Shown here: positions 1-64,000 of the stretch, in pieces
Numbering within the stretch: the first letter of the stretch is position 1
Layout of the letters: each line of letters begins with the position of its first letter
Assembly: GCA_965222605.1 (NCBI GenBank)
Contig: OZ244960.1
Span: forward strand, 3,968,001 to 4,032,000
From: Candidatus Latescibacterota bacterium
Lineage (GTDB): Bacteria > Latescibacterota > UBA2968
Length of the DNA stretch: 64,000 nt
Reading direction: 5' to 3'
Made by a program: the position numbers and the translations under genes
The notes under the pieces: generated by a model
Seen by the model: the letters and a program-made list of their open reading frames with translations, nothing else
Databases searched by the model: none
Told to the model about the DNA's origin: nothing

Positions 1-332
1 AAAATACCGTAGGTGCGACAGGTCAGGGGGCGCGCAGGGTGAATTGAGCAGCCGCCTTCGGGTGTCAAAAACGGACAACGGCGCGGGCGTTCATCGACTG
101 TGTTCAGCAATTCCCGCTGTTTTTTCGGGTCAAAGTGTGAGCGCACATAATCTATGATATTGACGTATTCGACGGCGTAAAGCGGATACATGGTTGCAAA
201 ATCGTCGTCGTATTCGGCATCTGTCAGTTCGCAACAGCTTCCCGGTGCATCGCAACCTGCACACGATACAGCGGGAACCTGTGCGTACACTGCGTTTAAG
301 CGCGTTCGCATATCTTCGGGTAAAATTGGCAT
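1..332 (-). CDS. YkgJ family cysteine-cluster (Zn/Fe-chelating) protein, truncated by window edge
   Basis: Translated by hand from ATG at 332: MPILPEDMRTRLNAVYAQVPAVSCAGCDAPGSCCEL...RCPFLTPEGGCSIHPARPLTCRTYG. CxxC..CC and CPFL..C.IH..RP..CR.Y motifs. Not in the ORF track. Confidence 0.8.
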   Translation of the reverse strand, partial: MPILPEDMRTRLNAVYAQVPAVSCAGCDAPGSCCELTDAEYDDDFATMYPLYAVEYVNIIDYVRSHFDPKKQRELLNTVDERPRRCPFLTPEGGCSIHPARPLTCRTYGI

Positions 333-372
333 TGCGATTTGTAGCAAAGAATTACTCACTTTTCGCGCCTTT

Positions 373-2222
<1,850 letters not shown>

Positions 2223-2225
2223 TTT

Positions 2226-3209
2226 TTATACCTTTCCCCGTCTGCCGGAAATAAATTTGGCGAGTTGTCGATGTAGATGGGCGCGCACTTCTGGGTTATC
2301 TGGATCCAATGCAATGGCCTGGCGAATAAAGAAAATGGCGCGCTCGGTATTGCCCATCTGGTAATACAATTCGGCCAGTGTGTCCAGGTAGGAAGGCGTG
2401 TGTGGGCGCAGGCGCAAAGACCGCCGCGACAGGCGAATGCCTTCGCGCAGGTGAATTCCCTGAACGGCGTATATCCAGGCGAGGTTGTTCAGACTGCTGT
2501 CGTCGAGGGGATTGAGCATCAGTGCTTTTTTGTAAAATTCCTCGGCGCGCTCATAGTTTTTGCGCTCGTAGTACACATTGCCCAATTCGCCGTGAGTGCG
2601 GGCATGTATTGCCGATTCATCGTCATTTTTTGGCTCAATATTCAGCACCTGTACATAAGCTTCTTCGGCGCGCTCGAGCCATTTTAATACCATGTAAAGA
2701 CCGCCCAGTTGAAAATGTGCCCACATGGTTTTCGGCCACTGTTCGACAACTGTTTCCAAAAGGGTTTGCGCTTCGCTCAACCGGTCGTGGGATAGATAGA
2801 GGCTGACGAGATCGCGGTAAGATTCCCGATGCGCGGGCACCTGCGATATGGCTTTTTCCAGCCACGCGATAGCAACTTCTGGTCTCTCGAGTGCTTCATT
2901 GACGATTGCGAGGTCGCGGTACAAGCGCATATAATCGGGGGCCAATCCGAGCGCCGTTTCAAACTCGGCTCGCGCTGCGTCGTATTGGCTGCGTCTTAAA
3001 TATGCCCTGCCCAACCACCGCCGCAAAACCGCGTCTTCCGGGCAAATATCTACAGTAGCCTGAAATATCGTCAGGGCTGTTTCGCGATCGCCATTGGCCT
3101 CAAGAGCAACTGCGCGGTCTAAATGACGATACGCCCGATACTCTGCGCAGCCAGACAAAAGCGAGACGGATGCGAGTGTGCAAAAGAGAATTGTGCGCGT
3201 GTTGTCCAT
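2226..3209 (-). CDS. Tetratricopeptide-repeat lipoprotein
   Basis: Lipobox LLSGC after MDNTRTILF, multiple TPRs (LGNVYYERKNYERAEEFYKKAL; LNNLAWIYA; YLDTLAELYY). Start at 3209 supported by the promoter just upstream. Confidence 0.85.
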   Translation of the reverse strand: MDNTRTILFCTLASVSLLSGCAEYRAYRHLDRAVALEANGDRETALTIFQATVDICPEDAVLRRWLGRAYLRRSQYDAARAEFETALGLAPDYMRLYRDLAIVNEALERPEVAIAWLEKAISQVPAHRESYRDLVSLYLSHDRLSEAQTLLETVVEQWPKTMWAHFQLGGLYMVLKWLERAEEAYVQVLNIEPKNDDESAIHARTHGELGNVYYERKNYERAEEFYKKALMLNPLDDSSLNNLAWIYAVQGIHLREGIRLSRRSLRLRPHTPSYLDTLAELYYQMGNTERAIFFIRQAIALDPDNPEVRAHLHRQLAKFISGRRGKV

Positions 3210-3228
3210 AGATCTATTCCTCAACAGA

Positions 3229-3257
3229 AGTATAGAAATCGCAACAGGGGTTGTCAA
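3229..3257 (-). promoter_or_regulatory. Sigma70 promoter for the TPR-cNMP-eno operon
   Basis: Minus strand TTGACA-17 nt-TATACT. Confidence 0.7.
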
Positions 3258-3276
3258 GGCGCAAAGGTGTTTTCTC

Positions 3277-3304
3277 TTGACGCATATAGGCGGGGGGGTA
3301 TAAT
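3277..3304 (+). promoter_or_regulatory. Sigma70 promoter for the TAXI-TRAP operon
   Basis: TTGACG-16 nt-TATAAT; spacer contains a G7 tract. Confidence 0.7.
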
Positions 3305-3348
3305 TAAGCAAGTAAAATATCTGTTCACTTTCTTTTTTGAGGTTTTTT

Positions 3349-4347
3349 ATGTCGCGCATCTATTTCTTTTTCCTTTTTTTGTTTTTTACCTCTTGTGGGG
3401 GACCGCAGGAGGGTATGCAGACGCAAAGTTTGATGATTGCAACAGCTACGCCCGGCGGCACGTATTATCCGGTAGGTGTTGCGCTGAGTACGACGATTAC
3501 ACAGAAGCTACAACCCAAAATTGTGGTATCGGCCATTAATTCAGCAGGGTCGGGCGAGAATATTCAGATGCTGATCAATCGAGAGGCTCATCTGGCGATT
3601 TTGCAGGGTTTGTACGGTGCTATGGCTTATCGCGGAGAGGGAACCTATCAGGGGCAATCGGTTGGGGAACTCCGATCCATTACCCTGCTCTGGAAAAATG
3701 TCGAGCATTTTTTACTTCGCGCGGATGATGCCAAAACAGGTACTATTGAAGATTTGAGAAAACTCGACCGCAAATACGTCATTGGCAAACGCGGGAGTGG
3801 TACAGAAGGCGCGACCCGAGCCATTCTCGCAGCGCTCAATATTTCTCCGGATGAGGATTTCACGTCTGAATATCTGGGTTATAGCCCGTCTGCTCAGGCG
3901 ATGATTGATGGGCGCATTGCAGGGGCGACTCTTTCGGCTGGTCCGCCCGTGGCTGCTGTGACGCAGGCTTTTGCCCAACTCGGTGCGGACGAGGTTTCTG
4001 TGCTTACTTTTAGCGATGATCATCTCGTGGCGATACAAAATGCGTTTCCCGTGTGGACGCGGTATATTATTCCGGCCAATACGTATCCCGGGCAGTCCGA
4101 AGCGATTGAGACGATTGCACAACCCAATTTTTTGGCGTGCAGAGCAGATTTGCCCGAGGATGTGGTCTATGAGATTACCAAAACGATTTATGAAAATTTA
4201 GCGAAAATTCAAAATATCCACAAAGCCACGCTCGCAATGTCTATCGAAAAAGCCACGATGGGTCTGACTGTTCCCCTGCATGCGGGTGCGGCGCGTTACT
4301 ATAGCGAGAAAGGTATCGACATTTCGCCGTCTCTTATAGGGGAATAG
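3349..4347 (+). CDS. TAXI family TRAP transporter solute-binding lipoprotein
   Basis: Lipobox FTSC, IATATPGGTYYPVG, SAGSGENI, VPLHAGAARYY. Confidence 0.95.
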   Translation: MSRIYFFFLFLFFTSCGGPQEGMQTQSLMIATATPGGTYYPVGVALSTTITQKLQPKIVVSAINSAGSGENIQMLINREAHLAILQGLYGAMAYRGEGTYQGQSVGELRSITLLWKNVEHFLLRADDAKTGTIEDLRKLDRKYVIGKRGSGTEGATRAILAALNISPDEDFTSEYLGYSPSAQAMIDGRIAGATLSAGPPVAAVTQAFAQLGADEVSVLTFSDDHLVAIQNAFPVWTRYIIPANTYPGQSEAIETIAQPNFLACRADLPEDVVYEITKTIYENLAKIQNIHKATLAMSIEKATMGLTVPLHAGAARYYSEKGIDISPSLIGE

Positions 4348-4380
4348 GCAGCAGGCCAGCCCCCAGTCCCCGATTTCAAT

Positions 4381-6294
4381 ATGCCAGAATCTCATAGAAC
4401 CATATTTAAGCAAGACCACGGCGGCGAAGTGAGTACACCGCATCGCGTGCTTACAGGCTGGCATCACGTGCTCGTTCTCGTTGTGGGGGTTTGTCTGTCT
4501 CTGTTTCACCTGTGGAGCAATACGCTGGGTGTTTTGCCCGAGTTGCAGCGCAATGCCGCCCATTATGCTTTCATTCTTTTTTTAGGATATTTGCTTTATC
4601 CCCTCTCTGCGCGCTATGCCTCGCGCACGCTGATTCTCGATTATTTTTTCGCCATCCTATCTCTCGCCGCCGCCCTTTATCTCGTGTTTTTTGAGGACGC
4701 GCTGCACGCCCGCAACGAAGTCCCGAATACGACTGATCTCATTTTTGCGGGTATTGCGATTCTCCTTTTGCTCGAAATTACCCGCCGTACGACCGGTCTT
4801 TTTATTCCGCTGCTCGCGCTTGCTTTTCTGACTTACGCGCTTTTTTGGGGGCGATATCTTTCCGGTATATGGGCGTTTCCAGGGGTGTCATTTCCGCGGT
4901 TGCTCTACCGCATGTACTTTGCGCCCGATGGTATTTTTGGAATGATTGCGACTATTTCATCTACTTTTGTCGCGCTTTTTGTGCTTTTTGGTGCGTTTCT
5001 CCTGCGTTCGGGCGCGGGTGATTTTATGATTCGTCTGTCGCTCGCGTTGCTCGGGCGCACAGTGGGCGGACCGGCAAAGATGGCGGTTTTTGCCAGCGGT
5101 ATGCTCGGTTCAATTTCGGGGAGTGCCGTGGCGAATACGGTGGGGTCGGGATCGCTCACCATTCCGATGATGAAACGCACGGGCTTTTCGCCTACATTTT
5201 CAGGTGCGGTCGAGGCGGCGGCATCCACGGGTGGTCAACTCATGCCACCGATTATGGGTGCGGGCGCATTTATTATGAGTCAGTGGACGCAAATTCCCTA
5301 TCTGACCATTGTCGCTGTGTCCTTCATTCCCGCGCTTATCTATTTTTTGAGTGTTATCTTTTTTGTGCATTTTCGCGCGCGAAAAACGGGTATTGCGCCC
5401 TTATCCACCTCAGAACTTCCAAATATCCGCGATACGGTCCGCGAAGGCTGGCATTTTGCGATTCCTATTGCGGTACTCGTGGGTACACTTATCTACGGTT
5501 TTACACCTACATTTGCAGCGGCAACAGGAACCGCGAGTATTGTTGTTGCGAGTTGGTTGAATAAGAACACGCGCATGCACATTGGTGATATTGTCGATGC
5601 ACTTGCGCTGGGTGCTCGAAATATGATTACTACCGGCATTATTCTTTTGTGCGCTGGCATTATTGTGGGTGTGGTGCTTATGGTGGGTGTTGGGATCAAA
5701 TTTTCCTTGCTCATTTCGGCGATTGCCGGAAGCAGTGTGCTCATTACGGTTGTGCTCATTGCTATTGCGTCTCTGATTCTGGGCATGGGCTTGCCGGTGA
5801 CGGCATCTTATATCGTGCTCGCGGTGCTGGCTGCACCTGCGCTGACCAATCTGGGCGTTAGTCTGATTGCGGCGCATTTGCTGATTTTCTGGTATTCACA
5901 GGATGCCAATGTCACACCGCCGGTTTGTCTGGCTGCGTATTCCGCTGCTGGTATTGCAGGTGCGAATCCGCTGCGTACGGGTTTTGAGTCGTGGCGCATC
6001 GCCAAGGGCATTTATTTTATTCCCGTGCTCTTTTGCTATACGCCCATCCTTTTTGAAGGGGAGATCTGGCGCGTTGTCGAAACAGCGATTGCCACCCTTC
6101 TGGGGCTGCTGGCTTTTGCGGCGGCTTCTGAGGGATTTCACATGGTGTCGCTGGGTGTGCTATACCGCGTCTTATTCCTCGTGGTCGCGGTTTTGATGTT
6201 GTGGCCTTTGCTGATATGCCACGCTGTTGGGGTGGCGATTTTACTCGTTTTGATTTTGTTGCAAAGACATGCCAGGGCTACCCATCCCAATTAG
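4381..6294 (+). CDS. TRAP transporter fused 4TM/12TM permease
   Basis: GGPAKMAVFAS, GSAVAN, EAAASTGGQLMPPIMGAGAF, LGMGLPVTASY, VTPPV; follows the TAXI gene. Confidence 0.95.
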   Translation: MPESHRTIFKQDHGGEVSTPHRVLTGWHHVLVLVVGVCLSLFHLWSNTLGVLPELQRNAAHYAFILFLGYLLYPLSARYASRTLILDYFFAILSLAAALYLVFFEDALHARNEVPNTTDLIFAGIAILLLLEITRRTTGLFIPLLALAFLTYALFWGRYLSGIWAFPGVSFPRLLYRMYFAPDGIFGMIATISSTFVALFVLFGAFLLRSGAGDFMIRLSLALLGRTVGGPAKMAVFASGMLGSISGSAVANTVGSGSLTIPMMKRTGFSPTFSGAVEAAASTGGQLMPPIMGAGAFIMSQWTQIPYLTIVAVSFIPALIYFLSVIFFVHFRARKTGIAPLSTSELPNIRDTVREGWHFAIPIAVLVGTLIYGFTPTFAAATGTASIVVASWLNKNTRMHIGDIVDALALGARNMITTGIILLCAGIIVGVVLMVGVGIKFSLLISAIAGSSVLITVVLIAIASLILGMGLPVTASYIVLAVLAAPALTNLGVSLIAAHLLIFWYSQDANVTPPVCLAAYSAAGIAGANPLRTGFESWRIAKGIYFIPVLFCYTPILFEGEIWRVVETAIATLLGLLAFAAASEGFHMVSLGVLYRVLFLVVAVLMLWPLLICHAVGVAILLVLILLQRHARATHPN

Positions 6295-6384
6295 AATTGA
6301 TGTTACGCAACTTTAAGTAATTGTAGTTCATCGAAAGCATATCGAAGCCTCTTCTTGAACCATGCAGGGGCAGGCTATAGTGCT

Positions 6385-6487
6385 GTAGGGGACGGTCCCC
6401 GTGCCGTCTCGTGTGTCATCGCGGCATGATTTTAGCCGCGATCCAGTGTTTTTGCCTGTCCATCCGTGTCCATCTGTGGTTGCTTTT
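6385..6487 (+). repeat. REP-like palindrome (GTAGGGG...) plus a 27-bp repeat abutting the start codon
   Basis: gtaggggacggtccccgtgccgtc at 6385; catccgtgtccatctgtggttgctttt (6461-6487) is identical to the reverse complement of 57296-57322. Confidence 0.7.
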
Positions 6488-9400
6488 ATGTTTAAAATCG
6501 GCACAATTTTCGACAAAAGATATCAAATCCAGGCGCACCTGGGAACCGGGGGCATGGGCGAAGTTTATCGGGTTTTGGACCTGGATCAAGACCGGGAGTG
6601 CGCGCTCAAAATTTTGAATACAATGGTGGATCAGAAGGCGGCACATCGCCGTTTTCACAGAGAATTTCAAGTGTTGAACAGACTTCAGCACCCACGCCTG
6701 GTACGCACACACACCTGGGGCTTTGCCGAAGAGCGTCCCTATTTTACAATGGAATATTTGCCCGGAAAGACATTGGAAAAAATAATTGCCGATCAAGCAC
6801 TATTAGCGCGATTCCGGGCGTCTCACTTTTTTGCTCTGGTACAACAACTTGCCGAGGGATTGGCTTATATCCACGCGCAGGGTGCGGTGCATCGCGATCT
6901 CAAGCCATCCAATATTATGGTTTTGGAAACAGAAGAGGGGATTGAGACCACAATTCTGGATCTGGGGTTGGCGAAATTCAGACATCTGCACAGCGTTTCT
7001 ATTACGCAGACGGGCGCAACGATTGGTACGGCAGAATATATGTCGCCAGAGCAAGGTAAGGGATTCTGGGTGGATCATCGATCAGATTTGTACTCATTGG
7101 GCGTGATTTTATACGAGGTCCTCACGGACGCCCCGCCCTTTTCTGGACAAAATCCCATATCTGTTATTCTGAAGCATATTCGAGAGATACCGCCCTCAAT
7201 GAGCGAAATCAATATCGCTGTTTCTGAAGAGATACAACAAGTTGTGTTAAAGTTGCTGGCAAAGGGAGCTGTTGACCGTTATCAGTCTGCAGAGGAAGTG
7301 GTGCGTGCCTTACCATCGGGGTTTGTGCCATCGGATGATGAGCAGCGCGATGTGCCCGTGAAAGTTATGCGGCCGCAATTTGTCGGGCGCGAATCCGAAA
7401 TGAAGACCTTGCACGCGATGTTGCATGATGTACAGGCTGGCGAGCAGCGCGTGGTTCTAATCTCCGGTGAGGCAGGGGTGGGCAAAACGAGATTGGTCGA
7501 AGAACTATTGGGCGATGCGCTGATCCATGATTTTCTGTGTTTGAAAGGGTCTGGCCAGGAAGAGGGGGGACAAATATACGGTGCATTGATCGATGCTTTT
7601 CAGCGGGTAAAGACGACGGATCTGGTGGGGAGAGTGCCCGATCCAGTAGAGACGGACAAGTTTTCTGTTATGGAACGTTGGTTGCAGTTATTAAAGAGTC
7701 TGCGGCAGAAACAGCCCATTGTGTTGTGTTTGGAAGATATTCAGTGGCTTGATGAATTGACATTGGAATTTTTGCAGTATGTGTTGCGCGATCCAGAACC
7801 CTGTCCATTTTTGTTATGCCTGACTTGCCGATGGTCTAATCTGGAGCCGTTTTCAGAGGAAGTTGAAAATTTTATACACAGTAATGAATTTGCTGAGGCG
7901 ACTCATATTCAGTTGGAAAATCTACCTCAAGAGGAAGTGGGGTATTTAGCGGCGTCGATGTTGGGGGAGCGGTCCATACCATCCGATGCATTGCAAGCCC
8001 TGTTCAGAGAAACGGGTGGGCAGCCCCTGTTTGTCGTGGAGGCTATGAGGACGCTGGTGAATGTCGATGTGGTTCGGCAGAATGTGTCTGACGATTGGCA
8101 GTGGGGAGAATTTCCCGAAACATTATTATCTGATGATATTTCAGAAGTTTTGTACAGGCGCATAACTGCCCTGCCTGCGGTGCAACAGCGGGTGCTGGAA
8201 TATGCCTGTGTTTTTCTGGGTGATTTTTCTTTTGAATTATTGGCTGAGATTTGGCGCGGTGATGAGTTGGAGCTATTGGATGTACTGGACGACCTCGTTG
8301 CAGAAGGGCTGTTAACGACTTATGGTGATGAAAAAGAACGGTATCGTTTTTCACAGAGTTTGTGTCGGCGGGCAATTTACGATCGCATACAAAATGTGCG
8401 GCGACGTCTGTTACATCGAGAAATTGGCAATGCTCTGGAAGATACGGAAGATGCCGAAGAACTGACGGAAGAATTGGCGGATCATTTTGCGGCGGCAGAA
8501 GAACAAGATAAGGCTGTAAAATATATGCGCCTATCAGGCAAAAAAGCATTGGCGATACAAGCGTATCGCCAGGGATTGAGACGGTTTGAGGCTGTGCGAG
8601 ACTGGACAACGAATGATGCTTTTGAATCGCAAGCGGACGCTATCGACTTTTTGTGCGATTATGCAGATGTGCTACGCAATTGCGATCAGCCCAATAGAGC
8701 ACTAAAACTTTTAGAGGAGGCAAAGGCTTTATTGCCCGATGATCGAAATGATTTGAAGGCGCGTATTTTGAATCGTGAAGGTAGTATTCACAGCGTACTT
8801 CAACATGGGGCAATTGCAGAAGAATATATGCTGGAGGCATTGCGACTTTATCGGGAACTGGATGATCTCGACGGAGAAATTCAGGCTTTGGGAGGTTTGG
8901 CTTATTTGTGTGATGTATCTGGACGGCACGAAGAAGCAATTGCGTATATGCGTCGGGAAATAGAGAAATATGCTACGCTCGGGGATGCTCAAAACAAGGC
9001 TGTTTTACAAAGGAGGGAAGGTCTGTTTGCATTGGTGGGATTTCGATTTAAGACAGCCAAATCACACCTGGAGGCGACTGTAAAAACCGCTCAGCAACTC
9101 GGACTTGAATACCACCAAATATGGGCACTCAATTTACTTGTAAGAGTTTATTTTTATCTGGGTGATCTCAACCGTGCGGAAGCCGTTTGCTATGAAGTCA
9201 TTGGTGAGTGGCAGAAGCGAGGAGTGATACACCTGGAAGCGGTAAATTTCCTCTACCTTGGGGAATTGGCATTGGAACGCGGCGATTTTGCTGAGGCATT
9301 GGAATATGCCGAGATCTCAGCAGAGCGATTTTTGGAAACATCGCGAAAAGATTATGTCTATCGCGCTTATGCGATTTCAGCAACGGCTGCTGCGAGAATG

Positions 9401-11410
9401 GGAGATGACGAAACAGCACTTGAATGGGCAGAAAAAGCCAGTGAAGGTTTACAGCAAACATCGGGTATGTACACGGGCATATTGCCCCTGGTGTATTGTG
9501 GTATTGGCGTTGCTCTGGCTAAGGCAGGGCGGATTGCGGAGGCTGAACAGGCTTTTGAGCAGGCTATTGAATGCCGAAGAGAATCCAAAGGCGATCACTG
9601 GGCGCGTGCATCGCTGATGGCAGGAGAGTTTTATCTCGAGCGCGATGATATGACAAAAGCGCAAGAGTATCTCGAAGCGGCAAAACAGGCGTTTGAAGAA
9701 ATGGAAATGTCCTACTTTCTGAGGAGAACACAGATGTTATTCAGTCAATTATCTCACGACGAAGATGGTCGCGGCAGGGATGCCGTTCCAATGTTCCAAT
9801 CAGGTGAATCTTCTCGCGGTGAGGACTTGCCTGCTATCGTGCAAGCAGGTGCCGCATCTATTTCTGAGATTTCAGTCGATACGTTGTCCGTTGATCGCCT
9901 GCGCTTGCTTTACGAGGTGAGCCGAGAATTGACTACAGAGCGCGATCTCAAGGTGCTATTGGATCGAGTTTTGGGTAATTTGTTGACTGTCTATCCAGCA
10001 GCAGAGCGGGTGCTTGTTGCAATCAAAAATGAGGCTTCGCAAGGCTTTGTAGTTGATGCGATACGTCACCACAATGTAGAAGCAGATGATTTAGAAGAAT
10101 TGAGTGGGGGTATTATTCGTCGGGTTATTGAGACAAATGAACCTGTTTTGAGCATGGATGCCCAGACAGACGACAGGCTCAATTGGTACCAAAGTGTGAT
10201 CGACTACCACATTCGGTCTGTATTGTGTGTGTCCTTATTTCATGTTGAGGAAGGTGTTATCGGTGCATTGTATGTGGATCATCGCGGCATGGACAACGCA
10301 TTTTCTGATGAAGATCAGACGTTTTTACAGGCATTTGCGAATCTGGTGAGTGTGGCACTGGTCAATGCGAGGATGCACGAACAATTGGAAGAGAAAGCAC
10401 AATATTTGCAGCAAGAGGTCGAAAGACGGTACCAGCTTGGCGACCTGTTTGGACAAAGTGATGCAATGCAGATGGTTTACCAGTTTATCGAACGCGCTGC
10501 AAAGAGTGATATCCCCGTGCTTGTACAGGGCGAAACAGGTACGGGCAAAGAATTGGCTGCGCGTGCCATACACTACAATAGCATACGCAAAGACCAGCGA
10601 TTTTTGTCAGAAAATTGTGCTGCACTGTCACCTGAGTTGTTGCAGAGTGAGTTGTTTGGGCACAAAAAAGGCGCGTTTACTGGGGCGAATGAAGATCATA
10701 AGGGGATTTTTGAGGTTGCCAATGGGGGTACGGTTTTTTTAGATGAAATAGGTGATGCCCCGCCGCAGTTGCAAAGGAGTTTGTTGCGGGTGTTGCAAGA
10801 AGGTGAAGTACGGCGTGTGGGAGAAACTGTAGATCGTGCAGTAGATGTGCGCATTATTGCAGCGACCAATCGAGACTTAAAAAAAGAAGTTGAAAACGGT
10901 TCTTTCCGTGAAGATTTGTATTACCGGTTGCATGTGATTCAGATCGATATGCCGCCTTTGCGAGAACACCTTGAAGATGTGCCATTATTGGCAGAACATT
11001 TGCTCATTCGGGCAAAAGAAGAGTCAAACAAGTCGGTTGGAGGGCTGACAGTGGGTGCAATCAGGGCGCTTACAAGTTACGACTGGCCTGGCAATGTGCG
11101 CGAGTTGGAGAATGAGATTCGGCGTGCGGTTGCATTGGCAAAAGAAGAGGGAGATATTACGCCCGATTTGTTTTCAGAAGCTGTCGGGTACGCAGTGCCG
11201 GATGCTTCTGTCGAATACCACTTGCCTGCGCAGGCGGATGCCCGCACGCAAGCAGGAGGGCGTTTACAAGATCGTATGCAGGAGTATGAGAGACGGTTGA
11301 TTCGAGACGCACTTGAGAGATACAAGGGCAATATTACGCATACGGCTAAAGAACTGGGGGTGGCACGCATTAGCTTGTATAGAAAGATCAATCGTTTGGG
11401 GTTGAGGTAG
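6488..11410 (+). CDS. Sigma54-dependent enhancer-binding activator with N-terminal Ser/Thr kinase, STAND-like AAA ATPase, TPR and GAF domains and a C-terminal Fis-type HTH
   Basis: Kinase GTGGMGEV/ALK/HRDLKPSN/DLG/GTAEYMSPE; P-loop GEAGVGKT; TPR-like helices; GAF (IRSVLCV..GALYVD); bEBP GETGTGKE, GAFTGA, FLDEIGD, WPGNVRELEN; HTH NITHTAKELGVARISLYRK. Confidence 0.93.
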   Translation: MFKIGTIFDKRYQIQAHLGTGGMGEVYRVLDLDQDRECALKILNTMVDQKAAHRRFHREFQVLNRLQHPRLVRTHTWGFAEERPYFTMEYLPGKTLEKIIADQALLARFRASHFFALVQQLAEGLAYIHAQGAVHRDLKPSNIMVLETEEGIETTILDLGLAKFRHLHSVSITQTGATIGTAEYMSPEQGKGFWVDHRSDLYSLGVILYEVLTDAPPFSGQNPISVILKHIREIPPSMSEINIAVSEEIQQVVLKLLAKGAVDRYQSAEEVVRALPSGFVPSDDEQRDVPVKVMRPQFVGRESEMKTLHAMLHDVQAGEQRVVLISGEAGVGKTRLVEELLGDALIHDFLCLKGSGQEEGGQIYGALIDAFQRVKTTDLVGRVPDPVETDKFSVMERWLQLLKSLRQKQPIVLCLEDIQWLDELTLEFLQYVLRDPEPCPFLLCLTCRWSNLEPFSEEVENFIHSNEFAEATHIQLENLPQEEVGYLAASMLGERSIPSDALQALFRETGGQPLFVVEAMRTLVNVDVVRQNVSDDWQWGEFPETLLSDDISEVLYRRITALPAVQQRVLEYACVFLGDFSFELLAEIWRGDELELLDVLDDLVAEGLLTTYGDEKERYRFSQSLCRRAIYDRIQNVRRRLLHREIGNALEDTEDAEELTEELADHFAAAEEQDKAVKYMRLSGKKALAIQAYRQGLRRFEAVRDWTTNDAFESQADAIDFLCDYADVLRNCDQPNRALKLLEEAKALLPDDRNDLKARILNREGSIHSVLQHGAIAEEYMLEALRLYRELDDLDGEIQALGGLAYLCDVSGRHEEAIAYMRREIEKYATLGDAQNKAVLQRREGLFALVGFRFKTAKSHLEATVKTAQQLGLEYHQIWALNLLVRVYFYLGDLNRAEAVCYEVIGEWQKRGVIHLEAVNFLYLGELALERGDFAEALEYAEISAERFLETSRKDYVYRAYAISATAAARMGDDETALEWAEKASEGLQQTSGMYTGILPLVYCGIGVALAKAGRIAEAEQAFEQAIECRRESKGDHWARASLMAGEFYLERDDMTKAQEYLEAAKQAFEEMEMSYFLRRTQMLFSQLSHDEDGRGRDAVPMFQSGESSRGEDLPAIVQAGAASISEISVDTLSVDRLRLLYEVSRELTTERDLKVLLDRVLGNLLTVYPAAERVLVAIKNEASQGFVVDAIRHHNVEADDLEELSGGIIRRVIETNEPVLSMDAQTDDRLNWYQSVIDYHIRSVLCVSLFHVEEGVIGALYVDHRGMDNAFSDEDQTFLQAFANLVSVALVNARMHEQLEEKAQYLQQEVERRYQLGDLFGQSDAMQMVYQFIERAAKSDIPVLVQGETGTGKELAARAIHYNSIRKDQRFLSENCAALSPELLQSELFGHKKGAFTGANEDHKGIFEVANGGTVFLDEIGDAPPQLQRSLLRVLQEGEVRRVGETVDRAVDVRIIAATNRDLKKEVENGSFREDLYYRLHVIQIDMPPLREHLEDVPLLAEHLLIRAKEESNKSVGGLTVGAIRALTSYDWPGNVRELENEIRRAVALAKEEGDITPDLFSEAVGYAVPDASVEYHLPAQADARTQAGGRLQDRMQEYERRLIRDALERYKGNITHTAKELGVARISLYRKINRLGLR

Positions 11411-11422
11411 ATGTTGGATTGG

Positions 11423-11549
11423 TGTATCATTTTGTAACAGTGTATCATTGTGTATCATTTGGCTTACAGTCTATTTATTTTTATATAAATCAGTCAGTTA
11501 TGCATATTTTATTTAGATGAACGGTTATAAGTGTATCATATTATATACA
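11423..11549. promoter_or_regulatory. Candidate upstream activating sequences (bEBP enhancer) and IHF-like site
   Basis: TGTATCAT at 11423, 11441, 11451 and 11532; three copies close as TGT-N11/12-ACA. IHF-like aatcagtcagtta at 11488-11500. Lies about 110-235 bp upstream of the -24/-12 site. Confidence 0.6.
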
Positions 11550-11657
11550 CTTATGTCTGAATGTAATATCTGTAATATACATAGTCCTTAAATTTTATCT
11601 CTTTGTTTTTTAAGCACTTGAGTATCTTCAAGTGTTTTTTTGTGCTGGGACGATTTT

Positions 11658-11673
11658 TGGCACGGATCTTGCA
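11658..11673 (+). promoter_or_regulatory. Sigma54 (-24/-12) promoter
   Basis: TGGCACGGATCTTGCA matches TGGCACG-N4-TTGCW with exact GG-N10-GC spacing. Confidence 0.9.
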
Positions 11674-11728
11674 CTATAAAAAGGGCAAACCGTTATGGCG
11701 TAGGTTTTTTCCATTACAGGAGGATAAC

Positions 11729-11890
11729 ATGGCGACGCGACGCAAGTTGAATCTGATCAATGGAACGATAGATGCAGAGGGTGGTATTTGTATGTATCGG
11801 GCGACGAACAGTTTTGAAATTGGTTGTGAACCCGGTTGGCCATCTGTTCCTCCCCTTCCCTTTCCCGATGATGATGACGATGATTTTTAG
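11729..11890 (+). CDS. Putative RiPP precursor peptide 1 (53 aa)
   Basis: RBS AGGAGG; MATRRKLNLINGTIDAEGGICMYRATNSFEIGCEPGWPSVPPLPFPDDDDDDF; first gene after the sigma54 promoter and upstream of an RRE-radical SAM gene. Confidence 0.8.
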   Translation: MATRRKLNLINGTIDAEGGICMYRATNSFEIGCEPGWPSVPPLPFPDDDDDDF

Positions 11891-11901
11891 TGAGGTGACT
11901 T

Positions 11902-12060
11902 ATGTCTGTCCAGACACTTATAAAAAAACGTGATCATTTGGCCTATCTCTCCCTACTCTATGCCATTTGGGGTAATGAAGTTCGATCTGAAGCCTTACGC
12001 ACGATGATGCATAGAATGAGCCAGAGTATAGAACAGCAATCACAGGCAACTATTGTGTAA
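11902..12060 (+). CDS. Small hypothetical protein (52 aa)
   Basis: RBS GAGGTGA; MSVQTLIKKRDHLAYLSLLYAIWGNEVRSEALRTMMHRMSQSIEQQSQATIV; below the ORF-track cutoff. Confidence 0.5.
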   Translation: MSVQTLIKKRDHLAYLSLLYAIWGNEVRSEALRTMMHRMSQSIEQQSQATIV

Positions 12061-12065
12061 ATACG

Positions 12066-12156
12066 ACTCTGCAAAACCTTGTCCCCGGACCACATCACAC
12101 AATTTTTGCGCGTTAATCGCATATCTTTGGGTTGCCAGTACAGGGTTTTGCAGAGT
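12066..12156. mobile_element. MITE-like element or long hairpin (91 bp)
   Basis: Terminal inverted repeats actctgcaaaacc (12066-12078) and ggttttgcagagt (12144-12156), 13 bp perfect and 15 of 16 extended. Confidence 0.5.
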
Positions 12157-12194
12157 TCTTTGTCGTCTTTCGTCTTATTGAGAGGGGACTTACC

Positions 12195-13631
12195 ATGATG
12201 TGTATCCACAAATGCGAAATGCATCTTTTTCAAATAGAAGAGCAAAAACAGCCTATTGTCTATCAGGTTGAGACGGGTCTGTTCTATGAATTGGATACCC
12301 TTTTTCAGGCGATTTTAGCGTGTTGCGAGGGGTTGTCTGTTTCGCAGGTTGTTCAGGTGCTGGCTGATCAATACGAGGCAGAGGAAATTGTCGAGGCTAT
12401 TGAGGAATTGGCTCAGGTGGGTTTGATTTCGGATGGTGCTCTACCTGTGGTAGCCAATGTGCCGACAACAGAAGGGGTGGCAGCCTGTGGGGCATCGCAG
12501 ACAGATCGTTTGCAGGTGTCCTTGCACGTTTCCCATACGTGCAATATTCAGTGTGCTTATTGCTTTGCCCATGGCGGGGATTACGGCGGTAAGGCGATGC
12601 TGATGCAATTAGATGTTGCCGAGCAAGCCATACGCTGGATTGTCGCCGAAGCGCAGGTGTTCGGACGGTGCCAGATTGATTTTTTTGGCGGGGAGCCGCT
12701 TTTGAATTTTCCATTGCTGAGCGAGCTTGTCCCGTTTGCCAGGTCCCTGGGAGCGCGGTTGGGTGTGCAGGTTGGTTTTGGCATTGTGACCAATGGCACG
12801 TTGTTGACCGACGAGATGAAGCAGTTTTTGGTTGATGAAAATTTTCAAATTAAGGTCAGCCTGGATGGTGGGCGTAAAACGCAGGATCGCATTCGCAAGT
12901 TTCACAATGGTTCTGGTACTTATGATGTTGTGGCAAAAAATGTACAGAAACTGACGGATGAGGTACCTGAGCGCGTGTTTTTGCAGGCTGTTATGACAGC
13001 TTATGATATGGATGAGGATCAGATTGCCAATGAGTTGCGTTCCTTGGGTACTGATAACGCGCTTGTTGGTCCGGCGGTTGTTTCACCGGATGCGCCTTAT
13101 GCTATTCGAGAAGAACATATACCCGCGTTGAAACAACAGATTTACAAGCGGAGTAGGCGTGCGCTCAAAGCCATTTTAAGTGGTGAAAAGGGTGAAGATG
13201 AAGAGTTTGATCCGAGGATTCAAAAACTTTTGACGCGCAAAAAATCCTGTCACGGGTGTCTCGGTGGCAAGCAGTATTTGGCGATTGCAGCAGATGGGTC
13301 GATTTATTTTTGCTCGAGTTTAGCCGATGCGCCCGAGTTTAAGATGGGTGATGTGTTTGCGGGTATTGACCGCGAAAAACAGCATCATTTTGATGTGGAG
13401 TTCAATGTGAATAATCGCCCTGAGTGCAAAACGTGCTGGGCACGCAACTTATGTGGTGGCGGATGTCTTTGGGAGGCACGGACAACAACGGATGATCCAA
13501 TGTCTCCGAACCCGGTTTATTGTGAGCAGACGCGCTATCGCTATGAATTGGCGATGGAAATGTGTATGGAAATAGCAGAGACGGATGAGTCTTTGTTGCA
13601 GCGACGTTATGATCTGGAAGTGGCCTCATAA
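12195..13631 (+). CDS. Radical SAM/SPASM peptide maturase with N-terminal RRE (CteB/QhpD/PapB-like)
   Basis: CNIQCAYC; FFGGEPLLN; TNGTLL; SLDG; SPASM C..G..YFC...CKTCWARNLCGGGC...C; N-terminal PqqD-like segment. Confidence 0.93.
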   Translation: MMCIHKCEMHLFQIEEQKQPIVYQVETGLFYELDTLFQAILACCEGLSVSQVVQVLADQYEAEEIVEAIEELAQVGLISDGALPVVANVPTTEGVAACGASQTDRLQVSLHVSHTCNIQCAYCFAHGGDYGGKAMLMQLDVAEQAIRWIVAEAQVFGRCQIDFFGGEPLLNFPLLSELVPFARSLGARLGVQVGFGIVTNGTLLTDEMKQFLVDENFQIKVSLDGGRKTQDRIRKFHNGSGTYDVVAKNVQKLTDEVPERVFLQAVMTAYDMDEDQIANELRSLGTDNALVGPAVVSPDAPYAIREEHIPALKQQIYKRSRRALKAILSGEKGEDEEFDPRIQKLLTRKKSCHGCLGGKQYLAIAADGSIYFCSSLADAPEFKMGDVFAGIDREKQHHFDVEFNVNNRPECKTCWARNLCGGGCLWEARTTTDDPMSPNPVYCEQTRYRYELAMEMCMEIAETDESLLQRRYDLEVAS

Positions 13632-13651
13632 ACCAAAAGGGAAAAAGAAAG

Positions 13652-13885
13652 ATGGCCTGTAGAATTGGCTTGACGATAGATCCCGACAGCCGGAGGCGAT
13701 ATTGGCGATCCAGGTATCGTTCCTTCAGAAACTGGAGGACTGTGGGGCATTATAATTCTAAGAGGCAAGCCCAGCAAGAAGTGACTCGACTCGCTAAAAT
13801 TTGGGGGTGTGAAGCTCCTCCTGATGGCGTAGGACCAGAACAGGCCTCCTGGTATGTGTATGTTTTTGCACATGACGGCTATTAA
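13652..13885 (+). CDS. Small hypothetical protein (77 aa), possibly a minimal GIY-YIG-like fold
   Basis: Fills the operon gap; RIGLTIDPDSRR and WYVYVF segments resemble GIY-YIG elements. Confidence 0.6.
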   Translation: MACRIGLTIDPDSRRRYWRSRYRSFRNWRTVGHYNSKRQAQQEVTRLAKIWGCEAPPDGVGPEQASWYVYVFAHDGY

Positions 13886-13902
13886 ATCAAGAGAAGGAAA
13901 TA

Positions 13903-14796
13903 ATGCATAAAATTTCAGACCTCAAAATGCCGGATCGGCTTAATCTGGACACTGGCTGGAGCATTGGTGAGACAGCGTTTGAGAGAATTACAACGGCGCT
14001 TCTTGAGATGTCTCCGGTAGAAAGAATTCTCGAATTTGGAAGTGGTCCGAGTTCTATCCGTCTGGCAATGGCGTTTTCTGAAGCGCAAGTTTTATCTGTG
14101 GAAGGCGATTGGCGAAATTTTGCAGAGACTACGGATTTGATGCATAAGTTTTTGGATAAACGCAATCTATCGATCAAATATCGTCCGATTACGCTTGAAT
14201 CTTATGGAGATGCCAGCTTTTTGACTTATGAAGATGGGATGTTTTGGGAGGAAGAGATGGATTGTGTGATTATTGATGGTCCGCCTGTCTATAGCTTGCG
14301 AGGTCGAGAGGCGTGTCTCTACCAGGTTTATGATCAGATCAAGATTGGTGGTCTGGTCATTCTGGACGATTTCAGAAGGTCTTATGAGAAGCAAATTGTC
14401 GAGAACTGGCTGTCCGTCTATCCCGGCAGTTTTGCAGTGGAAATTATCCGCGAAGACCACCATCTGGCCGTGCTGCGTAAGATCAAATCCGTGACACCAT
14501 GTTGGGATGCGTCTTCCAGACTATTAGATGTTCAGTCTGTCAGTAAAACTCGCTCCCGAATAACAAAGGCATTATCGCATGTTGATGATGTGTATTTGAG
14601 AGCGCTAACTAAAGCTACTAACAGTGAAACAGACCTGATTGGTCTGTTCAATACCCTTCGGAATATCTATGGGGTGACGCCTGAGTTTATCCAGGAGTTC
14701 ACGAGCCGAGATTCTACACTCACACCAGATGCTCTAAAAAGAAAACAGAATGCCTGTTATATGACAATCGTCAATACGTTTTTTCGGAACTGTTAA
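13903..14796 (+). CDS. Class I SAM-dependent methyltransferase (Methyltransf_24-like)
   Basis: ILEFGSGPSS, VLSVE, DCVIIDGPP, GGLVILDD. Confidence 0.85.
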   Translation: MHKISDLKMPDRLNLDTGWSIGETAFERITTALLEMSPVERILEFGSGPSSIRLAMAFSEAQVLSVEGDWRNFAETTDLMHKFLDKRNLSIKYRPITLESYGDASFLTYEDGMFWEEEMDCVIIDGPPVYSLRGREACLYQVYDQIKIGGLVILDDFRRSYEKQIVENWLSVYPGSFAVEIIREDHHLAVLRKIKSVTPCWDASSRLLDVQSVSKTRSRITKALSHVDDVYLRALTKATNSETDLIGLFNTLRNIYGVTPEFIQEFTSRDSTLTPDALKRKQNACYMTIVNTFFRNC

Positions 14797-14831
14797 TAGA
14801 ACTTGGACAGAAATCACTTGACTAATTTGGG

Positions 14832-15833
14832 ATGCTACCTTTGAAGATTCTCTTTGATATTCTCCACATCGCACATCTTAATTTTTTCAAGTCAGCCATC
14901 GAATCGTTGAAGGCTAGACACGATGTGTCGGCTGTTGTCAGGCAAAGAGGTAACCTTGTTGCCATAGCGGAGTCAGACCTCCCTTGTTCCTTTCGTGTAA
15001 TGGGCGCTCATAGAACTGGTGTTAGAAAGATGGTTGGGGTATGGGAAAGGGTCGTTGATCTCAAGAAGATAGTATGCGAAATGGAGACAGACGTCTTGGC
15101 GAGTTGTGGATTCTATTCGGGCATAGTTTCGCGATTTTGTCGCGTACGGTCTGTGATTTTTTATGACGACTTCGAATACAAGCTAAATTTTTGGCCGTGT
15201 CTTTTATTTTCTCATCAACTTGTCTTACCTGAAGCACTCGGAGTGGAAGGCAGAAACATCATTCAATACAACGGGTTCAAAGAGTTGGCTTACTTGAACC
15301 GATTTGTCCCGCAACCGAAGATTTTAGGTGAGTATGGAGTTCAGCCAGGAGAGTATGTTTTCGTCAGGTATGTTGCACCTATCAGCATGAACTATCGACG
15401 CTTGGGTCAGGAAGAAGTTACGCAAGCGACTAATGCGATTTTAAATACTGGAATGATCATCATAGCCTCCCTTGAACGGGGAATAAATCTTGAGTTCGAA
15501 CACCCCAATTTCCGAAAGGTTGTTGAACCTTGTCCCAGTATCCATTCCCTAATTTACTATTCAGCCCTGGTGGTAACGACTGGAGATACTGTTGCAAGGG
15601 AAGGGGCTCTCTTAGGGGTACCTACTATCTATCTTGGAAGAAGGGAAATGCGCATAAACCGAGAATTAGTCGAGAGTGGACAATTAATAATCCCTGATCC
15701 TGGCGAGGTGACTAAAGAAATATTGGCAAATCTCAGCAATAGAGTTTCGCGAGTCAAACCTGAAAATAAAAAGTGGGAAGACACAACGGAGGTCATAGTC
15801 TCTTGTATTGAGCAACAGAAATTCATCAAGTAG
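14832..15833 (+). CDS. DUF354 family glycosyltransferase-fold protein
   Basis: KILFDILHIAHLNFFK, YNGFKELAYL, GDTVAREGALLGVPTI. Confidence 0.85.
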   Translation: MLPLKILFDILHIAHLNFFKSAIESLKARHDVSAVVRQRGNLVAIAESDLPCSFRVMGAHRTGVRKMVGVWERVVDLKKIVCEMETDVLASCGFYSGIVSRFCRVRSVIFYDDFEYKLNFWPCLLFSHQLVLPEALGVEGRNIIQYNGFKELAYLNRFVPQPKILGEYGVQPGEYVFVRYVAPISMNYRRLGQEEVTQATNAILNTGMIIIASLERGINLEFEHPNFRKVVEPCPSIHSLIYYSALVVTTGDTVAREGALLGVPTIYLGRREMRINRELVESGQLIIPDPGEVTKEILANLSNRVSRVKPENKKWEDTTEVIVSCIEQQKFIK

Positions 15834-15973
15834 TTCTGTCCGATATCAGATGATATTGGGTTGTCCGGCAAATGGTAATTCAATCTGGTAAATATAGATT
15901 TGATGCTATTAAAAATATTGGGAATCAATCAGGATTAGGGTCAGTGTAGATATATGGAAGGTAAGGGTGCAGG

Positions 15974-17344
15974 ATGAAAATTTGTGTAGTTGGTTTGGGC
16001 CATGTTGGCACTGTGAACATTGCCTACTTGCTTGAACGAGGTCATATCGTCACAGGCTTGGATGTCTCCCAGGAAAGAATCCGCCATCTTTTTGCCGGTG
16101 AACCTGAACCAGAACCCCGCGTAAGCGACCTGCTAAGTTCAGCACTTAGAAGTGGGAGGCTCCAGCTTTCGACTGACTACTTCAAAGCTGTCGAGGAGGC
16201 GAGTGTAGCGATCATCTGTGTAGGTACGCCGCAAGGGGAGAAAGACGGAATACCAAATCTGAGTTTTCTTTATCAGGCCGTAACGTCACTGGTTGAGATA
16301 GTCAACAAGAAAAAAGGCACGTTCGACGTAGTTCTGCGCAGCACTGTTCCGCCCGGGACGACGCGTAATATCGTCTCTGGAGCCTTCGGGAATTTTGGCA
16401 ATGTCTGGTATTACCCGGAGTTCTTGAGAGAAGGAAGCGCAATTGAGGACATGAATGATCCCCCGATACGGATCGTTGGTGCTCCAAAGACTGGTTATTG
16501 TCAGCGCGTGTTAGATATTTACGGTGAGACTGGGCCAGTGTACATTACCGAATACGAAATAGCTGAAATGGTGAAGTATGTATGCAATGCTTTTCATGCC
16601 ATGAAGGTTACTTTCACGAATGAGATATCGAATGTTTGCAGATATCTCGGGATAGACAGCAATAGAGTAATGGAGGTAGTGTGCTCAGACAACAAGCTCA
16701 ATATGTCAAAAGCCTACATGAGGCCGGGATTCGCATTCGGAGGATCCTGTCTCCCGAAGGATCTTACAGCACTCCTGCGGCTATCGAACGGACGACAAGA
16801 ACCCGAATTGCCTCTGCTGACCAATATCATTGTCAGTAATGATCTTCATATCAGATCCACGGTAAGGAGGGTAAGGTCACTTGCCGTTCGAGGAACATTG
16901 GGTATGTTGGGTTTGAGTTTTAAGCCCAATACAGGCGACTTGAGGGATAGTCCGTTCGTAAAACTCGGAAACATGCTCATCTCAGAAGGGTACCAGGTAA
17001 TCGCATATGACCCTTCAGTAGAGTTAGGTCTCCTGGATGTAGGGCAGACTTATATTCAAAGCGATGCCAGAAAGATCTGGCAGGGACAATTGGCCAAATC
17101 CCTCAATTCGCTATGTGAGTGTTCTCTACTTTTGATCGCACATCCCATTTCTTCATTTCATACACCGATTTTACCCATCTTGAAGGGCAAGCATGTTCTT
17201 GATTTGTGCAACGATCCTTTGCGAGAGCAAATCGCTGCTATTGCTGACTATGAAGGTGTGGGCTGGGAATCCCGTTCAGGATGTGTTCGGAATGTAAGCT
17301 TGGCAAAGGCTGAAGAAGCGTTAAAGAACACGTCATATTCATAA
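15974..17344 (+). CDS. UDP-glucose/GDP-mannose dehydrogenase family protein (AlgD-like)
   Basis: VVGLGHVG, ICVGTP, RSTVPPGT, PEFLREG, FGGSCLPKD, GLSFKPNTGDLRDSP. Confidence 0.93.
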   Translation: MKICVVGLGHVGTVNIAYLLERGHIVTGLDVSQERIRHLFAGEPEPEPRVSDLLSSALRSGRLQLSTDYFKAVEEASVAIICVGTPQGEKDGIPNLSFLYQAVTSLVEIVNKKKGTFDVVLRSTVPPGTTRNIVSGAFGNFGNVWYYPEFLREGSAIEDMNDPPIRIVGAPKTGYCQRVLDIYGETGPVYITEYEIAEMVKYVCNAFHAMKVTFTNEISNVCRYLGIDSNRVMEVVCSDNKLNMSKAYMRPGFAFGGSCLPKDLTALLRLSNGRQEPELPLLTNIIVSNDLHIRSTVRRVRSLAVRGTLGMLGLSFKPNTGDLRDSPFVKLGNMLISEGYQVIAYDPSVELGLLDVGQTYIQSDARKIWQGQLAKSLNSLCECSLLLIAHPISSFHTPILPILKGKHVLDLCNDPLREQIAAIADYEGVGWESRSGCVRNVSLAKAEEALKNTSYS

Positions 17345-17426
17345 AAAAGCCGCCGACAGACCCTGGCAAGTCGAGTGTCGGCGGCAGACTGCAGTTCAAA
17401 GCTCAAGCATTTGGGAATGTGAGCTT
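17343..17426. ncRNA. Structured intergenic element A, copy 1 (candidate cis-regulatory or small RNA)
   Basis: Two hairpins, ccgccgaca..tggcaa..tgtcggcgg and gctca-ag-catt-tggg-aatg-tgagc; recurs at 24886 and 27902. Confidence 0.55.
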
Positions 17427-17432
17427 GATAGT

Positions 17433-17461
17433 AAGATATCTTTTGAGGGGCAGGTTGTCAA
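17433..17461 (-). promoter_or_regulatory. Antisense sigma70 promoter pointing into element A copy 1
   Basis: Minus strand TTGACA-17 nt-TATCTT; the transcript would end at the GC hairpin plus U6 (A6 at 17343-17348). Confidence 0.55.
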
Positions 17462-17488
17462 CCATCGTGCAATCGGATATAAAAATTT

Positions 17489-17782
17489 ATGGCAAAAAAC
17501 ACAATAACAATACCTGAGATTGAGAATCAGATTCAAGATTTGGTCCTGAAGGCATTAGATCATGAAGTCACATCTGATAATATAGATTGGAGCGATCTTC
17601 TTTTGATTTCTATACTTGATTCTGTCTCTATCATGGCCCTGGTGACAGGCTTAGAGGATACATTTGACGTGGTCGTAGAGGACGAAGAACTCACAGAAGA
17701 AATGCTAACTTCGACACGTTCGGTAGCGAAGTATATATATGAAAAATTAGCCACTGATGCACATTCGCTCGCTCTCGAATAG
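17489..17782 (+). CDS. Acyl carrier protein
   Basis: Acidic 97-aa protein with the LDSVSIM phosphopantetheine Ser motif and LEDTFDV. Confidence 0.85.
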   Translation: MAKNTITIPEIENQIQDLVLKALDHEVTSDNIDWSDLLLISILDSVSIMALVTGLEDTFDVVVEDEELTEEMLTSTRSVAKYIYEKLATDAHSLALE

Positions 17783-17819
17783 ATCAACGCCAGAAACTAA
17801 CACTGTGAAAGGTTTTTTG

Positions 17820-19724
17820 ATGGAGCATTTTTTTTCTAATTTGACAGGTACAGGTACCCGGGTAGGCGTCATTGATAGCGGTTTTAATACGGGTAAAAAA
17901 AACGTGCATGTGTTGAATGGTACCAGTTTCTGTAATGGCGATGCCCAACCAGATTCAAATTACAAAGATATGATCGGCCACGGAACAGCATGTATTGGCG
18001 TCATCCACACTAAAGTTCCCAATGCAGAATTTTTGCCTGTCAAAATTTTTGAGTCAGAGTTGATAACGACAATGGACATTTTGTGCAAGGCGATTTACTG
18101 GTGTGTTAAACATCAATGTCACATTATCAATTTGAGTTTAGGCACTCTCGATGAGAGCAATAGCGATGTTTTGAAGGAGGCCTGTGATTTTGCATACAAA
18201 CACCATACGTTCATTGTTGCTGCGACATCAAATGATGGACAACCGAGTATTCCCGCGTCTTTTCCCAATGTCTTTGGCGTAGCAGGAGGAAAAGTAGCTG
18301 GAAAATTTGATTACTTTTATGACCCACACGAAAAAATACAGTTTGTCGCACGGGGTGATCGTCAACGTCTGAATTGGCTGGAAGGCAAACAGATATTTAT
18401 GGGTGGATCGAGCTTTGCGGCTCCGCATATTTCTGGCTTGATTGCTCTGATAATAGAGAAATATGGTGGTATCACGCTCAACGATCTGACAGAAATTTTG
18501 AAGCTGCACTCCTTAAGCCAATGTCCCAAGCTGGTAGATAGTAGCACTTATGCGATGAGCGGGATGCCCAGATCTCGCTCAGACGTTTCTATCCGAGACC
18601 TAAATAAGGCAAATACGCCAGGCTGGATAGAAGAGGCTGTTGTTTTTCCATATAACAAAGAAATGCATGGGTTGGTGCGGTTTCGGGAGTTATTGCCATT
18701 TAGGATTACAAGAGTAGTTGACGTTGTTGGAAAAAGAACCATAGGTAAAGATTGTGGGGAGGTTATTGGGGGAGCCGAATCTAATTTGATCATACAACAA
18801 AATTTGGAAGACTGTCTGCAATACGGCGATACGCTCGTTTTGGGTTATTTGGATGAAATTAGCCGGATTAAGAAACGCGATGTGTTACAAGAATCTCTAA
18901 AATTGGCATTGAAGCATAACAAGAACGTTTACAGTCTCAGCCCCATTGCAAATAATCAATACGAAAGCATAAGTAAAGCCTTTAAAGAAAAACATCTGCA
19001 TTGTGCAGCACCAACCATAGATTTTGCAACTTATGAGGCTTTGATCAAAACTTATGATTGGAGAAACAGAAGCCAGAAACCTATCGTGGGCATATTTGGA
19101 ACAGGACCGCAACAAGGCAAGTTCACTGCTCAATTGGCACTGAGAAAACAATTACAGAAAATTGGCTATAAAGTTGGTCAATTGGGCACAGAACATCAAT
19201 CAGCGTTATTTGATTTCGATTTTACATTTCCAAATGGATATGATGGACATCGGAGTATCCAAATCCCCATGGATTTGCACATTCCACTTCTAAATTCTGC
19301 TATGGTCGGTATCGAACAATCAGACCCGGATATTATCGTTGTTGGTGGTCAGTCCGGTATCATACCTCATAGCTTTTACGAAAAATCTCAGAGTTATACT
19401 TTGCCCTCATTGATCTTACTCTTTGGAACTGTTCCCGATGCATATATCCTGCTCGTTAATTCTATCGACGAACCTGAATTTATACAGGAAAATATCCGGG
19501 TGTTAGAGAGCTTCGGGAAGGGCAAAGTGATTCTCCTTGTTTTCAGTGATAAGAAAAAAATTGTTAATGACACTGTTAATACAGTCGTCAACCAGCCGCT
19601 TTTTAGAGAGGAAATTTGTCAAACGATATTGAGTTTGGAATCAATGCATCGCATTCCAGCTACTGAGATAATTAGCGCAGAAGGACGAAAAAAGATGGCT
19701 GATATTGTTATTGATTTTTTCTGA
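17820..19724 (+). CDS. S8 subtilisin-like protease fused to a DUF1611/TIGR04066-like P-loop domain
   Basis: Catalytic triad VIDSG, GHGTAC, GSSFAAPH; C-terminal half FPYNKEMH, GIFGTGPQQGKFT, GQLGTE, DIIVVGGQSG, GTVPDAYIL. Confidence 0.85.
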   Translation: MEHFFSNLTGTGTRVGVIDSGFNTGKKNVHVLNGTSFCNGDAQPDSNYKDMIGHGTACIGVIHTKVPNAEFLPVKIFESELITTMDILCKAIYWCVKHQCHIINLSLGTLDESNSDVLKEACDFAYKHHTFIVAATSNDGQPSIPASFPNVFGVAGGKVAGKFDYFYDPHEKIQFVARGDRQRLNWLEGKQIFMGGSSFAAPHISGLIALIIEKYGGITLNDLTEILKLHSLSQCPKLVDSSTYAMSGMPRSRSDVSIRDLNKANTPGWIEEAVVFPYNKEMHGLVRFRELLPFRITRVVDVVGKRTIGKDCGEVIGGAESNLIIQQNLEDCLQYGDTLVLGYLDEISRIKKRDVLQESLKLALKHNKNVYSLSPIANNQYESISKAFKEKHLHCAAPTIDFATYEALIKTYDWRNRSQKPIVGIFGTGPQQGKFTAQLALRKQLQKIGYKVGQLGTEHQSALFDFDFTFPNGYDGHRSIQIPMDLHIPLLNSAMVGIEQSDPDIIVVGGQSGIIPHSFYEKSQSYTLPSLILLFGTVPDAYILLVNSIDEPEFIQENIRVLESFGKGKVILLVFSDKKKIVNDTVNTVVNQPLFREEICQTILSLESMHRIPATEIISAEGRKKMADIVIDFF

Positions 19725-19755
19725 GATCAAGACCTCAATGATAGGGAAAAAGTAA

Positions 19756-20478
19756 ATGCCAGAAATTCGGAAAATGTCGCTGATTTTAAATATCCTGCTG
19801 TCTGTTTTTATTTTGGTTGCGTTATTCGGGATATGGAAATTGAGAAATACGAACGCTCGTCATTGGGAAGAAATTAGAGAGCTTCGAAAAGTGAACGCAG
19901 ATTATAAGGAGCATATAAACGTCTCTACCTATGCCTCCAATTATCAAGGGCAAGAATTTCCGAAGTTGCAATTGGAGAATATAAATGGCGATTGGATTTC
20001 AACGGACTTTTCTAAAACAGGAAAAGGACTGGTTCTGGTCTTCAAGCCACAAGACTGTCAGCCCTGTTTAATCACGCAGATAAAGTTACTGGAGCATGTG
20101 TACCAAAATCAGGATCCCTCAAAACGCTTTCCAATTTATGCTTTTGCCAATGCTTCTGCAGAAGTGTTGAAAAAATTTAAAAAGAGTTTTGATCTCCATT
20201 ATGAATTGTTTCCGGATACAGAGAACATGTTATTCCAGGATAGAGTACTTACCCATCGTACCCCTGCTATCTTTGTTGTGAACAAAAAAAATATCATAAC
20301 GCATTGTCATTTTCCCTCAAAGGACCGCCCACAAAATACAGTCCTCTTTTTTGGTGTGATTCAAAGACATTTGCCTTTGCAAAAACCACTTCTGAACGAT
20401 CATCTTAAAGGGGTGACCTATTCGCAAATCATTGCCAAAGATTTTGATACTACTCCTTTATCTACATTTATTTATTGA
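19756..20478 (+). CDS. Membrane-anchored thioredoxin-fold redoxin (AhpC/TSA, MauD/ResA-like)
   Basis: N-terminal TM helix, FPKLQLENING, DCQPC motif, TPAIFVVN. Confidence 0.8.
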   Translation: MPEIRKMSLILNILLSVFILVALFGIWKLRNTNARHWEEIRELRKVNADYKEHINVSTYASNYQGQEFPKLQLENINGDWISTDFSKTGKGLVLVFKPQDCQPCLITQIKLLEHVYQNQDPSKRFPIYAFANASAEVLKKFKKSFDLHYELFPDTENMLFQDRVLTHRTPAIFVVNKKNIITHCHFPSKDRPQNTVLFFGVIQRHLPLQKPLLNDHLKGVTYSQIIAKDFDTTPLSTFIY

Positions 20479-20536
20479 TATTTATGAATAATATCTAGCA
20501 TGAAAAACATAGTAAAATATGTTGATTGTCAATACC

Positions 20537-20597
20537 AGAATGGTTTTACTTGAGCCTACCAAGTAAGGTATTCTTATGTGCATGCACATTTTGGCTT
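20537..20597 (+). repeat. Leader element B, copy 1 (5' arm of the inverted repeats around peptide 2)
   Basis: agaatggttttactt...agtaaggt...cttatg...gcaca.ttt shared with 25047-25109. Confidence 0.6.
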
Positions 20598-20623
20598 GAC
20601 TAAAAAGGAAAGGAGGTGATATT

Positions 20624-20848
20624 ATGAAAACTTTGACCAAACCTGTGAAGTCTCGGCTGTCTTCTCCGCGTATTTATGGATATGAAGATAATGGGGGTAA
20701 ATGGAAAGTCGATGGAACATCAATAGTTGAGTATGGGGATCCGGTTGAGACAACGTGGTACTACACTTACTTGGTGTGCGAGTCTGCGACCCAACCCTTC
20801 TGCACCGTAGGCGATTCAGAGACTAAAGCACGTAAAGTAGATCATTGA
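20624..20848 (+). CDS. Putative RiPP precursor peptide 2 (74 aa)
   Basis: Strong RBS AAGGAGGTGA; MKTLTKPVKSRLSSPRIYGY-EDNGGKWKVDGTSIVEYGDPVETTWYYTYLVCESATQPFCTVGDSETKARKVDH; basic leader ending in Tyr, near the S8-DUF1611 gene and ACP. Confidence 0.7.
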   Translation: MKTLTKPVKSRLSSPRIYGYEDNGGKWKVDGTSIVEYGDPVETTWYYTYLVCESATQPFCTVGDSETKARKVDH

Positions 20849-20856
20849 TGTATAAA

Positions 20857-20947
20857 TTCTGTGTTTGATAAAAAAGCAAAGTGTGCAACCATCTTGGTAG
20901 GCTCAAATTTCGTTCGGTGTTCTCGATAAATAGACCGGGGACACCGA
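20857..20947 (+). repeat. Structured intergenic element C, copy 1
   Basis: Homologous to 23600-23687; hairpin tcggtgttctcg/cggggacaccga (20914-20947). Confidence 0.65.
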
Positions 20948-21090
20948 TTTGACGCTGTCAAAAATTTCAACGCCCTTTCTCATAATATCCGAGATATGGA
21001 AAAATACTGAATGATTATTTGAGTGGCGACTTTTACCGACTATATCACAGTTTTTATGCATACCCTTCATTAACAGGATATGGATAACCG

Positions 21091-23586
21091 ATGTTTTTAA
21101 GTTATTTCCGAACATGGTTTCGCAATATCCTCAAGTATAGAACCTATTCAGCCATTAACCTGCTGGGTTTGGGGATAGGAATTGCGTGCTGTTATCTGTG
21201 CGTGCTTTACCTCCTGTATGATTGGAGCTTTGATAGGTTTCACAAAGACCATCATCGCATATACGGCATTGCAGGAAAGGTAAAACACAGTAACGGAATA
21301 ATGGGGAACGGAATAATGGGGATCCCGTTGGCGGGTACATGGGCAGAAATAGCCAGATTTCCTGTTGTATTATCTTCCATGATTTCTGCCGAAGTTCCTG
21401 AGATTGAGACCACGACCCGTGTAAAGTGTGTCCTCGGGACAGCGACCTGGCAAGTAGGTACGCACAAAGAATTTTTGCGACCTATCCAAGAGGTTTTGTT
21501 CGTTGATAGGAGTTTTGGGGCGATGTTTTCCTTTCCTCTTATTCACGGCACGTTCTTCTCGCGACCAGGGCAAGTCGTGATCACACGTAGATTCGCTCAG
21601 ATACTTACCAACGATATTGACAGTTTGATTGGCAAAGTGTTATGGATGCGCGTTGCTTCTCGCAGGTTCGTGAAAGATCTGAAACCCGTATTAGCCCCTG
21701 TTGAAATAGGGGGCATCGTGGAAACCCCGCCCCGCAATTCGAGCCTGAATTTCGAGATTCTTTTGCCATTGAGTATATCCGCAACCTTTCTAAAAAAGAA
21801 AGAAGGCAGGTGGGATTGGCAATTTAGGTGTACACATTATATCCGTTTGACAGATGAAGCAGATGTGGAGGCAGTAGAGAGAAAACTCACGGCGTTCATG
21901 CAGAAGCAGTCCTCTTTCAACTCGCTATGGGATTTAGAGACCTTTCAGGCTAAATTGCAACCCATCACAGAATTGCACCATTATAGAGGTCCGTTTATTG
22001 ATGGTGTGTTCCGCTACACGAATCCCTTATATGGATATATTCTCGGCGGTATCAGTGTATTGGTTCTGGTTATCGCGTGTTTGAATTACGTGCTCCTCTA
22101 TGTGGGGCGGTTCAACTCGCGTACCAAAGAATTGGGCATAAGGCAAATCTTTGGAGCGAGCCGCAGGCACCTCAGGTACCAACTCCTGGTCGAATGCTTT
22201 GGATACAGTCTATTAGCGTGCATCTTAGGCTTGGCAGTCGCAGAGTTGGCATCAAGTCCTCTTGAAGGTGTTTTACGGATTCCTTTCACGTCTTCGGTAG
22301 ATCCCATTCAGACCGCGATTGTTCTCCTAACACTGGCATGTCTGATAGGTCTGGTCACAGCCTTTTACCCAGCAGCCTTTATGTCGTCTGTGTCTGCCCT
22401 CAGCGTTTTGAGCAAAACAGCAAAGGCCGTCGGTTCTGGACTGTTCTTAAAGATATTGATGGCTATCCAGTCCGGTGTGACTTTAGTCTTTGTGTTTTGC
22501 ACGATCATTATCTTCGAACAGACTTTTTTTGTCATCACGGCAGAGCCGGGTTTTGAACCAGCGAATTTGGTCAGGATCAATACCAGTGGGTTGACAGAAA
22601 ATGAGATCAACCGTCTGCAAGCGTCCTTATCTGCATCTCCTCTCGTGACATCCTGTGTGCGGACGAACTTGCCCTTCGGATGGTCAAATGCAATCTTGAT
22701 GAAAGACAGCAGTGATAAACTCATTGATAACATAACCTATTATCAGGTGAAGGGGCCTTTTCTCGAGACCGTTGGGTTGCAACTCGTAAAGGGGAGAACC
22801 TTGCATCCCAACCCCATGCCCGGCGATGTGATCGTGAATGAAGCTTTCCAAAAGCACCTAACATCGCCACAGCCTCTTGGACAGGTGATCACGCAGGCGG
22901 ATACAAAGTTTAGAAGACCCGTGTTTAGCAGCGATGTGAGTGGTCGCATAGTCGGTGTGGTTAAGAATTTTCACGTTAGAAACTTGCGCCACACCGTCCC
23001 GCCGACCATCATCACGATTGCCCCGGATGATGCAACAACTAAGCGACAAGACCTAGAAATATTGATTCGGATTCGAGAAGGTAGTGCGGAAACCTTTGGT
23101 GCGTATCTCAAGGGACTGTGGCAAGACCTCAAAAAGGAGCATCACCTGACGTTTTCCTTTGTAGAAGATGACAGGCGACATTTTTATGCTAAAGAGATCA
23201 ATTGGAGCAAGATCGTCTCTGGCGCGGCCCTGTGCGCTGTCTTCATCGCGTCAATGGGTGCTATGGGCATGATCTCGCTATCCGTGGCTCGCAGAAGAAA
23301 GGAAATAGCCATCCGAAGGGTCATGGGTGCCGTGCCGTCTAAAATAGCCAGTGAGATTGTGTTGAACTACGCGCTGCCCGGGTTTATAGCCGCCGTCATC
23401 GCGCTGCCGCTGTCTTATTTATTTATCCAAGAATGGCTCTCGATATTTGCCTACCGCTTTCAATTTGGGGTTGGGACTATTTTGGTGACGCTCTTATTGG
23501 GTATTCTGCTTCCACTGATATGTGGTTTCGTACACGCGCTAAAGGTGGCTTCTGCAAATCCAATAGATGCCCTTCGAGAGGACTGA
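21091..23586 (+). CDS. FtsX/MacB-like ABC permease (duplicated MacB_PCD/FtsX domains)
   Basis: YSAINLLGLGIGIA, IACLNY, RTKELGIRQIFGA, RRKEIAIRRVMGA, NPIDALRE. Confidence 0.9.
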   Translation: MFLSYFRTWFRNILKYRTYSAINLLGLGIGIACCYLCVLYLLYDWSFDRFHKDHHRIYGIAGKVKHSNGIMGNGIMGIPLAGTWAEIARFPVVLSSMISAEVPEIETTTRVKCVLGTATWQVGTHKEFLRPIQEVLFVDRSFGAMFSFPLIHGTFFSRPGQVVITRRFAQILTNDIDSLIGKVLWMRVASRRFVKDLKPVLAPVEIGGIVETPPRNSSLNFEILLPLSISATFLKKKEGRWDWQFRCTHYIRLTDEADVEAVERKLTAFMQKQSSFNSLWDLETFQAKLQPITELHHYRGPFIDGVFRYTNPLYGYILGGISVLVLVIACLNYVLLYVGRFNSRTKELGIRQIFGASRRHLRYQLLVECFGYSLLACILGLAVAELASSPLEGVLRIPFTSSVDPIQTAIVLLTLACLIGLVTAFYPAAFMSSVSALSVLSKTAKAVGSGLFLKILMAIQSGVTLVFVFCTIIIFEQTFFVITAEPGFEPANLVRINTSGLTENEINRLQASLSASPLVTSCVRTNLPFGWSNAILMKDSSDKLIDNITYYQVKGPFLETVGLQLVKGRTLHPNPMPGDVIVNEAFQKHLTSPQPLGQVITQADTKFRRPVFSSDVSGRIVGVVKNFHVRNLRHTVPPTIITIAPDDATTKRQDLEILIRIREGSAETFGAYLKGLWQDLKKEHHLTFSFVEDDRRHFYAKEINWSKIVSGAALCAVFIASMGAMGMISLSVARRRKEIAIRRVMGAVPSKIASEIVLNYALPGFIAAVIALPLSYLFIQEWLSIFAYRFQFGVGTILVTLLLGILLPLICGFVHALKVASANPIDALRED

Positions 23587-23599
23587 TATGAAAATTTGC

Positions 23600-23687
23600 T
23601 TCTGTTCGGTAAAAAAACAGTGTGCTACCGATCTTAATAGGCCGCAACTTGACTTGGTGTTCTCGGTAAACAGGCCGGGAGTACCGA
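23600..23687 (+). repeat. Structured intergenic element C, copy 2
   Basis: Hairpin ttggtgttctcgg/ccgggagtaccga (23654-23687); substitutions relative to copy 1 retain pairing through G-U on the + strand. Confidence 0.65.
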
Positions 23688-23715
23688 GCCTATGATAAGG
23701 AAAGGATGATGATTT

Positions 23716-24807
23716 ATGAATCGCAAAAAGTTATTGGTTTCCGTGAGATGGCTGACACTCCTCCTTTTGATCTGTGGAAGTTGCCAAAAAAGTACTGTTG
23801 AAAACCAGCAAGATGGGGTCGCTCTCAAGGTGCAAGCACAAGGTGCCCAACTTTCATTGATTGATGCCATTACCCTTGAACGGTCAGAGGCAAGGCCAGC
23901 TCTCGGACGTGTCCGTTCCATTACTGTTTTGGAGAACTATATCATTATTGTAGATGCCATGAGAGAAAGTGTCGAAGTTTTTGACAAGGAGGGCAGCTAT
24001 AAGTGGTCTATTGGTAGTCGCGGGGATGGAGAAGGTCAGTACAAGAGCCCGAGCGAGCCAACAATTATCCCCAATACCGACCAAATGCTGATCTATGATG
24101 GGGGGCAGGTGCTTATCTTCTCGATTCAAGGAGAATTTTTAGGGCAGGTAAAGCTGCCAGAGAGACGCTTTATTAATCGCATGGCGGTTTCTGATGAGCA
24201 CAATCTCATTCATACTTATCTTGACAAAAACCAAAACGGTATGCTTTGTGTCACCTCCCTTGAAACTGGTGAAGACCTCGCCAAGTTCAAAGTTAGCGAG
24301 TCTCAATACGAACACTTATTTTTTGGTTTGCAGAGTTTCCAAGGGCTTGCTTATGACGAGATACAGAGAATGATATATTTTGCCTTGCCCTGGGAAGAGA
24401 AGGTTATGCGAATTGATTTGGCAACACAGGAATTTTTGACCCCCATAGTCATAAATCATCCCAAATTTGTCAGCCTCAAATTAGATGAAATAGATGATAG
24501 CAAAGATATTAGAGAATTATCCCAACACAGGTTCAGCAGATTGAACAGCATGTATCTCTTGTCTTCGAGCGATATTTTGCTCAATTACCAGTTCTGGGAT
24601 TCGTCAATGAGTACCGCGCTTATACTTTTATCAGGCTTGGATATGCAGCCATCGGCGCAAGAAGTGAAAAATGAATTGGGGTACAATATTTTTACTTGTT
24701 ATGGAAAATCTATATATATGTATTCGTCTTCCACTGATGGCGAAGATACAAATGGGAGAATTCGTGTCTATCGTCTGACGGAACCTCAAGAAGCCCCTAC
24801 CGGATAG
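23716..24807 (+). CDS. 6-bladed beta-propeller (NHL-like) lipoprotein
   Basis: Lipobox ICGSC; VFDKEGSYKWSIGSRGDGEGQY motif. Confidence 0.8.
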   Translation: MNRKKLLVSVRWLTLLLLICGSCQKSTVENQQDGVALKVQAQGAQLSLIDAITLERSEARPALGRVRSITVLENYIIIVDAMRESVEVFDKEGSYKWSIGSRGDGEGQYKSPSEPTIIPNTDQMLIYDGGQVLIFSIQGEFLGQVKLPERRFINRMAVSDEHNLIHTYLDKNQNGMLCVTSLETGEDLAKFKVSESQYEHLFFGLQSFQGLAYDEIQRMIYFALPWEEKVMRIDLATQEFLTPIVINHPKFVSLKLDEIDDSKDIRELSQHRFSRLNSMYLLSSSDILLNYQFWDSSMSTALILLSGLDMQPSAQEVKNELGYNIFTCYGKSIYMYSSSTDGEDTNGRIRVYRLTEPQEAPTG

Positions 24808-24885
24808 TGGTGAGAGTCAGGCCGTGTTCGAGTGTCTCTTTATCACAAAGTTAAAATTGAAGTGGCAAAAGTGTTAATATAAATA

Positions 24886-25041
24886 GCCGCTGATATACCT
24901 TGGCAAGTCGAGTGTCGGCGGTAAGAACAGTGTACAACCGCTGGCTGGCAATCCCTGATAGATTCGGGCGGTGTACAACTGCGCACGCGTAGCACAACGT
25001 CAGTATAGCAGTTCAAAGCTCAAGCATTTGGGAATGTGAGC
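24886..25041. ncRNA. Structured intergenic element A, copy 2 (long central insert)
   Basis: tggcaagtcgagtgtcggcgg and gcagttcaaagctcaagcatttgggaatgtgagc identical to copy 1, separated by a longer insert. Confidence 0.55.
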
Positions 25042-25046
25042 ATGAG

Positions 25047-25109
25047 AGAATGGTTTTACTTTTACTGGAGTCCATCGAGTAAGGTGCGTCTTATGCATAC
25101 GCACACTTT
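25047..25109 (+). repeat. Leader element B, copy 2
   Basis: Homologous to 20537-20597; directly follows element A copy 2 and precedes the ABC exporter. Confidence 0.55.
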
Positions 25110-25127
25110 AAGTTATTTACATTACGG

Positions 25128-26906
25128 GTGAATATGAAAAAAAAAATTAACAAATTCATCTCAGCAACTTTTTATATCTCTAAGAATAGACATGTCTTTT
25201 ATCATTTTTTAAAATTTCTGAAACCTTATTGGGTACAGCAAAGCGTTGTTTTCGTTCTCATGCTCTTGGGGACTGTTAGCTCGCTGGCCTTTCCTTATAT
25301 CATGAAAATTATTATTGATGACGTGTTTCCAAACAAAGACTATGAATTATTTATATTTATTTTGCTTCTGCTCTTGGGCATTACAGTAGGTAATATCATT
25401 ATTGGTTTTTGTTCAAACTATTTATTTTCTTGGATAAACAATCGCATTATGCTGGATATAAGGAGCCATCTTTTTGACCACTTAATCCAGTTGCCATTGA
25501 GCTTTTATGATCGCAATAAATCTGGGGATATTGTTTATAGAATGAGCAACGAAGTGGATAGGATACAGTCGTTTATCACTTCGAGTGCTTTGAATCTTAC
25601 GCATAGCTTGTTGACACTCATAGGGCTTACTGTGGTTCTCTGCTGGTTGAACTGGCAACTCTTCTTGGCTTCTATTATTGTGATACCCTTTCTGGTACTC
25701 AATATTCGCTATTTCCAGCCTAAAATAAGAGATATTACAGAACGAGGACGAAAGAAAGGCTCTGAAGTTATGAGCTATTTGATTGAGCGATTTGAGACTG
25801 TCCAATTGATTCAGGTCTATAATGCCTATAATTATGAAAACAATAGATTGTGGTCGCAGCTAAATGATCTTCTGGATATCAATATGCAAAATGTAACCTA
25901 TTCTGGCGTGATGAGATCGATTTCGAGATTTTTCACATCCCTGACACCTGCGATCATTTTGGGCTGGGGAGGCCACAAAGTCATGTTGGGCGTCATAAGC
26001 TTGGGGGCATTAGTCGCTTTTTTGCAATACCTGTCGCGCCTTTTTGAACCATTTAGAAATCTCAACCATCTTTATGTAGAACTTATCCGTGTATCTGTTT
26101 CAATGAAGCGGGTATTCGAGTTTCTCGAGATTGATATTCAGGAATGGTCCGACTCGTCTGTCACCCGTCCTTTTTCTTTTGAAAAGGAGATAGCGTTTAC
26201 CGACCTCAATTTTGGATATAACGGACAACCCGTTTTGCAGGACTTCAGCTTGAGACTTGAGAAAGGAAAAAAATATGCTCTGGTAGGGTCAAGCGGTTGT
26301 GGCAAGAGTTCATTGGTAAATTTGCTGTGTCGTTTTTATGAATCGAATACAGGTGCGATTACTATTGATCACATACCGATTACCCATATCAAACTGTATG
26401 ATCTGAGAGAGCATATTGGTCTGGTAACTCAGGAAAATCAAGTTTTTCATGATACAATCTGGGACAATATCCGATACAGCAAGCCGAACAGTACGCCTGA
26501 AGAGGTCCATAGAGCGATCAGGATAGCTGGTTTGGATGGATTTATTGAGAAGGCTGAAGATGGTGCGCTTACGCTTGTCGGTGATCGCGGGAACACACTT
26601 TCGGCTGGTCAAAAGCAGCGTATTGCCATTGCGCGTGCAATTTTGAGAGACTCGGATATTTTGATCCTGGATGAAGCTACGTCGGCACTGGATTCTGAAA
26701 GCGAAGGTGAAATTATAGCAAATTTACAGGATCTATATGAAGATAAAACGATGATTGTGATTAGCCACAGACTCAGCACGATCCAGCAGGTAGATGAGAT
26801 TATCTGTTTGGATGAGGGGAGAGTTGTGGAGCAAGGAGCACATGAAGAGTTGTTGGAGAAGAAGGGACATTATTGGCGTCTTTTTCGCAAGCAACTTATC
26901 GCATAG
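25128..26906 (+). CDS. ABC exporter, fused TMD-NBD (no C39 peptidase domain)
   Basis: Six-TM N-terminal half; GSSGCGKS, LSAGQKQR, ILDEATSALD, ISHRLS. Confidence 0.95.
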   Translation: MNMKKKINKFISATFYISKNRHVFYHFLKFLKPYWVQQSVVFVLMLLGTVSSLAFPYIMKIIIDDVFPNKDYELFIFILLLLLGITVGNIIIGFCSNYLFSWINNRIMLDIRSHLFDHLIQLPLSFYDRNKSGDIVYRMSNEVDRIQSFITSSALNLTHSLLTLIGLTVVLCWLNWQLFLASIIVIPFLVLNIRYFQPKIRDITERGRKKGSEVMSYLIERFETVQLIQVYNAYNYENNRLWSQLNDLLDINMQNVTYSGVMRSISRFFTSLTPAIILGWGGHKVMLGVISLGALVAFLQYLSRLFEPFRNLNHLYVELIRVSVSMKRVFEFLEIDIQEWSDSSVTRPFSFEKEIAFTDLNFGYNGQPVLQDFSLRLEKGKKYALVGSSGCGKSSLVNLLCRFYESNTGAITIDHIPITHIKLYDLREHIGLVTQENQVFHDTIWDNIRYSKPNSTPEEVHRAIRIAGLDGFIEKAEDGALTLVGDRGNTLSAGQKQRIAIARAILRDSDILILDEATSALDSESEGEIIANLQDLYEDKTMIVISHRLSTIQQVDEIICLDEGRVVEQGAHEELLEKKGHYWRLFRKQLIA

Positions 26907-26909
26907 GGA

Positions 26910-27419
26910 ATGGAACTGGTGAGTGTAGAATTTCGCAATCCTGACATAAAATTAGTTCTTCTGCGTGCATTGGTTATTCAAATTTTGGGAATAGGCGCAG
27001 GATTGATTTATACTGTTATTTTTAGTGAACAGCTTTTGTTCGGCGAGGTTGAAACCTTTGAAAAACAAGATGATATAACGTATGTCTCTTTAGAGGCACT
27101 TCAAAATGTAATTCAATCGAAATCAAAAATACTACTCATTGATGGACGATCTGAATCAGCTTATCACGAAGGCCATATTCCAGGGGCTGTGAACGTACCG
27201 TATATTCAGCGTGATTATTTTTTTAAAAAACTTTTGGCTGATATTGCCCGCGAGACACCAATAATTGTCTATTGTTCCGGAAAGAATTGTAATACCAGTG
27301 TCAAATTGGCGAGGTCTCTGTCAGGGGAATTTGGATTTATACATGTTCGAGTTTTTAAGGGAGGATGGGAGGAATGGGTAAAGGGTGAAAATCCGATTCA
27401 AACGAGTTTTGACAGATGA
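26910..27419 (+). CDS. Membrane-anchored rhodanese-like protein
   Basis: IDGR, GHIPGAVNVP, VYCSGKNC, GGWEEW. Confidence 0.85.
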   Translation: MELVSVEFRNPDIKLVLLRALVIQILGIGAGLIYTVIFSEQLLFGEVETFEKQDDITYVSLEALQNVIQSKSKILLIDGRSESAYHEGHIPGAVNVPYIQRDYFFKKLLADIARETPIIVYCSGKNCNTSVKLARSLSGEFGFIHVRVFKGGWEEWVKGENPIQTSFDR

Positions 27420-27883
27420 TTATACCTTCTAAATTAGCATGGATAGGAACCGTGATCCGGATATTTCTGGGGGTTATTCTCGGATGGGCTGGGGTTGTAA
27501 AAATCCGTAATCCTGAAGCATTTATTAAAATTGTGAGAGCCTACAATTTGCTACCTGAGGAATTGGGCGTGCTATGGGGAATTTTCTTGCCCTGGATTGA
27601 GCTTGTGACAGGTTTATTTTTAATTTCAGGTTTGTGGCACAAGAGTGCTGTGCTCAGTAGCTCTGGTCTTTTTTTAGCATTTGCAGCAGCAGTCGGCATT
27701 AATATTCTCCGCGGTGCAGATATCGCCTGTGGTTGTTTTGGGTTCAATGACACCAATTTGTATGTTGTGTTGTTCCAGGCCCTGGTCTTCTTGCTTTGCT
27801 GTTATTTTTTGTTTTTTCTGAAATCTACACCTTATTCTATGGACCATTGTCTTTTTACTTCTCAAAGAGGTGGACTTTCGTAA
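27416..27883 (+). CDS. MauE/DoxX family membrane protein
   Basis: RIFLG..AG..K, LPWIELVTG, IACGCFG. Confidence 0.9.
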   Translation: MIIPSKLAWIGTVIRIFLGVILGWAGVVKIRNPEAFIKIVRAYNLLPEELGVLWGIFLPWIELVTGLFLISGLWHKSAVLSSSGLFLAFAAAVGINILRGADIACGCFGFNDTNLYVVLFQALVFLLCCYFLFFLKSTPYSMDHCLFTSQRGGLS

Positions 27884-27901
27884 AGTATTCCCATGCAAAA
27901 T

Positions 27902-28002
27902 CCGCTGACAGGCCCTGGCGAGTCGAGTGTTGGCGGCAGACTGCTATCCCCGCATGAGGTAAGCAGGGGCAGTTCAAAGTGCAAGCATTTGGGAATGTGA
28001 GC
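27902..28002. ncRNA. Structured intergenic element A, copy 3 (short palindromic insert)
   Basis: ccgctgacaggccctggcgagtcgagtgttggcggcagactgc...cagttcaaagtgcaagcatttgggaatgtgagc. Confidence 0.55.
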
Positions 28003-28115
28003 GTGACCAATTCAAAATATCTAATTATGGTAGTAGAAGGATAGTTGTGTGCCTCGAAGAACTAAGATCAGCATAAAATTTTAATGTATGGCCAATATCA
28101 ACTCATTTAAGAGGT

Positions 28116-29393
28116 ATGGTTTTGAGAACAGTTTTGATGATCACACAAAAATTTCCTCCTTTTAATGGTGTTGGGATTCTGCGGGTTACCAAATTCGTGA
28201 AGTATATTCAGGAGTTTGGATGGCGACCTGTTGTTCTGACTTGCAAACGAAAAGAAAATCATTTAGACGCTGTGGATGAAAAACTGTTAGATGGTGTTCC
28301 GAAAAATTTAAGCATTCATCGGGTAAATGCCCCTTCCCTGTACGACGTTTACAGACTAATAGGCGGACGGGCAAAACAAGGCTCTTTTTCTTTGTCTAAA
28401 AATTCTCTGGCTACTTTAATCCGATCCTTATTTGTACCTGACCAATATGTCGCCTGGTATTTTACGGGTGTACGTAAGGCGAAAGAGATTTTCCAGGTGG
28501 AGAATATAGACGCGATCTATTCTACATCTCCTCGTGAAACATCACATCTGATTGGACGAACGCTCCATCTAAAATATAAGTGTCCTTGGATAGCCGATTT
28601 TAGGGATCCCTGGATCGAGAAACAACACCGTCCAAAACGTATCCAGCCTCTCGAACAGTTCGAGAAGTACTTAGAAAAAATTGTGCTTCGCGATGCAGAT
28701 TGCATTCTTGCTGCCTGGCCCGGTATTGTCCGAAGTTTTGAGCCTGCTGTAGAGGAGAAATCGCAAGTTTTGACTAATGGATTTGATGAAGAAGACTTCA
28801 GAGGTCTAAAGCCTCATGTGTTCCCAAAATTCACTTTTTTGTATGCCGGATCACTTTTTAAAGAATTGTCACCCCTACCAATGTTCGAAGCATTGGATAT
28901 GCTGCTGCGAATACGTCCAAAACTACGACAAAGAATTCAATTGGTCCTCTTGGGAAGGCAAGATGCATTTATTCGAGATACGATAACAAAATACGAGTTG
29001 GAATCTTGTGTACATATCATCCCACAAATACCGCACAGAGAATGTTTGCAGTACATATTGGGAGCTGATGTATTGACTTTTTCTGTACCAGATAAACAGT
29101 GGATCCCCAGCAAAATTTTTGAGTACTTAAGAGCCAGCAGACCCATACTGGCAATAGCAGACCAGGATTCAGACGCTGTACAGATTATCGCGCGTGTAAA
29201 CCAGGGTTTATGTTTCGCAAGCCGAGATCCTGAGCATATAGCACGTTATATGTCAAATTTAGTGCGAAATCGCGAGGTTTCGGATTGTGGGATTCAAAAC
29301 AATAGGCAACTCTGGGAGTTTGAACGAAGACAGTTAGCAAAACAGCTTGCTCATACCCTTGATACGCTCGTCAATCAGGTTTATAGGAAATGA
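28116..29393 (+). CDS. Glycosyltransferase family 4
   Basis: FPPFNGVGILR, WIADFRDPW, TNGFDEED, PSKIFEYL. Confidence 0.9.
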   Translation: MVLRTVLMITQKFPPFNGVGILRVTKFVKYIQEFGWRPVVLTCKRKENHLDAVDEKLLDGVPKNLSIHRVNAPSLYDVYRLIGGRAKQGSFSLSKNSLATLIRSLFVPDQYVAWYFTGVRKAKEIFQVENIDAIYSTSPRETSHLIGRTLHLKYKCPWIADFRDPWIEKQHRPKRIQPLEQFEKYLEKIVLRDADCILAAWPGIVRSFEPAVEEKSQVLTNGFDEEDFRGLKPHVFPKFTFLYAGSLFKELSPLPMFEALDMLLRIRPKLRQRIQLVLLGRQDAFIRDTITKYELESCVHIIPQIPHRECLQYILGADVLTFSVPDKQWIPSKIFEYLRASRPILAIADQDSDAVQIIARVNQGLCFASRDPEHIARYMSNLVRNREVSDCGIQNNRQLWEFERRQLAKQLAHTLDTLVNQVYRK

Positions 29394-30073
29394 ATCGTAT
29401 AAATAAAATGTTAAGAGTGTTGTGTGCCCTGAGTTTTCTCATAGTACTATTACCGCTCGTGATCTTGGGCATTGTATTGATCTGGATAGAGACGCGGGAT
29501 AGATGCTTGTTCAAGCAAATCCGAGTGGGAAAAAACTTAAGACCCTTTACCATTTATAAACTTAAAACCATGATTGATCGTAAAAAAGCAGATCGAAATG
29601 ATCTCTTCGTGGATAATGAAAAATATATTACCAAAAGTGGACGTTTGCTCAGGATGTCAAAGATTGACGAAATACCGCAACTTTGGAATATCATCAAGGG
29701 GGATATGGATTTTGTGGGTCCGAGGCCGATAAGAGAACCACTACATAATTTTTATATGAAAAATATCCCAAACTTTGAACTCCGATACCAAACTTTACCC
29801 GGCCTTACGGGAATCTCTCAAATTGTAGATCCTGAGAATACAGATCGCAGTCTCGGCCTATCTTGTGACTGTTACTACATCAATAACAAATCTGTAAAAT
29901 TAGATGTTCAGATCATTGTATCGACGATCGTATATTTGATGTACAGTCTATCACGAGAAATTTACAACTGGACAACTGCAAGATGGCTCAGGCGTATCAA
30001 TGAGGATAATATATCCAACATTCAAGCTGATAATTTGCAGTATATGAGTTTGTCAAAATGGAAACGTCAATGA
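29390..30073 (+). CDS. Bacterial sugar transferase (polyprenyl-phosphate phosphoglycosyltransferase)
   Basis: FKQIRVG, YKLKTM, IDEIPQLWNIIKGDM, VGPRP, PGLTG. Confidence 0.92.
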   Translation: MNRINKMLRVLCALSFLIVLLPLVILGIVLIWIETRDRCLFKQIRVGKNLRPFTIYKLKTMIDRKKADRNDLFVDNEKYITKSGRLLRMSKIDEIPQLWNIIKGDMDFVGPRPIREPLHNFYMKNIPNFELRYQTLPGLTGISQIVDPENTDRSLGLSCDCYYINNKSVKLDVQIIVSTIVYLMYSLSREIYNWTTARWLRRINEDNISNIQADNLQYMSLSKWKRQ

Positions 30074-30074
30074 A

Positions 30075-31187
30075 ATGAAAACAGTGATCAGTAATATTGA
30101 ATACTATCAGCCTGCACAAGGCAAACCGAAGCATATGTTTTGCAGTAGTACTTTCTTAAACATTTTGGCCTATCACAATCCATTTTTTAAAAAGCCTATC
30201 CTGTATGATCTGCTGAGAGTTGGATGGACGTTTTGGTATTCCCCAAAAAAGAGAAGACTGAGTTCAATGTATGTAAAGAATGGCTTTTTATTTAATTTGA
30301 ATTCTCTGTTCTCTGTAAACTCGGAGTCCATATTCTGCTCAGACTTAAGTCACTTTAGAGAGTGTTTGAGAGAACGGCTTATTGGAAAACGGCCATTATA
30401 TGTTGATCTATCCGGGGCACCCGTTTTGGTAGGCCAGGAGCTTAAGTTCACAGATCTACACCTGAAACATTTCACATATGTTGTCTTTGGTTTCGACAGC
30501 AAAAATGATACTGTCTTACTTTTGACAAACGGAGCTTCAATAGTCGGTTGGGCATCAATTTCTGAGGTTGCGAGTAGGCTTAAGAGAAATGAAATTGTAG
30601 ATTTTATGAATCCTTTAGACTTACAGATGCCTGATGAAGAAAAACTTGCGGACTTTTTTTTGCGAAAAATAAGAAGCAACTTCAAAACCTGTGCTACATT
30701 AGGCACTTTGAGGAGGATAAATCACTATGTATGGGGAAATATTACGAGGAAGTATATCCCTATAGATTTGCCTCCAGTAAGGACTCTGAGTGGCATAGGG
30801 GGTATAGAAAAATTTTCGAAAGATCTCGTACACTTATATGGATTAGAAAGGAATGAGATAAACGATTTTTCAAAGCATACATGCCGGAAGATAATAGGAT
30901 TCAGAGATGAACGAGCGATATTTATGAGGTCATTATTGGGATTAGCTCGTTTTAACAAGAAAGATCATATCATAAAAGAAGTTGAATGTCTATCGCGAGA
31001 TTTAGAAATAGCTTGGGTATCCTTAGCTAAATCTTTTGCCAGAGTTTATATGTCAGAGAGGAAGGATTCTGTAGATCGAATACAGGAGGAATTGCTTCAA
31101 ATAAAGAGCCGAGAGAAGGCCCTCCTACTACTGATGCAGGATTTTTTAAAAAAAGGGGGATTAGATGGTATGAATCTTTACGAATGA
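30075..31187 (+). CDS. BtrH_N-like (papain-fold) putative acyltransferase
   Basis: N-terminal Cys (HMFCSSTFLNIL), P.YVD, HF.YVVFGFD His segment, and a helical C-terminus with SGIGGIEKF resembling BtrH_N/DUF4872 proteins. Confidence 0.5.
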   Translation: MKTVISNIEYYQPAQGKPKHMFCSSTFLNILAYHNPFFKKPILYDLLRVGWTFWYSPKKRRLSSMYVKNGFLFNLNSLFSVNSESIFCSDLSHFRECLRERLIGKRPLYVDLSGAPVLVGQELKFTDLHLKHFTYVVFGFDSKNDTVLLLTNGASIVGWASISEVASRLKRNEIVDFMNPLDLQMPDEEKLADFFLRKIRSNFKTCATLGTLRRINHYVWGNITRKYIPIDLPPVRTLSGIGGIEKFSKDLVHLYGLERNEINDFSKHTCRKIIGFRDERAIFMRSLLGLARFNKKDHIIKEVECLSRDLEIAWVSLAKSFARVYMSERKDSVDRIQEELLQIKSREKALLLLMQDFLKKGGLDGMNLYE

Positions 31188-31250
31188 ATCATTAGAGTTT
31201 GGAGTTGTCCAATCAGTCTCTATTATTTTAACTAAAAATAGGATTTGACC

Positions 31251-32543
31251 ATGAAAAAGAAAGTAAAAATAGCTTATATCTTTACACGGTTTCCCTGTTT
31301 GACTGAATTGTTTGCTTTACGTGAGGTAGAAGAATTGAGAAGATTGGGAATTGATGTTCAGCCTTATTCTTTAAAGAGGGTGCGGGTAGAAGATATGCAA
31401 GATCCTCTCATGAAATTTTGGTTTGATAAAACCATATATATTCCTTCTTCCTCCAGTTTTCAATGTCTTATATCGCTGTCTAAGAGCGGTATTAAGCACT
31501 TTAGAATTTTCTGGGGAGGTCTCATAGTTAAATGTATCTCTGGAAATATACGAAACTTAAGATATTTGTTTTCTTCGCTTGCAGTATTTTCTCAGGCTAC
31601 GCATATAACACAAGAGTTAGTAAAAACAAACGTTATGTGGGTCCATGCACATTTTGCGACCAACGCTACAACTGTTGCCTGGATAATCAAGCACCTATCC
31701 GGTATCCCTTATAGCTTTACTCCTCATGCCTATGATATATTCAAACGAGAATTCCAAACGGGATTTCTCAGGACAAAGATTCAAGATGCCCATTTTGTTG
31801 TTGCGATCTCTCAATTTAACAAATTTTTCCTTCAAAATTTTAGCGGACAAAAGTCTGAAAATGGCCAGTATCCCGTGATTCATTATGGTATTGGAGCTGA
31901 TTATCTACACAGACAATTAAAGAAGGATTGTAAAAATCAGTTCCCTATTATTCTTTCTATAGCCCGATTAGTAGAAAAGAAAGGTCATGAATATTTAATT
32001 AGAGCATTGGCCACAATTAAACAACAAGCATTGGATTTTAATTGTATAATGGTCGGTGATGGACCTTTGCAGGAGCAGTTGATAGATCAGCTAAAAGAAA
32101 AGAAATTGGAAGATCGAGTCGAATTTGTAGGGAAGTTTTCTCAAGTCCAGGTGAAGGATATTTTGGAACAAGCAGATATATTTTGTCTTCCGTGTATTCA
32201 TGCAAGCAGTGGTGATAGAGACGGCATACCTGTTGTTCTTATGGAAGCGATGGCAAAACGCCTCCCCGTGATTTCAACTCATATGAAAGGAATCACCGAG
32301 TTGATCAGGTCTGGAGATAACGGGTTGCTGGTGCCAGAGAGAGACGAGCAAGCACTTGCAGATGCGTTAATGACTCTACTAAAAAGTGCTAATTTGAGAT
32401 CGCGTTTGGCTGAAGCAGGTTATAATACGATTCATGAATATTTCAACTCAAAAAAAGAAACGACAAAATTGTATCAAATATTTCTTAAGCAACTAAAAGA
32501 AAAAAATACTAAGGATGATGATACGAAACGAATATGGACTTGA
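31251..32543 (+). CDS. Glycosyltransferase family 4 (WcaL-like)
   Basis: RFP..TELF..RE, HAHFA, HAYDIF, ARLVEKKG, GDRDGIPVVLMEAMA. Confidence 0.92.
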   Translation: MKKKVKIAYIFTRFPCLTELFALREVEELRRLGIDVQPYSLKRVRVEDMQDPLMKFWFDKTIYIPSSSSFQCLISLSKSGIKHFRIFWGGLIVKCISGNIRNLRYLFSSLAVFSQATHITQELVKTNVMWVHAHFATNATTVAWIIKHLSGIPYSFTPHAYDIFKREFQTGFLRTKIQDAHFVVAISQFNKFFLQNFSGQKSENGQYPVIHYGIGADYLHRQLKKDCKNQFPIILSIARLVEKKGHEYLIRALATIKQQALDFNCIMVGDGPLQEQLIDQLKEKKLEDRVEFVGKFSQVQVKDILEQADIFCLPCIHASSGDRDGIPVVLMEAMAKRLPVISTHMKGITELIRSGDNGLLVPERDEQALADALMTLLKSANLRSRLAEAGYNTIHEYFNSKKETTKLYQIFLKQLKEKNTKDDDTKRIWT

Positions 32544-32713
32544 CCCTGAATATCGTAAAATGTCGCCATTATGGGCTTATTTATACAAATCCTCGGTTGG
32601 ATAATAATCAACTGGTCGGTTATTATGGTTCAGATTATTTCACGCAAGGCACTTATAACAAAGACGACCAGCACAGGGCTTACTACTATGGAGTTGTCTT
32701 TGGAGGGTTAAGT
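32534..32713 (+). pseudogene. Remnant of a zinc-ribbon class I methyltransferase N-terminus
   Basis: IVKCRHYGLIYTNPR...YYGSDY matches the CxxCGLxYxNPR pattern with the second Cys replaced by Tyr; no SAM domain follows. Confidence 0.5.
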
Positions 32714-33616
32714 ATGAAAGTTGTATTTCTCGGCGGTGGTCAATGGGGACTTTTCCCGTTAAAAATGCTTCTCCAAAAAGAGCACGTTACTGGCATTGTA
32801 GTGCCCGTTAAAGATCCTTTGATCGTCCGTGAAGGTCTGAAAAATCGGATTCCAACCTGTAAAATCGTCGATAGGCACGAGCCACAGTTTGAAGCTTTTC
32901 TGAGGGCCTGTGAGCCTGATCTCATTATTGTAGCTGGCTTTCCTTTTATTCTTCCTCCAAAAATTCTCGATATTCCCTTTAAAGGAATCATCAACCTTCA
33001 TGGCTCTTTGCTACCCGCCTACCGGGGTCCCCAGCCGCTGGAATGGCAAATTATCAATGGCGAGAAAATCTCGGGGGTCACAGTACATTTCATAGACGAA
33101 GATATCGATTCAGGGGATATTGTGATGCAAGCAGAAGTACCCATATTGGAAACCGATACACTTAAAACTATGGCATTGAAGCTGGGCAATAAGGGGTGGA
33201 GACTCCTTGAAGACACATTAGCGAGATTCAAAAAAGGGTCTGTTCAAGGTATCCCTCAGAAACACCATCTCGCATCTTATTATGGAAAAATAACGGAAGC
33301 AGACCGCAAGATTGATTGGACATCTGGTCGAATGGCTATTTTTAATCTTGTACGTGCGTTGCCTCCATATGCACCGGCTTTTTCGGATTTGGAAAATGTA
33401 AGATGCCATATTTACCGTTTGCGCTCCGTGACAAGCAAACCTTCAGGTATGCCCGGGCAAATTCTATGTCAACCATCGGTTTCGCATCCTATGATCATCA
33501 GCACGTTAGATGGAGATGTCGCTGTATTTAAATATACTTTATCCGGACGTAACGGTAGAAAACTTTCCCGAGAAACGGCTAATGACATTCTAAGCCCCGG
33601 AAGTTTTTTCTTATAA
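32714..33616 (+). CDS. Formyltransferase (Fmt/sugar N-formyltransferase family)
   Basis: RBS GGAGG; INLHGSLLPAYRGPQP, GVTVH, IDSGDI. Confidence 0.9.
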   Translation: MKVVFLGGGQWGLFPLKMLLQKEHVTGIVVPVKDPLIVREGLKNRIPTCKIVDRHEPQFEAFLRACEPDLIIVAGFPFILPPKILDIPFKGIINLHGSLLPAYRGPQPLEWQIINGEKISGVTVHFIDEDIDSGDIVMQAEVPILETDTLKTMALKLGNKGWRLLEDTLARFKKGSVQGIPQKHHLASYYGKITEADRKIDWTSGRMAIFNLVRALPPYAPAFSDLENVRCHIYRLRSVTSKPSGMPGQILCQPSVSHPMIISTLDGDVAVFKYTLSGRNGRKLSRETANDILSPGSFFL

Positions 33617-33695
33617 GCCATCAAATCTTGTTTGGCCCGAGTGAGGCAACAGCATCGTTTTAGCGGATTATACCACTCTTCAAGGTATCCTAATT

Positions 33696-34568
33696 TTGAT
33701 GATTTGTGTTTACAGAAAATTGCTTACGACTCTTTGTTTTTTTTCTTACGCTTTAGGAGCTTCTTGGGCTAGCGAGATAGTATTTTGCGAGATGTTTATC
33801 TTTGATTTTAGATCAAACAATAGGGTGTACGAAGAATGGCTCAGCGGGTTCGTATTCTGCGTCCTGGTATTAATTCTCCCTATCCTTTCATTTGTTATGC
33901 CCAACATTTGTCTATCATCAATGCGGTGGTTGGTGCTGACATCGGGAATGATTTTTCCCTGCTGCTTCATATTGCTAATATCATTCTCCAATGTGTGTTT
34001 TATTCTCGATTATCCTATCCGTATTGCTTCCACGCCAAGATCCGCGGATGTGATCGATATCGGTGGACAGGGAAGTTTTCCCCTGAGTTTTGATTTGGGT
34101 GCCGATCTTTTTCATGCAGGCTTAGCCTCAAAAATAGTGACATTCGTCCCTAATAGAAAACCCTATTCTTCGTATTTACACCAGACCCTTTCAATACCAC
34201 CTGATGCCATTATATGGGCGAGGGGTAAGTCTAATAACACATTAATAGAAGCATCCTCACTCGCCAAATTGTGTAGGGACAATTCCTGGGATAGCGTAAT
34301 CCTGGTCGCAGACTCCCATCGTATGTTTCGGAAATCCAGGGCTTTTATTAAAGCAGGTGTTCCGATAGTTTATCCTGCAAATGTTACTGGAGATCAACAG
34401 TGGATGGCTCCTGCGAAGTTTATCGGTGTGAGTCAACAAGCCTATTGGGATTTAAATGGTTTCGAATGTGACTGGTTTATTCTTCAGCAATTTCGGCACA
34501 AGATGGTGATCCGGACACTGCACGAATATTTGGGAATTATTTTTTACGCGGTCATTGGATACATTTAG
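33696..34568 (+). CDS. YdcF/ElyC (DUF218) family membrane protein
   Basis: ADVIDIGG, SNNTLIEA, ILVADSHRMFR, LHEYLGIIFY; start uncertain. Confidence 0.7.
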   Translation: MMICVYRKLLTTLCFFSYALGASWASEIVFCEMFIFDFRSNNRVYEEWLSGFVFCVLVLILPILSFVMPNICLSSMRWLVLTSGMIFPCCFILLISFSNVCFILDYPIRIASTPRSADVIDIGGQGSFPLSFDLGADLFHAGLASKIVTFVPNRKPYSSYLHQTLSIPPDAIIWARGKSNNTLIEASSLAKLCRDNSWDSVILVADSHRMFRKSRAFIKAGVPIVYPANVTGDQQWMAPAKFIGVSQQAYWDLNGFECDWFILQQFRHKMVIRTLHEYLGIIFYAVIGYI

Positions 34569-34681
34569 TAATGCCTTCAAAAGGCTTGTCTTTAGACTTA
34601 TCTCCAGGTAGCATCACTATTTTGCAATTTCGATTGCTTTTATCACATTTCGCAGGTTTCACAATAGATAAGGAGGAAAAC

Positions 34682-37162
34682 ATGAAAGCAGGATTAGCAA
34701 TTTATACGGGTTTTACACTGTTGTTTTGCATCTTTGGTGCTGGCTTGTCCAAAGGAGAAACCACAATAGACGCGCTGTTTCAGAATGCAATGGAGCAAGT
34801 TGATCAGGTGAGTCGTGCGGAAAGCATTGTGGCTTTGGAGGAGATTATTTCCAAAGATAGAAATTATGCGCCTGCATACAACGAATTGGCCAAACTACAT
34901 CTGTTGGACCACACCGTAAATGGCCGACAGCGCGCAATGCAGATGATACAGCAGGCAATCGAAATTGATCCCGACAATATTGAGTATCAGCTAACGCGAG
35001 GAAAGATTTTGTGGCATCAAGGCTTTCGGTCACGGGCATTGAACCAATTCAAAGACATGACCCAAAAGCATCCTGAAAATACGGATGTCCTCAATAGTAT
35101 AGGTATGTTCTTGGTGTATGATTTCCTATCACAGAAAGATAGAAGAGCGCCATTGAAAGAGATGGACATGGGGTCCAGGGTACCACATTACAAGACAATG
35201 GCAATGAAGCCCAGGATAAAAGATTTCAAGACCTTTGCCCAGGAATCCAAACAAGAAGCAGTGCAAGTCCTGCGAAAAAGCATCGAATTGGATGGAACCA
35301 ACCAACAACCTTATTATTTTTTGGGCATACTCTACTTTGAAGATGAGGACTGGAATGCGTTTCAAACCTTGATGCAAGACTTGTACGCGCAATATCCAGA
35401 TGACAAAAATGCGCTGCTATTTTGCGGCTTTGCCGCTTATCAGATTGGTGAGTTCAATGACTCACATGAATACTATCAACGCGCGCTTGACTTGATGAGT
35501 GTTGAAGAGCGCGAGTTGCTCGAATCTATTGATTTGCTTGTATCCGAAGAAGATCATGCATCCCGCGATACGACGCAGGCAATGGATGAATTATTAGAAC
35601 GCGAGATGTTTTGGAAGCGTCAGGACCCGCTCTATTTGTCTGATTTTAACGAAAGAAAAATGGAACACTTTGGTCGCATAGCGTATGCGAATTTGCGGTT
35701 CAGGAGATTTTCAGATGATGTTGAAGGCTGGCAGACGGATATGGGGAAGACCTATATCAAATTTGGAAGATATAGACGGCGCGTGACAACCAATAAAGGG
35801 ACATGGGATTCTGAAGAGGTCCTGGATGCCGCAATGATGGAGTTCTGGTATTACGAAAACTTTCAGTTCAAATTTTGTGGCACGACGGATGATATCTGGT
35901 ATTTTTGCGGCGGTTCATGGTATGGTGTCAGCGACCGCCTACCTATAGGAGCAAGTGTCTTCCGTGAATACTACTTCGGGGATAAGCTTCCTCTATTGGC
36001 GATGATCAGGGAAAAGTATCCTAAAGAAGGGATGAGACAAGCCTTTGCTCCTGTGCCTCGTACACTTCGGGAAGCCTCACATCATATATTCAAAAAAACA
36101 GAGCAACGGTTTGTCGATCCTTACCTCGACCGAAAATACACCCTTCCCCATCAGATCGCTGCCTTTGAAGAACGAGACAGCGTGCGGGTCGAACTCAGCT
36201 ATATGATTCCCAAAGACCGATTAACAGAAAATTTTGAAACGGGCAAGGTGAGTTTTTGGGATGGCGTGTTCTTCTTCGATCAGCAGTGGAATGATATGTA
36301 TAATGATCGCGAGTCCAAGACCTTCACATTACCGCCGCAGAAACCTGCACAAAACGCCGCTGCACAACATCGTAACGATCACCTGTTGGTCTCGCGCACA
36401 TTGTCTGTACCCCAGGGACGCTATCATTTTTCAGTAGAATTTATGGATCAAACATCTGGTCTAATTGGTATAGCACGCGATGAGAAGCAGTATGTCTATG
36501 ACGATGAGACCTTTCATCTGAGCGATCTGCTCGTCGGCAACGATATTCAAACGAAGAAAGCATTGCCAGAAAGCCGCGGCGACCTGCTCATCACACCCAA
36601 CCCTGTCCGAACATTTTCACAGTCTGAACCGGTCTTTATCTATCTGGAACTGTATGATCTCCAACGCGATGACTTTGGCAATACCCAGTATGAGATCTCC
36701 TACACCATCGGCAAGCCAGAGGTAGATACGCTATCGCCCACATTATTCGCCTCTCAAGATCTGATTGAGACGATGGGTAAAACAGAGATTGATCTGAGGA
36801 GTGAACAAGCAGACCAAATTGCTGCCGAGAATTTGCAGACCGGGCAATCACAGGATGACGATGTGCTCGATAGCGTATTTCCCGATAGCGATATATGGGG
36901 AGAGACGAGGGTTTATACGAGTGGTGGACAGGTTCATCATATCGCTGCTGAGGACTTGAAGGTCAAGCGATCAAAAGATGGCGATTTGACCCGTACAGTG
37001 ACAGCTAATTACGAGGGCAATCGCGAAGATGATTTCACGTATTTGCAGATTGATGTGAACCAGGTGCCTGAAGGAATTTATCAATTAACTGTATTGGCAA
37101 AAGACAAGCAGACTGATCAGACGGATAGGAAATACGTCTATTTTCGGATTGTAGATAAATGA
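34682..37162 (+). CDS. GWxTD domain-containing TPR protein (secreted)
   Basis: RBS AAGGAGG, signal peptide, TPRs, FWKRQDP..NER..EH..R..YAN..F, EGWQTDMGKTYIKFG, EFWYY. Confidence 0.9.
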   Translation: MKAGLAIYTGFTLLFCIFGAGLSKGETTIDALFQNAMEQVDQVSRAESIVALEEIISKDRNYAPAYNELAKLHLLDHTVNGRQRAMQMIQQAIEIDPDNIEYQLTRGKILWHQGFRSRALNQFKDMTQKHPENTDVLNSIGMFLVYDFLSQKDRRAPLKEMDMGSRVPHYKTMAMKPRIKDFKTFAQESKQEAVQVLRKSIELDGTNQQPYYFLGILYFEDEDWNAFQTLMQDLYAQYPDDKNALLFCGFAAYQIGEFNDSHEYYQRALDLMSVEERELLESIDLLVSEEDHASRDTTQAMDELLEREMFWKRQDPLYLSDFNERKMEHFGRIAYANLRFRRFSDDVEGWQTDMGKTYIKFGRYRRRVTTNKGTWDSEEVLDAAMMEFWYYENFQFKFCGTTDDIWYFCGGSWYGVSDRLPIGASVFREYYFGDKLPLLAMIREKYPKEGMRQAFAPVPRTLREASHHIFKKTEQRFVDPYLDRKYTLPHQIAAFEERDSVRVELSYMIPKDRLTENFETGKVSFWDGVFFFDQQWNDMYNDRESKTFTLPPQKPAQNAAAQHRNDHLLVSRTLSVPQGRYHFSVEFMDQTSGLIGIARDEKQYVYDDETFHLSDLLVGNDIQTKKALPESRGDLLITPNPVRTFSQSEPVFIYLELYDLQRDDFGNTQYEISYTIGKPEVDTLSPTLFASQDLIETMGKTEIDLRSEQADQIAAENLQTGQSQDDDVLDSVFPDSDIWGETRVYTSGGQVHHIAAEDLKVKRSKDGDLTRTVTANYEGNREDDFTYLQIDVNQVPEGIYQLTVLAKDKQTDQTDRKYVYFRIVDK

Positions 37163-37233
37163 CCTCCCCGACTTTTGTCTCGGCCAGTGGATTTAATTCT
37201 GTTATCGACTAAAACGGGTCAGGTCTATCAAGT

Positions 37234-37264
37234 AAAAAACCACGTCCTTTGGGCGTGGTTTTTT
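37234..37264. terminator. Intrinsic terminator (bidirectional-type)
   Basis: aaaaaaccacgtcc-ttt-gggcgtggtttttt. Confidence 0.8.
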
Positions 37265-37511
37265 GGTTTTTACTGCTAATGTTTTCGACAGGGATTAAAA
37301 CCGCGATTGTTTGCTCTCCATGCTGGTATGCACATCGATCAATACGGTTTTGCCATCAGCCTGTGCATCTGACAGACAGGTCGGCATTTAAATATATTTG
37401 ACCTTACGCAGCAACTCTATATCTTGTCATGCATTTGAAAAGGGAATGACAGGCGCATCTATGCGTAACGTCAGTTAAGGAGTCATCAGAGAACCTTATG
37501 TGAGGAGAAAG

Positions 37512-40025
37512 ATGATGAATCCAGAACGCGATAAACAAGCACCATTGACCGGGATCCGCGTTGTCGATTTCGGTCATTATATTGCCGGGCCTTTGACAGG
37601 GATGTTGCTCGCAGATCAGGGTGCCGAGGTGATTAAGGTGGATCGGCCGGGCAAACCGGATTACGATACGCCGGCAAATGGCGTTTTTAATCGGGGCAAA
37701 CAGCGCATTACTCTCGATCTGAAAAGTGCTGACGATCTGGTAACGACGGTGAAGTTGATCCGTTCGGCGGATGTGGTTATTGAAAATTTTCGCCCCGGTG
37801 TTATGCAGCGATTGGGTTTGGGGGCAGAAGAGATGACTGCGTTGAATCCGGGGCTGGTTTATCTCTCTTTGCCGGGTTTTGCCTCGACGGATGAAAGAGC
37901 GTCGATTCGCGCTTATGAAGGTATTATCAGTGCGGCAATAGGTCAATATACAGATCTTCAAAGCAGAAGGGCTGACCTGCCGCCTGTTTACACGCCGATG
38001 CCATTGGGTTCGACTTATGGGGCGATTCACGGTGCTATTGCTGTTACGCTTGCGCTGTATGCGCGTGAAGAGAGCGGGTGTGGCGATGTGATTGAGGTTT
38101 CGCTGGTCGGTGCGGCGATGTCTGCTATGGCGGTTATTATGCTGGATGTGGCGGATAAGCCCGCGCGATATGGCTCGCCGACCAATGCTGGTCGTCAGAG
38201 ACAACACAGTAGCGCGGGGTCTCCGTTTAGTGGCACGTTTCGCGCGGGAGATGGGCAATGGCTTTATATTATTGCGGCTGGGCATTCCCGAAATAGCCGG
38301 TCACTGGTTAAAGCGCTGGAAGTGTACGATGATTTGATTGCCGAGGGTATGGTCGATGTGCCCGTGTATGAGAATCTCCATTTGACGAAAAATATTCCCG
38401 ATTCATCCCATTTGTCCAGAGAATGGAATCTCAAAGCACGAGAGAAAATTGAAAGTGTGCTGGCGAGTGAACCCGCACAACACTGGGTTGATGTTTTGAC
38501 GGCTGCCGGGGTGCCGTGTACGATTCAGCGCACGGCACAGGAGTGGTTGCACAAATCCGAGACCGAAGAAGCGGCTTTGACTGTTGTGGTTGATGATCCC
38601 GATTACGGCTCGATGCGGCAACTCGGCGTGCAGACATGGCTTTCCAAAACGCCCGATGAATGCGCGATTCCCAGGCCGTCGAGACCGTTAGAAGCGTATC
38701 CGCAGATGACGCAGCACAGGCGAAGCCTACAACGCAGCGAAGCAAGTATCAACGCAGATGAATCTTTTGCAGGTGGCGGTGAATCCAAATCCATAGAATC
38801 TGCAAAACCGATTCTGGAAGGTGTTCGCGTTCTGGATTTGTCCAATGTACTCGCCGGGCCAGCCAGTGCGCGCACGCTGGCGGAATACGGCGCGGAGGTT
38901 ATTAAGATCGATCCGCCAGATCCCTATTTTGGTCCGCGCATTTCCAGTTGGTTTCCCCTGGAAGTTAGCCCCGGCAAGCGCAGCGTGATTTTGAACTTGA
39001 AAGACGAGGCTGGCAGGGCAGCTTTTATGAAGTTGGTTGAAACAGCCGATGTTATTGTTCACAATTTCCGGCCCGGCGTTGCTCAAAATTTGGGTATTGA
39101 TTACGATGCTGTTAAGAGGCGCAAACCCGATATTGTGTATCTCAATTTGACGGCTTTTAATGGTCCGCGCCCGGGTCCGTGGATGAATCGCCCGGGTTTT
39201 GATCCCTTGCTTCAGGGATCGACCGGGATACAAATGCGCTATGCTGGTGAGGGCAATAAACCGATCTTGCACGGCTGGGCGTCGTGTATCGATTATATTA
39301 CGGGATATTCGGCAACTTATGGCGCGGTGCTGGCGTTGCTGAAGCGCAGGCGCAGTGGCGTTCCCGACGGCGGCGATTTTGTGACGACTTCGCTCGCGCA
39401 GGGGGGGCAACTCGTGCAGGCGCCTTTTATGTTTGCTTGCGAAGCCGAGTGCTCGGGTGATGAGCCGTCGGGGCAGGATGCTGTTGGAGAACACGCGCTT
39501 CACCGCATGTATCGCGCGCGCGATGGCTGGGTTTTCCTGGGTGGGTTGGCGCATGAGATGGATAAATTGAGATGTATTACGGGGTTGGAGCAGGTCCCCG
39601 ATGAAGATGCTGGCGAATTTTTAGAAGGGGAGATCAAAAAACGCGATGTCGCACATTGGGTCAAAGCATTTAACGCAGTGGGGCTGGCCGGGCATCGCAT
39701 TGATTCGCTGGAAGATATTCGCGAGATGTTTTTGCACGAGGTGTGTGACGATCTGTTGGACGCCTGGGACGATGGGCGATCTATTTCTATTGTTCGCTTT
39801 ACAGATCATCCGGTTGGCAGTGCTGTCGATCTCGCACCACCCGCTTATGTGCGTCTGAAAAACGCGCCTATTCAATTGCTCTACGCTTGCCCCAAACAGG
39901 GGACGCATACGAGGGAGATACTCGAGGAACTGGGTTATGATGACGACTATGTTGACGATCTGATCGCACAGGGCATAGCGAAAGAGCAACTTCACAAGTA
40001 TTATTTGCCATACGGTGACGATTAG
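37512..40025 (+). CDS. Double-domain CaiB/BaiF (family III) CoA-transferase
   Basis: Two repeats: LTGIRVVDFGHYIAGP...GAEVIKVD...ENFRPG and LEGVRVLDLSNVLAGP...GAEVIKID...HNFRPG. Confidence 0.92.
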   Translation: MMNPERDKQAPLTGIRVVDFGHYIAGPLTGMLLADQGAEVIKVDRPGKPDYDTPANGVFNRGKQRITLDLKSADDLVTTVKLIRSADVVIENFRPGVMQRLGLGAEEMTALNPGLVYLSLPGFASTDERASIRAYEGIISAAIGQYTDLQSRRADLPPVYTPMPLGSTYGAIHGAIAVTLALYAREESGCGDVIEVSLVGAAMSAMAVIMLDVADKPARYGSPTNAGRQRQHSSAGSPFSGTFRAGDGQWLYIIAAGHSRNSRSLVKALEVYDDLIAEGMVDVPVYENLHLTKNIPDSSHLSREWNLKAREKIESVLASEPAQHWVDVLTAAGVPCTIQRTAQEWLHKSETEEAALTVVVDDPDYGSMRQLGVQTWLSKTPDECAIPRPSRPLEAYPQMTQHRRSLQRSEASINADESFAGGGESKSIESAKPILEGVRVLDLSNVLAGPASARTLAEYGAEVIKIDPPDPYFGPRISSWFPLEVSPGKRSVILNLKDEAGRAAFMKLVETADVIVHNFRPGVAQNLGIDYDAVKRRKPDIVYLNLTAFNGPRPGPWMNRPGFDPLLQGSTGIQMRYAGEGNKPILHGWASCIDYITGYSATYGAVLALLKRRRSGVPDGGDFVTTSLAQGGQLVQAPFMFACEAECSGDEPSGQDAVGEHALHRMYRARDGWVFLGGLAHEMDKLRCITGLEQVPDEDAGEFLEGEIKKRDVAHWVKAFNAVGLAGHRIDSLEDIREMFLHEVCDDLLDAWDDGRSISIVRFTDHPVGSAVDLAPPAYVRLKNAPIQLLYACPKQGTHTREILEELGYDDDYVDDLIAQGIAKEQLHKYYLPYGDD

Positions 40026-40039
40026 GAATTGGAGAGCTT

Positions 40040-40141
40040 ATGCCATCAGAAGAAGCGGTTGCACAGGCAAGAGAACGGGCGATTCCCGTGCTGGATGCGT
40101 GGATGGCTGGTTTTAATGCGGCGGAAGGGGTGCAACTATGA
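40040..40141 (+). pseudogene. Truncated 33-aa ORF resembling an NTF2/SnoaL-like N-terminal helix
   Basis: RBS GGAG; [33 protein letters not shown]; stop overlaps the next ATG. Confidence 0.35.
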
Positions 40142-41175
40142 GTTACCAGCGGGAGTTCGAAAGCCGGCTGAATGTCGGCGTTGTCGGCGTCGGGTCACAT
40201 TGTTACAGGAATATTCTGCCTGCGATGCATTATCTTCCGGTCAGGCTTCAGGCTTTTTGCGATTTGAGATTGGATCTTGCGAGAGCGACTGCGGAGGAAT
40301 ACGGCGTGGGTGCTTGTTATGCCCGCGCTGCGGATATGTATGCAGGTGAAGATCTGGATTGCGTTTTTATGTGTGTTTCTCCCGAAACACATCCAGAGTT
40401 GGCGTGCGAGGCGTTGGATGCCGGGCTGCATGTGTGGATGGAGAAGCCGCCTGCTACGCTGGCATCTGAAGTTGAGACAATGATAGGGCATCGTGGGGAG
40501 CGCGTCGTTGTTGTTGGGTTCAAGAAGGCATTTATGCCGGCGACTCGGAAGGTGATTGAGTTGATGGCTACTGAGGATTGCGGCCCGCTCAGCGGGCTTT
40601 CTGCAGAATATCCGATGACTATTCCCGAAGATGGGGAGAAGGTGCTCAGATCGCGCGAGGCACCCAACTGGCTGAAGAATGGCTGTCATCCGCTTTCGCT
40701 GCTTCTCGCTGTTGGAGGAGATGTTTCGGCTGTGACTATGCACAGAAGCGATCAGGGTGGTGGTGTGTGTGTTCTCGAATTTGCGAGTGGTGCTGTAGGG
40801 TCTTTCAATCTGGTTTCTGCGCGTCGTGGATGCGAGCGGTATGCATTTTGGGGGAAGCAGCATGTCGCGATTGATAAAGATCTTCGTGTGACTCTGGAAC
40901 GAGGTATTCCTTTTAATTATTCACGTACGAGAAGTTATATTCCCCCGGGTTTGGAGTCCGGTGCGATCTCATGGGAACCCCAGGATACGCTGGGGACTCT
41001 TGAGAACAAGGCTCTTTTCACGCAGGGCTTTTACGATGAGATGCGCTATTTCTGCGATTGTATTCTAAAAGATAGGATGGCAGAGGTCGGGTCCCTGGAG
41101 TTCGCGCTGTCTGTTATGAAAGTTTATGAGGCGGCACTGCTGTCGGGAGGGCGCAGGGTCGCGATCTCTAATTGA
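40138..41175 (+). CDS. Gfo/Idh/MocA family oxidoreductase
   Basis: [23 protein letters not shown]. Confidence 0.9.
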
Positions 41176-41194
41176 CGATTTTCGAGGAGTTTTT

Positions 41195-42007
41195 ATGGAT
41201 CGTTTGAAAGATAAAGTTGCCATTGTCACGGGTGCGGGTACGCGCGAGATGGAGGATAGGAAATTGAGAGGTGTAGGGAGTGCGACTGCTGTACTTTTTG
41301 CGCGCGAAGGTGCAAAGGTAATTCTGGCGGATATTGACGAGGAAAATGCGAAGAGGACCCAGGCGGAGATTCGAGCGGAGGGTGGAGAGGCAGAGATCGT
41401 TTTGGCCGATGTTTCAAAGACGGATCAATGTCGGGCGATTGTGGAAGCGGCAGTTGAACACTATGGGAAATTGGATATTTTGTTTAATAATGTGGGGATT
41501 CACGGGTCTGGCAGGGTGACAGAAATCGATGAGGAGAACTGGCACCGCGTGATGGATGTGGGGCTTAAGAGTATGGTTTTTTTGTGCAAGTACGCCATTC
41601 CCGAGATGGCGGCGTCTGGCGGCGGTTCTGTTATTAATATTTCGTCTATTGACGGTATGCGCGCTGGCAGTTCGCGCAATGTTCCCTATGGTATTACCAA
41701 GGGGGGTATTATTACGCTGACGCGACTGGCTGCGGTTCACCACGGGCGCGAAAATGTGCGTGTGAATAGCATTGCACCCGGGCATCTTCACACGACTTTT
41801 GTCGGTCAGATTCCCCAGGAATTGCGAGAGCGCCGCCGAAAGATCGCGCCGCTCGGCACAGAGGGCAATGCATGGGATATTGCCTGGGCAGCGGTGTTTT
41901 TGGGTAGCGATGAGTCGCGCTGGATATCGGGCGTGGTCTTGCCTGTGGATGCCGGGCTTTTTGCAGGGTCGCCGCTGTCTATGTACGATAATTTGAATGA
42001 GGAATAG
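41195..42007 (+). CDS. Short-chain dehydrogenase/reductase
   Basis: VAIVTGAG..GVG, NNVG, NISS, YGITK. Confidence 0.92.
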   Translation: MDRLKDKVAIVTGAGTREMEDRKLRGVGSATAVLFAREGAKVILADIDEENAKRTQAEIRAEGGEAEIVLADVSKTDQCRAIVEAAVEHYGKLDILFNNVGIHGSGRVTEIDEENWHRVMDVGLKSMVFLCKYAIPEMAASGGGSVINISSIDGMRAGSSRNVPYGITKGGIITLTRLAAVHHGRENVRVNSIAPGHLHTTFVGQIPQELRERRRKIAPLGTEGNAWDIAWAAVFLGSDESRWISGVVLPVDAGLFAGSPLSMYDNLNEE

Positions 42008-42032
42008 GTAAAACTAAAAACAAGGAGTTTCT

Positions 42033-42869
42033 ATGGCTTATAAATTTCAACCCGGCAAGATGTATCGCATGCCCACGCATTTCGGCCCGCTTATGGGACC
42101 TCGTCAGGGTCCAGATGGTCGCAAATTTGAATGTAAGGACAATCCCAAAAATACTTCGGTTTCGGTGTCTTTTCTGTCCAATGCGGAGCAGCTCAAAGCG
42201 CTTTTGCCCGATTGTTTTGAACTCGGCGGGAAGCCCGTTGTTACGGTGTATGCCAATTATATGAAGGAAATTGAATGGCTGGCTGGGCGCGGTTACAATA
42301 TTCTCGGTGTTACTTTTCCAGCGGTGTTTAAGGGGCAGAAAGACCATGTTCGCGGGCCTTTTCTGTCCGTGCTCTGGGAAAATCTCTGTGACCCGATTAT
42401 TACCGGGCGCGAGGAACTCGGGTTTTCAAAAATCTATTGCGAGATGCCCGAGCCGCGTATTACGAGCAGCGAAGCGCAGGCTGTTGCGGGTTGGTTGGGG
42501 TTCAATTTTCTGGATATTTCGGTGACAAATCTGAGGCCAAAATCCGAAGATCCGACACCTGCGAAGGGCGGTGGCGCGAAGGTTGATGGTACGCTTCACT
42601 ACAAATATATGCCCCGAACGGGTGTATGGGGTACAGAGGATATTGCCTATCCGGTTATTACGCCTGCGACGGGGGGGCATCGAAAGGTTGAAGAGCATTT
42701 AATCGGCGATGGATGTGTTACGTGGAATCGCGCGCGTTGGGAAGACCTGCCTACGATGTATAATATTGTCAATGCGTTGGCCGATTTGGAGGTTGTCGAG
42801 TATTTGGGCGGGTCGCTTACGCGCACGGTTGGCGGCAAGGATTTGAGCGATCAACGCATTTTGTGTTAG
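42033..42869 (+). CDS. Acetoacetate decarboxylase-like family protein
   Basis: MP.HFGP, ALLP, GREELGFSK (Schiff-base Lys region). Confidence 0.8.
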   Translation: MAYKFQPGKMYRMPTHFGPLMGPRQGPDGRKFECKDNPKNTSVSVSFLSNAEQLKALLPDCFELGGKPVVTVYANYMKEIEWLAGRGYNILGVTFPAVFKGQKDHVRGPFLSVLWENLCDPIITGREELGFSKIYCEMPEPRITSSEAQAVAGWLGFNFLDISVTNLRPKSEDPTPAKGGGAKVDGTLHYKYMPRTGVWGTEDIAYPVITPATGGHRKVEEHLIGDGCVTWNRARWEDLPTMYNIVNALADLEVVEYLGGSLTRTVGGKDLSDQRILC

Positions 42870-43693
42870 TGAACCATAGTTGCTCCGCCCGATACGCTGA
42901 TTGCCTGTCCGGTCATGTAATCGCCATCGGATGAAGCCAAAAATGCAGCGACGTTTGCCACATCTTCTGGCTGTCCAATGCGACCGAGTGGGTTGTTCTG
43001 AGAGGAGCGTTCGACCATTCGCGCTTGAAATTCCTCGGTCGATGTTCCTCTGGGTTTTAATCCGCTGGCTATGCCGTGCAGGCGTTCGGTTTCAATGAGG
43101 CCGGGGCAAATTGCGTTGACGTGGATGCCATAGGGACCCATTTCCTGGGCGAGGCATTGCGTGAACCCGATGACGGCAAATTTTGAGGTGCAATAGGCCG
43201 CGAATCTGGCGACTCCGCGCAGTCCCGAGGTTGATGAGATGTTGATAATTTTGCCCCCATTGTTTCGCTGGATGAGGTGGCGGACAACGGCGCGGGAACA
43301 CAAGAAGGTGCCTTTGACGTTTACGCGCTGAACGTGGTCGAAGACGTCTTCTTCTAATTCGGCAACGGGTACGCGGTCTGGCCCGGCGGGGGCACCCGCG
43401 TTGTTGACGAGAATGTCGATTTTGCCAAAGCGCGCGAGTGCAGTGTTCACCATTTGTTCGACTTGCTCTGCGCTGGTTACATCGACTTCTGTTGCGAGAA
43501 CCTGTCGTCCTATTGCTTCGATTTCTTCGGCAACCGCGGGCAATCCAGCCCAATCGCCGCGGGCATTTGCATCTATATCACAGATAACGATATCGGCGCC
43601 TTCTCGTGCAAAACGCAGCGCAATTGCACGCCCAATGCCGTGTTCACCACCGGCACCGGTTATCAGGGCGACTTTGTTTTTGAGATTGGACAT
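42866..43693 (-). CDS. Short-chain dehydrogenase/reductase (FabG-like)
   Basis: TGAGGEHGIG, NNAG, NISS, YCTSK. Confidence 0.92.
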   Translation of the reverse strand: MSNLKNKVALITGAGGEHGIGRAIALRFAREGADIVICDIDANARGDWAGLPAVAEEIEAIGRQVLATEVDVTSAEQVEQMVNTALARFGKIDILVNNAGAPAGPDRVPVAELEEDVFDHVQRVNVKGTFLCSRAVVRHLIQRNNGGKIINISSTSGLRGVARFAAYCTSKFAVIGFTQCLAQEMGPYGIHVNAICPGLIETERLHGIASGLKPRGTSTEEFQARMVERSSQNNPLGRIGQPEDVANVAAFLASSDGDYMTGQAISVSGGATMVH

Positions 43694-43774
43694 TTCTTCC
43701 CTTTCGCATGAAGTTGATGATGTCTATTATAGTGGGTCGTGAGAAAGAACGCAACAAGACCGAGAGGATGTGTT

Positions 43775-46579
43775 ATGGAATACACTGTTTTGTCAAAAAC
43801 AGGCTCGACGCGTGGCACGGCTTATGGGATGAGCAATAAAATTATTACGCACGAAGGCAAGACGCATGTGGTGTGGCTGGATCAGATTCACAAGACGTAT
43901 GTGGCAACATATTGTCACGAGGCGAAAACGTGGAGCGATCCAGTTTTTGTGGCAGATGGGGATGATAATCACGCGGGTGCAGCGATGACAATGGATTCCA
44001 GAGGGTATCTCTATCTCGCGTTTGGGCCGCATCACAATCCGATGCAACACGCGGTGAGTGTGAATCCCAATGATACGTCCGAGTGGAGACTGCTTACCCC
44101 TTTTGGCGGTGTGAATGCGACGTATCCCAGTCTGGTGTGTGATGCGCGCGATGTGTTGCACGCGTGTTATCGGGGGGCGTATGAGCGCGAGCGGCCCTGG
44201 GGTCTGTTTTATCAGAAGCGGTCTGTGGATGGGGATTGGGCAGTGCCGGTGAAGTTGGTCGATCCTCTGGGACCGCCAGCTTATGTACATGTTGAGAATT
44301 GTATCCATATTGAGGGCGATGTACTGTATTTGTCTTTTCACCTGGCGCGGAGCAACGAGGATAATCCGGGAGATACAAAGGGTCGCGGATTTGGCATTAT
44401 GCGGTCACGCGATTGGGGTGAGACATGGGAGACTGTGGCGGGGGAGAGACTCGACTTACCCGTGACACCAGATTCTCCGTGTGTGATTGAATACAGCGAT
44501 GGGTTCGATATTCGTATTGGCAATGTGGTGACCTGTGCGGGCGATGTGGTACTTTTTACGTTGAACCGGCGAGAGTGCGAGGCCGACGAGACGTTTTTGT
44601 ATCGCTGGCAAAAGGGGAAATGGGAGCGCAAGTCTTTTTTGCCTTTGGCTGAGAAAGTTTTTGGGCTGTGTGCGATGTCAGATCGGTGTGTGTTGAGTGT
44701 GTCAAAGGATGGGGTGCTGTACGCGGCGGGTGTGGTGTGTAAGCGCGGCGGGCATTGGGCCGATCCGACAAATGCGATTGTGTTGTTTGTATCGCGGGAT
44801 GTGGGTGAGACCTGGCGGGCATACCGGGTTTCGCCGGAAGACGAGACGGTATCAGACTGGTTGCCGAGTTTGGAACGTTGTGCTACGCCCGCGAATAAGA
44901 TTGGGGTTCCCCAGCTTTTGTACACGCACGGTGAAATAGGTGAAGGGTGTAGCCCGGATATTGATACGGAGATTCGGCATGTGTTTTTGGACGAGGTTGC
45001 CGAGCGCGAAAATGCACTGGTGGATCGCGCTGTATCGGGGTTGGCAGATATTGCCCGGTTGCCATTTCCCAGGGCGCAATGGCAAAAGGTACGGGGACAA
45101 ATTGAAAAACAGGGACGGCAATATGTTGCTTTGCGCAATGTGCCGGTGGGGTATGATGTTGAGCCACCTCTGGTGTTTTTGCCTGGGGATGTGCCCGAGG
45201 GCGAACAGCAGCCGTTTGTGCTGAGTGACGCAAATATTGCGCGGCCAGATGACGACGATGAGTTGGCTTTTTTGCCTGCGAGTTCTCTTGCGCGTTTGGT
45301 TGAGCAGAGGGAGATTTCTCCGGTTGAGTTGACGCGGTTGTATCTGGATCGTCTTACGCGTTATGGCGAGAAACTGAAGTGTGTGGTAACGCTGACAGAA
45401 GATCTGGCGATGGAACAGGCAAAAGCCGCTGAGGCGGAGATCGCAAAAGGCAATTATAGAGGTCCTTTACACGGCATTCCCTGGGGGGCGAAAGATTTGC
45501 TGAGCACAAAGGGTGTTCGCACAACGTGGGGTGCCACGCCGTTTAGAGATCGGGTGCCGGATGAGGATGCGAGTGTGGTGAAAAAATTGAGACAGGCGGG
45601 TGCTGTTCTGGTCGCCAAGTTGTCACTCGGTGCGCTGGCGTCGGGACCGACGTGGTTTAAGGGTATGACGCGCAATCCGTGGGATACCGAGACGGGATCG
45701 AGTGGGTCGTCGGCTGGCTCTGGCGCGGCAACCGCGGCGGGATTGGTGGGGTTCAGTATCGGGTCTGAAACACACGGTTCTATTGTATCGCCGAGCCACA
45801 CATGCGGTGTGGTGGGGTTGCGCCCGACTTATGGGCGCGTGAGTCGTTATGGGGCGATGGCGCTGAGCTGGACAATGGATAAATTGGGGCCTATGTGCCG
45901 CAGCGTGGAGGATTGTGCTGCGGTGTTTCACGCGATTTGTGGATCAGATGGGAGGGATCGCTCGGTGGTGGATGCGCCGTTTAACTGGTGTCCCGATGTG
46001 GATTTGTCTGCGTTGCGGATTGGGTATCTGACTTCTGAGTTTCAGGAGGAAGCAGATGGCGATGATCCCACTGGTGTTTATGCCGATGCGCTGGATGTGA
46101 TGCGCGGTTTGGGTGCTGATTTACAACCCGTTTTGTTGCCGGATTATCCGACGGATGCGATTACGATGGTGCTTCGGGTTGAAGCTTCCGCGATGTTTGA
46201 CGATGCAATGCTGCGCGGCGAGTTGGATGTGATGACGGAATCGGATAAGAGTGTGTGGCCCGATAATTTTCGGGCGGCGCGCGCGGTGACGGCTGTGGAG
46301 TATTTGCGGGCGCAGCGTTTGAGGGCTTTGCTGATGCGCGATGTGGCACAGGTGATGCAAAACTGGGATGCGGTGCTGGTGCCGCGTGGTGGCAGAACGA
46401 GTTTGGCTGTGACTAATTTGACGGGACATCCCGCGGTTATTTTGCCGTGTGGGTTTGCCGAGGGTACGCCGAGAGGGTTGACTTTTTTGGGGAACCTGTA
46501 CGATGAAACGACGATTCTAACTGTTGCACGGGCTTATGAACAGGCTACTGATTGGCACGCGATGCATCCGATAGTATGA
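43775..46579 (+). CDS. BNR-repeat beta-propeller fused to an amidase-signature domain
   Basis: DNHAG, SRDWGETW, SRDVGETW Asp-boxes; GPLHGIPWGAKD, SSGSSAGS, SETHGSI, GLRPTYGRVSR. Confidence 0.85.
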   Translation: MEYTVLSKTGSTRGTAYGMSNKIITHEGKTHVVWLDQIHKTYVATYCHEAKTWSDPVFVADGDDNHAGAAMTMDSRGYLYLAFGPHHNPMQHAVSVNPNDTSEWRLLTPFGGVNATYPSLVCDARDVLHACYRGAYERERPWGLFYQKRSVDGDWAVPVKLVDPLGPPAYVHVENCIHIEGDVLYLSFHLARSNEDNPGDTKGRGFGIMRSRDWGETWETVAGERLDLPVTPDSPCVIEYSDGFDIRIGNVVTCAGDVVLFTLNRRECEADETFLYRWQKGKWERKSFLPLAEKVFGLCAMSDRCVLSVSKDGVLYAAGVVCKRGGHWADPTNAIVLFVSRDVGETWRAYRVSPEDETVSDWLPSLERCATPANKIGVPQLLYTHGEIGEGCSPDIDTEIRHVFLDEVAERENALVDRAVSGLADIARLPFPRAQWQKVRGQIEKQGRQYVALRNVPVGYDVEPPLVFLPGDVPEGEQQPFVLSDANIARPDDDDELAFLPASSLARLVEQREISPVELTRLYLDRLTRYGEKLKCVVTLTEDLAMEQAKAAEAEIAKGNYRGPLHGIPWGAKDLLSTKGVRTTWGATPFRDRVPDEDASVVKKLRQAGAVLVAKLSLGALASGPTWFKGMTRNPWDTETGSSGSSAGSGAATAAGLVGFSIGSETHGSIVSPSHTCGVVGLRPTYGRVSRYGAMALSWTMDKLGPMCRSVEDCAAVFHAICGSDGRDRSVVDAPFNWCPDVDLSALRIGYLTSEFQEEADGDDPTGVYADALDVMRGLGADLQPVLLPDYPTDAITMVLRVEASAMFDDAMLRGELDVMTESDKSVWPDNFRAARAVTAVEYLRAQRLRALLMRDVAQVMQNWDAVLVPRGGRTSLAVTNLTGHPAVILPCGFAEGTPRGLTFLGNLYDETTILTVARAYEQATDWHAMHPIV

Positions 46580-46585
46580 GGGGTG

Positions 46586-47452
46586 TTACTCATTTAGTAC
46601 AGATAAGAGGAATTCGCCGTAGCTGTTTTGCGCCATTGTTTGCGCTATTTGTTCGAGTTGTGCGGCGTCGATGTATCCCCGACGATAGGCGATTTCTTCG
46701 ATGCACGCAATTTTGAGGCCCTGACGTTCTTGAATTGCCTGGACAAAACCCGATGCCTGGTGAAGCGATTCAAATGTGCCGGTGTCGAGCCAGCAATACC
46801 CGCGGCCGAGCAATTCGACTGCGAGTTGTTTGCGTTTGAGATATTCTTCGTTCACATCGGTGATTTCGTATTCTCCACGGGCCGAGGGCGTGAGGTTGCG
46901 GGCAATGTCAACGACCTGGTTGTCATAAAAATACAGACCGGGAACGGCGTAGCGCGATTTGGGGTGTTCGGGTTTTTCTTCTATGCCGATGACGCGGCCT
47001 TTGCTGTCAAATTCGATGACGCCATATCGCTCGGGGTCGGTTACTGCATATCCAAAGATGAGACCGCCTTCGGTGAGTTGTCCCGCCCGGTGTAATATTT
47101 CGCCGAGTCCATGGCCGTAGAAGATGTTGTCACCGAAGATTAAGCAGGCGGGATCGTTGCCTATAAAATCGCTTCCGATCACAAATGACTGGGCAACGCC
47201 TTCGGGACGCGGTTGTTCGGCATAGGTGATGTTGAGGCCGAGATAGGAGCCGTCATCGAATAATCGCCGATAGAGGGGCAGGTCGTGGGGTGTGGAGATG
47301 ATCAAGATATCGCGGATGCCAGCCAGCATGAGGACGGAGAGGGGATAGTAGATCATGGGTTTGTCGTAAACGGGCTGGAGTTGTTTGCTGACCACGCGCG
47401 TGATGGGATAGAGGCGGGTGCCAGCCCCGCCTGCGAGTAAGATGCCTTTCAT
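46586..47452 (-). CDS. rfbA: Glucose-1-phosphate thymidylyltransferase
   Basis: [52 protein letters not shown]. Confidence 0.96.
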
Positions 47453-47558
47453 ATATGTCTCCTGAAGGTTAGGCGTTAAATATGGACACTGGTATGCGAT
47501 ATTGTCAAGCAGTAGAACACATGATCTGGTATTTGGTTCGGTTTTTAAGGAGGTGATT

Positions 47559-48389
47559 ATGAGCGATAAAGGGTATGCGAATCCCGAGTTGTTGATCTCG
47601 CCGCGGGATTTGTACGAGAGCGATGCCGATGTCTGCATTGTGGATACGCGGCCGACGCATGCTTATGTCGCCGGGCATATTCCGGGTGCGCTTCATCTGG
47701 ATCTTTACGGGATCAGTTTGAACGATACGCGCGAAGAGGCATTTGATGCGTTTATGTGGATGCTCGGTTATTTGCTGGGCAATCGGGGTATTGGTACGGA
47801 TAAACCGGTGGTTTGGTACGAAGACGATTCCGGGGTACGCGCGGCGCGCGGTCTGTGGATTTGTGAATATCTGGGACATCGCGATGTGCGTGTGCTGGAT
47901 GGGGGGTGCAATGCCTGGAAGGCCATGGGTTATGAGTTGACGACGGATTGCGAGGAGGCCGCGTCCGCGGAGTTTGTCGCAGATGCGGTGCCGGGGCGTC
48001 ACATGGGGGCCGATGTCTTAAATGGTCTTTTGGGACGCGAGGATGTTGTGCCTCTGGATACGCGCGGTGACGATGAGTATTTCGGGCGCAATGTGCGGGC
48101 TGCGCGAGGGGGTGCTATTCCGGGTGCTGTGCATGTTGAGTATTTGAACAATCTGGATGAGACGGGGGCGTTTAAGCCAGCAGATGAATTGCGGGCGATG
48201 TACGAGGCAGTGGGTATTTCGCCCGATAAGGAGATTGTGCCTTACTGACAGGGTGGGTACCGCTCTTCCCACACGTACCTGGCATTGCGGTTGCTGGGTT
48301 ATGAGAAGGTTCGAAATTATATCGGGTCGTGGAAAGAGTGGGGTGACCGGCTGGATTTGCCGGTTGAGATGCCTGAGGAAGGGGAATAG
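47559..48389 (+). CDS. Two-domain sulfurtransferase (rhodanese) with selenocysteine at the active site
   Basis: GHIPGA twice; in-frame TGA at 48246-48248 in PY-U-QGGYRS, followed in frame by the rhodanese signature [11 protein letters not shown] and TAG at 48387-48389. Confidence 0.88.
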
Positions 48390-48393
48390 TAAA

Positions 48394-50739
48394 ATGGTAG
48401 ATCGAAAAACTATTTTGATGCAGGCGATGCGCGGCGATATAACTGTTGATGAGGCAGCCGATCAATTGGGTATTTCGCGCGGAGCGTTTCGGGATTTTCA
48501 ACGGCGGTTTTTGCGTCAAAAATTGCCCAAAACGCAGGAGATGGTCAAAGCACCGGTGGATCAGCCGGTGACGGTGTTGCGCGATCGATGGGGTGTGGCG
48601 CATATCGAAGCGGCTTCGATGGCGGATTGTTTTACTGCGCTGGGATATGCTATGGCGCAGGATCGGCTGTGGCAGATGGATTATATGCGGCGGTTGGCAC
48701 ACGGGCAATTGTCGGAGATTTTGGGGGCAGATTGTCTGGCGCAGGATCGCTTGCATCGAACGATTGGTTTGACGCGCGCGGCACAGGGTGCGGCTTCGGC
48801 GATGTCGGATGAGGTGAAGATGGTGTTGCAGTCTCTGGGCGGCGGTATTAATGCGTGGATGGAAGAGATGGGTGATCGGCGTTGTGTTGAGTTTGATTTG
48901 CTGGATTACGATCCCGCGCCGTGGACGGTGGTGGATTCGATTGCGATATGGAAATGGCGGTGGTGGATGCTGACGGGGCGGCTGAGTGGGGTTGCGGTAA
49001 ATGAGGCGGCCAAACGCCATTTGCCTCCCGATTTGTTCGATCTGTTTTTGACTACAGAGGCATCGGAAGAGACCATTGTTCCGTCTGATGAACCGGCTGG
49101 TGTGGGGGGATACGATACGGGGATTGGTAGCAATAATTGGGTGATTGGGGGCGAGCGGACGGCGAATGGCAAACCCGTGCTGGCAACGGATCCGCACAAT
49201 GATGTGAGTTTGTGCAGGCAGTGGTATCAGGCGCAGGTGCGTGCGCCGGGTATGGATGCAGTGGGTGCGTTTTTTTTGGGGACGCCGGGCATTTATCTGG
49301 GGCATACGCGCGATACGGCGTGGGGTGTGACCAATCACGCGGCTTCGGTGCGCGATGTGTACGTTGAAGAGGTGTCGTCAGAGGATGAGAATTTGTATCG
49401 GGATGGCGATACATGGTGTTCGTTTGAGGTGGATGAACAGGCGATTCCCGTGCGCGATGCCTCAGCGGATGAGCTGGTGATTCGTCGAACTCGTCGCGGC
49501 CCGGTTGTCAATGAGTTTGTGCCTGCCGTAGATGATGGCGAGCAACCCGTGCTGTCTATGCGCTGGGTGGGGTCTGAAGCGACTACGGGATTTGAGGCGA
49601 TGCTGGGGCTGATGCGGTCGAAAGATGTCGCACAGGTTTTGGATGCGCTCGCTAGATGGCCGATGCCCATTTTGAATTTTGTGTTTGCCGATTCCGATGG
49701 ACGGCTTGGATATCACGCGGTTGGGCATGTGCCAACGCGCAAGGCGGGAGACTTTGGGTTCCGAGCAGCAAATGATCCGGATCACGAATGGGGGGCACCG
49801 CATGCTTTTGACGAATTGCCGCATCTGGTGGATCCCGAACGCAATTGGGTGGCGACGGCAAATAATCCACCGTGGGGTGGCCGAGGTTCTTATCTGTCGC
49901 TGGGTTCGTGGTCGGAGGGATATCGATTTCGGCGGATTAAGGCGCGTATTGAGGAATTGGAGACACATACGCAGGAGAGTACGGGTGCCATTCATGCCGA
50001 TTTCGTACACGGTCGCGGGCAAGACCTGGCGCCGGTTGTCGCAGAGATCGCACTGAGAGCGAAAAATAAACGCTTGCGCGATCTGGGTGAGTTATTGCGC
50101 GGCTGGAATGGCGCGTATTCGGTTGATTCGGTTGCCGCTACGGTGTTTACGGCATTTTGGGAGCATTGGGTGCGCCGGGTGGTGCGGGTTCGGTTTCCCG
50201 ACGATGTGGTTCAATTGGTGGTGGGGCGAGGTGGCAGTGTGGCGCGGCGTGTGTTGACGGGCCAGGCGTTGGACTGGACGCCGGACGATTGGGATCTCGA
50301 TCGGGAGGTGCATGCGGCATTGGGCGATGCACTCGATTGGTTGCGCCGACGCGTGGGTCCGCGCAAATCGCAGTGGCGCTGGGGGCGTTTGCACACTGTA
50401 ACTTTTCGGCATCCACTGAGTGATGGCGGGGCGTTGTCAAAGATGTTTGATGTGGGGCCTTTTGAGTCGTCGGGGAGTACGGGAACTGTGCGCGCGACGG
50501 GGTATAATTTTGGCAAGCTGTTTGAGGTTGGGTCGCTTTCAACCTATCGGATGGTGGTGGATATGAGCAATCCTGCTCAGAGTATGGCGACGGCGGCAGG
50601 CGGACAGTCGGGGCATCCGCTCAGTCCAAATTATCGCACGCAGTCCGAATTGTGGGCCGCCGATGAGTACCACCCTCTGCTGATGGATTGGGAAGATATA
50701 GTGGGAAATTTACAAAGCAGGTTGGAGCTGAATCCGTAG
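48394..50739 (+). CDS. Penicillin acylase (Ntn-hydrolase S45) family protein with N-terminal HTH-like segment
   Basis: RDRWGVAHI, GYAMAQDRLWQMD, G-SNNW nucleophile, DPH, ATANN, GQSGHP. Confidence 0.92.
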   Translation: MVDRKTILMQAMRGDITVDEAADQLGISRGAFRDFQRRFLRQKLPKTQEMVKAPVDQPVTVLRDRWGVAHIEAASMADCFTALGYAMAQDRLWQMDYMRRLAHGQLSEILGADCLAQDRLHRTIGLTRAAQGAASAMSDEVKMVLQSLGGGINAWMEEMGDRRCVEFDLLDYDPAPWTVVDSIAIWKWRWWMLTGRLSGVAVNEAAKRHLPPDLFDLFLTTEASEETIVPSDEPAGVGGYDTGIGSNNWVIGGERTANGKPVLATDPHNDVSLCRQWYQAQVRAPGMDAVGAFFLGTPGIYLGHTRDTAWGVTNHAASVRDVYVEEVSSEDENLYRDGDTWCSFEVDEQAIPVRDASADELVIRRTRRGPVVNEFVPAVDDGEQPVLSMRWVGSEATTGFEAMLGLMRSKDVAQVLDALARWPMPILNFVFADSDGRLGYHAVGHVPTRKAGDFGFRAANDPDHEWGAPHAFDELPHLVDPERNWVATANNPPWGGRGSYLSLGSWSEGYRFRRIKARIEELETHTQESTGAIHADFVHGRGQDLAPVVAEIALRAKNKRLRDLGELLRGWNGAYSVDSVAATVFTAFWEHWVRRVVRVRFPDDVVQLVVGRGGSVARRVLTGQALDWTPDDWDLDREVHAALGDALDWLRRRVGPRKSQWRWGRLHTVTFRHPLSDGGALSKMFDVGPFESSGSTGTVRATGYNFGKLFEVGSLSTYRMVVDMSNPAQSMATAAGGQSGHPLSPNYRTQSELWAADEYHPLLMDWEDIVGNLQSRLELNP

Positions 50740-50741
50740 TC

Positions 50742-50757
50742 TGGCACGGTGTTTGCA
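50742..50757 (+). promoter_or_regulatory. Sigma54 (-24/-12) promoter
   Basis: TGGCACGGTGTTTGCA, consensus with GG-N10-GC spacing, about 100 bp upstream of the CDS at 50858. Confidence 0.7.
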
Positions 50758-50857
50758 CAACTGATATGGTACCAGATTTTGGTCGTTTTTTGGTCGTTTT
50801 TTTCAATAGCAGGACAATTTTTTCATTTTGTTACCACACTGTGAGGAGTTTTGGCAT

Positions 50858-51946
50858 ATGAAATTGACGCTTTCGATACCGCGTTCTCGTCCGGCGCATC
50901 TGGCGAGCTTTTCCGCCCCAGATGGATGTGAAGCACCGTTGTTGCAGTTAAAGGGTAGAGGTGAGGTACTGATTGCCGAGCGCGATCCGTCTGCACCTGT
51001 GTATCACGTCAATCTGCCCGCGCTGGGCGGGGGTGAGGAAGCGAGTTTTGAGGTTTTGGCATTGGATAGTGCAGATGCGGCTGCGGGGATTGTGTCGCAT
51101 GATGCCGATGGCGAGCTAAGTGTTTCTCTGTCGGGTTCGCCATTTATGACGTTTCACCATACGACGGATTATCCCAAGCCGGTTATCAATCCGATTTTAA
51201 CGCCGAATGGGACCAATATGTTGCGCGAGCCGATGGCGGCATGGGGGGAGGGTGAACATCCCTGGCAGCGGGGTTTGACCTTGATGCAGGGTGCTATAAA
51301 TGGGGTGGATTGCTGGAACGAGCGGCCCAACCAACCGGGATATGGGCGCACGGCGCAGGACGATGTTTCTATTTCGCACAATCCATTGTCTCTTGTGATC
51401 GCTTCGGAAAATACGTGGTATGAAGGCGACCGCGCGTTGATGACCGATAGTCGTTCTTATCGGCTATACGATTCGGGTCGAGATGTCGCGGTTCTGGATA
51501 TTGCGCTTACTCTCAAGGCTTCTCACGGTGCTGTGACGATTGGGGATACCAAAGAAGGCGGCTTTTTGTGCATTCGCGTGAATCCGTCGATGAATGCCAA
51601 TGCCGGTGGGCAGATGCGCAATGCCTATGGCGCGACCGATGAGACGGGGTGCTGGTCGTTGCCCTCACATTGGATGGATTACTACGGTCCTGTGGGCGAT
51701 GAGGTGGCCGGGTTTGCCATTTTTGATCATCCGCAGAATTTCCGATATCCAACGACATGGCATGTGCGCGGTTATGGGTTGTTTGCGCCCAATTGCTGGA
51801 TGTTCAAGCCCGATCACCTTTTGGCCGAAGGCGCGTCTATGACGTTTTGCTGGCGCGTGATTGTTCACACAGGGGATACGGCGCAGGCCGATATTGCGAA
51901 TCGCTTTTTGGATTATGTGGATGGGCCGCGTGTGGCGTGGGCGTAG
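50858..51946 (+). CDS. DUF6807/'PmoA-family' hypothetical protein (not a true pMMO subunit)
   Basis: KPVINP, EHPWQRG, GDTKEGG, FDHPQNFRYPTTWHVRGYGLFAPN. Confidence 0.75.
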   Translation: MKLTLSIPRSRPAHLASFSAPDGCEAPLLQLKGRGEVLIAERDPSAPVYHVNLPALGGGEEASFEVLALDSADAAAGIVSHDADGELSVSLSGSPFMTFHHTTDYPKPVINPILTPNGTNMLREPMAAWGEGEHPWQRGLTLMQGAINGVDCWNERPNQPGYGRTAQDDVSISHNPLSLVIASENTWYEGDRALMTDSRSYRLYDSGRDVAVLDIALTLKASHGAVTIGDTKEGGFLCIRVNPSMNANAGGQMRNAYGATDETGCWSLPSHWMDYYGPVGDEVAGFAIFDHPQNFRYPTTWHVRGYGLFAPNCWMFKPDHLLAEGASMTFCWRVIVHTGDTAQADIANRFLDYVDGPRVAWA

Positions 51947-52070
51947 ATTGCATAATTTGTCCTGAAGGCGTAGTGGAATAACAAAAAATTGCCTTTGGGT
52001 CAAGAGGTCTTTATGCTATATTGCCAGATAGTTACACTCCACATTTACTAACGCGAGAGGAATTCAGGAT

Positions 52071-52358
52071 ATGGCTGTCACAGACCGATCACAAGAAACT
52101 GATAGGCACATCGGGCGGCTTGAAGGCATCATAGAGCAAATGGTTAAAGACCAGGCCGAGTATAGACAAGACATGCGTGCCATATCAAAAGGCACCATAG
52201 ATCAAATGGTTAAAGACCAGGCCGAGTATAGACAAGACATGCGTGCCATATCAAATCGTATAGATAACGTGACAAACCGTATAGATAAATTATTATATTG
52301 GCAATTGGGACTCTTGTCTGTGATTATCGGCGGTATAATCGGTATCTATTTCAAGTGA
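52071..52358 (+). CDS. Small coiled-coil protein with C-terminal TM helix and internal 22-aa duplication
   Basis: QMVKDQAEYRQDMRAIS occurs twice (66-bp period); C-terminal LLYWQLGLLSVIIGGIIGIYF. Confidence 0.7.
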   Translation: MAVTDRSQETDRHIGRLEGIIEQMVKDQAEYRQDMRAISKGTIDQMVKDQAEYRQDMRAISNRIDNVTNRIDKLLYWQLGLLSVIIGGIIGIYFK

Positions 52359-52400
52359 TGATAAAGAGTCCTCCGACACAGAAATTTCAATTTATTTTTC

Positions 52401-52430
52401 AAGCCTCGAGTTATCTCGAGGCTTTTCTTT
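52401..52430. terminator. Intrinsic terminator between convergent genes
   Basis: aagcctcgag-ttat-ctcgaggctt followed by a T-rich tail. Confidence 0.75.
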
Positions 52431-52474
52431 TTCAATCTTAGTATAGCTTTCAGGAATTGAGTGGCTGATTACTT

Positions 52475-53188
52475 TTAACAACAACCTTTGACATCGGTGC
52501 CGGGTTCGGAATGGCAGCGGATAAATTCGTAAAAAAACGCGCCTGTAGTTGCGCCGAGAATGGGGCCGAATACGTAAGCGGAGAAATGGGTCCAATCACC
52601 GGCGGCCAGAGCGGGACCGAGGCTGCGTGCTGGGTTCATGGAGGCACCACAGAGCGGACCGGCAAACATGGCTTCAAACCATACGGTTCCGCCAATGGCC
52701 AGGCCGGCTGCCTGACCTGTGGCGCGGTAGTCTGTGGCAACGGCCATAATGACGAGCATTAAAAAAAAAGTGAGCAAGAATTCCCAGATGAAAGCTGTGG
52801 CAAATAGGTTATCCATCGGTTGTGTAACACCCAGGTTGAGGGTCTGCTGTGGGTGTTTTGCTTTCAGGATGGGTGTGAGAGACCAGAGGTGAATGCCGCT
52901 GGCGGCGATGGCACCGAGGCATTGCGCTGCGATGTAGGGGAGAATTTCGCGTTTGGGAAAGTGACGGGTGAAGGCAAAGGCAGTGGTGACGGCGGGGTTA
53001 AAGTGCGCGCCTGATATGTGCCCGGTGGCGTAAACCATTGTCATGATGATGAGGCCAAAGGATGTTGCAATGCCCACATGGGTGATGGTGCCTTCGGATA
53101 GCTGGTTGATGGCGATGGCTCCGCATCCGCCAAAGACGATGGCAAATGCGCCGATAAATTCAGCACCACATTTTTTGAGCAGGTTCAT
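52475..53188 (-). CDS. MIP family aquaporin/aquaglyceroporin
   Basis: SGAHFNPAVT and SMNPARS NPA motifs; ends in KGCC. Confidence 0.93.
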   Translation of the reverse strand: MNLLKKCGAEFIGAFAIVFGGCGAIAINQLSEGTITHVGIATSFGLIIMTMVYATGHISGAHFNPAVTTAFAFTRHFPKREILPYIAAQCLGAIAASGIHLWSLTPILKAKHPQQTLNLGVTQPMDNLFATAFIWEFLLTFFLMLVIMAVATDYRATGQAAGLAIGGTVWFEAMFAGPLCGASMNPARSLGPALAAGDWTHFSAYVFGPILGATTGAFFYEFIRCHSEPGTDVKGCC

Positions 53189-54780
53189 GGCGTCCATTTT
53201 TGGATATCGGCGAGGATTTTTTCGGCATCGGGGTGGTCGGGTTGCAGGCGCAGCGCGGTTTGCAATTGTTGGACGGCGAGGTCAAAGCGCTGTTGTTCGG
53301 CATGGAGATAGCCCAGATGGATGTGTGACGGCACGTGAACTGGGCTGATGGCGATTGCGCGCATATAACCATCTATTGCGCGTTCATATTCTCCTTTTTG
53401 GCGGGCGATCTCGGCCATTTGGAAATGCGGGCGGTGGTCGTCAGAGGTGAGGTCGGCGTATTTCTGAAAGGCCTCATAAGCGCTGTCTATCTGTTCGGTT
53501 GCGAGATAGCTCAGGCCGAGGTGATAGCGCGGGATGACGTAATTGGGTTCGACTTCGATGGCTTTTGAAAAGGCTTTGATCGCTGCGTCATGACGCTCGA
53601 TAAGGTGGAAAATGGTGCCGAGGCGAAAATGGACGCGGGTGAATTGGGTGTTGTGCGCTGCGGCTTTTTGAAGGTGGTCAACGGCTTTTTCGTGCTCCCC
53701 TTTGCGGTGTGCAATCAGGCCGAGTTTGAAATGTGCATCTGCGAGTGTGGAATCGCGTTGTAGGGCTTGATGGTAGTAATCTGTGGCTTCGTCGATGCGG
53801 TCGAGTTCGTTATAAGCATTGGCCAATTCATAACAGGCAATGGGATCATCCGGGTTGGCCTGGATGGCCTGGCGCAGTTGGGAAGTGATTGTTTCAAAGG
53901 TTTGGGCATATTGATTAAAAAACATGCCGGATAAGGCTGCCTGAATATCGGGGTTTATGGGCGACTGCTGGATGGCCTGTTCGAGTTCGCTCATGGCTTC
54001 GTCTATTCGTCCACGCCTTTTGAGGAGAAGGGCCAGGCGATAGCGCGCGACAACGTGTTCAAAGTCGATTTTGAGGGCGTTGCGATAGGTATTTTCCGCT
54101 TCTGTTATTTTGTTGCGCGTTTCGTAGATGCGCCCGAGATAATAGTGGGGCATCGCGCTTTTGGCATCGCGTTGGACGGCGCGTTTTAGGCCGCCTTCGG
54201 CCTGTGTAAGCAGAGCGTCGTCAATGGGAGATTGCCGCAGTGCCCGATGCAGTGCCATCATGCTTTCGGTTGCCAGGCGAAGCGCTTCTGCATCGTGAAA
54301 CATGGGCATTTGCAGACGGGTTTTTTCATGGGGTGTCAGGGTTACGTTTAACTGATCTGTAATGGCGTAGAGCACGGGCAAGATGGCGTCGAGCGGTGCA
54401 GAGGTGGATGCCTGACCCGTAAAGGTTTCGATGACTTCGCCTGTGGATGCCTGGAGCATGTCGGTTTCGATTTGGATGCGCGATCCCGCAATGTGATAGC
54501 GCCCGCTTAAAATCAGGTGGATGTCCAATTTTTTTGCGAGGTCAGAGGAGCTTACCGGCGTGTCTCCGAGTTTGTGGCGCAGATATTCTTCGTCAACGGC
54601 ATGTATTTTGGGCACATGGTAATAGGCGTTGACATACCCTTCGACAATGGCTGCGGAGAGCCAATTCCACTGCGGGTCGCCCAGTGTGTTTTCATGTGGC
54701 AATACGGCGATGTTCCACTGAGCGTAGATGGGCGCGTGGATCAGGGTGATGAGGATGCTGAGTTTGAGGAGTTTTTTCAT
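53185..54780 (-). CDS. Secreted TPR protein with TolB-N/CsgG-like N-terminal domain
   Basis: Signal peptide, IAVLPHEN...WLS, then many TPRs. Confidence 0.85.
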   Translation of the reverse strand: MKKLLKLSILITLIHAPIYAQWNIAVLPHENTLGDPQWNWLSAAIVEGYVNAYYHVPKIHAVDEEYLRHKLGDTPVSSSDLAKKLDIHLILSGRYHIAGSRIQIETDMLQASTGEVIETFTGQASTSAPLDAILPVLYAITDQLNVTLTPHEKTRLQMPMFHDAEALRLATESMMALHRALRQSPIDDALLTQAEGGLKRAVQRDAKSAMPHYYLGRIYETRNKITEAENTYRNALKIDFEHVVARYRLALLLKRRGRIDEAMSELEQAIQQSPINPDIQAALSGMFFNQYAQTFETITSQLRQAIQANPDDPIACYELANAYNELDRIDEATDYYHQALQRDSTLADAHFKLGLIAHRKGEHEKAVDHLQKAAAHNTQFTRVHFRLGTIFHLIERHDAAIKAFSKAIEVEPNYVIPRYHLGLSYLATEQIDSAYEAFQKYADLTSDDHRPHFQMAEIARQKGEYERAIDGYMRAIAISPVHVPSHIHLGYLHAEQQRFDLAVQQLQTALRLQPDHPDAEKILADIQKWTP

Positions 54781-54781
54781 G

Positions 54782-56569
54782 TCACTTCTTACCTGTCTTT
54801 AAGTTTTCATCATTATATGTGACATAGAGAAATGCGGTACACATTTCATCGGTTGATTTTTCACCCCATCGCACCAGCCGGGGCGGATTGTTGGGGTTTC
54901 GGGGGTTGTCGGCAGAGTTGTCGTAAAAAGCTTCGAGCGCGATGCGGGTGCCGCGCGGGAGTGCAATGGGTGTTTTGTACACGTAGGTTTCTTGCCAGTT
55001 GAAGTCCCAGGGTTTGACCCATATTAAGGGTTTGTGCGTGCCGTCGGGATAGGTCGCGGTTATTTTCATTTCTGTGCCGAGCAGGTGCATGTGGGGCAAG
55101 ATGCCGAGCAGGTGCTGGTCGCGGGTGATGGTGATTGAGCCGGTTACTCTGTGTTGTTTGATGTTGGGCGGGATGAAAAGCAAACGGCTGTTGATGACTT
55201 CTTCTCTGAGCTGTTTTTGAACGGGTTTTTTTGCAAAGTAGATTCCCAGTCGAGAATGATCTTTTACGGCGCGACCAATTTTGTGGTAGTGGATCTGAAG
55301 AATGATGTCGCTGTTGGGCGGTAAATCGCGGCCTATGCCATCTGGAAGGACAAAGGGGGTGTTGCCGGGTGCCCAACCGCCCAGAGATTCGTAGATGGGT
55401 ACGCCAATGCCGCCAAAGCAAGGATATCCAGGCGAGGGTGCGTTTTCCTGTTGCAGACGCGCTTTGCCAGAGATATCGATGTACACGCTGACGTGGTGGA
55501 CGACTTCGCGTTCTCCAGGCAGTACTTCAATGGCCGATACGTAGTTGCCTGTGTCCTGTTTTGTGGGCAAGACAAAGCAGCGGTATTCGTCGCGGCCCGT
55601 GGCTTCGAGTGGATAGGGTGCTTCGGGTTCAAGGGTCAGGTCGGGCGTGCCCAGGGTCCAGCTTTTGGAAAATGCGATGGGTTCGGGGCGGTCTGCGGGA
55701 TTGCCCTGGGGCATGCCGCCGTTGACCCATTGCGCGAAGGTGTGGATTTCGGCGTCTGTGAGGCTGCGGGAATTTTTGAAGTCGCCGTATTCGGGACGCG
55801 CTTTCCAGGGTGGCATGATGCGAGCTTCAATGGAGTCGCGCATCTGATAGGCCCATGCGAGTACTTCTGTGTAGTCGAAAAAGGGCACGCGACCGATGCC
55901 GCCGGGGCGATGACAATTCTGGCAGCGGTTTTGCAGAAGGGGCAGGATATCGCGATAAAATGTTGGGGTCGAAGTGCCCGCCGCGGTTGTTGGCCGGGGT
56001 GTGCGTCTGATTTCACAGCCAAAACTGGGCAGGTTGGTGTTGTCGATTTCGCGGTTGGCGAGCAGTGCATCGAGGGCGTCCCACAAACCGCGCGAGGTCG
56101 TATCTTCGGGTATGCCCCAGCCGTTGTCGATTTCGCCCTTGTAGCGCAGGCGGCGTTGGGCGTCAAAGAGAAAGGCATGGGGGGTGTGTGTCGCGCCGAG
56201 GTGATCGGCGAGTTTGTTGTGCGGGTCGCGCAGGACAGCGAAGGGTACGGGGTTTTGGACGTAGTGTTTTTTGATGTCTTTGTCGGTTTCGTTAAAATTG
56301 GCATTTACAGATATCAGGTGTACGCCTCTGGGGGCATACTGATCGTGTATTTGTGTGCGGTGGATATCGTATTTTAGCGAGGCGGGGCAGACGACGGAGC
56401 TGAAGATGATGACGAGTGCGCGGTTCTGAGATAAATCACTGAGGGCAACGGGCGAGCCGTTGAGGTCGGCAAGGGTAAAATCATTGAGGGTATCGCCGAT
56501 CTGGAGGGGGGCTGCCCAGGGGTGAAGCGGGAGGGCGAGAAAGAGTGCGATGAAGAGAGGGCATTTCAT
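54782..56569 (-). CDS. Redoxin + cytochrome c + copper type II ascorbate-dependent monooxygenase-like protein
   Basis: FTLADLNG, CPAS; CQNCH with MPPW; VVHH, QIHYH, PHMH, WDFNWQ, DEMC. Confidence 0.85.
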   Translation of the reverse strand: MKCPLFIALFLALPLHPWAAPLQIGDTLNDFTLADLNGSPVALSDLSQNRALVIIFSSVVCPASLKYDIHRTQIHDQYAPRGVHLISVNANFNETDKDIKKHYVQNPVPFAVLRDPHNKLADHLGATHTPHAFLFDAQRRLRYKGEIDNGWGIPEDTTSRGLWDALDALLANREIDNTNLPSFGCEIRRTPRPTTAAGTSTPTFYRDILPLLQNRCQNCHRPGGIGRVPFFDYTEVLAWAYQMRDSIEARIMPPWKARPEYGDFKNSRSLTDAEIHTFAQWVNGGMPQGNPADRPEPIAFSKSWTLGTPDLTLEPEAPYPLEATGRDEYRCFVLPTKQDTGNYVSAIEVLPGEREVVHHVSVYIDISGKARLQQENAPSPGYPCFGGIGVPIYESLGGWAPGNTPFVLPDGIGRDLPPNSDIILQIHYHKIGRAVKDHSRLGIYFAKKPVQKQLREEVINSRLLFIPPNIKQHRVTGSITITRDQHLLGILPHMHLLGTEMKITATYPDGTHKPLIWVKPWDFNWQETYVYKTPIALPRGTRIALEAFYDNSADNPRNPNNPPRLVRWGEKSTDEMCTAFLYVTYNDENLKTGKK

Positions 56570-56574
56570 GGTGA

Positions 56575-57294
56575 TCAGGTATTGCGTTTACGCAAGTAGT
56601 CGATGAGGAAGATGACGGTGATTAGTCCAAAAAATCCGGCGATTGATAGGGCGATATAGTGGCTTTCGTGTGGGAGCCGCCAGTATTGTATTATAGTAAA
56701 TATAAGGGTGGGGACAAAGAAGATAAGCGCGCCCATCAAGGCATATCCCGACTGTGTGGCGGGTTCGGGCTGAGGGGGCGTGCTTGGGGCGTGAGTCGTG
56801 GGCTGTTGCGGGGGTTGGGTCGGCTGAATGGTCGGGGGTGCCGCTTCGGGTGGTTTGACGCGGGCGAGCATTTCTATGACGCTTTTGCGATAGCTGTTGT
56901 CGGCAGAGGCATATACGCTCCAAAATGCCGCGATTTCTTCGGCACCCGTGCGGGTAAATTTCTTTTCGAGTGCGCGTTTTAGCTCAAGAGAAAGTTCGGC
57001 GGGTGCTTTTTTTTGATGTTTTCGAAGGTCGTCGAGAATATGCGTGAGGCTGGCGTCGTACCCGTGAATCCAGGGATAGGTGGCGTGTTGGAGCAATTTT
57101 TCATCGGAGTTTGCGCCGCCAAATTCACGGAGATATGCATCAATGAGTTTTTTTCGCCCGATTTTAGACCCTGCGCCGGGGAAGTGTTTTGCCCGCAATT
57201 TGCTGTCGCGTTGAAAGGGCAAATAGAGATGGTCGTGATCCGCTATTTCGAGGATGCGTTTGAATGCGTTGAGGAGTGTTTGGCGGTGGGACAT
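56575..57294 (-). CDS. Hypothetical membrane protein with Pro-rich linker and two C-terminal TM helices
   Basis: Open frame in a co-oriented run of genes; PPEAAPPTIQPTQPP linker. Confidence 0.65.
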   Translation of the reverse strand: MSHRQTLLNAFKRILEIADHDHLYLPFQRDSKLRAKHFPGAGSKIGRKKLIDAYLREFGGANSDEKLLQHATYPWIHGYDASLTHILDDLRKHQKKAPAELSLELKRALEKKFTRTGAEEIAAFWSVYASADNSYRKSVIEMLARVKPPEAAPPTIQPTQPPQQPTTHAPSTPPQPEPATQSGYALMGALIFFVPTLIFTIIQYWRLPHESHYIALSIAGFFGLITVIFLIDYLRKRNT

Positions 57295-57295
57295 G

Positions 57296-57456
57296 AAAAG
57301 CAACCACAGATGGACACGGATGAACACCGATGATCCCGCATGGGATTATATATGAAAGGAATGTATCCTGGGGTATGTAGGGGCGATGCCCCTGTGCCCG
57401 CCCGTGTTGAAATAGGCTCCTCAGGAATAGGGACAACCACAGGGGGTTGTCCCTAC
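57296..57456. repeat. 27-bp repeat plus an inverted pair of GTAG-type REP palindromes
   Basis: 57296-57322 matches 6461-6487; gtaggggcgatgcccctgtgcccgccc (57377) and gggacaaccacagggggttgtccctac (ends 57456). Confidence 0.75.
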
Positions 57457-57460
57457 TTTT

Positions 57461-58762
57461 TTAGTTGATTGTTTTTCCAAAGTTCGAGACAAACATGAGA
57501 AAGTCGGGGAAATCTACTGTGCCGGATCCGTCGAGATCAAAGGTCGTATTGGCCGTGCCAAAGGCGCCTACGAACAAGAGGAAGTCCTGAAAGTCAATGG
57601 TACTCGAGCCATCGAAGTCGGTGCGTGGATCAGCGGGGATGAAGATGGCTGATCCGGTGATGGTCAGACTGATTGAGGCTTTTTCTGGGTCGTCTGAGAT
57701 TATGTCGATGGTACCGGTAATTGGTCCTTCGGCTGGTGGATTGAAAGTCACTGTGATATTCTGGGATTGGCCGGGTGGCACTGTAAGCGAGGTTTCTGAA
57801 AATGCAATGCCCGCGATGTTGGATTGGATGTCTGTGATGGTGAGCGGACCTGAGCCGCTATTTGTGATAGTGAATGTTGTTGTGACTTCCCGGCCCACTT
57901 GGATTTCACCGAGGCTCAAGTTTTCCTGAATTAGTGAAATGACCGGGAGTTGGGGTGCTTCAATGGTGAGATTGATAAAGGGGATTTCCAGGGTGCCAAC
58001 ACTTTGTTCGCCGTGTTGGAGGGTGATTTTACCCGAGAATGTGCCGGCCTGTGTTGGTGTCAGAGTGATTTGTACGGTTTTGCTTTCGCCGGGAGCTATG
58101 GTCAGTGTGGATGGCTCCATTGTGATGCCTTCGGGAGCCGAGTATCCGGTGATTTCGAGGGGTCCTGCGCCGGTGTTTTCGATCTTAAATTCTACGGTTT
58201 TGGACTGCCCTACTTCAAGGGTTCTGCCAAAGTAAAGCTCTCGTGGAAATAGGGCAATAACGGGCGTTTTGTTGAGAAGTGCGTCGATTTGCACGTTGAT
58301 CTGGGTATGAGAGCCGGGGGCGATTGCAGTGGTTTTAAGGCGCAGGATGCCTCCCTGGTCAATGACGAGGATATCTTCGTTACGGGTGCCGAGGTTTCTG
58401 GAGACGCCAGAGGCATTTGTGAGCATGGGCGTCGTTACCGTGGATCGTGTTATATAGGATTGGACTTGTGCGCGGTTGCCATCGTATCTGTCGAGTGTGA
58501 GGATCTGTACGCCGGCTTTGTCTTTGTTGGGTTGGTAAATATCTTTTTCGAAGTCGGGCCCTGCCCCTATGCAAGTTCCTCAGTTGTAGCCGACAAAAAA
58601 GAGGACGGAGACCGTGTTGTTCGAATGGCTGACGCCGTAAAACCTGCCATCGGTGGCCTGGAGTTGAAATTCGTTTATTTTTTCCCCAAGGTTGGACTGG
58701 GCAAAAGCGGTTGTGCATAAGCACAAAAATAGGGCGAGAGAGAAAAATCGCAGGTGTTTCAT
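57461..58762 (-). CDS. Secreted selenocysteine (UxxC) redoxin with Ig-like (ASH/choice-of-anchor D) domains and an EF-hand/dockerin-like tail
   Basis: The 60-aa ORF ends at TGA (58582-58580) in LFFVGYN-U-GTC; reading continues without stops into the 321-aa ORF, giving 433 aa; tail DFDGSSTIDFQDF / DLDGSGTVDFPDF. Confidence 0.88.
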
Positions 58763-58914
58763 GGTGTTCCTCCATAAGGTGATTGCTGATTGCCGATAGC
58801 TAATATACTAAATCGCGTTCAAAATGTCACGGGGTTTGCGCTTGATTTTGGGGTTTGGTTTATCTACATTGTGGAAACGTTTCGGCTATTTCGGGGTTCC
58901 CATTTTTTTCTTTT

Positions 58915-60048
58915 ATGTCTTTATCTCTAAATGACTTTGAATCTGTGGTTCAGCGTGCGATCGCGCACCGCGATGGTGGCGATTTAGAAGCGGCAGTTGC
59001 GGGTTTTGATGCGGCGATTGCGGTGTGTGATAGCGATCCCGTTGTGTTTGTTCATCGCGGGATTACTTATGGACAACTGGGGCAGTTTGATGCGGCGATT
59101 GCGGATTTTGACCGCGCAATCGCTCTGGCGCCGAATGATCCATGGGTGTGGAGTAATCGCGCGATTGCCTGCGGGTTGATGGGGCAGTTTGATGCGGCGA
59201 TAGATAGTTTTGGAAAGGCTGTTGCGCTCGATCCAGAAGATACGCAGACACTTGCGAGTCGGGGAGAAACCCTGCGCGAGATGGGGCGGTTTGAGGAGGC
59301 ACTGGGGGATCTCAACCGGGTTTTGGCGTTGGATGCAGATTATTTTGGCGCGTTGATCAGCCGCGGGCATGTGTTGATGCAATTGGGGCAATTCGATGCG
59401 GCTGCGGCCGATTTTGACCGGGCGATTGCAGTGGGCAATGGGCATCCGGATGCGTTTGCCGGACGGGCGGAGGTCTATCGACAAATGGGTGAAGCTGAGG
59501 CTGCGATGGAGATGTTTGGGCAGGCACTCGAGGCGATGCCCGATCATCTGGGTGCATTGATTGGGCGGGGCGAGGTGCTGCGAGAGTGCGATCAATTGGA
59601 GGACGCGTTTTTGGATTTCGATCGCGCACTCATTATCGCACCTGATGACCCGGATTTGTTGTCCGCGCGGGGTGATATGTTGCGGCAATTGGGGCGAAGT
59701 GCCGAAGCAATACGCGATTTTACACGGGCGCTGGAGATTTTTCCCGATCATCTGTGGGCGCTTATGGGGCGAGGCGTTGCGTTGCGAATGGACAATGATC
59801 CCGAGGCGTCACTGGTCGATTTTGATCGGGCGGTGATGCTGCAGAACGGAGATGCGTGGATTTGGGCAAATCGCGGGGAGTCCCGAAGGATGCTGGGGCA
59901 GTATGAGGCAGCGGTTTCAGATTTTACGCGGGCGTTGGATATTGATCCGGAAAATGGATGGGCACGAGAACTTCGCGCGGAGACGTTTCGGCAAATGGGG
60001 CGATTTGCCGAGGCGGTTGAAGATATGAATCGGGCACGGGCGCAATGA
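58915..60048 (+). CDS. Tetratricopeptide-repeat protein
   Basis: Regular 34-aa repeats (RG..Y..LGQFDAAIADFDRAIAL.P). Confidence 0.92.
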   Translation: MSLSLNDFESVVQRAIAHRDGGDLEAAVAGFDAAIAVCDSDPVVFVHRGITYGQLGQFDAAIADFDRAIALAPNDPWVWSNRAIACGLMGQFDAAIDSFGKAVALDPEDTQTLASRGETLREMGRFEEALGDLNRVLALDADYFGALISRGHVLMQLGQFDAAAADFDRAIAVGNGHPDAFAGRAEVYRQMGEAEAAMEMFGQALEAMPDHLGALIGRGEVLRECDQLEDAFLDFDRALIIAPDDPDLLSARGDMLRQLGRSAEAIRDFTRALEIFPDHLWALMGRGVALRMDNDPEASLVDFDRAVMLQNGDAWIWANRGESRRMLGQYEAAVSDFTRALDIDPENGWARELRAETFRQMGRFAEAVEDMNRARAQ

Positions 60049-61055
60049 GCGAGTCTCATCATATTGTTATTGCAGATCGCACGGTTCCGTTTGAGGAGAC
60101 CATTGCACAGTTTGGAGAAGCACTGTCCAAAAAGTGTCGGTTTCAAACGCGCGCACGGCGATTTTACGATACGGTGTGGATCGCCGATTGTTATACGGAT
60201 TACGTGCAGTCGGCGCTGTTTCGCAAATACGAAGGGCCGTTGATGGAGGGTATTGCGCTTCGCACGATGGGCAAAGGGCTTTCCAAACAGCAGGTGCTGG
60301 CTGGGGCGATGGCAGAGGCGGTCGAGCGCATTTCGTTTTTTGACGCGCTGGCAAGCGGGCGGGAGACTCCGATTTATGAGTTGACTTCCGGTGTCGAGCT
60401 CGTGCTGACCGATATGAAGGCGTCGGATGTGCCACATTTGAATGATTCGGCAAATGGCGTCTCGGCGGGCAATACCGTGCTGGAGTGCGTGTTTCACGGT
60501 TTGCTGGAGATGCACGAGCACCTGGATGTGGGGAGGCATTTTTACTGGCCGGGATTGGAACATCGGCAATTTATCGATCCAAATTTGACGGGTTTTTTCC
60601 CTCGTGTCGCAGAGAAGATGCTGGCTGTGGCAGTGCCGGGGGAAAATGAGAAGGTGACGACGGTTCACGCGGTGGTGTGTCCCAAAGATTTGGGATCTCT
60701 GGTGCGTACGTGTACGCATTTGGATGGTCGCGTGGCGTTGCAGCGGGCGTTTAATGAGACTGTTCAGAGTCACAAAACGCGGTTTGTATCTGATTTGCAG
60801 ACTTTTGGTGCCGAGATTGCGCTGTGGGATTTGCCCAATCATTTTACGGATGATTTGATAACCGATATTCAGGTGGTGTTGAGCGGTATGAAATCTTCGG
60901 TTTATGTGCAAGATTGGACAGATCCAGAGATGCAAATTCCGGTGTTGCGACCATTTAGTTTAAAGACTGCAGAACACGAGCGGAACCACGCGATGATCGA
61001 GACGTATGTGCATCGCATTATGGTGGATTCGGGCAATTATATTGTGTGGACGTGA
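60045..61055 (+). CDS. Compact YcaO-like protein
   Basis: MGKGLS....AGAMAEAVER and SANGVSAGNT..E...HGLLEMHE ATP-binding motifs; ALQRAFNE; DWT...IPVLR. Confidence 0.75.
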   Translation: MSESHHIVIADRTVPFEETIAQFGEALSKKCRFQTRARRFYDTVWIADCYTDYVQSALFRKYEGPLMEGIALRTMGKGLSKQQVLAGAMAEAVERISFFDALASGRETPIYELTSGVELVLTDMKASDVPHLNDSANGVSAGNTVLECVFHGLLEMHEHLDVGRHFYWPGLEHRQFIDPNLTGFFPRVAEKMLAVAVPGENEKVTTVHAVVCPKDLGSLVRTCTHLDGRVALQRAFNETVQSHKTRFVSDLQTFGAEIALWDLPNHFTDDLITDIQVVLSGMKSSVYVQDWTDPEMQIPVLRPFSLKTAEHERNHAMIETYVHRIMVDSGNYIVWT

Positions 61056-61912
61056 TGGAGAATGCAATGATACCAAAAACGGTTTATCGATTCGGCATTT
61101 TGGGACTTGTATTGACCATGGCTTGTAGCAAGGCGGCGGATCCAGAATATGTGGTTGAAGAATCCATTGTGGCGACGCCTGCGGGCACCGAGCATGTACA
61201 GGTTTTTGTTCCGGTCAGCACTTTTACGATGGGGTCGAGCGAGGGTCCTTCGAATGAGCGTCCGCCACACGAGGTGATGCTCGATGCATTTTATATCGAT
61301 AAATACGAGGTGACCAACGCACAGTATTTGGCTTATGTAGAGGCCACGGGAAGTGAACTTCCGCAGTACTTTCGAGTAGAGGGGTTTGACCAGCCCGATC
61401 AGCCAGCGGTGGGGGTTTTGTGGTCTCAGGCGCGGGATTATTGCCAGTGGGCAGGTTTGCAATTGCCGAGTGAAGCGCAGTGGGAGTTGGCCGCTGCGGG
61501 CATAGATGGGCGCGTGTTTCCCTGGGGTAATGAGCCTGCGAATGAATCGCTGTGCAATTTCAATTTTAGTACTGGTCCCATGCCTGTGGGCAGCTATCCA
61601 GATGGTGCAAGTCCTTATGGCGCGATGGATATGGCGGGCAATGTGTGGGAGTGGACGCTGGATGAATACCAGCATACGTATTACGCAAATAGCCCCAGGC
61701 ACAATCCGGTGAATTTAAAAAATTCAGGTATGGAAGATGGACCAGATCGCACGTTGCGCGGTGGGAGCTGGTTTTCGGCACAACCCAGTATCCGCGTGTT
61801 TGTGCGGAGTACGGTTTTGATTATGGAAGAGCAGGCTCTGTCGCGCGACGATTTTGATACCTATGAAATATTTGCCCATATTGGATTTCGGTGTGCGAGG
61901 GGAGAGCCTTAA
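61055..61912 (+). CDS. FGE-sulfatase (SUMF1/EgtB/PvdO) domain lipoprotein
   Basis: Lipobox TMAC; FTMGS, ERPPHEV, YEVTNAQY, LPSEAQWE, DMAGNVWEW, RGGSW, IGFRCA. Confidence 0.9.
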   Translation: MENAMIPKTVYRFGILGLVLTMACSKAADPEYVVEESIVATPAGTEHVQVFVPVSTFTMGSSEGPSNERPPHEVMLDAFYIDKYEVTNAQYLAYVEATGSELPQYFRVEGFDQPDQPAVGVLWSQARDYCQWAGLQLPSEAQWELAAAGIDGRVFPWGNEPANESLCNFNFSTGPMPVGSYPDGASPYGAMDMAGNVWEWTLDEYQHTYYANSPRHNPVNLKNSGMEDGPDRTLRGGSWFSAQPSIRVFVRSTVLIMEEQALSRDDFDTYEIFAHIGFRCARGEP

Positions 61913-62044
61913 TCGCGATACTGCTATCGCCGATAGTTGAGGATTGTATTAAAAAAGCCAATTTCCATTGTCATCGCATTGGTGGCCGTTGCTCTTGTGG
62001 GGGGACGGTTTACATTTTTTATTGGCGCATCAACAGGACAGGTT

Positions 62045-64000
62045 ATGCGGTTTGGGAAATTTCACATTTTATGGGTGATTCTGGTGTTCGCGTCGTGCAA
62101 TCGAGAACGCGAGGTGCCCAATTTGGTGCGTGCTTCTGAGCCGGGGTTTACGGGGCTGGAACGGTGCGCGATTTGCCATACCGACAAGTATGCCGAGTGG
62201 CGGCAGAGTTTGCACAGTGTCGCTATGACTGTGCCGAGTGATTCGACGATTGTGGGCGATTTTGGCAATGTGTCCCATGTATATGGTGGTGTGCGTTCGC
62301 GCATGTTTCGCAGGGGCGATGCATATGATATGGAGACTGAGGGCGAGGATGGGCGCGTTGAGACTTATCGCGTGGATTACGCGATTGGCTGGCGGCAGCA
62401 TCAGGCTTATTTGACGGCTTTTCCCAATGGCCGGTGGCAGGTGTTGCCCCTGTACCACGATGGGGCGACAGATGATTGGGTCGATGCACAAGAAGGGGGT
62501 GTGGTGGAACAGTCGCGGCCTCTGGCAAATGAGGATTATTATTATTGGACGAATGCGGGACGCACGTGGAATTTTCACTGTTTTGATTGCCATGCCAGCC
62601 GGGTGCAAAAACATTACGATGTGGCGACCCATACTTATCGCACGACAGTGGGCAGTCTGAGTATTGATTGCGAGGCGTGCCATGGTCCGTCGGGCAAACA
62701 CGATGAGACGCGCGGGCAGGTCGATGCCCCGCTGCATTTGCTGTTATTGCGGTCGCTGGATAAGGAACGGTCTGTTGAGGTGTGTGCACAGTGTCATGCC
62801 GCCAAGGAAATTGTGGCAACCGGGTATTTGCCGGGTGAAAATTTTTACGATTATTATTCTCTGGTATTGCCAGATGATGAGGCGATCTTCTATCCCGATG
62901 GACAGCCCCGGGTTTATTTGTATCCCGCGGCATTGCATTTGATGAGTGCGTGTTATATTCAGGGCGAGTTGACGTGTGCGACATGCCACGACGCGCACGG
63001 AACAGCGCGCGATGTCGATCTGGTGGCGGATCGGAATGGCGTGGGGTTGTGCGAGACGTGTCATGGTGATATCGCAGCCGATCCGGTCGCGCATGGGCAT
63101 CACCGCGCGGGTAGTGTGGGCAATCAATGCGTGCAATGTCATATGCCGTATCACTATGTGACGGGCGAAAATTTGACGGATCACCGCATTGCCTCTCCTG
63201 CACCGGAAAATACGGTGGTCAATGGCGTGCCCAATGCGTGCAATCAGTGTCACGGCGACAAGTCCCCGCAATGGGCTTCTTCGTGGGCAAAGCAGTGGTA
63301 TGGCGATTATCAGCGCGAAATTGTGGCGCGTACAACGGCGATTGCCAATGCGCAACAGGGCAATGGTGCGGCGCCGTTGATGCAGTTGATAAATGACGGT
63401 ACTGAGAGTGCGGTGTGGCGCGCAACGGCTGCGTCTTTGCTGGGCGGATTGGGGGATGCGCGTGCGGTGCCAAGACTTGTTGAGGCGATGGATGACCCGC
63501 ACGCGATGGTGCGGATGAAAACCGCGATTTCGCTGGGGCGTTTGGGCGATGTGCGCGGTCTGCCCGCGCTTTTGGAGGCGTTGTCCGATTCGGCGCGCAT
63601 TGTGCGGGTGCAAGCGCCGTTCGCGCTGATGGATATTGGCTATTTGCCGGATGGTTCTGCTATGGGCGATGCGTTTCGCCGGGCACTTGAAGAGCATCGC
63701 GATGTGGTATATGGCGTGCAGGGCGACGATCCGGGTTTTCACGAGAGTTTGGGACAGGTCTATGAAGCGCAGGGGCGTTTTGAAGATGCAAGGCGGGAAT
63801 TTGAGATTGTTGCGAGACTCGATCCGCGGCATCCGGAGACTGCGGTAGATCTGGCGCGATTGGCGCGAAAACAGAAGCGTTTTGAACAGATGAGGGGGCG
63901 ACTGAAGGGGAAGGGCGATTTGATTTCTCGGTTGCGCGCAGGTGCATTGCTGTTGCATCATGGGCACTATGCAGATGCTGCGGCTGTTTTTGATGATGTG
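62045..64000 (+). CDS. Multiheme c-type cytochrome lipoprotein with HEAT and TPR repeats, truncated by window edge
   Basis: Translated by hand from ATG 62045 (MRFGKFHILWVILVFASC); eight CxxCH motifs (CAICH, CFDCH, CEACH, CAQCH, CATCH, CETCH, CVQCH, CNQCH), then HEAT-like repeats. Absent from the ORF track. Confidence 0.88.
   Translation, partial: MRFGKFHILWVILVFASCNREREVPNLVRASEPGFTGLERCAICHTDKYAEWRQSLHSVAMTVPSDSTIVGDFGNVSHVYGGVRSRMFRRGDAYDMETEGEDGRVETYRVDYAIGWRQHQAYLTAFPNGRWQVLPLYHDGATDDWVDAQEGGVVEQSRPLANEDYYYWTNAGRTWNFHCFDCHASRVQKHYDVATHTYRTTVGSLSIDCEACHGPSGKHDETRGQVDAPLHLLLLRSLDKERSVEVCAQCHAAKEIVATGYLPGENFYDYYSLVLPDDEAIFYPDGQPRVYLYPAALHLMSACYIQGELTCATCHDAHGTARDVDLVADRNGVGLCETCHGDIAADPVAHGHHRAGSVGNQCVQCHMPYHYVTGENLTDHRIASPAPENTVVNGVPNACNQCHGDKSPQWASSWAKQWYGDYQREIVARTTAIANAQQGNGAAPLMQLINDGTESAVWRATAASLLGGLGDARAVPRLVEAMDDPHAMVRMKTAISLGRLGDVRGLPALLEALSDSARIVRVQAPFALMDIGYLPDGSAMGDAFRRALEEHRDVVYGVQGDDPGFHESLGQVYEAQGRFEDARREFEIVARLDPRHPETAVDLARLARKQKRFEQMRGRLKGKGDLISRLRAGALLLHHGHYADAAAVFDDV

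Follow-up and report, generated by a model that had tools for sequence, protein, structure and literature searches.

A probable composite accessory region with two ribosomal-peptide modules and interleaved sugar genes in a Latescibacterota-like genome

The canonical BtrH enzyme transfers an acyl group from an acyl carrier protein (ACP) onto an aminoglycoside amine, and radical SAM (rSAM) enzymes of the ranthipeptide/QhpD clade form cross-links from Cys to Asp, Glu or Thr. Clostridial loci containing TIGR04066 genes carry radical SAM genes (Radical_SAM in 6 of 92 neighbour ORFs, seven loci), and antibacterial activity has been reported for one CLI_3235-family peptide from a cluster of this kind (PMC10731318).

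The window, the whole 64-kb stretch of DNA analysed here, comes from an uncultured sponge-type bacterium with a Latescibacterota-like genome. All genes that the preliminary description had placed in one co-oriented run are present on the + strand between 6401 and 37162. GC content is 0.36-0.48 at 14-36 kb versus 0.51-0.56 in the flanks, and gene content across the low-GC region varies between close genomes. As stated earlier, no Wzx, Wzy or Wzc family occurs among the Pfam matches of the run's ORFs. Comparison with relatives (related loci and genomes carry L and G numbers, respectively) divides the run into module 1, module 2 and sugar genes on either side of module 2. The 31-kb run is probably a composite accessory region of two independent ribosomal-peptide modules, the second of which is interrupted and flanked by inserted sugar genes (probability about 0.55). 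This is close to an alternative offered in the preliminary description, a peptide cluster interleaved with glycan genes.

Module 1 (6401-13885) and the adjoining methyltransferase-like gene comprise the following features.
6401..11410 (probable ATG 6488), +, enhancer-binding protein, 1669 aa (Pfam domains)
11421..11546, +, GTGTATCAT in 3-4 copies (repeat search, family D1)
11612..11637, +, terminator-like hairpin of 11 pairs with a T run, closing the activator gene (terminator prediction)
11658..11673, +, sigma-54 promoter TGGCACGGATCTTGCA (-24/-12), ~55 nt 5' of pepA (perfect consensus match)
11729..11890, +, pepA, 53-aa precursor, with a GGAGGA ribosome-binding site 5' of the gene
12195..13631, +, radical SAM/SPASM maturase with an N-terminal PqqD-like RRE (Radical_SAM 5.9e-15, PqqD 6.2e-4)
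13652..13885, +, 77-aa ORF, uncertain gene (no family in the Pfam/NCBIfam search)
13903..14796, +, probable class I methyltransferase, 297 aa, Methyltransf_24-like (Atlas score 0.96)

The Pfam domains of the activator are a Ser/Thr kinase (Pkinase), a STAND ATPase (AAA_16), TPR, GAF, Sigma54_activat (1.7e-73) and a Fis-type HTH_8. According to NCBIfam, its C-terminal part is NifA/NorR-like and its N-terminal part is TOMM kinase/cyclase-like (275 bits, under the cut-off). The GTGTATCAT repeats, partly kept in L007 and L027, are a candidate activator binding site. The hairpin is kept in 3 of 3 aligned loci, and the GG-N10-GC of the promoter is retained in L007 and L027. Two perfect sigma-54 matches occur in the whole 64 kb, of which one lies inside the run, upstream of pepA. 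Position and conservation suggest that the giant kinase/STAND/GAF enhancer-binding protein activates the promoter at 11658, which would drive pepA and the rSAM gene. The dedicated sigma-54 activator proposed earlier would hold for pepA, with a perfect promoter just 5' of it, but finds no support for the pepB module, which has no sigma-54 promoter.

The pepA product matches no Pfam or NCBIfam family. It consists of a conserved N-terminal part, one conserved Cys and an invariant VPPLPFP followed by a poly-Asp tail; its homologues form 103 clusters, with exactly one Cys in 86 of them. A small ORF at 11902-12060, considered as a third peptide gene, is not conserved in the nearest relative and was not counted. 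The rSAM translation carries a CNIQCAYC motif and has full-length matches to SPASM maturases, scoring 260.9 bits with the SCIFF maturase (cut-off 425), 257.2 with QhpD (453), 221 with PapB (340) and 169 with the CcpM model of the clostridial system; PDB entry 5wgg is matched at 2.5e-60 over residues 20-454. With all rSAM models under their curated cut-offs, the enzyme appears to be CteB/QhpD-like and to belong to the ranthipeptide/QhpD clade. Its RRE would bind the conserved N-terminal part of pepA, and by analogy with the cross-links of its clade the enzyme would most likely form a thioether between the pepA Cys and a residue in or near the VPPLPFP-poly-Asp tail.

The 77-aa ORF is 87% identical in L007. 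No counterpart was detected in L027, where a 302-aa methyltransferase-like gene begins within a few bases of the rSAM gene, and an RNA contig from a relative connects 13624 to 13903, omitting this ORF. The 297-aa methyltransferase-like protein has no significant HMM match, and 25 of its 30 Atlas matches fall in the Methyltransf_24 set; its gene is 85% identical in L027 and absent from L007.

As judged from gene comparison, the activator-promoter-pepA-rSAM set is an autonomous unit. It recurs jointly in L007, in L027 and a second time within the same genome, at 1.579-1.584 Mb (78%, 82% and 90% identity); the activator copies beside pepA-rSAM are 78-80% identical. The genome's own second copy (~1.58 Mb) is followed by unrelated genes with no TIGR04066 gene among them. 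These results speak against the single pathway that the preliminary description had proposed, with both precursors under one activator. In its integrated form, one sigma-54-controlled pathway would cross-link by rSAM, acylate by the ACP system and glycosylate by the sugar genes the same peptide or peptides. All genes are indeed co-oriented with short gaps, and in 3 of 7 genomes (the window, L007 and G004) module 2 immediately follows module 1. Terminator prediction gives no candidate between the rSAM gene and those that follow it, and in view of both observations sigma-54 read-through is possible. The radical SAM genes of the clostridial TIGR04066 loci point in the same direction. However, five relatives carry 1-3 rSAM copies each (87-90% identity), and in G001, G002, G003 and G006 these lie elsewhere. 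The copies of G002, at 0.907 and 4.63 Mb, are both at least 190 kb away from its pepB module (0.69-0.71 Mb), and those of G001 are on contigs C35 and C33 with the pepB module on C49. In G001, G002, G003 and G006 no rSAM gene is found within 10 kb 5' of the pepB module, and just 2 of 20 other Latescibacterota TIGR04066 loci hold one. Furthermore, the rSAM enzyme fits SCIFF and QhpD (261 and 257 bits) better than CcpM, and pepA and pepB have no common sequence. The integrated pathway is therefore improbable, and we favor two independent modules.

Module 2, which would be a distant variant of the TIGR04066 'peptide maturation system', comprises 17489-27883 and the BtrH-like gene at 30075.
17489..17782, +, acyl carrier protein with conserved LDS serine (ACP models 5e-8; PP-binding weak, 0.0021)
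17757..19724 (probable start 17805), +, subtilase (QhpE-like) fused to a TIGR04066/DUF1611 two-domain module (Pfam)
19756..20478, +, membrane-anchored thioredoxin-fold protein, redoxin (AhpC-TSA 2.9e-9, Redoxin)
20624..20848, +, pepB, 74-aa precursor, with the ribosome-binding site AAGGAGGTGA 5' of the gene
21091..23586, +, MacB/FtsX-type duplicated permease (FtsX, MacB_PCD; ADOP family, DarB-like)
23716..24807, +, DUF5128 six-bladed beta-propeller, probable lipoprotein (Pfam 1.2e-15)
25128..26906, +, fused ABC exporter, MsbA/HlyB-like half transporter (ABC_membrane, ABC_tran)
26910..27419, +, rhodanese with N-terminal membrane anchor (Rhodanese 2.4e-19)
27416..27883, +, MauE/DoxX membrane protein (MauE 2.6e-25)
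30075..31187, +, BtrH-like protein, 370 aa, putative carrier-protein-to-amine acyltransferase (Atlas BtrH_N and DUF4872 clusters, 0.96-0.97)

DNA homology to relatives begins at 17333-17343 (L002, L004, L005 and L009) and stops at 27846-27939 (L004, L005 and L009). An AraC response regulator, whose domains were established on the L044 homologue, lies directly 5' of the ACP gene in L002, L004, L005 and L009, and an AraC-type regulator adjoins the ACP gene on its upstream side in G001, G002, G003 and G006. In the window this gene is a 76-nt relic (17263-17338) within the tail of the dehydrogenase ORF. The relic matches L005 9113-9190, L002 and L001 in 65-67 of 78 columns (~85%, one 2-nt gap). 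The order in L001 is intact regulator, sugar genes, ACP. The pepB module thus appears normally to have its own AraC-type response regulator, of which only the relic is left here. Since the native regulator is destroyed, the sigma-54 promoter may have taken over, as the integrated pathway would have it.

The ACP, fusion and redoxin genes are found in 7 of 7 close loci reaching that far, and pepB in 7 of 7. All 14 ACPs aligned from such loci keep the serine. The fusion protein matches Peptidase_S8 (1.4e-23) and DUF1611 (7.5e-9) in Pfam and, below the cut-offs, QhpE (144.2 bits, cut-off 165) and TIGR04066 (122.3 bits, cut-off 200). Its S8 residues H59 and S203 are invariant, and D24 and N109 nearly so. 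The AF2 model (pLDDT 95.9) matches the folds of 2g0t, 2obn and 7xrj (the N-acetyltransferase DgcN), with a TMq of 0.66-0.69 to DUF1611 structures and E 3.9e-13 for DgcN. The redoxin translation has a hydrophobic N-terminus and a CQPC motif. The MacB/FtsX permease is missing in L001 and L006 and follows the propeller in L002, L004, L007 and L009. The DUF5128 translation has a signal and lipobox-like N-terminus, and this family accounts for 3 of 143 neighbour ORFs of other TIGR04066 loci. The ABC exporter scores 464 bits with MsbA (cut-off 602), 337 with bacteriocin_ABC and 209 with PglK.

In the pepB product the leader is MKTLTKP...IYGYE and the core varies around two invariant Cys; 10 distinct sequences come from 8 genomes. 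An alignment of 18 sequences shows M1, K2, L4, K6, I17-E21, C52 and C60 to be invariant. Across 33 TIGR04066 loci, clostridial ones included, 13 ORFs have the leader motif M..KP..(A/G)Y..E, against none in the reversed-sequence controls. Precursor-enzyme complex prediction gave weak support. Both short peptides with strong ribosome-binding sites that were first recognized from the window therefore represent conserved families. The possibility that they are incidental ORFs, and that the subtilase, redox proteins and exporters help to build the envelope or a surface glycan with no peptide product, draws on the low GC, on the gene content that differs between close genomes, and on sugar, exporter and thiol-redox genes that are all compatible with envelope roles. 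It is nonetheless very improbable. The pepA family has many conserved clusters, pepA has a promoter of its own and an adjoining rSAM gene with an RRE, pepB retains its ribosome-binding site, leader and both Cys although its core is variable, the leader motif lies beside S8-TIGR04066 genes in two phyla, and a peptide of the CLI_3235 family has the reported activity cited above. A peptide product is thus preferred for module 2 as well.

One of the two peptide sets would rely on a trio of enzymes, ACP, S8-TIGR04066 fusion and BtrH-like protein, that is widespread and still unstudied. By gene content, the trio, whose genes the preliminary description had listed together, is a recurrent system. The genome's own paralogue L044 encodes an S8-TIGR04066 protein, an ACP (1.2e-10) and a BtrH_N protein (4.2e-6) consecutively, and L012 has the same arrangement. 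Of 20 additional loci in the phylum, 11 have an ACP, with three more by eye, and 10 a BtrH-like gene. The 143 neighbour ORFs include three with an NRPS condensation domain and, as bacteriocin-like context, nine Rce1-like and seven Yip1; in L083 the ACP is followed by a 900-aa NRPS-like protein. No ACP-loading enzyme is visible apart from the DUF1611 domain. Residues C23, H132 and D141/D145 of the 370-aa protein are invariant. Its putative assignment as BtrH-like comes from a language-model look-alike search and a weak, sub-threshold Pfam match to DUF4872 (0.0016); the single-sequence fold has a low pLDDT of 37, and L044 and L012 have BtrH_N proteins to which it shows weak similarity (pairwise E 0.17, hhalign probability 4.7).

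The subtilase domain may cut the pepB leader off near IYGYE. The DUF1611 domain, the ACP and the BtrH-like enzyme would together carry out acyl transfer from a carrier-protein thioester to an amine, the simplest outcome being N-acylation of the newly freed pepB peptide. The ABC and MacB-type exporters would carry the product out, and the membrane-anchored redoxin, rhodanese and MauE may handle the two invariant Cys of pepB in the periplasm.

The sugar genes flank module 2 and the BtrH-like gene, and are followed by the last gene of the run.
14832..15833, +, DUF354 protein (Pfam 1.2e-10)
15974..17344, +, nucleotide-sugar dehydrogenase (TIGR03026 307.7 bits, above the cut-off of 189.8)
28116..29393, +, GT4-like glycosyltransferase a (Glycos_transf_1 7.6e-9)
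29390..30073, +, small polyprenyl-phosphate phosphoglycosyltransferase (Bac_transf 3.9e-47)
31245..32543, +, GT4 glycosyltransferase b, EpsE/WcaL-like (Glycos_transf_1 2.8e-41)
32534..33616, +, formyltransferase, Fmt/ArnA N-domain-like (Formyl_trans_N 1.4e-32)
33696..34568, +, DUF218 protein (Pfam 1.2e-7)
34571..37162, +, TPR + GWxTD protein, 863 aa, the final low-GC gene before the CoA-transferase flank

The DUF354 protein (96-97% identity in L001 and L007) has a single, weak NCBIfam match, to the BFO_1060 family glycosyltransferase (E 5.2e-4, 19 bits, cut-off 200). Glycosyltransferase a is 87-92% identical in L001, L006, L023 and L024. Scores under the cut-offs were obtained for the phosphoglycosyltransferase with EPS_sugtrans (169.8 bits), for glycosyltransferase b with EpsE (195 bits) and for the formyltransferase with fmt (150 bits) and ArnA (145 bits). 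In L023 the interval from MauE to the sugar genes contains a DUF218 gene (Pfam 9.6e-7), and in L024 a 219-aa ORF with an N-terminus near-identical to that of the DUF218 protein. The TPR + GWxTD protein has at least seven paralogues elsewhere in the genome (57-83% identity); it is a candidate member of the system. The DUF354 protein, dehydrogenase, two GT4 enzymes, phosphoglycosyltransferase and formyltransferase would build a short polyprenyl-linked glycan.

The ACP/BtrH-like chemistry may have been recruited to this sugar pathway in the present lineage: the BtrH-like enzyme would transfer an acyl or peptidyl group from the ACP to an amino sugar of the polyprenyl-linked glycan, or the peptide would be glycosylated, and the MsbA-like ABC protein, for which MsbA is the top score, would flip the conjugate. 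The acylation of an aminoglycoside amine by canonical BtrH offers a parallel. In the window, L001, L006 and L023 the phosphoglycosyltransferase and glycosyltransferase b genes enclose the BtrH-like gene at distances of 1 bp and 57 bp, and in L024 it adjoins a glycosyltransferase gene. However, the close genomes are 85-93% identical, so that shared gene order among them is weak evidence. Sugar genes are inserted at several points: some separate the regulator from the ACP, others MauE from the BtrH-like gene. In the relatives these sites fall inside one co-oriented gene run. The downstream sugar block is kept, with differing gene content, in 5 of 6 close genomes readable on that side, the sixth having a deletion that also cuts the ABC gene. 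A weak MurG/MGT-like glycosyltransferase (L081) and a 376-aa ORF (L080) occupy the slot between the ACP and BtrH-like genes, and a GT4 gene lies 82 bp 5' of the fusion gene in L008. Against these stand the 20 other Latescibacterota loci, none of which has a GT4, phosphoglycosyltransferase, dehydrogenase, DUF354 or formyltransferase homologue (phmmer, E <= 1e-3). The 25 commonest of 71 neighbour families of the seven clostridial TIGR04066 loci, and the 25 commonest of 140 in the other tally, include no glycosyltransferase family and no other sugar gene. The linkage of sugar and peptide genes sought in the preliminary description is thus seen in 5 of 6 close genomes but not in the 20 other loci of the phylum. 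In addition, the region contains no aminotransferase for an amino sugar and no oligosaccharyltransferase or ligase, and the 370-aa protein is distant from the BtrH_N proteins of other TIGR04066 loci. Recruitment in this form is possible but rather unlikely. Taken more broadly, the odds that the sugar-gene product meets the ACP/BtrH chemistry or the peptide are slightly below even; otherwise it would be a separate surface glycan.

Within the composite region, sequence comparison suggests that the second module is a previously undescribed form of the uncharacterised TIGR04066 system, to which coupling of the sugar genes is plausible. The fused DUF1611 domain is predicted to share the fold of DgcN, an acetyl-CoA-dependent N-acetyltransferase, and the pepB leader motif is common to the clostridial CLI_3235-type loci.

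All sizeable ORFs between 6401 and 37162 lie on the plus strand, in a run that follows a TRAP-type transporter and precedes a CoA-transferase. The GC content is 0.36–0.48 inside the run versus 0.51–0.56 outside, and no Rfam family or tRNA was found in the 64-kb window. The gene set named in the preliminary description is present, almost every item being borne out by Pfam and NCBIfam:

6401–11410, +, activator of 1669 aa with kinase, AAA_16, TPR, GAF, sigma-54 AAA+ and HTH_8 domains
11729–11890, +, pepA, small precursor gene
12195–13631, +, radical SAM/SPASM enzyme (rSAM) with PqqD-like N-terminus
upstream of the ACP gene, +, DUF354 protein
upstream of the ACP gene, +, nucleotide-sugar dehydrogenase (TIGR03026, 307.7 bits versus a curated cut-off of 189.8)
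within 17489–27883, +, small ACP
17757–19724, +, subtilase (Peptidase_S8) fused to a DUF1611/TIGR04066 domain
within 17489–27883, +, redoxin
within 17489–27883, +, pepB, second small precursor gene
within 17489–27883, +, MacB/FtsX-type permease
within 17489–27883, +, DUF5128 propeller
within 17489–27883, +, ABC exporter
within 17489–27883, +, rhodanese
within 17489–27883, +, MauE
downstream of MauE, +, two GT4 enzymes
downstream of MauE, +, Bac_transf phosphoglycosyltransferase
downstream of MauE, +, formyltransferase
within the run, +, DUF218 protein
30075–31187, +, BtrH-like 370-aa protein
34571–37162, +, 863-aa TPR and GWxTD protein

The dehydrogenase is the sole protein of the run that exceeds a curated cut-off. 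The gene termed a methyltransferase and the BtrH-like gene have a weaker basis than the others, the methyltransferase assignment relying only on Atlas look-alikes with Methyltransf_24 (score 0.96). The TPR and GWxTD protein has at least seven paralogues in its own genome (57–83% identity), five of which share a 23-kb segment (0.244–0.267 Mb) and others at 2.10 Mb and 3.10 Mb, and belongs to an expanded family. Taken as a whole, the locus is a TIGR04066-type system accompanied by a ranthipeptide-type rSAM module, both known kinds in altered form. The enzyme trio behind it occurs widely, and no study of it came up in the literature searched.

The activator, pepA and rSAM form module 1. The activator matches Sigma54_activat (1.7e-73) and HTH_8 in Pfam. 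A perfect sigma-54 promoter match, TGGCACGGATCTTGCA at 11658–11673, is located ~55 nt upstream of pepA and downstream of a terminator-like hairpin at the end of the activator gene. Only perfect matches, two in 64 kb, were considered because a scan that allowed up to two mismatches returned 35 sites versus 37.2 expected, which is no excess. The GG-N10-GC of this promoter is kept in all three loci compared (the window and two aligned relatives), and the hairpin and the pepA ribosome-binding site are also retained in the two relatives. With both an enhancer-binding protein and a -24/-12 promoter found, sigma-54-dependent activation of the operon is predicted. The second perfect match, TGGCACGGTGTTTGCA at 50742–50757, occurs directly past an ORF ending at 50739 and ~70 nt ahead of the ORF 50828–51946.

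The pepA family comprises 103 clusters without a family name, 86 of which contain exactly one cysteine, and has the consensus M.T-RRKL.LING.I-D.EG.I..Y....S.E..C......VPPLPFP.DDDD.D.F. The rSAM contains Radical_SAM, Fer4_12 and PqqD domains (Pfam) and is similar over its full length to SPASM maturases. Its alignments with the SCIFF (260.9 bits, cut-off 425), QhpD (257.2, cut-off 453) and PapB (221, cut-off 340) models run end to end, yet every NCBIfam cut-off is missed; the score against the CcpM model (TIGR04068) is 169 bits, cut-off 500, lower than those of the SCIFF and QhpD models. The match to PDB entry 5wgg (CteB; 2.5e-60) spans the RRE, the radical SAM core and the SPASM region. The CxxxCxxC motif, SPASM region and RRE that characterize ranthipeptide/SCIFF enzymes are all recognized, and the protein is predicted to be an enzyme of that kind. 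A 17-nt inverted repeat, 94% complementary (12066–12082 / 12140–12156), lies between pepA and the rSAM start and could set the precursor:enzyme ratio; 313 bp around it, including an unconserved 52-aa ORF at 11902–12060, are replaced by 55 bp in one related locus (L007).

A second activator-pepA-rSAM copy is found at 1.579–1.584 Mb of the same genome, with 78%, 82% and 90% identity, respectively, followed by a 305-aa protein that no Pfam model matches, by a truncated activator and by a UvrD helicase. Five relatives carry one to three rSAM copies each (87–90% identity). Module 1 is directly upstream of the pepB module (module 2) in three of seven readable genomes (the window, G005 and G004), and no rSAM was detected within 10 kb upstream of the pepB module in four close genomes. 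In G002 the rSAM copies are at 0.907 and 4.63 Mb and the pepB module at 0.69–0.71 Mb, and in G001 the rSAM copies are on contigs C35 and C33 and the pepB module on C49. The three-gene unit is therefore autonomous, and the proposal of a single hybrid pathway under one sigma-54 activator finds no support. Module 1 represents a compact multi-copy radical-SAM unit of sponge symbionts, in which the pepA family defined here (103 clusters, one cysteine, poly-Asp tail) is associated with its own giant sigma-54 regulator.

The boundaries of module 2 are marked by DNA homology, which begins at 17333–17343 with four related loci (L002, L004, L005 and L009) and stops at 27846–27939 with three of them (L004, L005 and L009). 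The ACP, fusion and redoxin genes occur in all seven close loci that reach that far, and pepB likewise in seven of seven. The ACP and fusion genes overlap at the start of the latter, and the ACP has the serine that is conserved in all 14 aligned ACPs of such loci. The pepB gene keeps a strong ribosome-binding site and the leader MK.L.K(P/T)...(I/V)YGYE, and across 18 aligned sequences its core varies except for two invariant cysteines. Neither pepB nor the ACP matches the CLI_3235-type precursor or ACP-related models; pepB has no NCBIfam or Pfam match, and the ACP-related TIGR04069 model is absent among the ACP matches at E ≤ 10. Gene order is fluid among the relatives, in which the permease and propeller genes are swapped or duplicated, the permease is absent from L001 and L006, and L001 carries a second pepB and a sulfotransferase. 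A paralogue of the MacB-type permease, 73% identical, is found at 3,632,643–3,635,150 of the same genome, where it adjoins a leucine-rich-repeat protein and two sulfatase-like genes and no peptide-module genes are seen beside it.

An AraC-type response regulator, whose domain assignment is based on its homologue in L044 (the second T4066 locus of the same genome), is situated directly upstream of the ACP gene in L002, L004, L005 and L009. In the window, 76 nt of the HTH region of this regulator are left and now form the 3′ end of the dehydrogenase ORF, with 65–67 of 78 columns (~85%) identical to L005, L002 and L001. The DUF354 and dehydrogenase genes were therefore acquired by insertion between the regulator and the ACP gene. 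The order in L001 is intact regulator, second dehydrogenase-like gene, DUF354, dehydrogenase, sulfotransferase and ACP.

RNA contigs from three sponge metatranscriptome runs of two studies are 90–99% alike to the window over the genes for the rSAM, methyltransferase, DUF354, dehydrogenase and ACP, over portions of the fusion gene, and over the end of the redoxin gene together with the pepB leader; they derive from relatives, carry no strand and are not proof of transcription. No contig of the three runs covers 11400–12047 (pepA), and uncovered parts are uninformative. In one contig of run X2, of depth 337, position 20488 runs back into 17344 across 24 intervening letters of other sequence; the ~3.1-kb ACP, fusion and redoxin unit may be tandemly repeated or differently ordered in some relative.

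The fusion protein scores 122.3 bits against TIGR04066 (E 2.2e-35, cut-off 200) and, despite the sub-cut-off score, is clearly homologous to it. For its C-terminal 366 residues, 1166 representative relatives were found at E ≤ 1e-3, and 411 of them pass E ≤ 1e-30. Most of these are 600–680 aa long with the alignment beginning near residue 250–300, and therefore the subtilase fusion is the usual form. The AlphaFold model, calculated with a 62-row alignment, has a pLDDT of 95.9. The best PDB matches identified by Foldseek are the DUF1611 structural-genomics entries 2g0t and 2obn (TMq 0.65–0.69), and 7xrj, titled N-acetyltransferase DgcN, matches with E 3.9e-13 and TMq 0.58. The subtilase residues His59 and Ser203 are invariant, and Asp24, Asn109 and the GK of the P-loop are nearly invariant. 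Complex prediction of the fusion protein with pepB gave a score of 0.45 (runs 0.45, 0.53 and 0.00; best of three controls 0.10), with contact agreement of at least 0% and partner pLDDT of at least 38. In calibration 58 of 80 solved complexes and 2 of 110 mismatched pairs attained the score mark; at 0.60 or lower, only 7 of those 80 and both of the mismatched pairs did so. The prediction weakly supports the pairing, and little weight is given to it.

The T4066 domain occurs in 87 of 168 Latescibacterota genomes, with up to seven copies per genome. The second T4066 system of the same genome (L044, 2.335 Mb, 39% identity) has the order AraC response regulator, HlyD, ABC, five small proteins, fusion protein, ACP (1.2e-10) and BtrH_N protein (4.2e-6, 27.5 bits versus a cut-off of 29.7). 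The fusion protein and ACP of a further locus, L012, are accompanied by a homologue (2e-46) of this BtrH_N protein. Among 20 further loci of the phylum compared using phmmer, the ACP was found in 11 (and in three more by eye), a BtrH-like gene in 10 and an rSAM in two. A Pfam tally was made of the 143 co-oriented neighbour ORFs of at least 75 aa within 5.5 kb, excluding ABC, HlyD and FtsX ORFs. Among the best 25 of 140 families it contained PP-binding (14), Rce1-like (9), Yip1 (7), BtrH_N (6), AhpC-TSA (5), response regulator/AraC (4), Condensation (3), MauE (3) and DUF5128 (3). The three condensation domains belong to the group of loci L075–L094. In one of these loci (L083, 10958–13660) a 900-aa NRPS-like protein directly follows the ACP, with NRPS models matching residues 363–893, and ORFs of 897 and 904 aa are located at the equivalent position in L088 and L091. 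The best 25 of 71 families among the 92 ORFs of seven clostridial loci included ABC_tran (12), Radical_SAM (6), Peptidase_S8 (6), DUF1611 (5) and PP-binding (4), and no glycosyltransferase family. The leader motif M..KP..(A/G)Y..E was recognized in 13 ORFs of 33 T4066 loci, including three clostridial ones (L014–L016), and in none of the reversed-sequence controls. A single one of these ORFs, which overlaps the fusion gene, is probably a spurious match.

Four of the five small proteins of L044 (13317–15279; 2.337–2.339 Mb of the genome) are ~100–120 aa long, starting with a CxxC...CxxC zinc ribbon at the N-terminus and having a membrane segment at the C-terminus. Such proteins, also present in L079 (again four copies) and L077, are placed between the ABC exporter and the fusion protein, and could be immunity proteins or substrates. 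Secreted leucine-rich-repeat proteins edge several T4066 loci (L023 823–2343, by Pfam; L004 19845–21365; L044 5496–6809, where the repeats were read in translation). Sponge symbionts commonly carry eukaryote-like repeat proteins of this sort.

The BtrH-like 370-aa protein of the window lies within the sugar block, 1 bp past the phosphoglycosyltransferase gene. It matches DUF4872 at 0.0016, under the cut-off, and has no BtrH_N match, and its nearest Atlas clusters carry BtrH_N and DUF4872 (0.96–0.97). Comparison with the BtrH_N proteins of L044, L012 and L011 by BLASTP and hhalign gave a short motif match only. Its homologues form 13 clusters, all of at least 86% identity and without Pfam domains, and the single-sequence AlphaFold model (pLDDT 36.7) is uninterpretable. 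The protein is a remote BtrH look-alike only.

The sugar block follows MauE in five of six readable close genomes (the window, G004, G007, G001 and G002). Its content varies: G002 has a different glycosyltransferase set, and N-terminal motifs point to a putative additional GT2 (G001 and G004) and a putative cytidylyltransferase-like gene (G001). In G005 a deletion truncates the ABC gene after ~144 residues and extends to the CoA-transferase. The earlier suggestion of a mosaic between a peptide cluster and glycan genes is largely right, with the twist that an acyl-transfer component is embedded in the sugar block. Coupling would mean that the sugar-gene product comes together with the ACP/BtrH chemistry or with the peptide. 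Hints elsewhere are a weak MurG/MGT-like protein between the ACP and BtrH-like genes in L081 (a 376-aa ORF occupies this position in L080), a GT4 gene that precedes the L008 fusion gene by 82 bp, and GT2 and MraY-type genes 7–8 kb off in L011. Against coupling, no homologue of the GT4, phosphoglycosyltransferase, dehydrogenase, DUF354 or formyltransferase was found by phmmer in any of the 20 further phylum loci. The genomes that share the block are closely related, no aminotransferase is present, and Pfam matches of all ORFs of at least 150 aa in 6401–37162 include no ligase or oligosaccharyltransferase. We regard coupling as possible, at somewhat less than even odds. The same matches include no Wzx, Wzy or Wzc, in agreement with the preliminary description that this is not a self-sufficient EPS locus, with just an MsbA-like ABC protein in place of a flippase, a polymerase or ligase, and a chain-length regulator.

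BtrH-type enzymes and NRPS condensation domains both transfer a carrier-protein-bound acyl group to an amine. Because BtrH-like and condensation partners recur, and because a DgcN-fold domain is fused to a leader protease, a four-step scheme is proposed. The subtilase domain would cut off the leader; the DUF1611 domain would charge or read the ACP thioester; the BtrH-like enzyme or condensation domain would then form an amide, most simply by N-acylation of the freed peptide; and the product would be exported, with redoxin, rhodanese and MauE handling its cysteines. More broadly, T4066 systems may constitute a new ribosomal-peptide tailoring, in which the protease-DgcN-fold protein loads a carrier thioester that a BtrH-like enzyme or NRPS condensation domain joins to an amine, the partner here being a polyprenyl sugar and the product a peptide-glycan; the probability of this reading is roughly one in five. 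In this tailoring the DgcN-fold domain could put an acyl or peptidyl group on the free-standing carrier protein, and in the window a polyprenyl-linked sugar would serve as acceptor or donor. This would yield a ribosomal peptide with a covalent bond to a glycan or acyl-glycan, which the MsbA-like ABC protein would flip. No class of glycan-joined ribosomal peptides of this kind is described in the literature searched.

The same search, which covered openly available full texts, returned no paper on the biochemistry of the fusion protein or its ACP. It returned only genome-mining mentions for TIGR04066, TIGR04068, CLI_3235, CcpM and TIGR04069, and nothing relevant for DUF1611, DgcN or BtrH together with RiPPs. 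The fusion protein and its carrier protein occur widely, with 411 representative clusters at E ≤ 1e-30 and a presence in about half of the searched Latescibacterota genomes, and the system is now given a testable chemical logic by the DgcN fold, the conserved ACP serine, the recurring amide-forming partners and a leader motif in two phyla. Because its T4066 genes are interleaved with sugar genes, the window variant is the best natural test site for carrier-protein joining of ribosomal peptides to glycans.

Comparison with known systems relates the parts of the locus to different pathways. Loci for EPS or PglC-type lipid-linked polysaccharides share the Bac_transf, GT4, nucleotide-sugar dehydrogenase and formyltransferase genes; however, Wzx, Wzy, Wzc, ligase and oligosaccharyltransferase are absent from 6401–37162, and the peptide module splits the sugar genes. 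Maturation of quinohemoprotein amine dehydrogenase involves the rSAM QhpD, the subtilase QhpE, the peptide QhpC and the exporter QhpF. The similarity extends to the rSAM (257 bits, QhpD), the S8 domain, for which QhpE is the best NCBIfam match (144.2 bits), the cytoplasmic subtilase and the ABC exporter. However, both scores are below the cut-offs (453 and 165), the rSAM and subtilase are in separate modules, and no quinohemoprotein dehydrogenase subunit is among the Pfam matches of the run. In butirosin biosynthesis the side chain passes from the ACP BtrI to the acyltransferase BtrH. A carrier protein likewise accompanies a BtrH_N-type protein in L044 and L012 and a BtrH-like gene in 10 of the 20 further loci. 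The remaining butirosin enzymes are all missing, and the acceptor here may be either a peptide or a sugar. The fusion domain shares the DUF1611 fold of DgcN (E 3.9e-13; PDB 7xrj), to our knowledge the only characterised DUF1611 protein.

With ranthipeptide (SCIFF) maturation, module 1 shares a small precursor directly upstream of the rSAM, a full-length match of the rSAM to 5wgg, and thioether-forming maturases as the best NCBIfam models. SCIFF-type precursors contain six cysteines in ~45 residues, whereas pepA has one conserved cysteine and is proline-rich with a conserved poly-Asp C-terminus; in addition, all equivalog cut-offs are missed and the dedicated 1669-aa activator combines kinase, STAND and GAF regions with the sigma-54 domain. 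Sponge Latescibacterota MAGs are reported to carry antiSMASH 'ranthipeptide' and RRE clusters, which were not studied further (PMC12993501).

Among described systems, the TIGR04066/CLI_3235 set of Clostridia comes closest; in it TIGR04069 is the ACP-related protein and TIGR04065 the precursor. The SacP23 cluster of Paenibacillus polymyxa contains a CLI_3235-family precursor and TIGR04068, TIGR04066 and TIGR04069 proteins with a separate subtilase; its authors describe a bacteriocin active against MRSA and guess 'immunity' for the TIGR04066 protein (PMC10731318). The window shares with the clostridial system the subtilase with the TIGR04066/DUF1611 domain, a small carrier protein beside it, export by an ABC transporter, and a cysteine-containing precursor, here pepB, with the common leader motif KP...(A/G)Y..E. 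It differs in that its conserved module has no CcpM-type rSAM, that a BtrH-like enzyme (elsewhere an NRPS condensation domain), redoxin, rhodanese, MauE, propeller and MacB-type exporter are added, and that sugar genes are interleaved with the peptide genes.

Follow-up and report, generated by a model that had tools for sequence, protein, structure and literature searches.

A putative cis-antisense small-RNA gene and its promoter-less paralogues at module junctions of a long Latescibacterota operon

Described systems and the Latescibacterota element

GadY of Escherichia coli, reportedly described by Opdyke et al. in 2004, is said to be a cis-encoded antisense sRNA located in the gadX-gadW spacer. 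According to a section of the cited source, gadY stabilises the overlapping gadX mRNA (PMC7373196). The element analyzed here lies in a 64,000-nt stretch of a Candidatus Latescibacterota genome (the window), and its predicted arrangement resembles that of GadY: a short RNA gene on the opposite strand, in the spacer between co-directional genes of one regulatory unit, with full complementarity to the sense transcript and with RNase III available. Unlike GadY, to which it has no sequence or Rfam relationship, it belongs to a genome in which Hfq was not found. It further differs in that its family is restricted to one Latescibacterota genus, in the presence of promoter-less copies at further cluster joints, and in being known from sequence alone.

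Other described elements share single traits with this locus. The ops and JUMPStart elements recognized by RfaH belong to long polysaccharide operons, and a short motif rich in G likewise occurs here, in a long operon of the polysaccharide type; however, the consensus is not kept, a NusG paralogue is absent and the position is internal. REP/BIME, ERIC, Neisseria Correia and pneumococcal BOX sequences are repeated intergenic elements that fold in mRNA and number tens to hundreds per genome. Like these, the element is intergenic, hairpin-forming and modular with a variable middle, and elements of this kind can harbour promoters and generate recombination products. By contrast, it has three full copies, all tied to one kind of cluster, and is not bounded by terminal inverted repeats, which sets it apart from the genome-wide REP or MITE considered in the preliminary description. 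IS10 RNA-OUT and lambda OOP are antisense RNAs of mobile elements and phages, transcribed from convergent promoters. The RNA predicted here would similarly be short, terminator-ended and antisense to a facing sense transcript, but it is chromosomal, lies in biosynthetic and regulatory clusters, and no transposase or phage context was seen. We know of no cultured, genetically studied member of the Latescibacterota. The near-invariant cassette with a clear promoter and terminator offers a concrete candidate regulator, linked to a family of clusters for peptide maturation and export and to their receiver-AraC regulators.

Organization, distribution and conservation of the copies

The three two-hairpin copies reported in the preliminary description were confirmed at the positions given there. 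Each consists of hairpin 1, a variable linker and a 33-nt box termed hairpin 2 (Table 1), and each hairpin pattern has three matches in the window against 0.00 expected from 100 shuffles. The linker is 7 nt long in copy 1, 87 nt in copy 2 and 33 nt in copy 3, and across copies it varies between 0 and about 90 nt. Each of the three is intergenic, and the genes next to them on the 3' side are, as first noted, those of an ACP-like protein (17489), an ABC exporter (25128) and a GT4 protein (28116). The cluster copies all have the orientation of the genes and all lie at module joints. In the window they are found 5.7, 13.2 and 16.2 kb 3' of a sigma-54 promoter (11658-11673), and all are operon-internal. 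Stem substitutions in copies 2 and 3 give T.G or G.T pairs on the + strand, in line with the G-U pairing first proposed for the outer stem. A whole-genome scan allowing up to 7 substitutions found these three and no others. The 6.34-Mb Candidatus Latescibacterota genome has five matches to hairpin 1 in all, and these three are its only full copies.

Table 1. Coordinates of the features of the three copies, in positions of the window
Feature	Position	Strand	Basis or remark
-35 hexamer TTGACA, predicted sRNA promoter of copy 1	17456..17461	-	read in sequence and promoter scan
-10 hexamer TATCTT (TAnnTT type), predicted sRNA promoter of copy 1	17433..17438	-	promoter scan
Copy 1, hairpin-2 box (predicted sRNA stem-loop 1)	17392..17424	-	C-rich loop UUCCCAAAU; minus-strand fold
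Linker of copy 1	17385..17391	-	short; insertion site in other copies
Copy 1, hairpin 1 (predicted sRNA terminator hairpin)	17349..17385	-	covariation, stability, identity; pattern at 17350-17384
A6 run, U6 tail of the predicted terminator	17343..17348	-	overlaps the stop codon (TAA, 17342-17344) of the gene for UDP-sugar dehydrogenase
Copy 2	24886..25041	.	hairpin 1 (24887-24921), linker (24922-25008) with a 49-bp repeat, box (25009-25041); no minus-strand promoter
Copy 3	27902..28002	.	hairpin 1 (27902-27936), linker with a small palindrome, box (27970-28002)

The family is confined to one genus, being present in 16 of its 19 genomes and in none of 131 genomes from 45 other genera. Rfam searches gave no match at gathering score in the window and none at E <= 1 for eight loci, and no described regulatory RNA matching the element was found in Rfam or in literature on Latescibacter and RNA; the element is thus unrecognised, as first stated. 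A scan of a genome collection with a 19-mer of hairpin 2 returned 43 loci, of which only 16 have hairpin 1 adjoining. Fifteen of these lie in Latescibacterota MAG records, and one is on a contig of 4.5 kb that was binned as Gammaproteobacteria. The remaining 27 loci were rejected as chance matches, including a repeated coding sequence in OZ242383.1. A metagenome scan with a similar 19-mer gave 40 loci; hairpin 1 accompanied none of them at E <= 0.001, and the scan hence added no diversity. The dispersed matches head paralogous clusters of a regulator with peptide export. A small peptide or type I toxin was also sought in the element and leader, where the frames are of only 4 to 14 codons and none is hydrophobic.

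Orthologues of copies 1, 2 and 3 (classes 1, 2 and 3) differ strongly in their conservation. Class 1 is 0.993 identical in hairpin 1 and 0.992 in the hairpin-2 box across eight genomes. The corresponding between-genome values are 0.762 and 0.838 for class 2, and 0.802 and 0.881 for class 3. As a neutral yardstick, four-fold sites of neighbouring genes are 0.68-0.88 identical (16 gene pairs). Copies 2 and 3 thus evolve at about the neutral rate and are not conserved above it, although in classes 2 and 3 the box of hairpin 2 lies a little above four-fold sites (0.84-0.88), so a residual function of this part is possible. The compared genomes are related, and the counts given here are consequently not independent.

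Predicted minus-strand promoter and terminator, and folding

The preliminary description missed a predicted promoter and terminator on the minus strand. Copy 1 contains an exact TTGACA-N17-TATCTT on this strand (17461-17433), and an exact TTGACA-N17-TA(T/C)CTT is present in 8 of the 9 class-1 orthologues, with a variable 17-nt spacer. At the equivalent site of the dispersed relatives, 39 of 43 hold an exact TTGACA-N17-TAnnnT whose spacers are unrelated. The promoter is absent from all nine class-2 and all six class-3 copies; copy 3 of the window has a -10-like TATTTT without a -35. In each of the seven genomes that have class-2 or class-3 copies there is also a class-1 copy with the promoter. 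In genome G020, homology to the other class-1 copies stops just upstream of the -35 hexamer.

The promoter signature was calibrated on tRNA genes. Of the 49 tRNA genes of the window's genome, 26 have it within 120 nt upstream; the controls gave 4 of 49 for downstream sequence and 99 of 5000 for random windows. Nearly all of these tRNA cases combine N17 with a TAnnTT -10. This yields a housekeeping promoter signature for the genus, TTGACA-N17-TAnnTT. Sigma-70-like matches across the window are at chance level (23 found, 24.6 expected), so the promoter is called on the strength of its conservation together with the tRNA calibration.

The predicted terminator is one-sided. At least five A are found in the 8 nt upstream of the hairpin-1 stem in 71 of 74 copies, which corresponds to a U-run after the hairpin on the minus strand, whereas no copy (0/74) has a T-run after the stem on the + strand. 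A simple terminator scan did not list the terminator of copy 1, because its loop limit was 8 nt. Copy 1 has the features of a small-RNA gene, namely a housekeeping-type promoter, a G+C-rich hairpin followed by a U-run, and above-neutral conservation. Among sequencing runs registered as RNA, none was found to contain this stretch.

On the + strand, a TTGnnn-N18-TATnAT motif just upstream of hairpin 1 is conserved in 40 of 43 dispersed relatives, in which a transcript starting at hairpin 1 is possible. The motif was not found in the cluster copies, and inspection by eye revealed no + strand sigma-70 promoter in or after hairpin 2. A sigma-54 promoter inside the element was considered and rejected, the hairpin-1 loop (TGGCAAG...GTGTC) having no -12 GC.

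Covariation, the check proposed with the preliminary description, supports hairpin 1 and not hairpin 2. The outer stem of hairpin 1 is 95.7% paired over 74 copies, four pairs change on both sides (28 cells), and none of 500 shuffles reaches the observed covariation score. For the dispersed copies only the outer stem entered the pairing counts, since their inner helix was misaligned in A3. For hairpin 2, none of the pairs is compensatory among 24 copies. The strand preference of hairpin 1 varies between copies: the minus- and + strand energies are -23.7 and -21.3 kcal/mol for copy 1, -8.2 and -16.6 kcal/mol for copy 2, and -10.1 and -12.8 kcal/mol for copy 3. Among distinct sequences, hairpin 1 is more stable on the minus strand in all three of class 1 and in 23 of the 27 that are dispersed. 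Outer-stem mismatches of the dispersed copies are mostly C.A on the + strand, that is, G.U on the minus strand (11 versus 5), and the wobble pairs of the cluster copies favour the + strand (23 versus 9). The RNA predicted from copy 1 folds into a stem-loop, linker, terminator and tail with -32.9 kcal/mol (z = -4.04, none of 200 shuffles as good); the + strand also folds well (z = -3.67).

Proposed function and competing explanations

The conserved promoter and terminator on the minus strand make the intact copy read as an antisense small-RNA gene. We infer, with moderate confidence, that copy 1 is a gene for a cis-antisense sRNA of ~85 nt and that copies 2 and 3 are relics at module joints. 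The architecture, conservation and distribution of the cassette and the decay of copies 2 and 3 are shown by the comparisons above, while production of the RNA and its role are inferred. The cassette would span ~120 bp (17340-17461 in copy 1), with the small RNA read from the minus strand, against the surrounding genes. The housekeeping-type promoter would start the RNA near 17426, and the transcript would consist of stem-loop 1 with its C-rich loop, formed by the hairpin-2 box, followed by hairpin 1 and U6, a predicted intrinsic terminator that abuts the stop codon of the upstream gene. Such an RNA would be convergent with, and fully complementary to, + strand transcripts crossing the dehydrogenase-ACP spacer, and would hence most likely be a cis-antisense regulator of this junction. 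It may act through a duplex that is processed by RNase III or stabilised, through convergent polymerase collision, or through both. The outcome would be an uncoupling of the ACP-protease-AhpC module from the sigma-54-driven upstream module. The genome encodes RNase III (250 bits, above the cut-off) and a search of it did not find Hfq, a combination more in keeping with a fully complementary antisense RNA than with a trans-acting one that depends on Hfq. Copies 2 and 3 would be promoter-less paralogues left at other module joints, and are probably relics of the assembly and shuffling of the cluster from units that each had such a cassette.

Alternatively, all three copies may be processing or stability signals in the + strand operon mRNA, with the minus-strand promoter secondary; hairpin 1 and an A-rich single strand would together provide a cleavage site and a 5' hairpin that protects, with hairpin 2 as another structured mark, and each module would have its own mRNA half-life. 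The co-orientation of every cluster copy with the genes at a module joint is consistent with this, as are the + strand bias of the cluster-copy wobble pairs, the better + strand folding of hairpin 1 in copies 2 and 3 of the window, and the inner pair 19-33 of hairpin 2, which on the + strand is G.U in 17, A-U in 2 and G-C in 1 of 20 cases. We nevertheless consider it unlikely. The selection on mRNA structure first suggested by the stem changes is not borne out, as hairpin 1 of classes 2 and 3 (0.76-0.80) diverges at about the rate of the four-fold sites and its energy drops from about -22 to about -13 to -15 kcal/mol. About a quarter of the class-2 and class-3 stem cells are non-Watson-Crick, as unconstrained decay predicts, hairpin 2 lacks compensatory change, and the coding-strand C-to-T excess is equally expected from a transcription-linked mutation bias. 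A + strand signal also leaves the conserved minus-strand promoter and the one-sided A-run unexplained. Repeats at operon junctions that resemble mRNA structures can be relics of antisense genes, which calls for caution in their interpretation. As recombination joints, a role that the preliminary description had also raised, the copies would be portable boundaries for the exchange, duplication or deletion of modules by homologous recombination, and copies 2 and 3 would have no RNA function. Module order does differ among related genomes, with copies at the joints; genome G017 carries a tandem duplication of the propeller-FtsX-copy unit, with two near-identical copies of the element; and sequence 3' of class-3 copies cannot be aligned between genomes. 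Moreover, the peptide-2 leader, which follows class-2 copies elsewhere, is duplicated in the window (20537-20569 and 25047-25086). Such products arise by recombination between repeats of any kind, so the joint role may be a side effect instead of a function. The element has no associated recombinase, and the 99% conservation of class 1, its promoter and its terminator would be unexplained. Recombination is therefore supported as a by-product, and is quite unlikely as the primary function. An integron attC site was rejected on reading the sequence, since each hairpin pairs within itself and hairpins 1 and 2 are not mutually complementary, unlike attC ends.

The idea that an RfaH-type antiterminator is loaded at these copies, as at ops or JUMPStart elements, to take RNA polymerase through the very long operon drew on GGCGGCAGACTG, which copies 1 and 3 indeed contain and which differs by one mismatch from the ops consensus first quoted; some orthologues have GGCGGTAG. 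Its GGCGG is, however, simply the 3' arm of hairpin 1, and the bases that follow vary over 28 copies (CAGACTG, TAAGAAC, TAGGCAG, TAGCTCC, CAGTTCA and others), so that the 12-mer as a whole is variable; copy 2 has GGCGGTAAGAAC instead. The models PF02357 (NusG), TIGR01955, NF033644 and NF033641 (RfaH, UpxY and LoaP) match only one 188-aa NusG in this 98.7% complete genome (C1:299329-299835), below every paralogue cut-off, and the copies are internal instead of lying in a 5' leader behind the operon promoter. The proposal fails for want of a NusG paralogue and is extremely improbable. Hairpin 1 is also very unlikely to be a palindromic double-stranded DNA site of a regulator, such as an enhancer for sigma-54 promoters, even though in 27 of 45 cases a dispersed copy is followed, after 262-281 nt, by a near-perfect sigma-54 promoter (TGGCACACATGTTGC) and a receiver-AraC regulator gene. 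Copies of one genome differ by compensatory changes (C-G to U-A, 22 versus 22 at one pair), and pairing that is kept in this way fits base-pairing and not the half-site of one protein. A variable centre separates the half-sites, which are 17-18 bp apart. None of the window's three copies is followed by a sigma-54 promoter (<=2 mismatches), and the sigma-54 promoter at 11658-11673 has its own upstream repeats of GTGTATCAT.

If copy 1 is an antisense sRNA gene, its RNA might also pair with copies 2 and 3, and so cut or mark the ~25-kb peptide and polysaccharide operon transcript at three boundaries; the cassette would then be a portable insulator as well as a joint for reshuffling modules. We give this extension an outside chance. 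The sequence CATTTGGGAATG occurs nowhere else in the genome, and the hairpin-2 box is complementary to the junction-1 RNA at 34 of 34 bases at junction 2 and at 32 of 34 at junction 3.

Three copies of a two-hairpin element

The three copies of the element recognised in the preliminary description, each composed of hairpin 1, a linker and a 33-nt hairpin-2 box, are present in the sequence as stated. Searched with degenerate patterns, the window contains three matches to hairpin 1 and three to the box, where 100 shuffles give an expectation of 0.00 for either, and a whole-genome scan allowing up to 7 substitutions found only these three full copies in the 6,338,376-bp genome. All are intergenic, within a long series of + strand genes. 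The joining segment varies in length as claimed, with linkers of 7, 87 and 33 nt in copies 1, 2 and 3. The box of copy 2 is identical to that of copy 1 over 34 nt and that of copy 3 is 94% identical, and CATTTGGGAATG occurs at three places only in the genome, namely in copies 1 to 3.

The small peptide gene is followed by a radical SAM gene and sugar genes, the last encoding a UDP-sugar dehydrogenase, and then by copy 1. Copies 1 and 2 enclose genes for a 97-aa ACP-like protein (DSVS motif), a subtilase-DUF1611 fusion, AhpC, peptide 2, FtsX and a beta-propeller; copies 2 and 3 enclose those for an ABC exporter, rhodanese and MauE; GT4 and more sugar genes follow copy 3. The claim that each copy heads a new block holds, the next genes being ACP-like, ABC exporter and GT4. 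The cluster probably has its enhancer and promoter in the region 11400-11740.

Features of the window (window coordinates)
Feature	Position	Strand	Remarks
Giant Ser/Thr-kinase-AAA-TPR-GAF-sigma-54 activator	6401-11410		1669 aa; Pfam context
GTGTATCAT repeats	about 11420-11470 and 11530-11555		3' of activator gene, 5' of sigma-54 promoter
Sigma-54 promoter TGGCACGGATCTTGCA	11658-11673		perfect; 57 nt 5' of small peptide gene
Small peptide gene	ATG 11730		acidic tail DDDDDDF
Copy 1	start 17343
Predicted RNA	17340-17426	minus
Predicted -10, TATCTT	17438-17433	minus
Predicted -35, TTGACA	17461-17456	minus	N17 to -10
Peptide-2 leader	20537-20569
Copy 2	start 24886
49-bp repeat	24968-25016		inside linker of copy 2
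Second peptide-2 leader	25047-25086		after copy 2
Copy 3	start 27902

The 49-bp repeat (GCGGTGTACAAC...GTATAGCAGTTCAA) has four copies in the genome, the others at C1:312621, 3808501 and 5625287 (C1, a contig of this genome). Its end, GCAGTTCAA, is the start of the copy 2 hairpin-2 box, and the genome contains its short core, GTGTACAAC, 115 times. The repeat is possibly a small palindromic mobile element. GC-rich palindromes of the GCCTGC...GCAGGC type are repeatedly inserted in the inter-hairpin linker of dispersed and cluster copies alike, as around 1553-1590 of locus L109 (genome G015) and in several cluster copies.

Strand polarity, predicted promoter and conservation of copy 1

In our reading, copy 1 would be a minus-strand antisense small-RNA gene, and copies 2 and 3 its promoter-less relics. 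At least 5 A residues occur in the 8 nt preceding hairpin 1 in 71 of 74 copies, equivalent to a U-run after the hairpin on the minus strand, while a T-run after hairpin 1 on the + strand was found in none of the 74. The minus strand is the stabler in all three distinct hairpin-1 sequences of class 1, the orthologues of copy 1 (mean -24.0 versus -21.8 kcal/mol), and in 23 of 27 dispersed sequences. Hairpin 1 of classes 2 and 3, to which copies 2 and 3 belong, is weaker, at about -13 to -15 kcal/mol, and neither strand is consistently the stabler. The predicted RNA comprises stem-loop 1, a 13-nt linker, a terminator hairpin and a U-rich tail, and folds at -32.9 kcal/mol (z = -4.04); the + strand folds well too (z = -3.67), as expected of any palindromic sequence.

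Both the terminator and the promoter of copy 1 are predictions. The latter is exact in 8 of 9 class-1 copies, with a variable spacer, and reads TTGGTA-N16-TATCTT in the ninth; in the G020 copy, homology to the others stops immediately upstream of the -35 hexamer. It is absent from all nine copies of class 2, which like copy 2 lie behind AhpC or ahead of the ABC gene, and from all six of class 3, which like copy 3 follow MauE. Sigma-70-like matches in the window are no commoner than chance predicts (23 against 24.6 expected), and the promoter type was therefore calibrated on tRNA genes. The pattern TTGACA (at most one mismatch)-N16-18-TAnnnT lies within 120 nt upstream of 26 of the 49 tRNA genes, compared with 4 of 49 downstream controls and 99 of 5000 random windows. 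Almost every tRNA match pairs N17 with a TAnnTT -10 (TATCTT, TATTTT, TACTTT, TAATTT), and these hexamers are those found in the element. The housekeeping promoter signature of the genome is TTGACA-N17-TAnnTT. It differs from the Bacteroidetes-type motif, which belongs to a different phylum within this organism's superphylum.

Between this genome and six others, neighbouring genes have identities of 0.68-0.88 at their four-fold degenerate sites (16 gene pairs). Identities of hairpin 1 and of the hairpin-2 box are 0.993 and 0.992 in class 1 (8 genomes), 0.762 and 0.838 in class 2, and 0.802 and 0.881 in class 3, omitting the second class-1-like copy of G007 and one of two duplicated G017 copies. 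Because the MAGs compared are related to one another, counts are not independent. These values, together with the weak class-2 and class-3 hairpins, indicate strong purifying selection on copy 1 and near-neutral evolution of copies 2 and 3.

Covariation was found for hairpin 1 but not for hairpin 2. The outer 10-bp stem of hairpin 1 is 95.7% paired in 74 copies, with both sides changed at 4 pairs (28 cells), and its score of 0.172 was reached by 0 of 500 shuffles (0.145 +/- 0.005); at one pair, 22 sequences have C-G, 22 have U-A, 5 have U.G and 12 have C.A. Hairpin 1 of 28 cluster copies is 94.3% paired, with both sides changed at 3 pairs. Hairpin 2 has no compensatory change in 24 copies and is conserved at the sequence level. 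The G-U pairs, previously taken to suggest selection on mRNA structure, are real (23 + strand versus 9 minus-strand wobbles in cluster copies), but mutation bias accounts for them equally well, because a coding-strand C transition always yields a + strand wobble; dispersed copies reverse the bias (5 versus 11).

Dispersed relatives and distribution

R1, a covariance model of hairpin 1, also finds this hairpin outside the cluster, in the present genome at C1:2343388 and C1:418366. The dispersed set comprises 43 copies at 40 loci, chosen from the R1 matches outside the cluster, with about 15 further matches left out. Their layout is constant and is that of copy 1: an A-run, hairpin 1, a short linker, a second hairpin (CTCAAG-N7-CTTGAG) that differs from cluster hairpin 2, about 12 variable bases and a minus-strand promoter motif. 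This motif is an exact TTGACA-N17-TAnnnT in 39 of 43 copies, TTCACA-N18-TAATAT in 3 and interrupted in 1; both hexamers are constant although the spacer varies. Read on the minus strand, these parts follow one another as a promoter, a stem-loop, a linker, a G+C-rich hairpin and a U-run would in a small RNA gene. A + strand TTGnnn-N18-TATnAT, conserved in 40 of 43, leaves room for a possible sense transcript beginning at hairpin 1.

A sigma-54 promoter and a receiver-AraC regulator gene lie 262-281 nt downstream of 27 of 45 dispersed copies, and the regulator genes stand first in paralogous clusters that also encode HlyD, ABC exporters, M16 peptidases and the subtilase-DUF1611 fusion present in the window. 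A receiver-AraC gene also lies directly 5' of the class-1 copy in G005, G013, G020, G002 and G011. The cassette is accordingly part of the regulatory equipment of the cluster family. The genome of the window has three paralogous receiver-AraC genes (C1:2342257-2343090, 417364-418062 and 910770-911459); two are preceded by the dispersed cassette and by a sigma-54 promoter, TGGCACACATGTTGC, and the third has no hairpin-1 match.

By DNA search the element was found in 16 of 20 same-genus genomes and 0 of 40 outside the genus. R1 matches 18 of 21 genus genomes, the present one counted, and in a phylum sample 16 of 19 genus genomes versus 0 of 131 from 45 other genera. The hairpin-2 19-mer occurs at 43 loci among 185,579 species genomes, with hairpin 1 adjoining in only 16, of which 15 are Latescibacterota records and one is a contig binned as Gammaproteobacteria. 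The 4.5-kb contig so binned (L057, VXYV01000024.1) carries a full class-1-like copy and is probably misbinned. A metagenome scan yielded chance matches only.

Proposed mechanism and module joints

RfaH/ops antitermination, a hypothesis of the preliminary description, was rejected: the motif is not conserved, and the genome has one NusG and no paralogue. The Rfam scan that the preliminary description advised, covering the window and 8 loci, matched no known family. A genome-wide REP was rejected for its copy number, three full copies and few R1 matches being too low, and a sigma-54 promoter or enhancer within the window copies was likewise rejected. In the antisense reading of copy 1, the predicted RNA would be convergent with, and complementary to, + transcripts crossing the dehydrogenase-ACP spacer. 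Since RNase III is encoded in the genome and Hfq was not found there, cis-antisense action at junction 1 is favoured. Duplex formation could be followed by processing or stabilisation of the sense transcript, as a passage of PMC7373196 reports for gadY/gadX; promoter collision might act alone or together with it. The RNA might, with lower probability, pair at junctions 2 and 3 too, where the hairpin-2 boxes are so similar and the other two occurrences of CATTTGGGAATG lie; this is not our main claim.

Copies lie at module borders across seven genomes, among which module order varies. The propeller-FtsX order is inverted in some, and a copy follows AhpC in four genomes, not in that of the window. 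In G017 (locus L022, 4079-12308) a propeller-FtsX-element unit of about 4.4 kb is tandemly duplicated, and the two element copies are near-identical and share the same GC-rich palindromic linker insert. The relic copies plausibly mark places where units were joined.

Peptide 2 is preceded by a leader whose hairpin (TTACTTGA...TCAAGTAA) covers the AAGGT(G) ribosome-binding site. At the second leader a 12-codon frame is all that remains, and in other genomes the leader lies immediately 3' of class-2 copies.

Follow-up and report, generated by a model that had tools for sequence, protein, structure and literature searches.

The untranslated regions on the two sides of a gene for a 74-aa precursor peptide, here called peptide 2, are complementary to each other over a long range in a Candidatus Latescibacterota genome, and the comparison of homologous copies suggests that their pairing is probably a selected structure of the sense-strand RNA. 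As a whole, the explanation that we favour on balance is a 5′-3′ UTR stalk in the sense transcript that would mark off and stabilise the mRNA of the precursor. The element lies in the 64-kb stretch of DNA that was analysed here (the window) and consists of the following parts:

20537-20549, + strand: conserved block AGAATGGTTTTAC, adjoining the 5′ arm of the outer helix upstream, near-invariant in nine copies
20550-20563, + strand: 5′ arm of the outer helix H1, exact complement of 20893-20906
20567-20569, + strand: bridge GG(U), pairs with (A)CC at 20888-20890 and joins H1 to H2 in the MFE fold and in RNAalifold
20583-20597, + strand: 5′ arm of the inner helix H2, pairs with 20874-20887
20609-20848, + strand: Shine-Dalgarno AAGGAGGTG and 74-aa precursor peptide ORF, inside the stalk loop
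20874-20887, + strand: 3′ arm of the inner helix H2, where the conserved 3′ block begins
20893-20906, + strand: 3′ arm of the outer helix H1, partner of 20550-20563
20914-20947, + strand: 3′ hairpin (hairpin 3), a conserved 12-bp stem (20914-20925 / 20936-20947) without a U-tract

An inverted-repeat search returned the H1 arms as 14-nt segments that are 329 nt apart and 100% complementary, with all letters and coordinates as given in the original prediction of a 14-nt exact inverted repeat. The nested inner pair that had been placed inside this repeat is also present at its coordinates, with one G-U pair and one bulged G; as a helix it is real in the window and conserved in only four to five of nine copies. 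The peptide-2 ORF extends from the ATG at 20624 to the stop codon at 20846-20848, and a strong Shine-Dalgarno is located seven bases upstream of it. The MFE fold of 20530-20950 (-121.5 kcal/mol; z -2.52; 1 of 100 shuffles equally good) uses both helices and hairpin 3 and loops out the ribosome-binding site together with the ORF. The further hairpin that was expected behind the stalk was found at 20914-20925 / 20936-20947, starting 7 nt downstream of it. For the block at 20537-20549, no complement was found in the 3′ block. This block may be a promoter or transcript-start region, and a transcription start within the 5′ arm would leave a shorter helix.

The exact 14-mer by itself is weak evidence. 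H1 is the sole exact inverted repeat of at least 14 nt within a span of 20-600 nt in the 64-kb window, and 36 of 300 block-shuffled windows held at least one exact 14-nt inverted repeat. A sliding duplex scan of 60 nt against 300 nt, which gave -42.6 kcal/mol here and averaged -38.5 (sd 8.5) across 254 placements, was uninformative because long targets yield low energies everywhere. The 47-nt 3′ block forms a duplex of -42.6 kcal/mol with its own 5′ UTR, and none of 300 random 81-nt segments of the window reached this value with the same block (-20.1 ± 3.8, best -32.6). From the window alone, pairing beyond chance is at most marginal and only suggestive. Because the pairing is conserved in all nine homologous copies that have both flanks, we consider it to exceed chance. 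Neither the window nor the 6.3-Mb genome contains a second copy of the peptide-2 element.

Homologues were searched for by protein in 61 related genomes and by DNA in 31 genomes of the family. Relatives of peptide 2 were confined to the window's own genus (Candidatus Latescibacterota), where the DNA search found them in 8 of the 20 other genomes and the 3′ block alone in 7 of the 20; a contig-level search yielded five loci, all of which had previously been found. The set of copies having both flanks comprises the window, G002, G017 (two), G011, G005, G013 and G007 (two). Arms conserved as complementary pairs around different peptide cores had been proposed as the decisive check at homologous loci, and these nine copies from eight genomes indeed have complementary outer arms around strongly different cores, which are 33-42% identical to the window peptide. 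Conservation is much higher in the arms than in the coding core that they enclose. Because the 5′ block is conserved also outside its paired parts, it presumably has some further role. A tenth copy, in G001 (L041, 1490-1850), is a decayed gene with an in-frame TGA that has lost the start, the ribosome site and the 5′ arm and in which both 3′ arms and hairpin 3 are intact. In one of the two copies of G017 (G017a), the 3′ arms are located about 240 nt farther from the stop codon than in the other copies and are still intact.

The exchange of a core was seen directly in run X3, which comes from another sample. A close relative in this run has 180 other letters replacing the core at 20689-20869, with the 5′ UTR, the leader and the 3′ block kept around them, which shows core turnover between fixed flanks. 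The breakpoints of the swap correspond to the border between leader and core (20689) and to the start of the 3′ block (20869), not to the repeats. A further X3 variant carries 762 extra letters at 20507-20516. Among the 23 runs listed for this locus, none was an RNA run.

The pairing was evaluated across an alignment of the nine regions with both flanks (A2), in which 86.2% of 362 cells were paired, compared with 31-44% when the 3′ partners were slid by 1-3 columns. Cells changed on both sides numbered 11 (5.7 ± 2.2 in shuffles, with 6 of 500 reaching 11) and the covariation score was 0.156 (0.132 in shuffles, with 15 of 500 reaching the observed value), in a shuffle control that ignores the relatedness of the nine sequences. 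Independent compensatory events number about three to four among these nine related sequences, and we regard the statistics as supportive, not overwhelming.

In individual columns, H1 is paired in 9/9 copies and in 91% of its cells overall, its 12-bp core is unpaired in 1 of 108 cells, and double changes occur at three of its pairs. At column 41/598, five copies have C-G and four have U-A. Column 43/596 is U-A in seven copies, U-G in one (G002) and C-G in one (the window), a series that would represent the classic route via a wobble pair. Both copies of G007 (G007a and G007b) carry matching single-nucleotide insertions in the two arms, at positions that mirror each other, as well as two extra pairs, which extend the helix to 17-18 bp. 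Without a supplied structure, RNAalifold returned H1, the GG/CC bridge, H2 and hairpin 3. The bridge (columns 51-52/587-588) is GC in 5-6 copies, GU in 2-3 and broken in one of nine, and hairpin 3 (pairs 612-623/640-651) shows compensatory changes at four pairs. In single-sequence ensembles, the mean pair probability of H1 was 0.80-1.00 in 9/9 copies across loops of 300-520 nt. The MFE structures contained H2 fully in four of nine copies, partly in one and not at all in the other four, and hairpin 3 in seven of nine. Overall, the outer helix measures 14-18 bp and the inner helix, where present, 7-10 bp. A search of 17000-28500 on both strands against Rfam gave no matches at E ≤1.

Read from the complementary strand or as duplex DNA, a G-U pair turns into A-C. 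The stalk cells comprised 179 Watson-Crick, 14 G-U, 2 A-C and 5 other combinations, with G-U in eight stalk pair columns and A-C in two, and hairpin 3 had 20 G-U compared with 3 A-C cells. The excess of G-U over A-C therefore points to selection on the sense transcript, not on the DNA. A second region of the window bears on the same question:

25047-25133, + strand: paralogous 5′ UTR before the ABC exporter gene, 71% match to 20537-20592

This 5′ UTR is preceded by the same type of upstream block as peptide 2 (AGAATGGTTTTAC), contains segments like H1 and H2, and has homologues in G002, G017 and G011. A complement of its arm is absent throughout the window at up to 3 mismatches. Of the 14 positions, 4 and 9 differ in the partnerless arm among G000, G002 and G011, compared with only 1 and 2 in the peptide-type arm of the same genomes. 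As an arm without a partner that drifts faster, the ABC-type sequence is a natural control for the stalk. Pairing in trans between the 3′ block and the 5′ UTR of the ABC gene was considered as well and rejected, because 26 of 300 random segments reach its score of -25.0 kcal/mol.

The family defined by peptide 2 is small. Its leader, MKTLTKPVK..IYGYE, and two Cys that are 7-8 residues apart (C-x7-8-C) are invariant in 13/13 family members, and the remaining core is variable. Peptide 2 itself is hydrophilic, with charged and polar residues, and no Pfam or NCBIfam family match was found for it. Only seven clusters of the family were present among 5.8 billion proteins, and five additional members (P0002-P0005, P0007) are represented by their proteins only. 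A metagenome search by protein pattern gave 42 pattern matches with no relatives of peptide 2 among them, and one with a ribosome-binding-site DNA pattern, which was too generic, listed unrelated loci, with an arm or IYGYE in none of the 120 screened. In G019 (L042, L046, ~1500-1905), we observed genes for two paralogous small secreted Cys- and acid-rich proteins that have a 20-nt ribosome-site region in common with peptide 2 but lack its arms.

The peptide-2 gene is part of a two-part gene array on the + strand. The upstream part starts with a 1669-aa ORF (6401-11410), which we take, from its translation and by motif recognition without a family scan, to be a Ser/Thr kinase with a large central region, a sigma-54 activator and a C-terminal DNA-binding end. 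This ORF is located directly upstream of the sigma-54-driven peptide 1, which follows behind a consensus sigma-54 promoter. Next come a QhpD/SCIFF-like radical-SAM/SPASM maturase, sugar enzymes and an acyl carrier protein, and the last gene encodes a QhpE-like subtilase fused to a TIGR04066/DUF1611 domain. The part containing peptide 2 begins with a TlpA/AhpC-like redoxin, peptide 2 and an FtsX/ADOP permease, which are followed by a DUF5128 six-bladed propeller, the ABC exporter, a rhodanese and a MauE/DoxX protein; the neighbourhood of peptide 2 is a peptide-export and redox cluster. In the second copy of G017 (G017b), the 5′ arm begins about 25 nt past the stop codon of the upstream gene, and the end of hairpin 3 is about 35 nt from the next gene in most copies. 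Because the gaps to the neighbouring genes are short, the peptide-2 cistron is placed inside an operon-like array, whose narrow spacers the stalk would occupy.

Two other kinds of repeat were noted in this array. A 13-nt exact inverted repeat (12066-12078 / 12144-12156) lies downstream of peptide 1, with one arm on each side of the start listed for the radical-SAM maturase gene, and may be an attenuator between precursor and enzyme. A composite intergenic repeat occurs at ~17345-17425, ~24885-25045 and ~27900-28005 and consists, in this order, of an A-run, a strong GC hairpin (GCCGCCGACAG..CTGTCGGCGGC) and a near-invariant block of about 35 nt (CAGTTCAAAGCTCAAGCATTTGGGAATGTGAGC). It is found in 11/21 genomes, with 3-5 occurrences per cluster and only near the peptide-2 cluster, and in several genomes directly upstream of the peptide-2 5′ UTR. 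This repeat may be a promoter, operator or processing module.

Conventional signals at the flanks of peptide 2 were considered and rejected. A sigma-54 promoter or activator site at the 5′ arm had the spacing GG-N10-GC in only four of nine copies and a poor -12 element, and no conserved sigma-54 promoter was found upstream of peptide 2 in the nine copies. For a sigma-70-type promoter, the sole + strand hits overlap the Shine-Dalgarno and the start codon and cannot drive the gene; the same scan gave promoter-like hits on the minus strand as well. Hairpin 3 is not an intrinsic terminator: its tail is U-rich in none of the copies, and the scan scored no + strand terminator. Elsewhere in the window, 11608-11673 contains a hairpin (AGCACTTGA..TCAAGTG) with a T-run and then, after 24 nt, a consensus sigma-54 promoter, TGGCACG-N4-TTGCA, that precedes peptide 1. 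This module of hairpin, T-run and sigma-54 promoter is repeated 2-8 times per genome in 21/21 genomes of the genus and often carries a peptide-1-like gene. Owing to the T-run behind it, the palindrome at peptide 1 is to be read as a terminator-like RNA hairpin and not as evidence for an operator. A loose genome-wide count of the palindrome motif gave 340 strand hits, or about 170 sites, which is near a rough chance estimate.

The long-range duplex ranks first among the explanations weighed, and its main rival is a pair of independent local hairpins, each with a 6-bp stem and a 5-nt loop, whose arms would be complementary only through their origin as inverted copies. In that case, the 5′ hairpin would stabilise the end of the transcript, like the one of the ABC-type UTR, and its 3′ counterpart would act as a stabilising or terminator-like structure. 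Each arm is a near-palindrome of the form ACTTGA-N5-TCAAGT, whose self-folding competes with the stalk, the ABC-type 5′ UTR retains the element without any partner, and similar, terminator-like ACTTGA..TCAAGT elements with a T-run are present in the peptide-1 modules of the same genome. However, the loop positions covary between the arms (column 41/598), and the insertions in G007, which the local model makes two unrelated loop events, break or enlarge the hairpins while the long-range pair is kept. The U-to-C change of the window at column 43 spoils the palindrome of the arm and preserves the long-range pair, and complementarity in mirrored order extends to the GG/CC bridge and H2. In addition, the ensemble strongly favours the long-range helix and the palindrome decays in the ABC-type copies, and we consider the local hairpins an unlikely explanation. 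The same near-palindromes, 17 bp long with 6-bp half-sites typical of dimeric binding sites and present in two 5′ regions of the cluster, might instead be two DNA operators that flank the gene and bind a dimeric regulator, possibly looping the DNA, with arms that co-vary to fit one protein. This is quite improbable in view of the asymmetry of 14 G-U to 2 A-C cells and of a complementarity that spans the non-palindromic spacer as well as H2 and GG/CC in mirrored order. The change in the window makes each site asymmetric with the pairing between the arms kept, the only regulator gene among the neighbours scanned is the distant kinase/sigma-54 activator, and the sigma-54 spacing GG-N10-GC, with its -12 element poor, is present upstream of only four of the nine copies. 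At peptide 1, the palindrome that resembles the arms precedes a T-run and is terminator-like.

Inverted repeats that bracket a whole small gene, and a core that has been swapped between strains with breakpoints near conserved flanks, would also suit a mobile or invertible DNA cassette in which the repeats are inversion sites or the terminal repeats of a small element. Yet orientation and syntenic place are identical in 9/9 copies, the contigs of four runs, which can miss rare forms, contained no strand-switch joint, the element is single-copy in the genome, and the neighbours scanned included neither a recombinase nor a transposase. The swap breakpoints at 20689 and 20869 are inside the arms and not at the repeats, which leaves such a cassette very improbable. 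Two special forms of it were rejected separately: a MITE or small mobile element, with one copy in the 6.3-Mb genome, always at the same site and with no duplication evident beside the arms, and an invertible DNA switch, with inverted copies in 0/9 and no recombinase among the scanned neighbours. It is likewise hardly credible that the complementarity is due to chance or is a neutral relic of an inverted duplication without present function. The frequency of exact 14-nt repeats in shuffled windows (36/300), the unexceptional sliding duplex energy and the retention of the 3′ arms by the decayed gene of G001 speak for this view; against it, the arms are far better conserved than the intervening coding core, compensatory changes keep the pairing in 9/9 copies, and 0/300 random segments pair as well with the 3′ block.

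Returning to the UTR stalk, both flanks of the peptide-2 gene would form a long-range duplex in the sense transcript, consisting of H1 and continuing in about half the copies via a 2-bp bridge into H2, and the ribosome-binding site and the ORF would be looped out by it. Such a stalk would set the precursor cistron apart as an RNA unit of its own within the multi-gene cluster. Given that the pairing is a selected sense-strand structure, we regard a role in end-protection, in RNase III processing or in both as likely, with the remaining probability going to other roles of the RNA. The paired ends would be shielded from 5′-end-dependent endonucleases and 3′ exonucleases, and the stalk would offer a double-stranded site to RNase III. 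A cut by RNase III would free a stable mini-mRNA and leave a short paired stub, and hairpin 3 would then become a 5′ cap-like hairpin of the downstream RNA. The predicted outcome is an excess of the precursor peptide over the export or redox proteins. The genome encodes RNase III (TIGR02191, 250 bits, above the cut-off), RNase E/G and two RNase Y.

The fit of the stalk to RNase III differs between copies. An RNase III substrate has about two helical turns, i.e. about 20 bp or more, with internal loops allowed. H1, the bridge and H2 together amount to about 23-29 bp in four to five of the nine copies; in four, the stalk has only 14-18 bp, which is short for RNase III and counts against the cleavage reading. 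The ORF of G005 ends directly at the inner arm, with 11 nt between its stop codon and the outer arm, and ribosomes that terminate there would disturb the stalk. The Shine-Dalgarno is not paired within the stalk, which ends at least 12 nt upstream of it, and the predicted partners of the Shine-Dalgarno are not conserved. Because the ribosome site is not part of the stalk, the stalk is unlikely to be a translational lock.

A bolder version, which we regard as unlikely, is a cassette that works at two levels, with an RNase III-released, long-lived and end-paired mini-mRNA on the one hand and invariant flanks that serve as DNA homology arms for the exchange of cores on the other. These flanks would be the 5′ UTR with the leader, and the 3′ arms with the hairpin. 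If this were true, one structure would serve both the high expression and the rapid diversification of a secreted peptide.

RNase III stalks are known to flank functional RNAs such as the 16S and 23S rRNA precursors and the intercistronic sites of phages T7 and lambda. The peptide-2 stalk resembles them in that distant flanks pair, in that the stem has internal loops and in that the enclosed unit is looped out. The rRNA stalks enclose rRNA, whereas the predicted peptide-2 stalk encloses a 74-codon mRNA, and its helix is continuous over 14-18 bp and reaches about 25 bp including the inner helix in about half the copies. The 5′-3′ long-distance pairing of type I toxin mRNAs (fbi/tac in hok; aapA1) provides a second parallel, in which the UTR ends of an mRNA with a short ORF pair and the ORF is enclosed. 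Unlike the products of those mRNAs, peptide 2 is hydrophilic with a leader and two Cys and is encoded in an export/redox cluster, and its stalk does not sequester the Shine-Dalgarno. The original analogy to type I toxins does not hold on these points: the peptide is not hydrophobic, and neither the Shine-Dalgarno nor the start is sequestered by the stalk.

Regarding a possible purpose, two reports describe RNA elements within operons. In cip-cel, stem-loops are linked to the selective processing and stabilisation of operon RNA (PMC10311766), and the mccA terminator is presented as an RNA element favouring a peptide-antibiotic precursor over enzymes (PMC4231749). Like the peptide-2 stalk as proposed here, both are RNA structures beside one cistron that set its level relative to its operon neighbours; they are described as local hairpins at one end of a cistron, whereas the ends of the peptide-2 message would pair together. 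In sponge-associated Latescibacterota, ranthipeptide and QhpD-type radical-SAM peptide clusters have been listed as antiSMASH types only, according to the accessible part of the account (PMC12993501). The phylum and the habitat label are the same, and the genes of the window include those for a QhpD/SCIFF-like maturase and a QhpE-like protease; that part of the account mentions neither RNA structure nor the peptide-2 family. A term search of an open-access subset of the literature turned up no account in which the two UTRs of a peptide-precursor gene pair with each other. By analogy, the peptide-2 element appears closest in form to the RNase III stalks of rRNA and phages and to the fold-backs of type I toxin mRNAs, and in purpose to operon processing and stabilisation and to mccA.

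We know of no cultured members of the phylum Latescibacterota and of no RNA biology in it. The peptide-2 element appears to be an unusual conserved architecture that is limited to one genus, and we infer its function. Clusters for peptide natural products need far more precursor than enzyme, for which local hairpins or separate promoters are the solutions known so far. A precursor mRNA whose two ends are paired would meet this need in another way. As a compact element with flanks of about 90 nt, it could be transferred onto other small genes, and for annotation, its invariant frame may serve to flag hypervariable peptide genes that are barely detected by protein searches.
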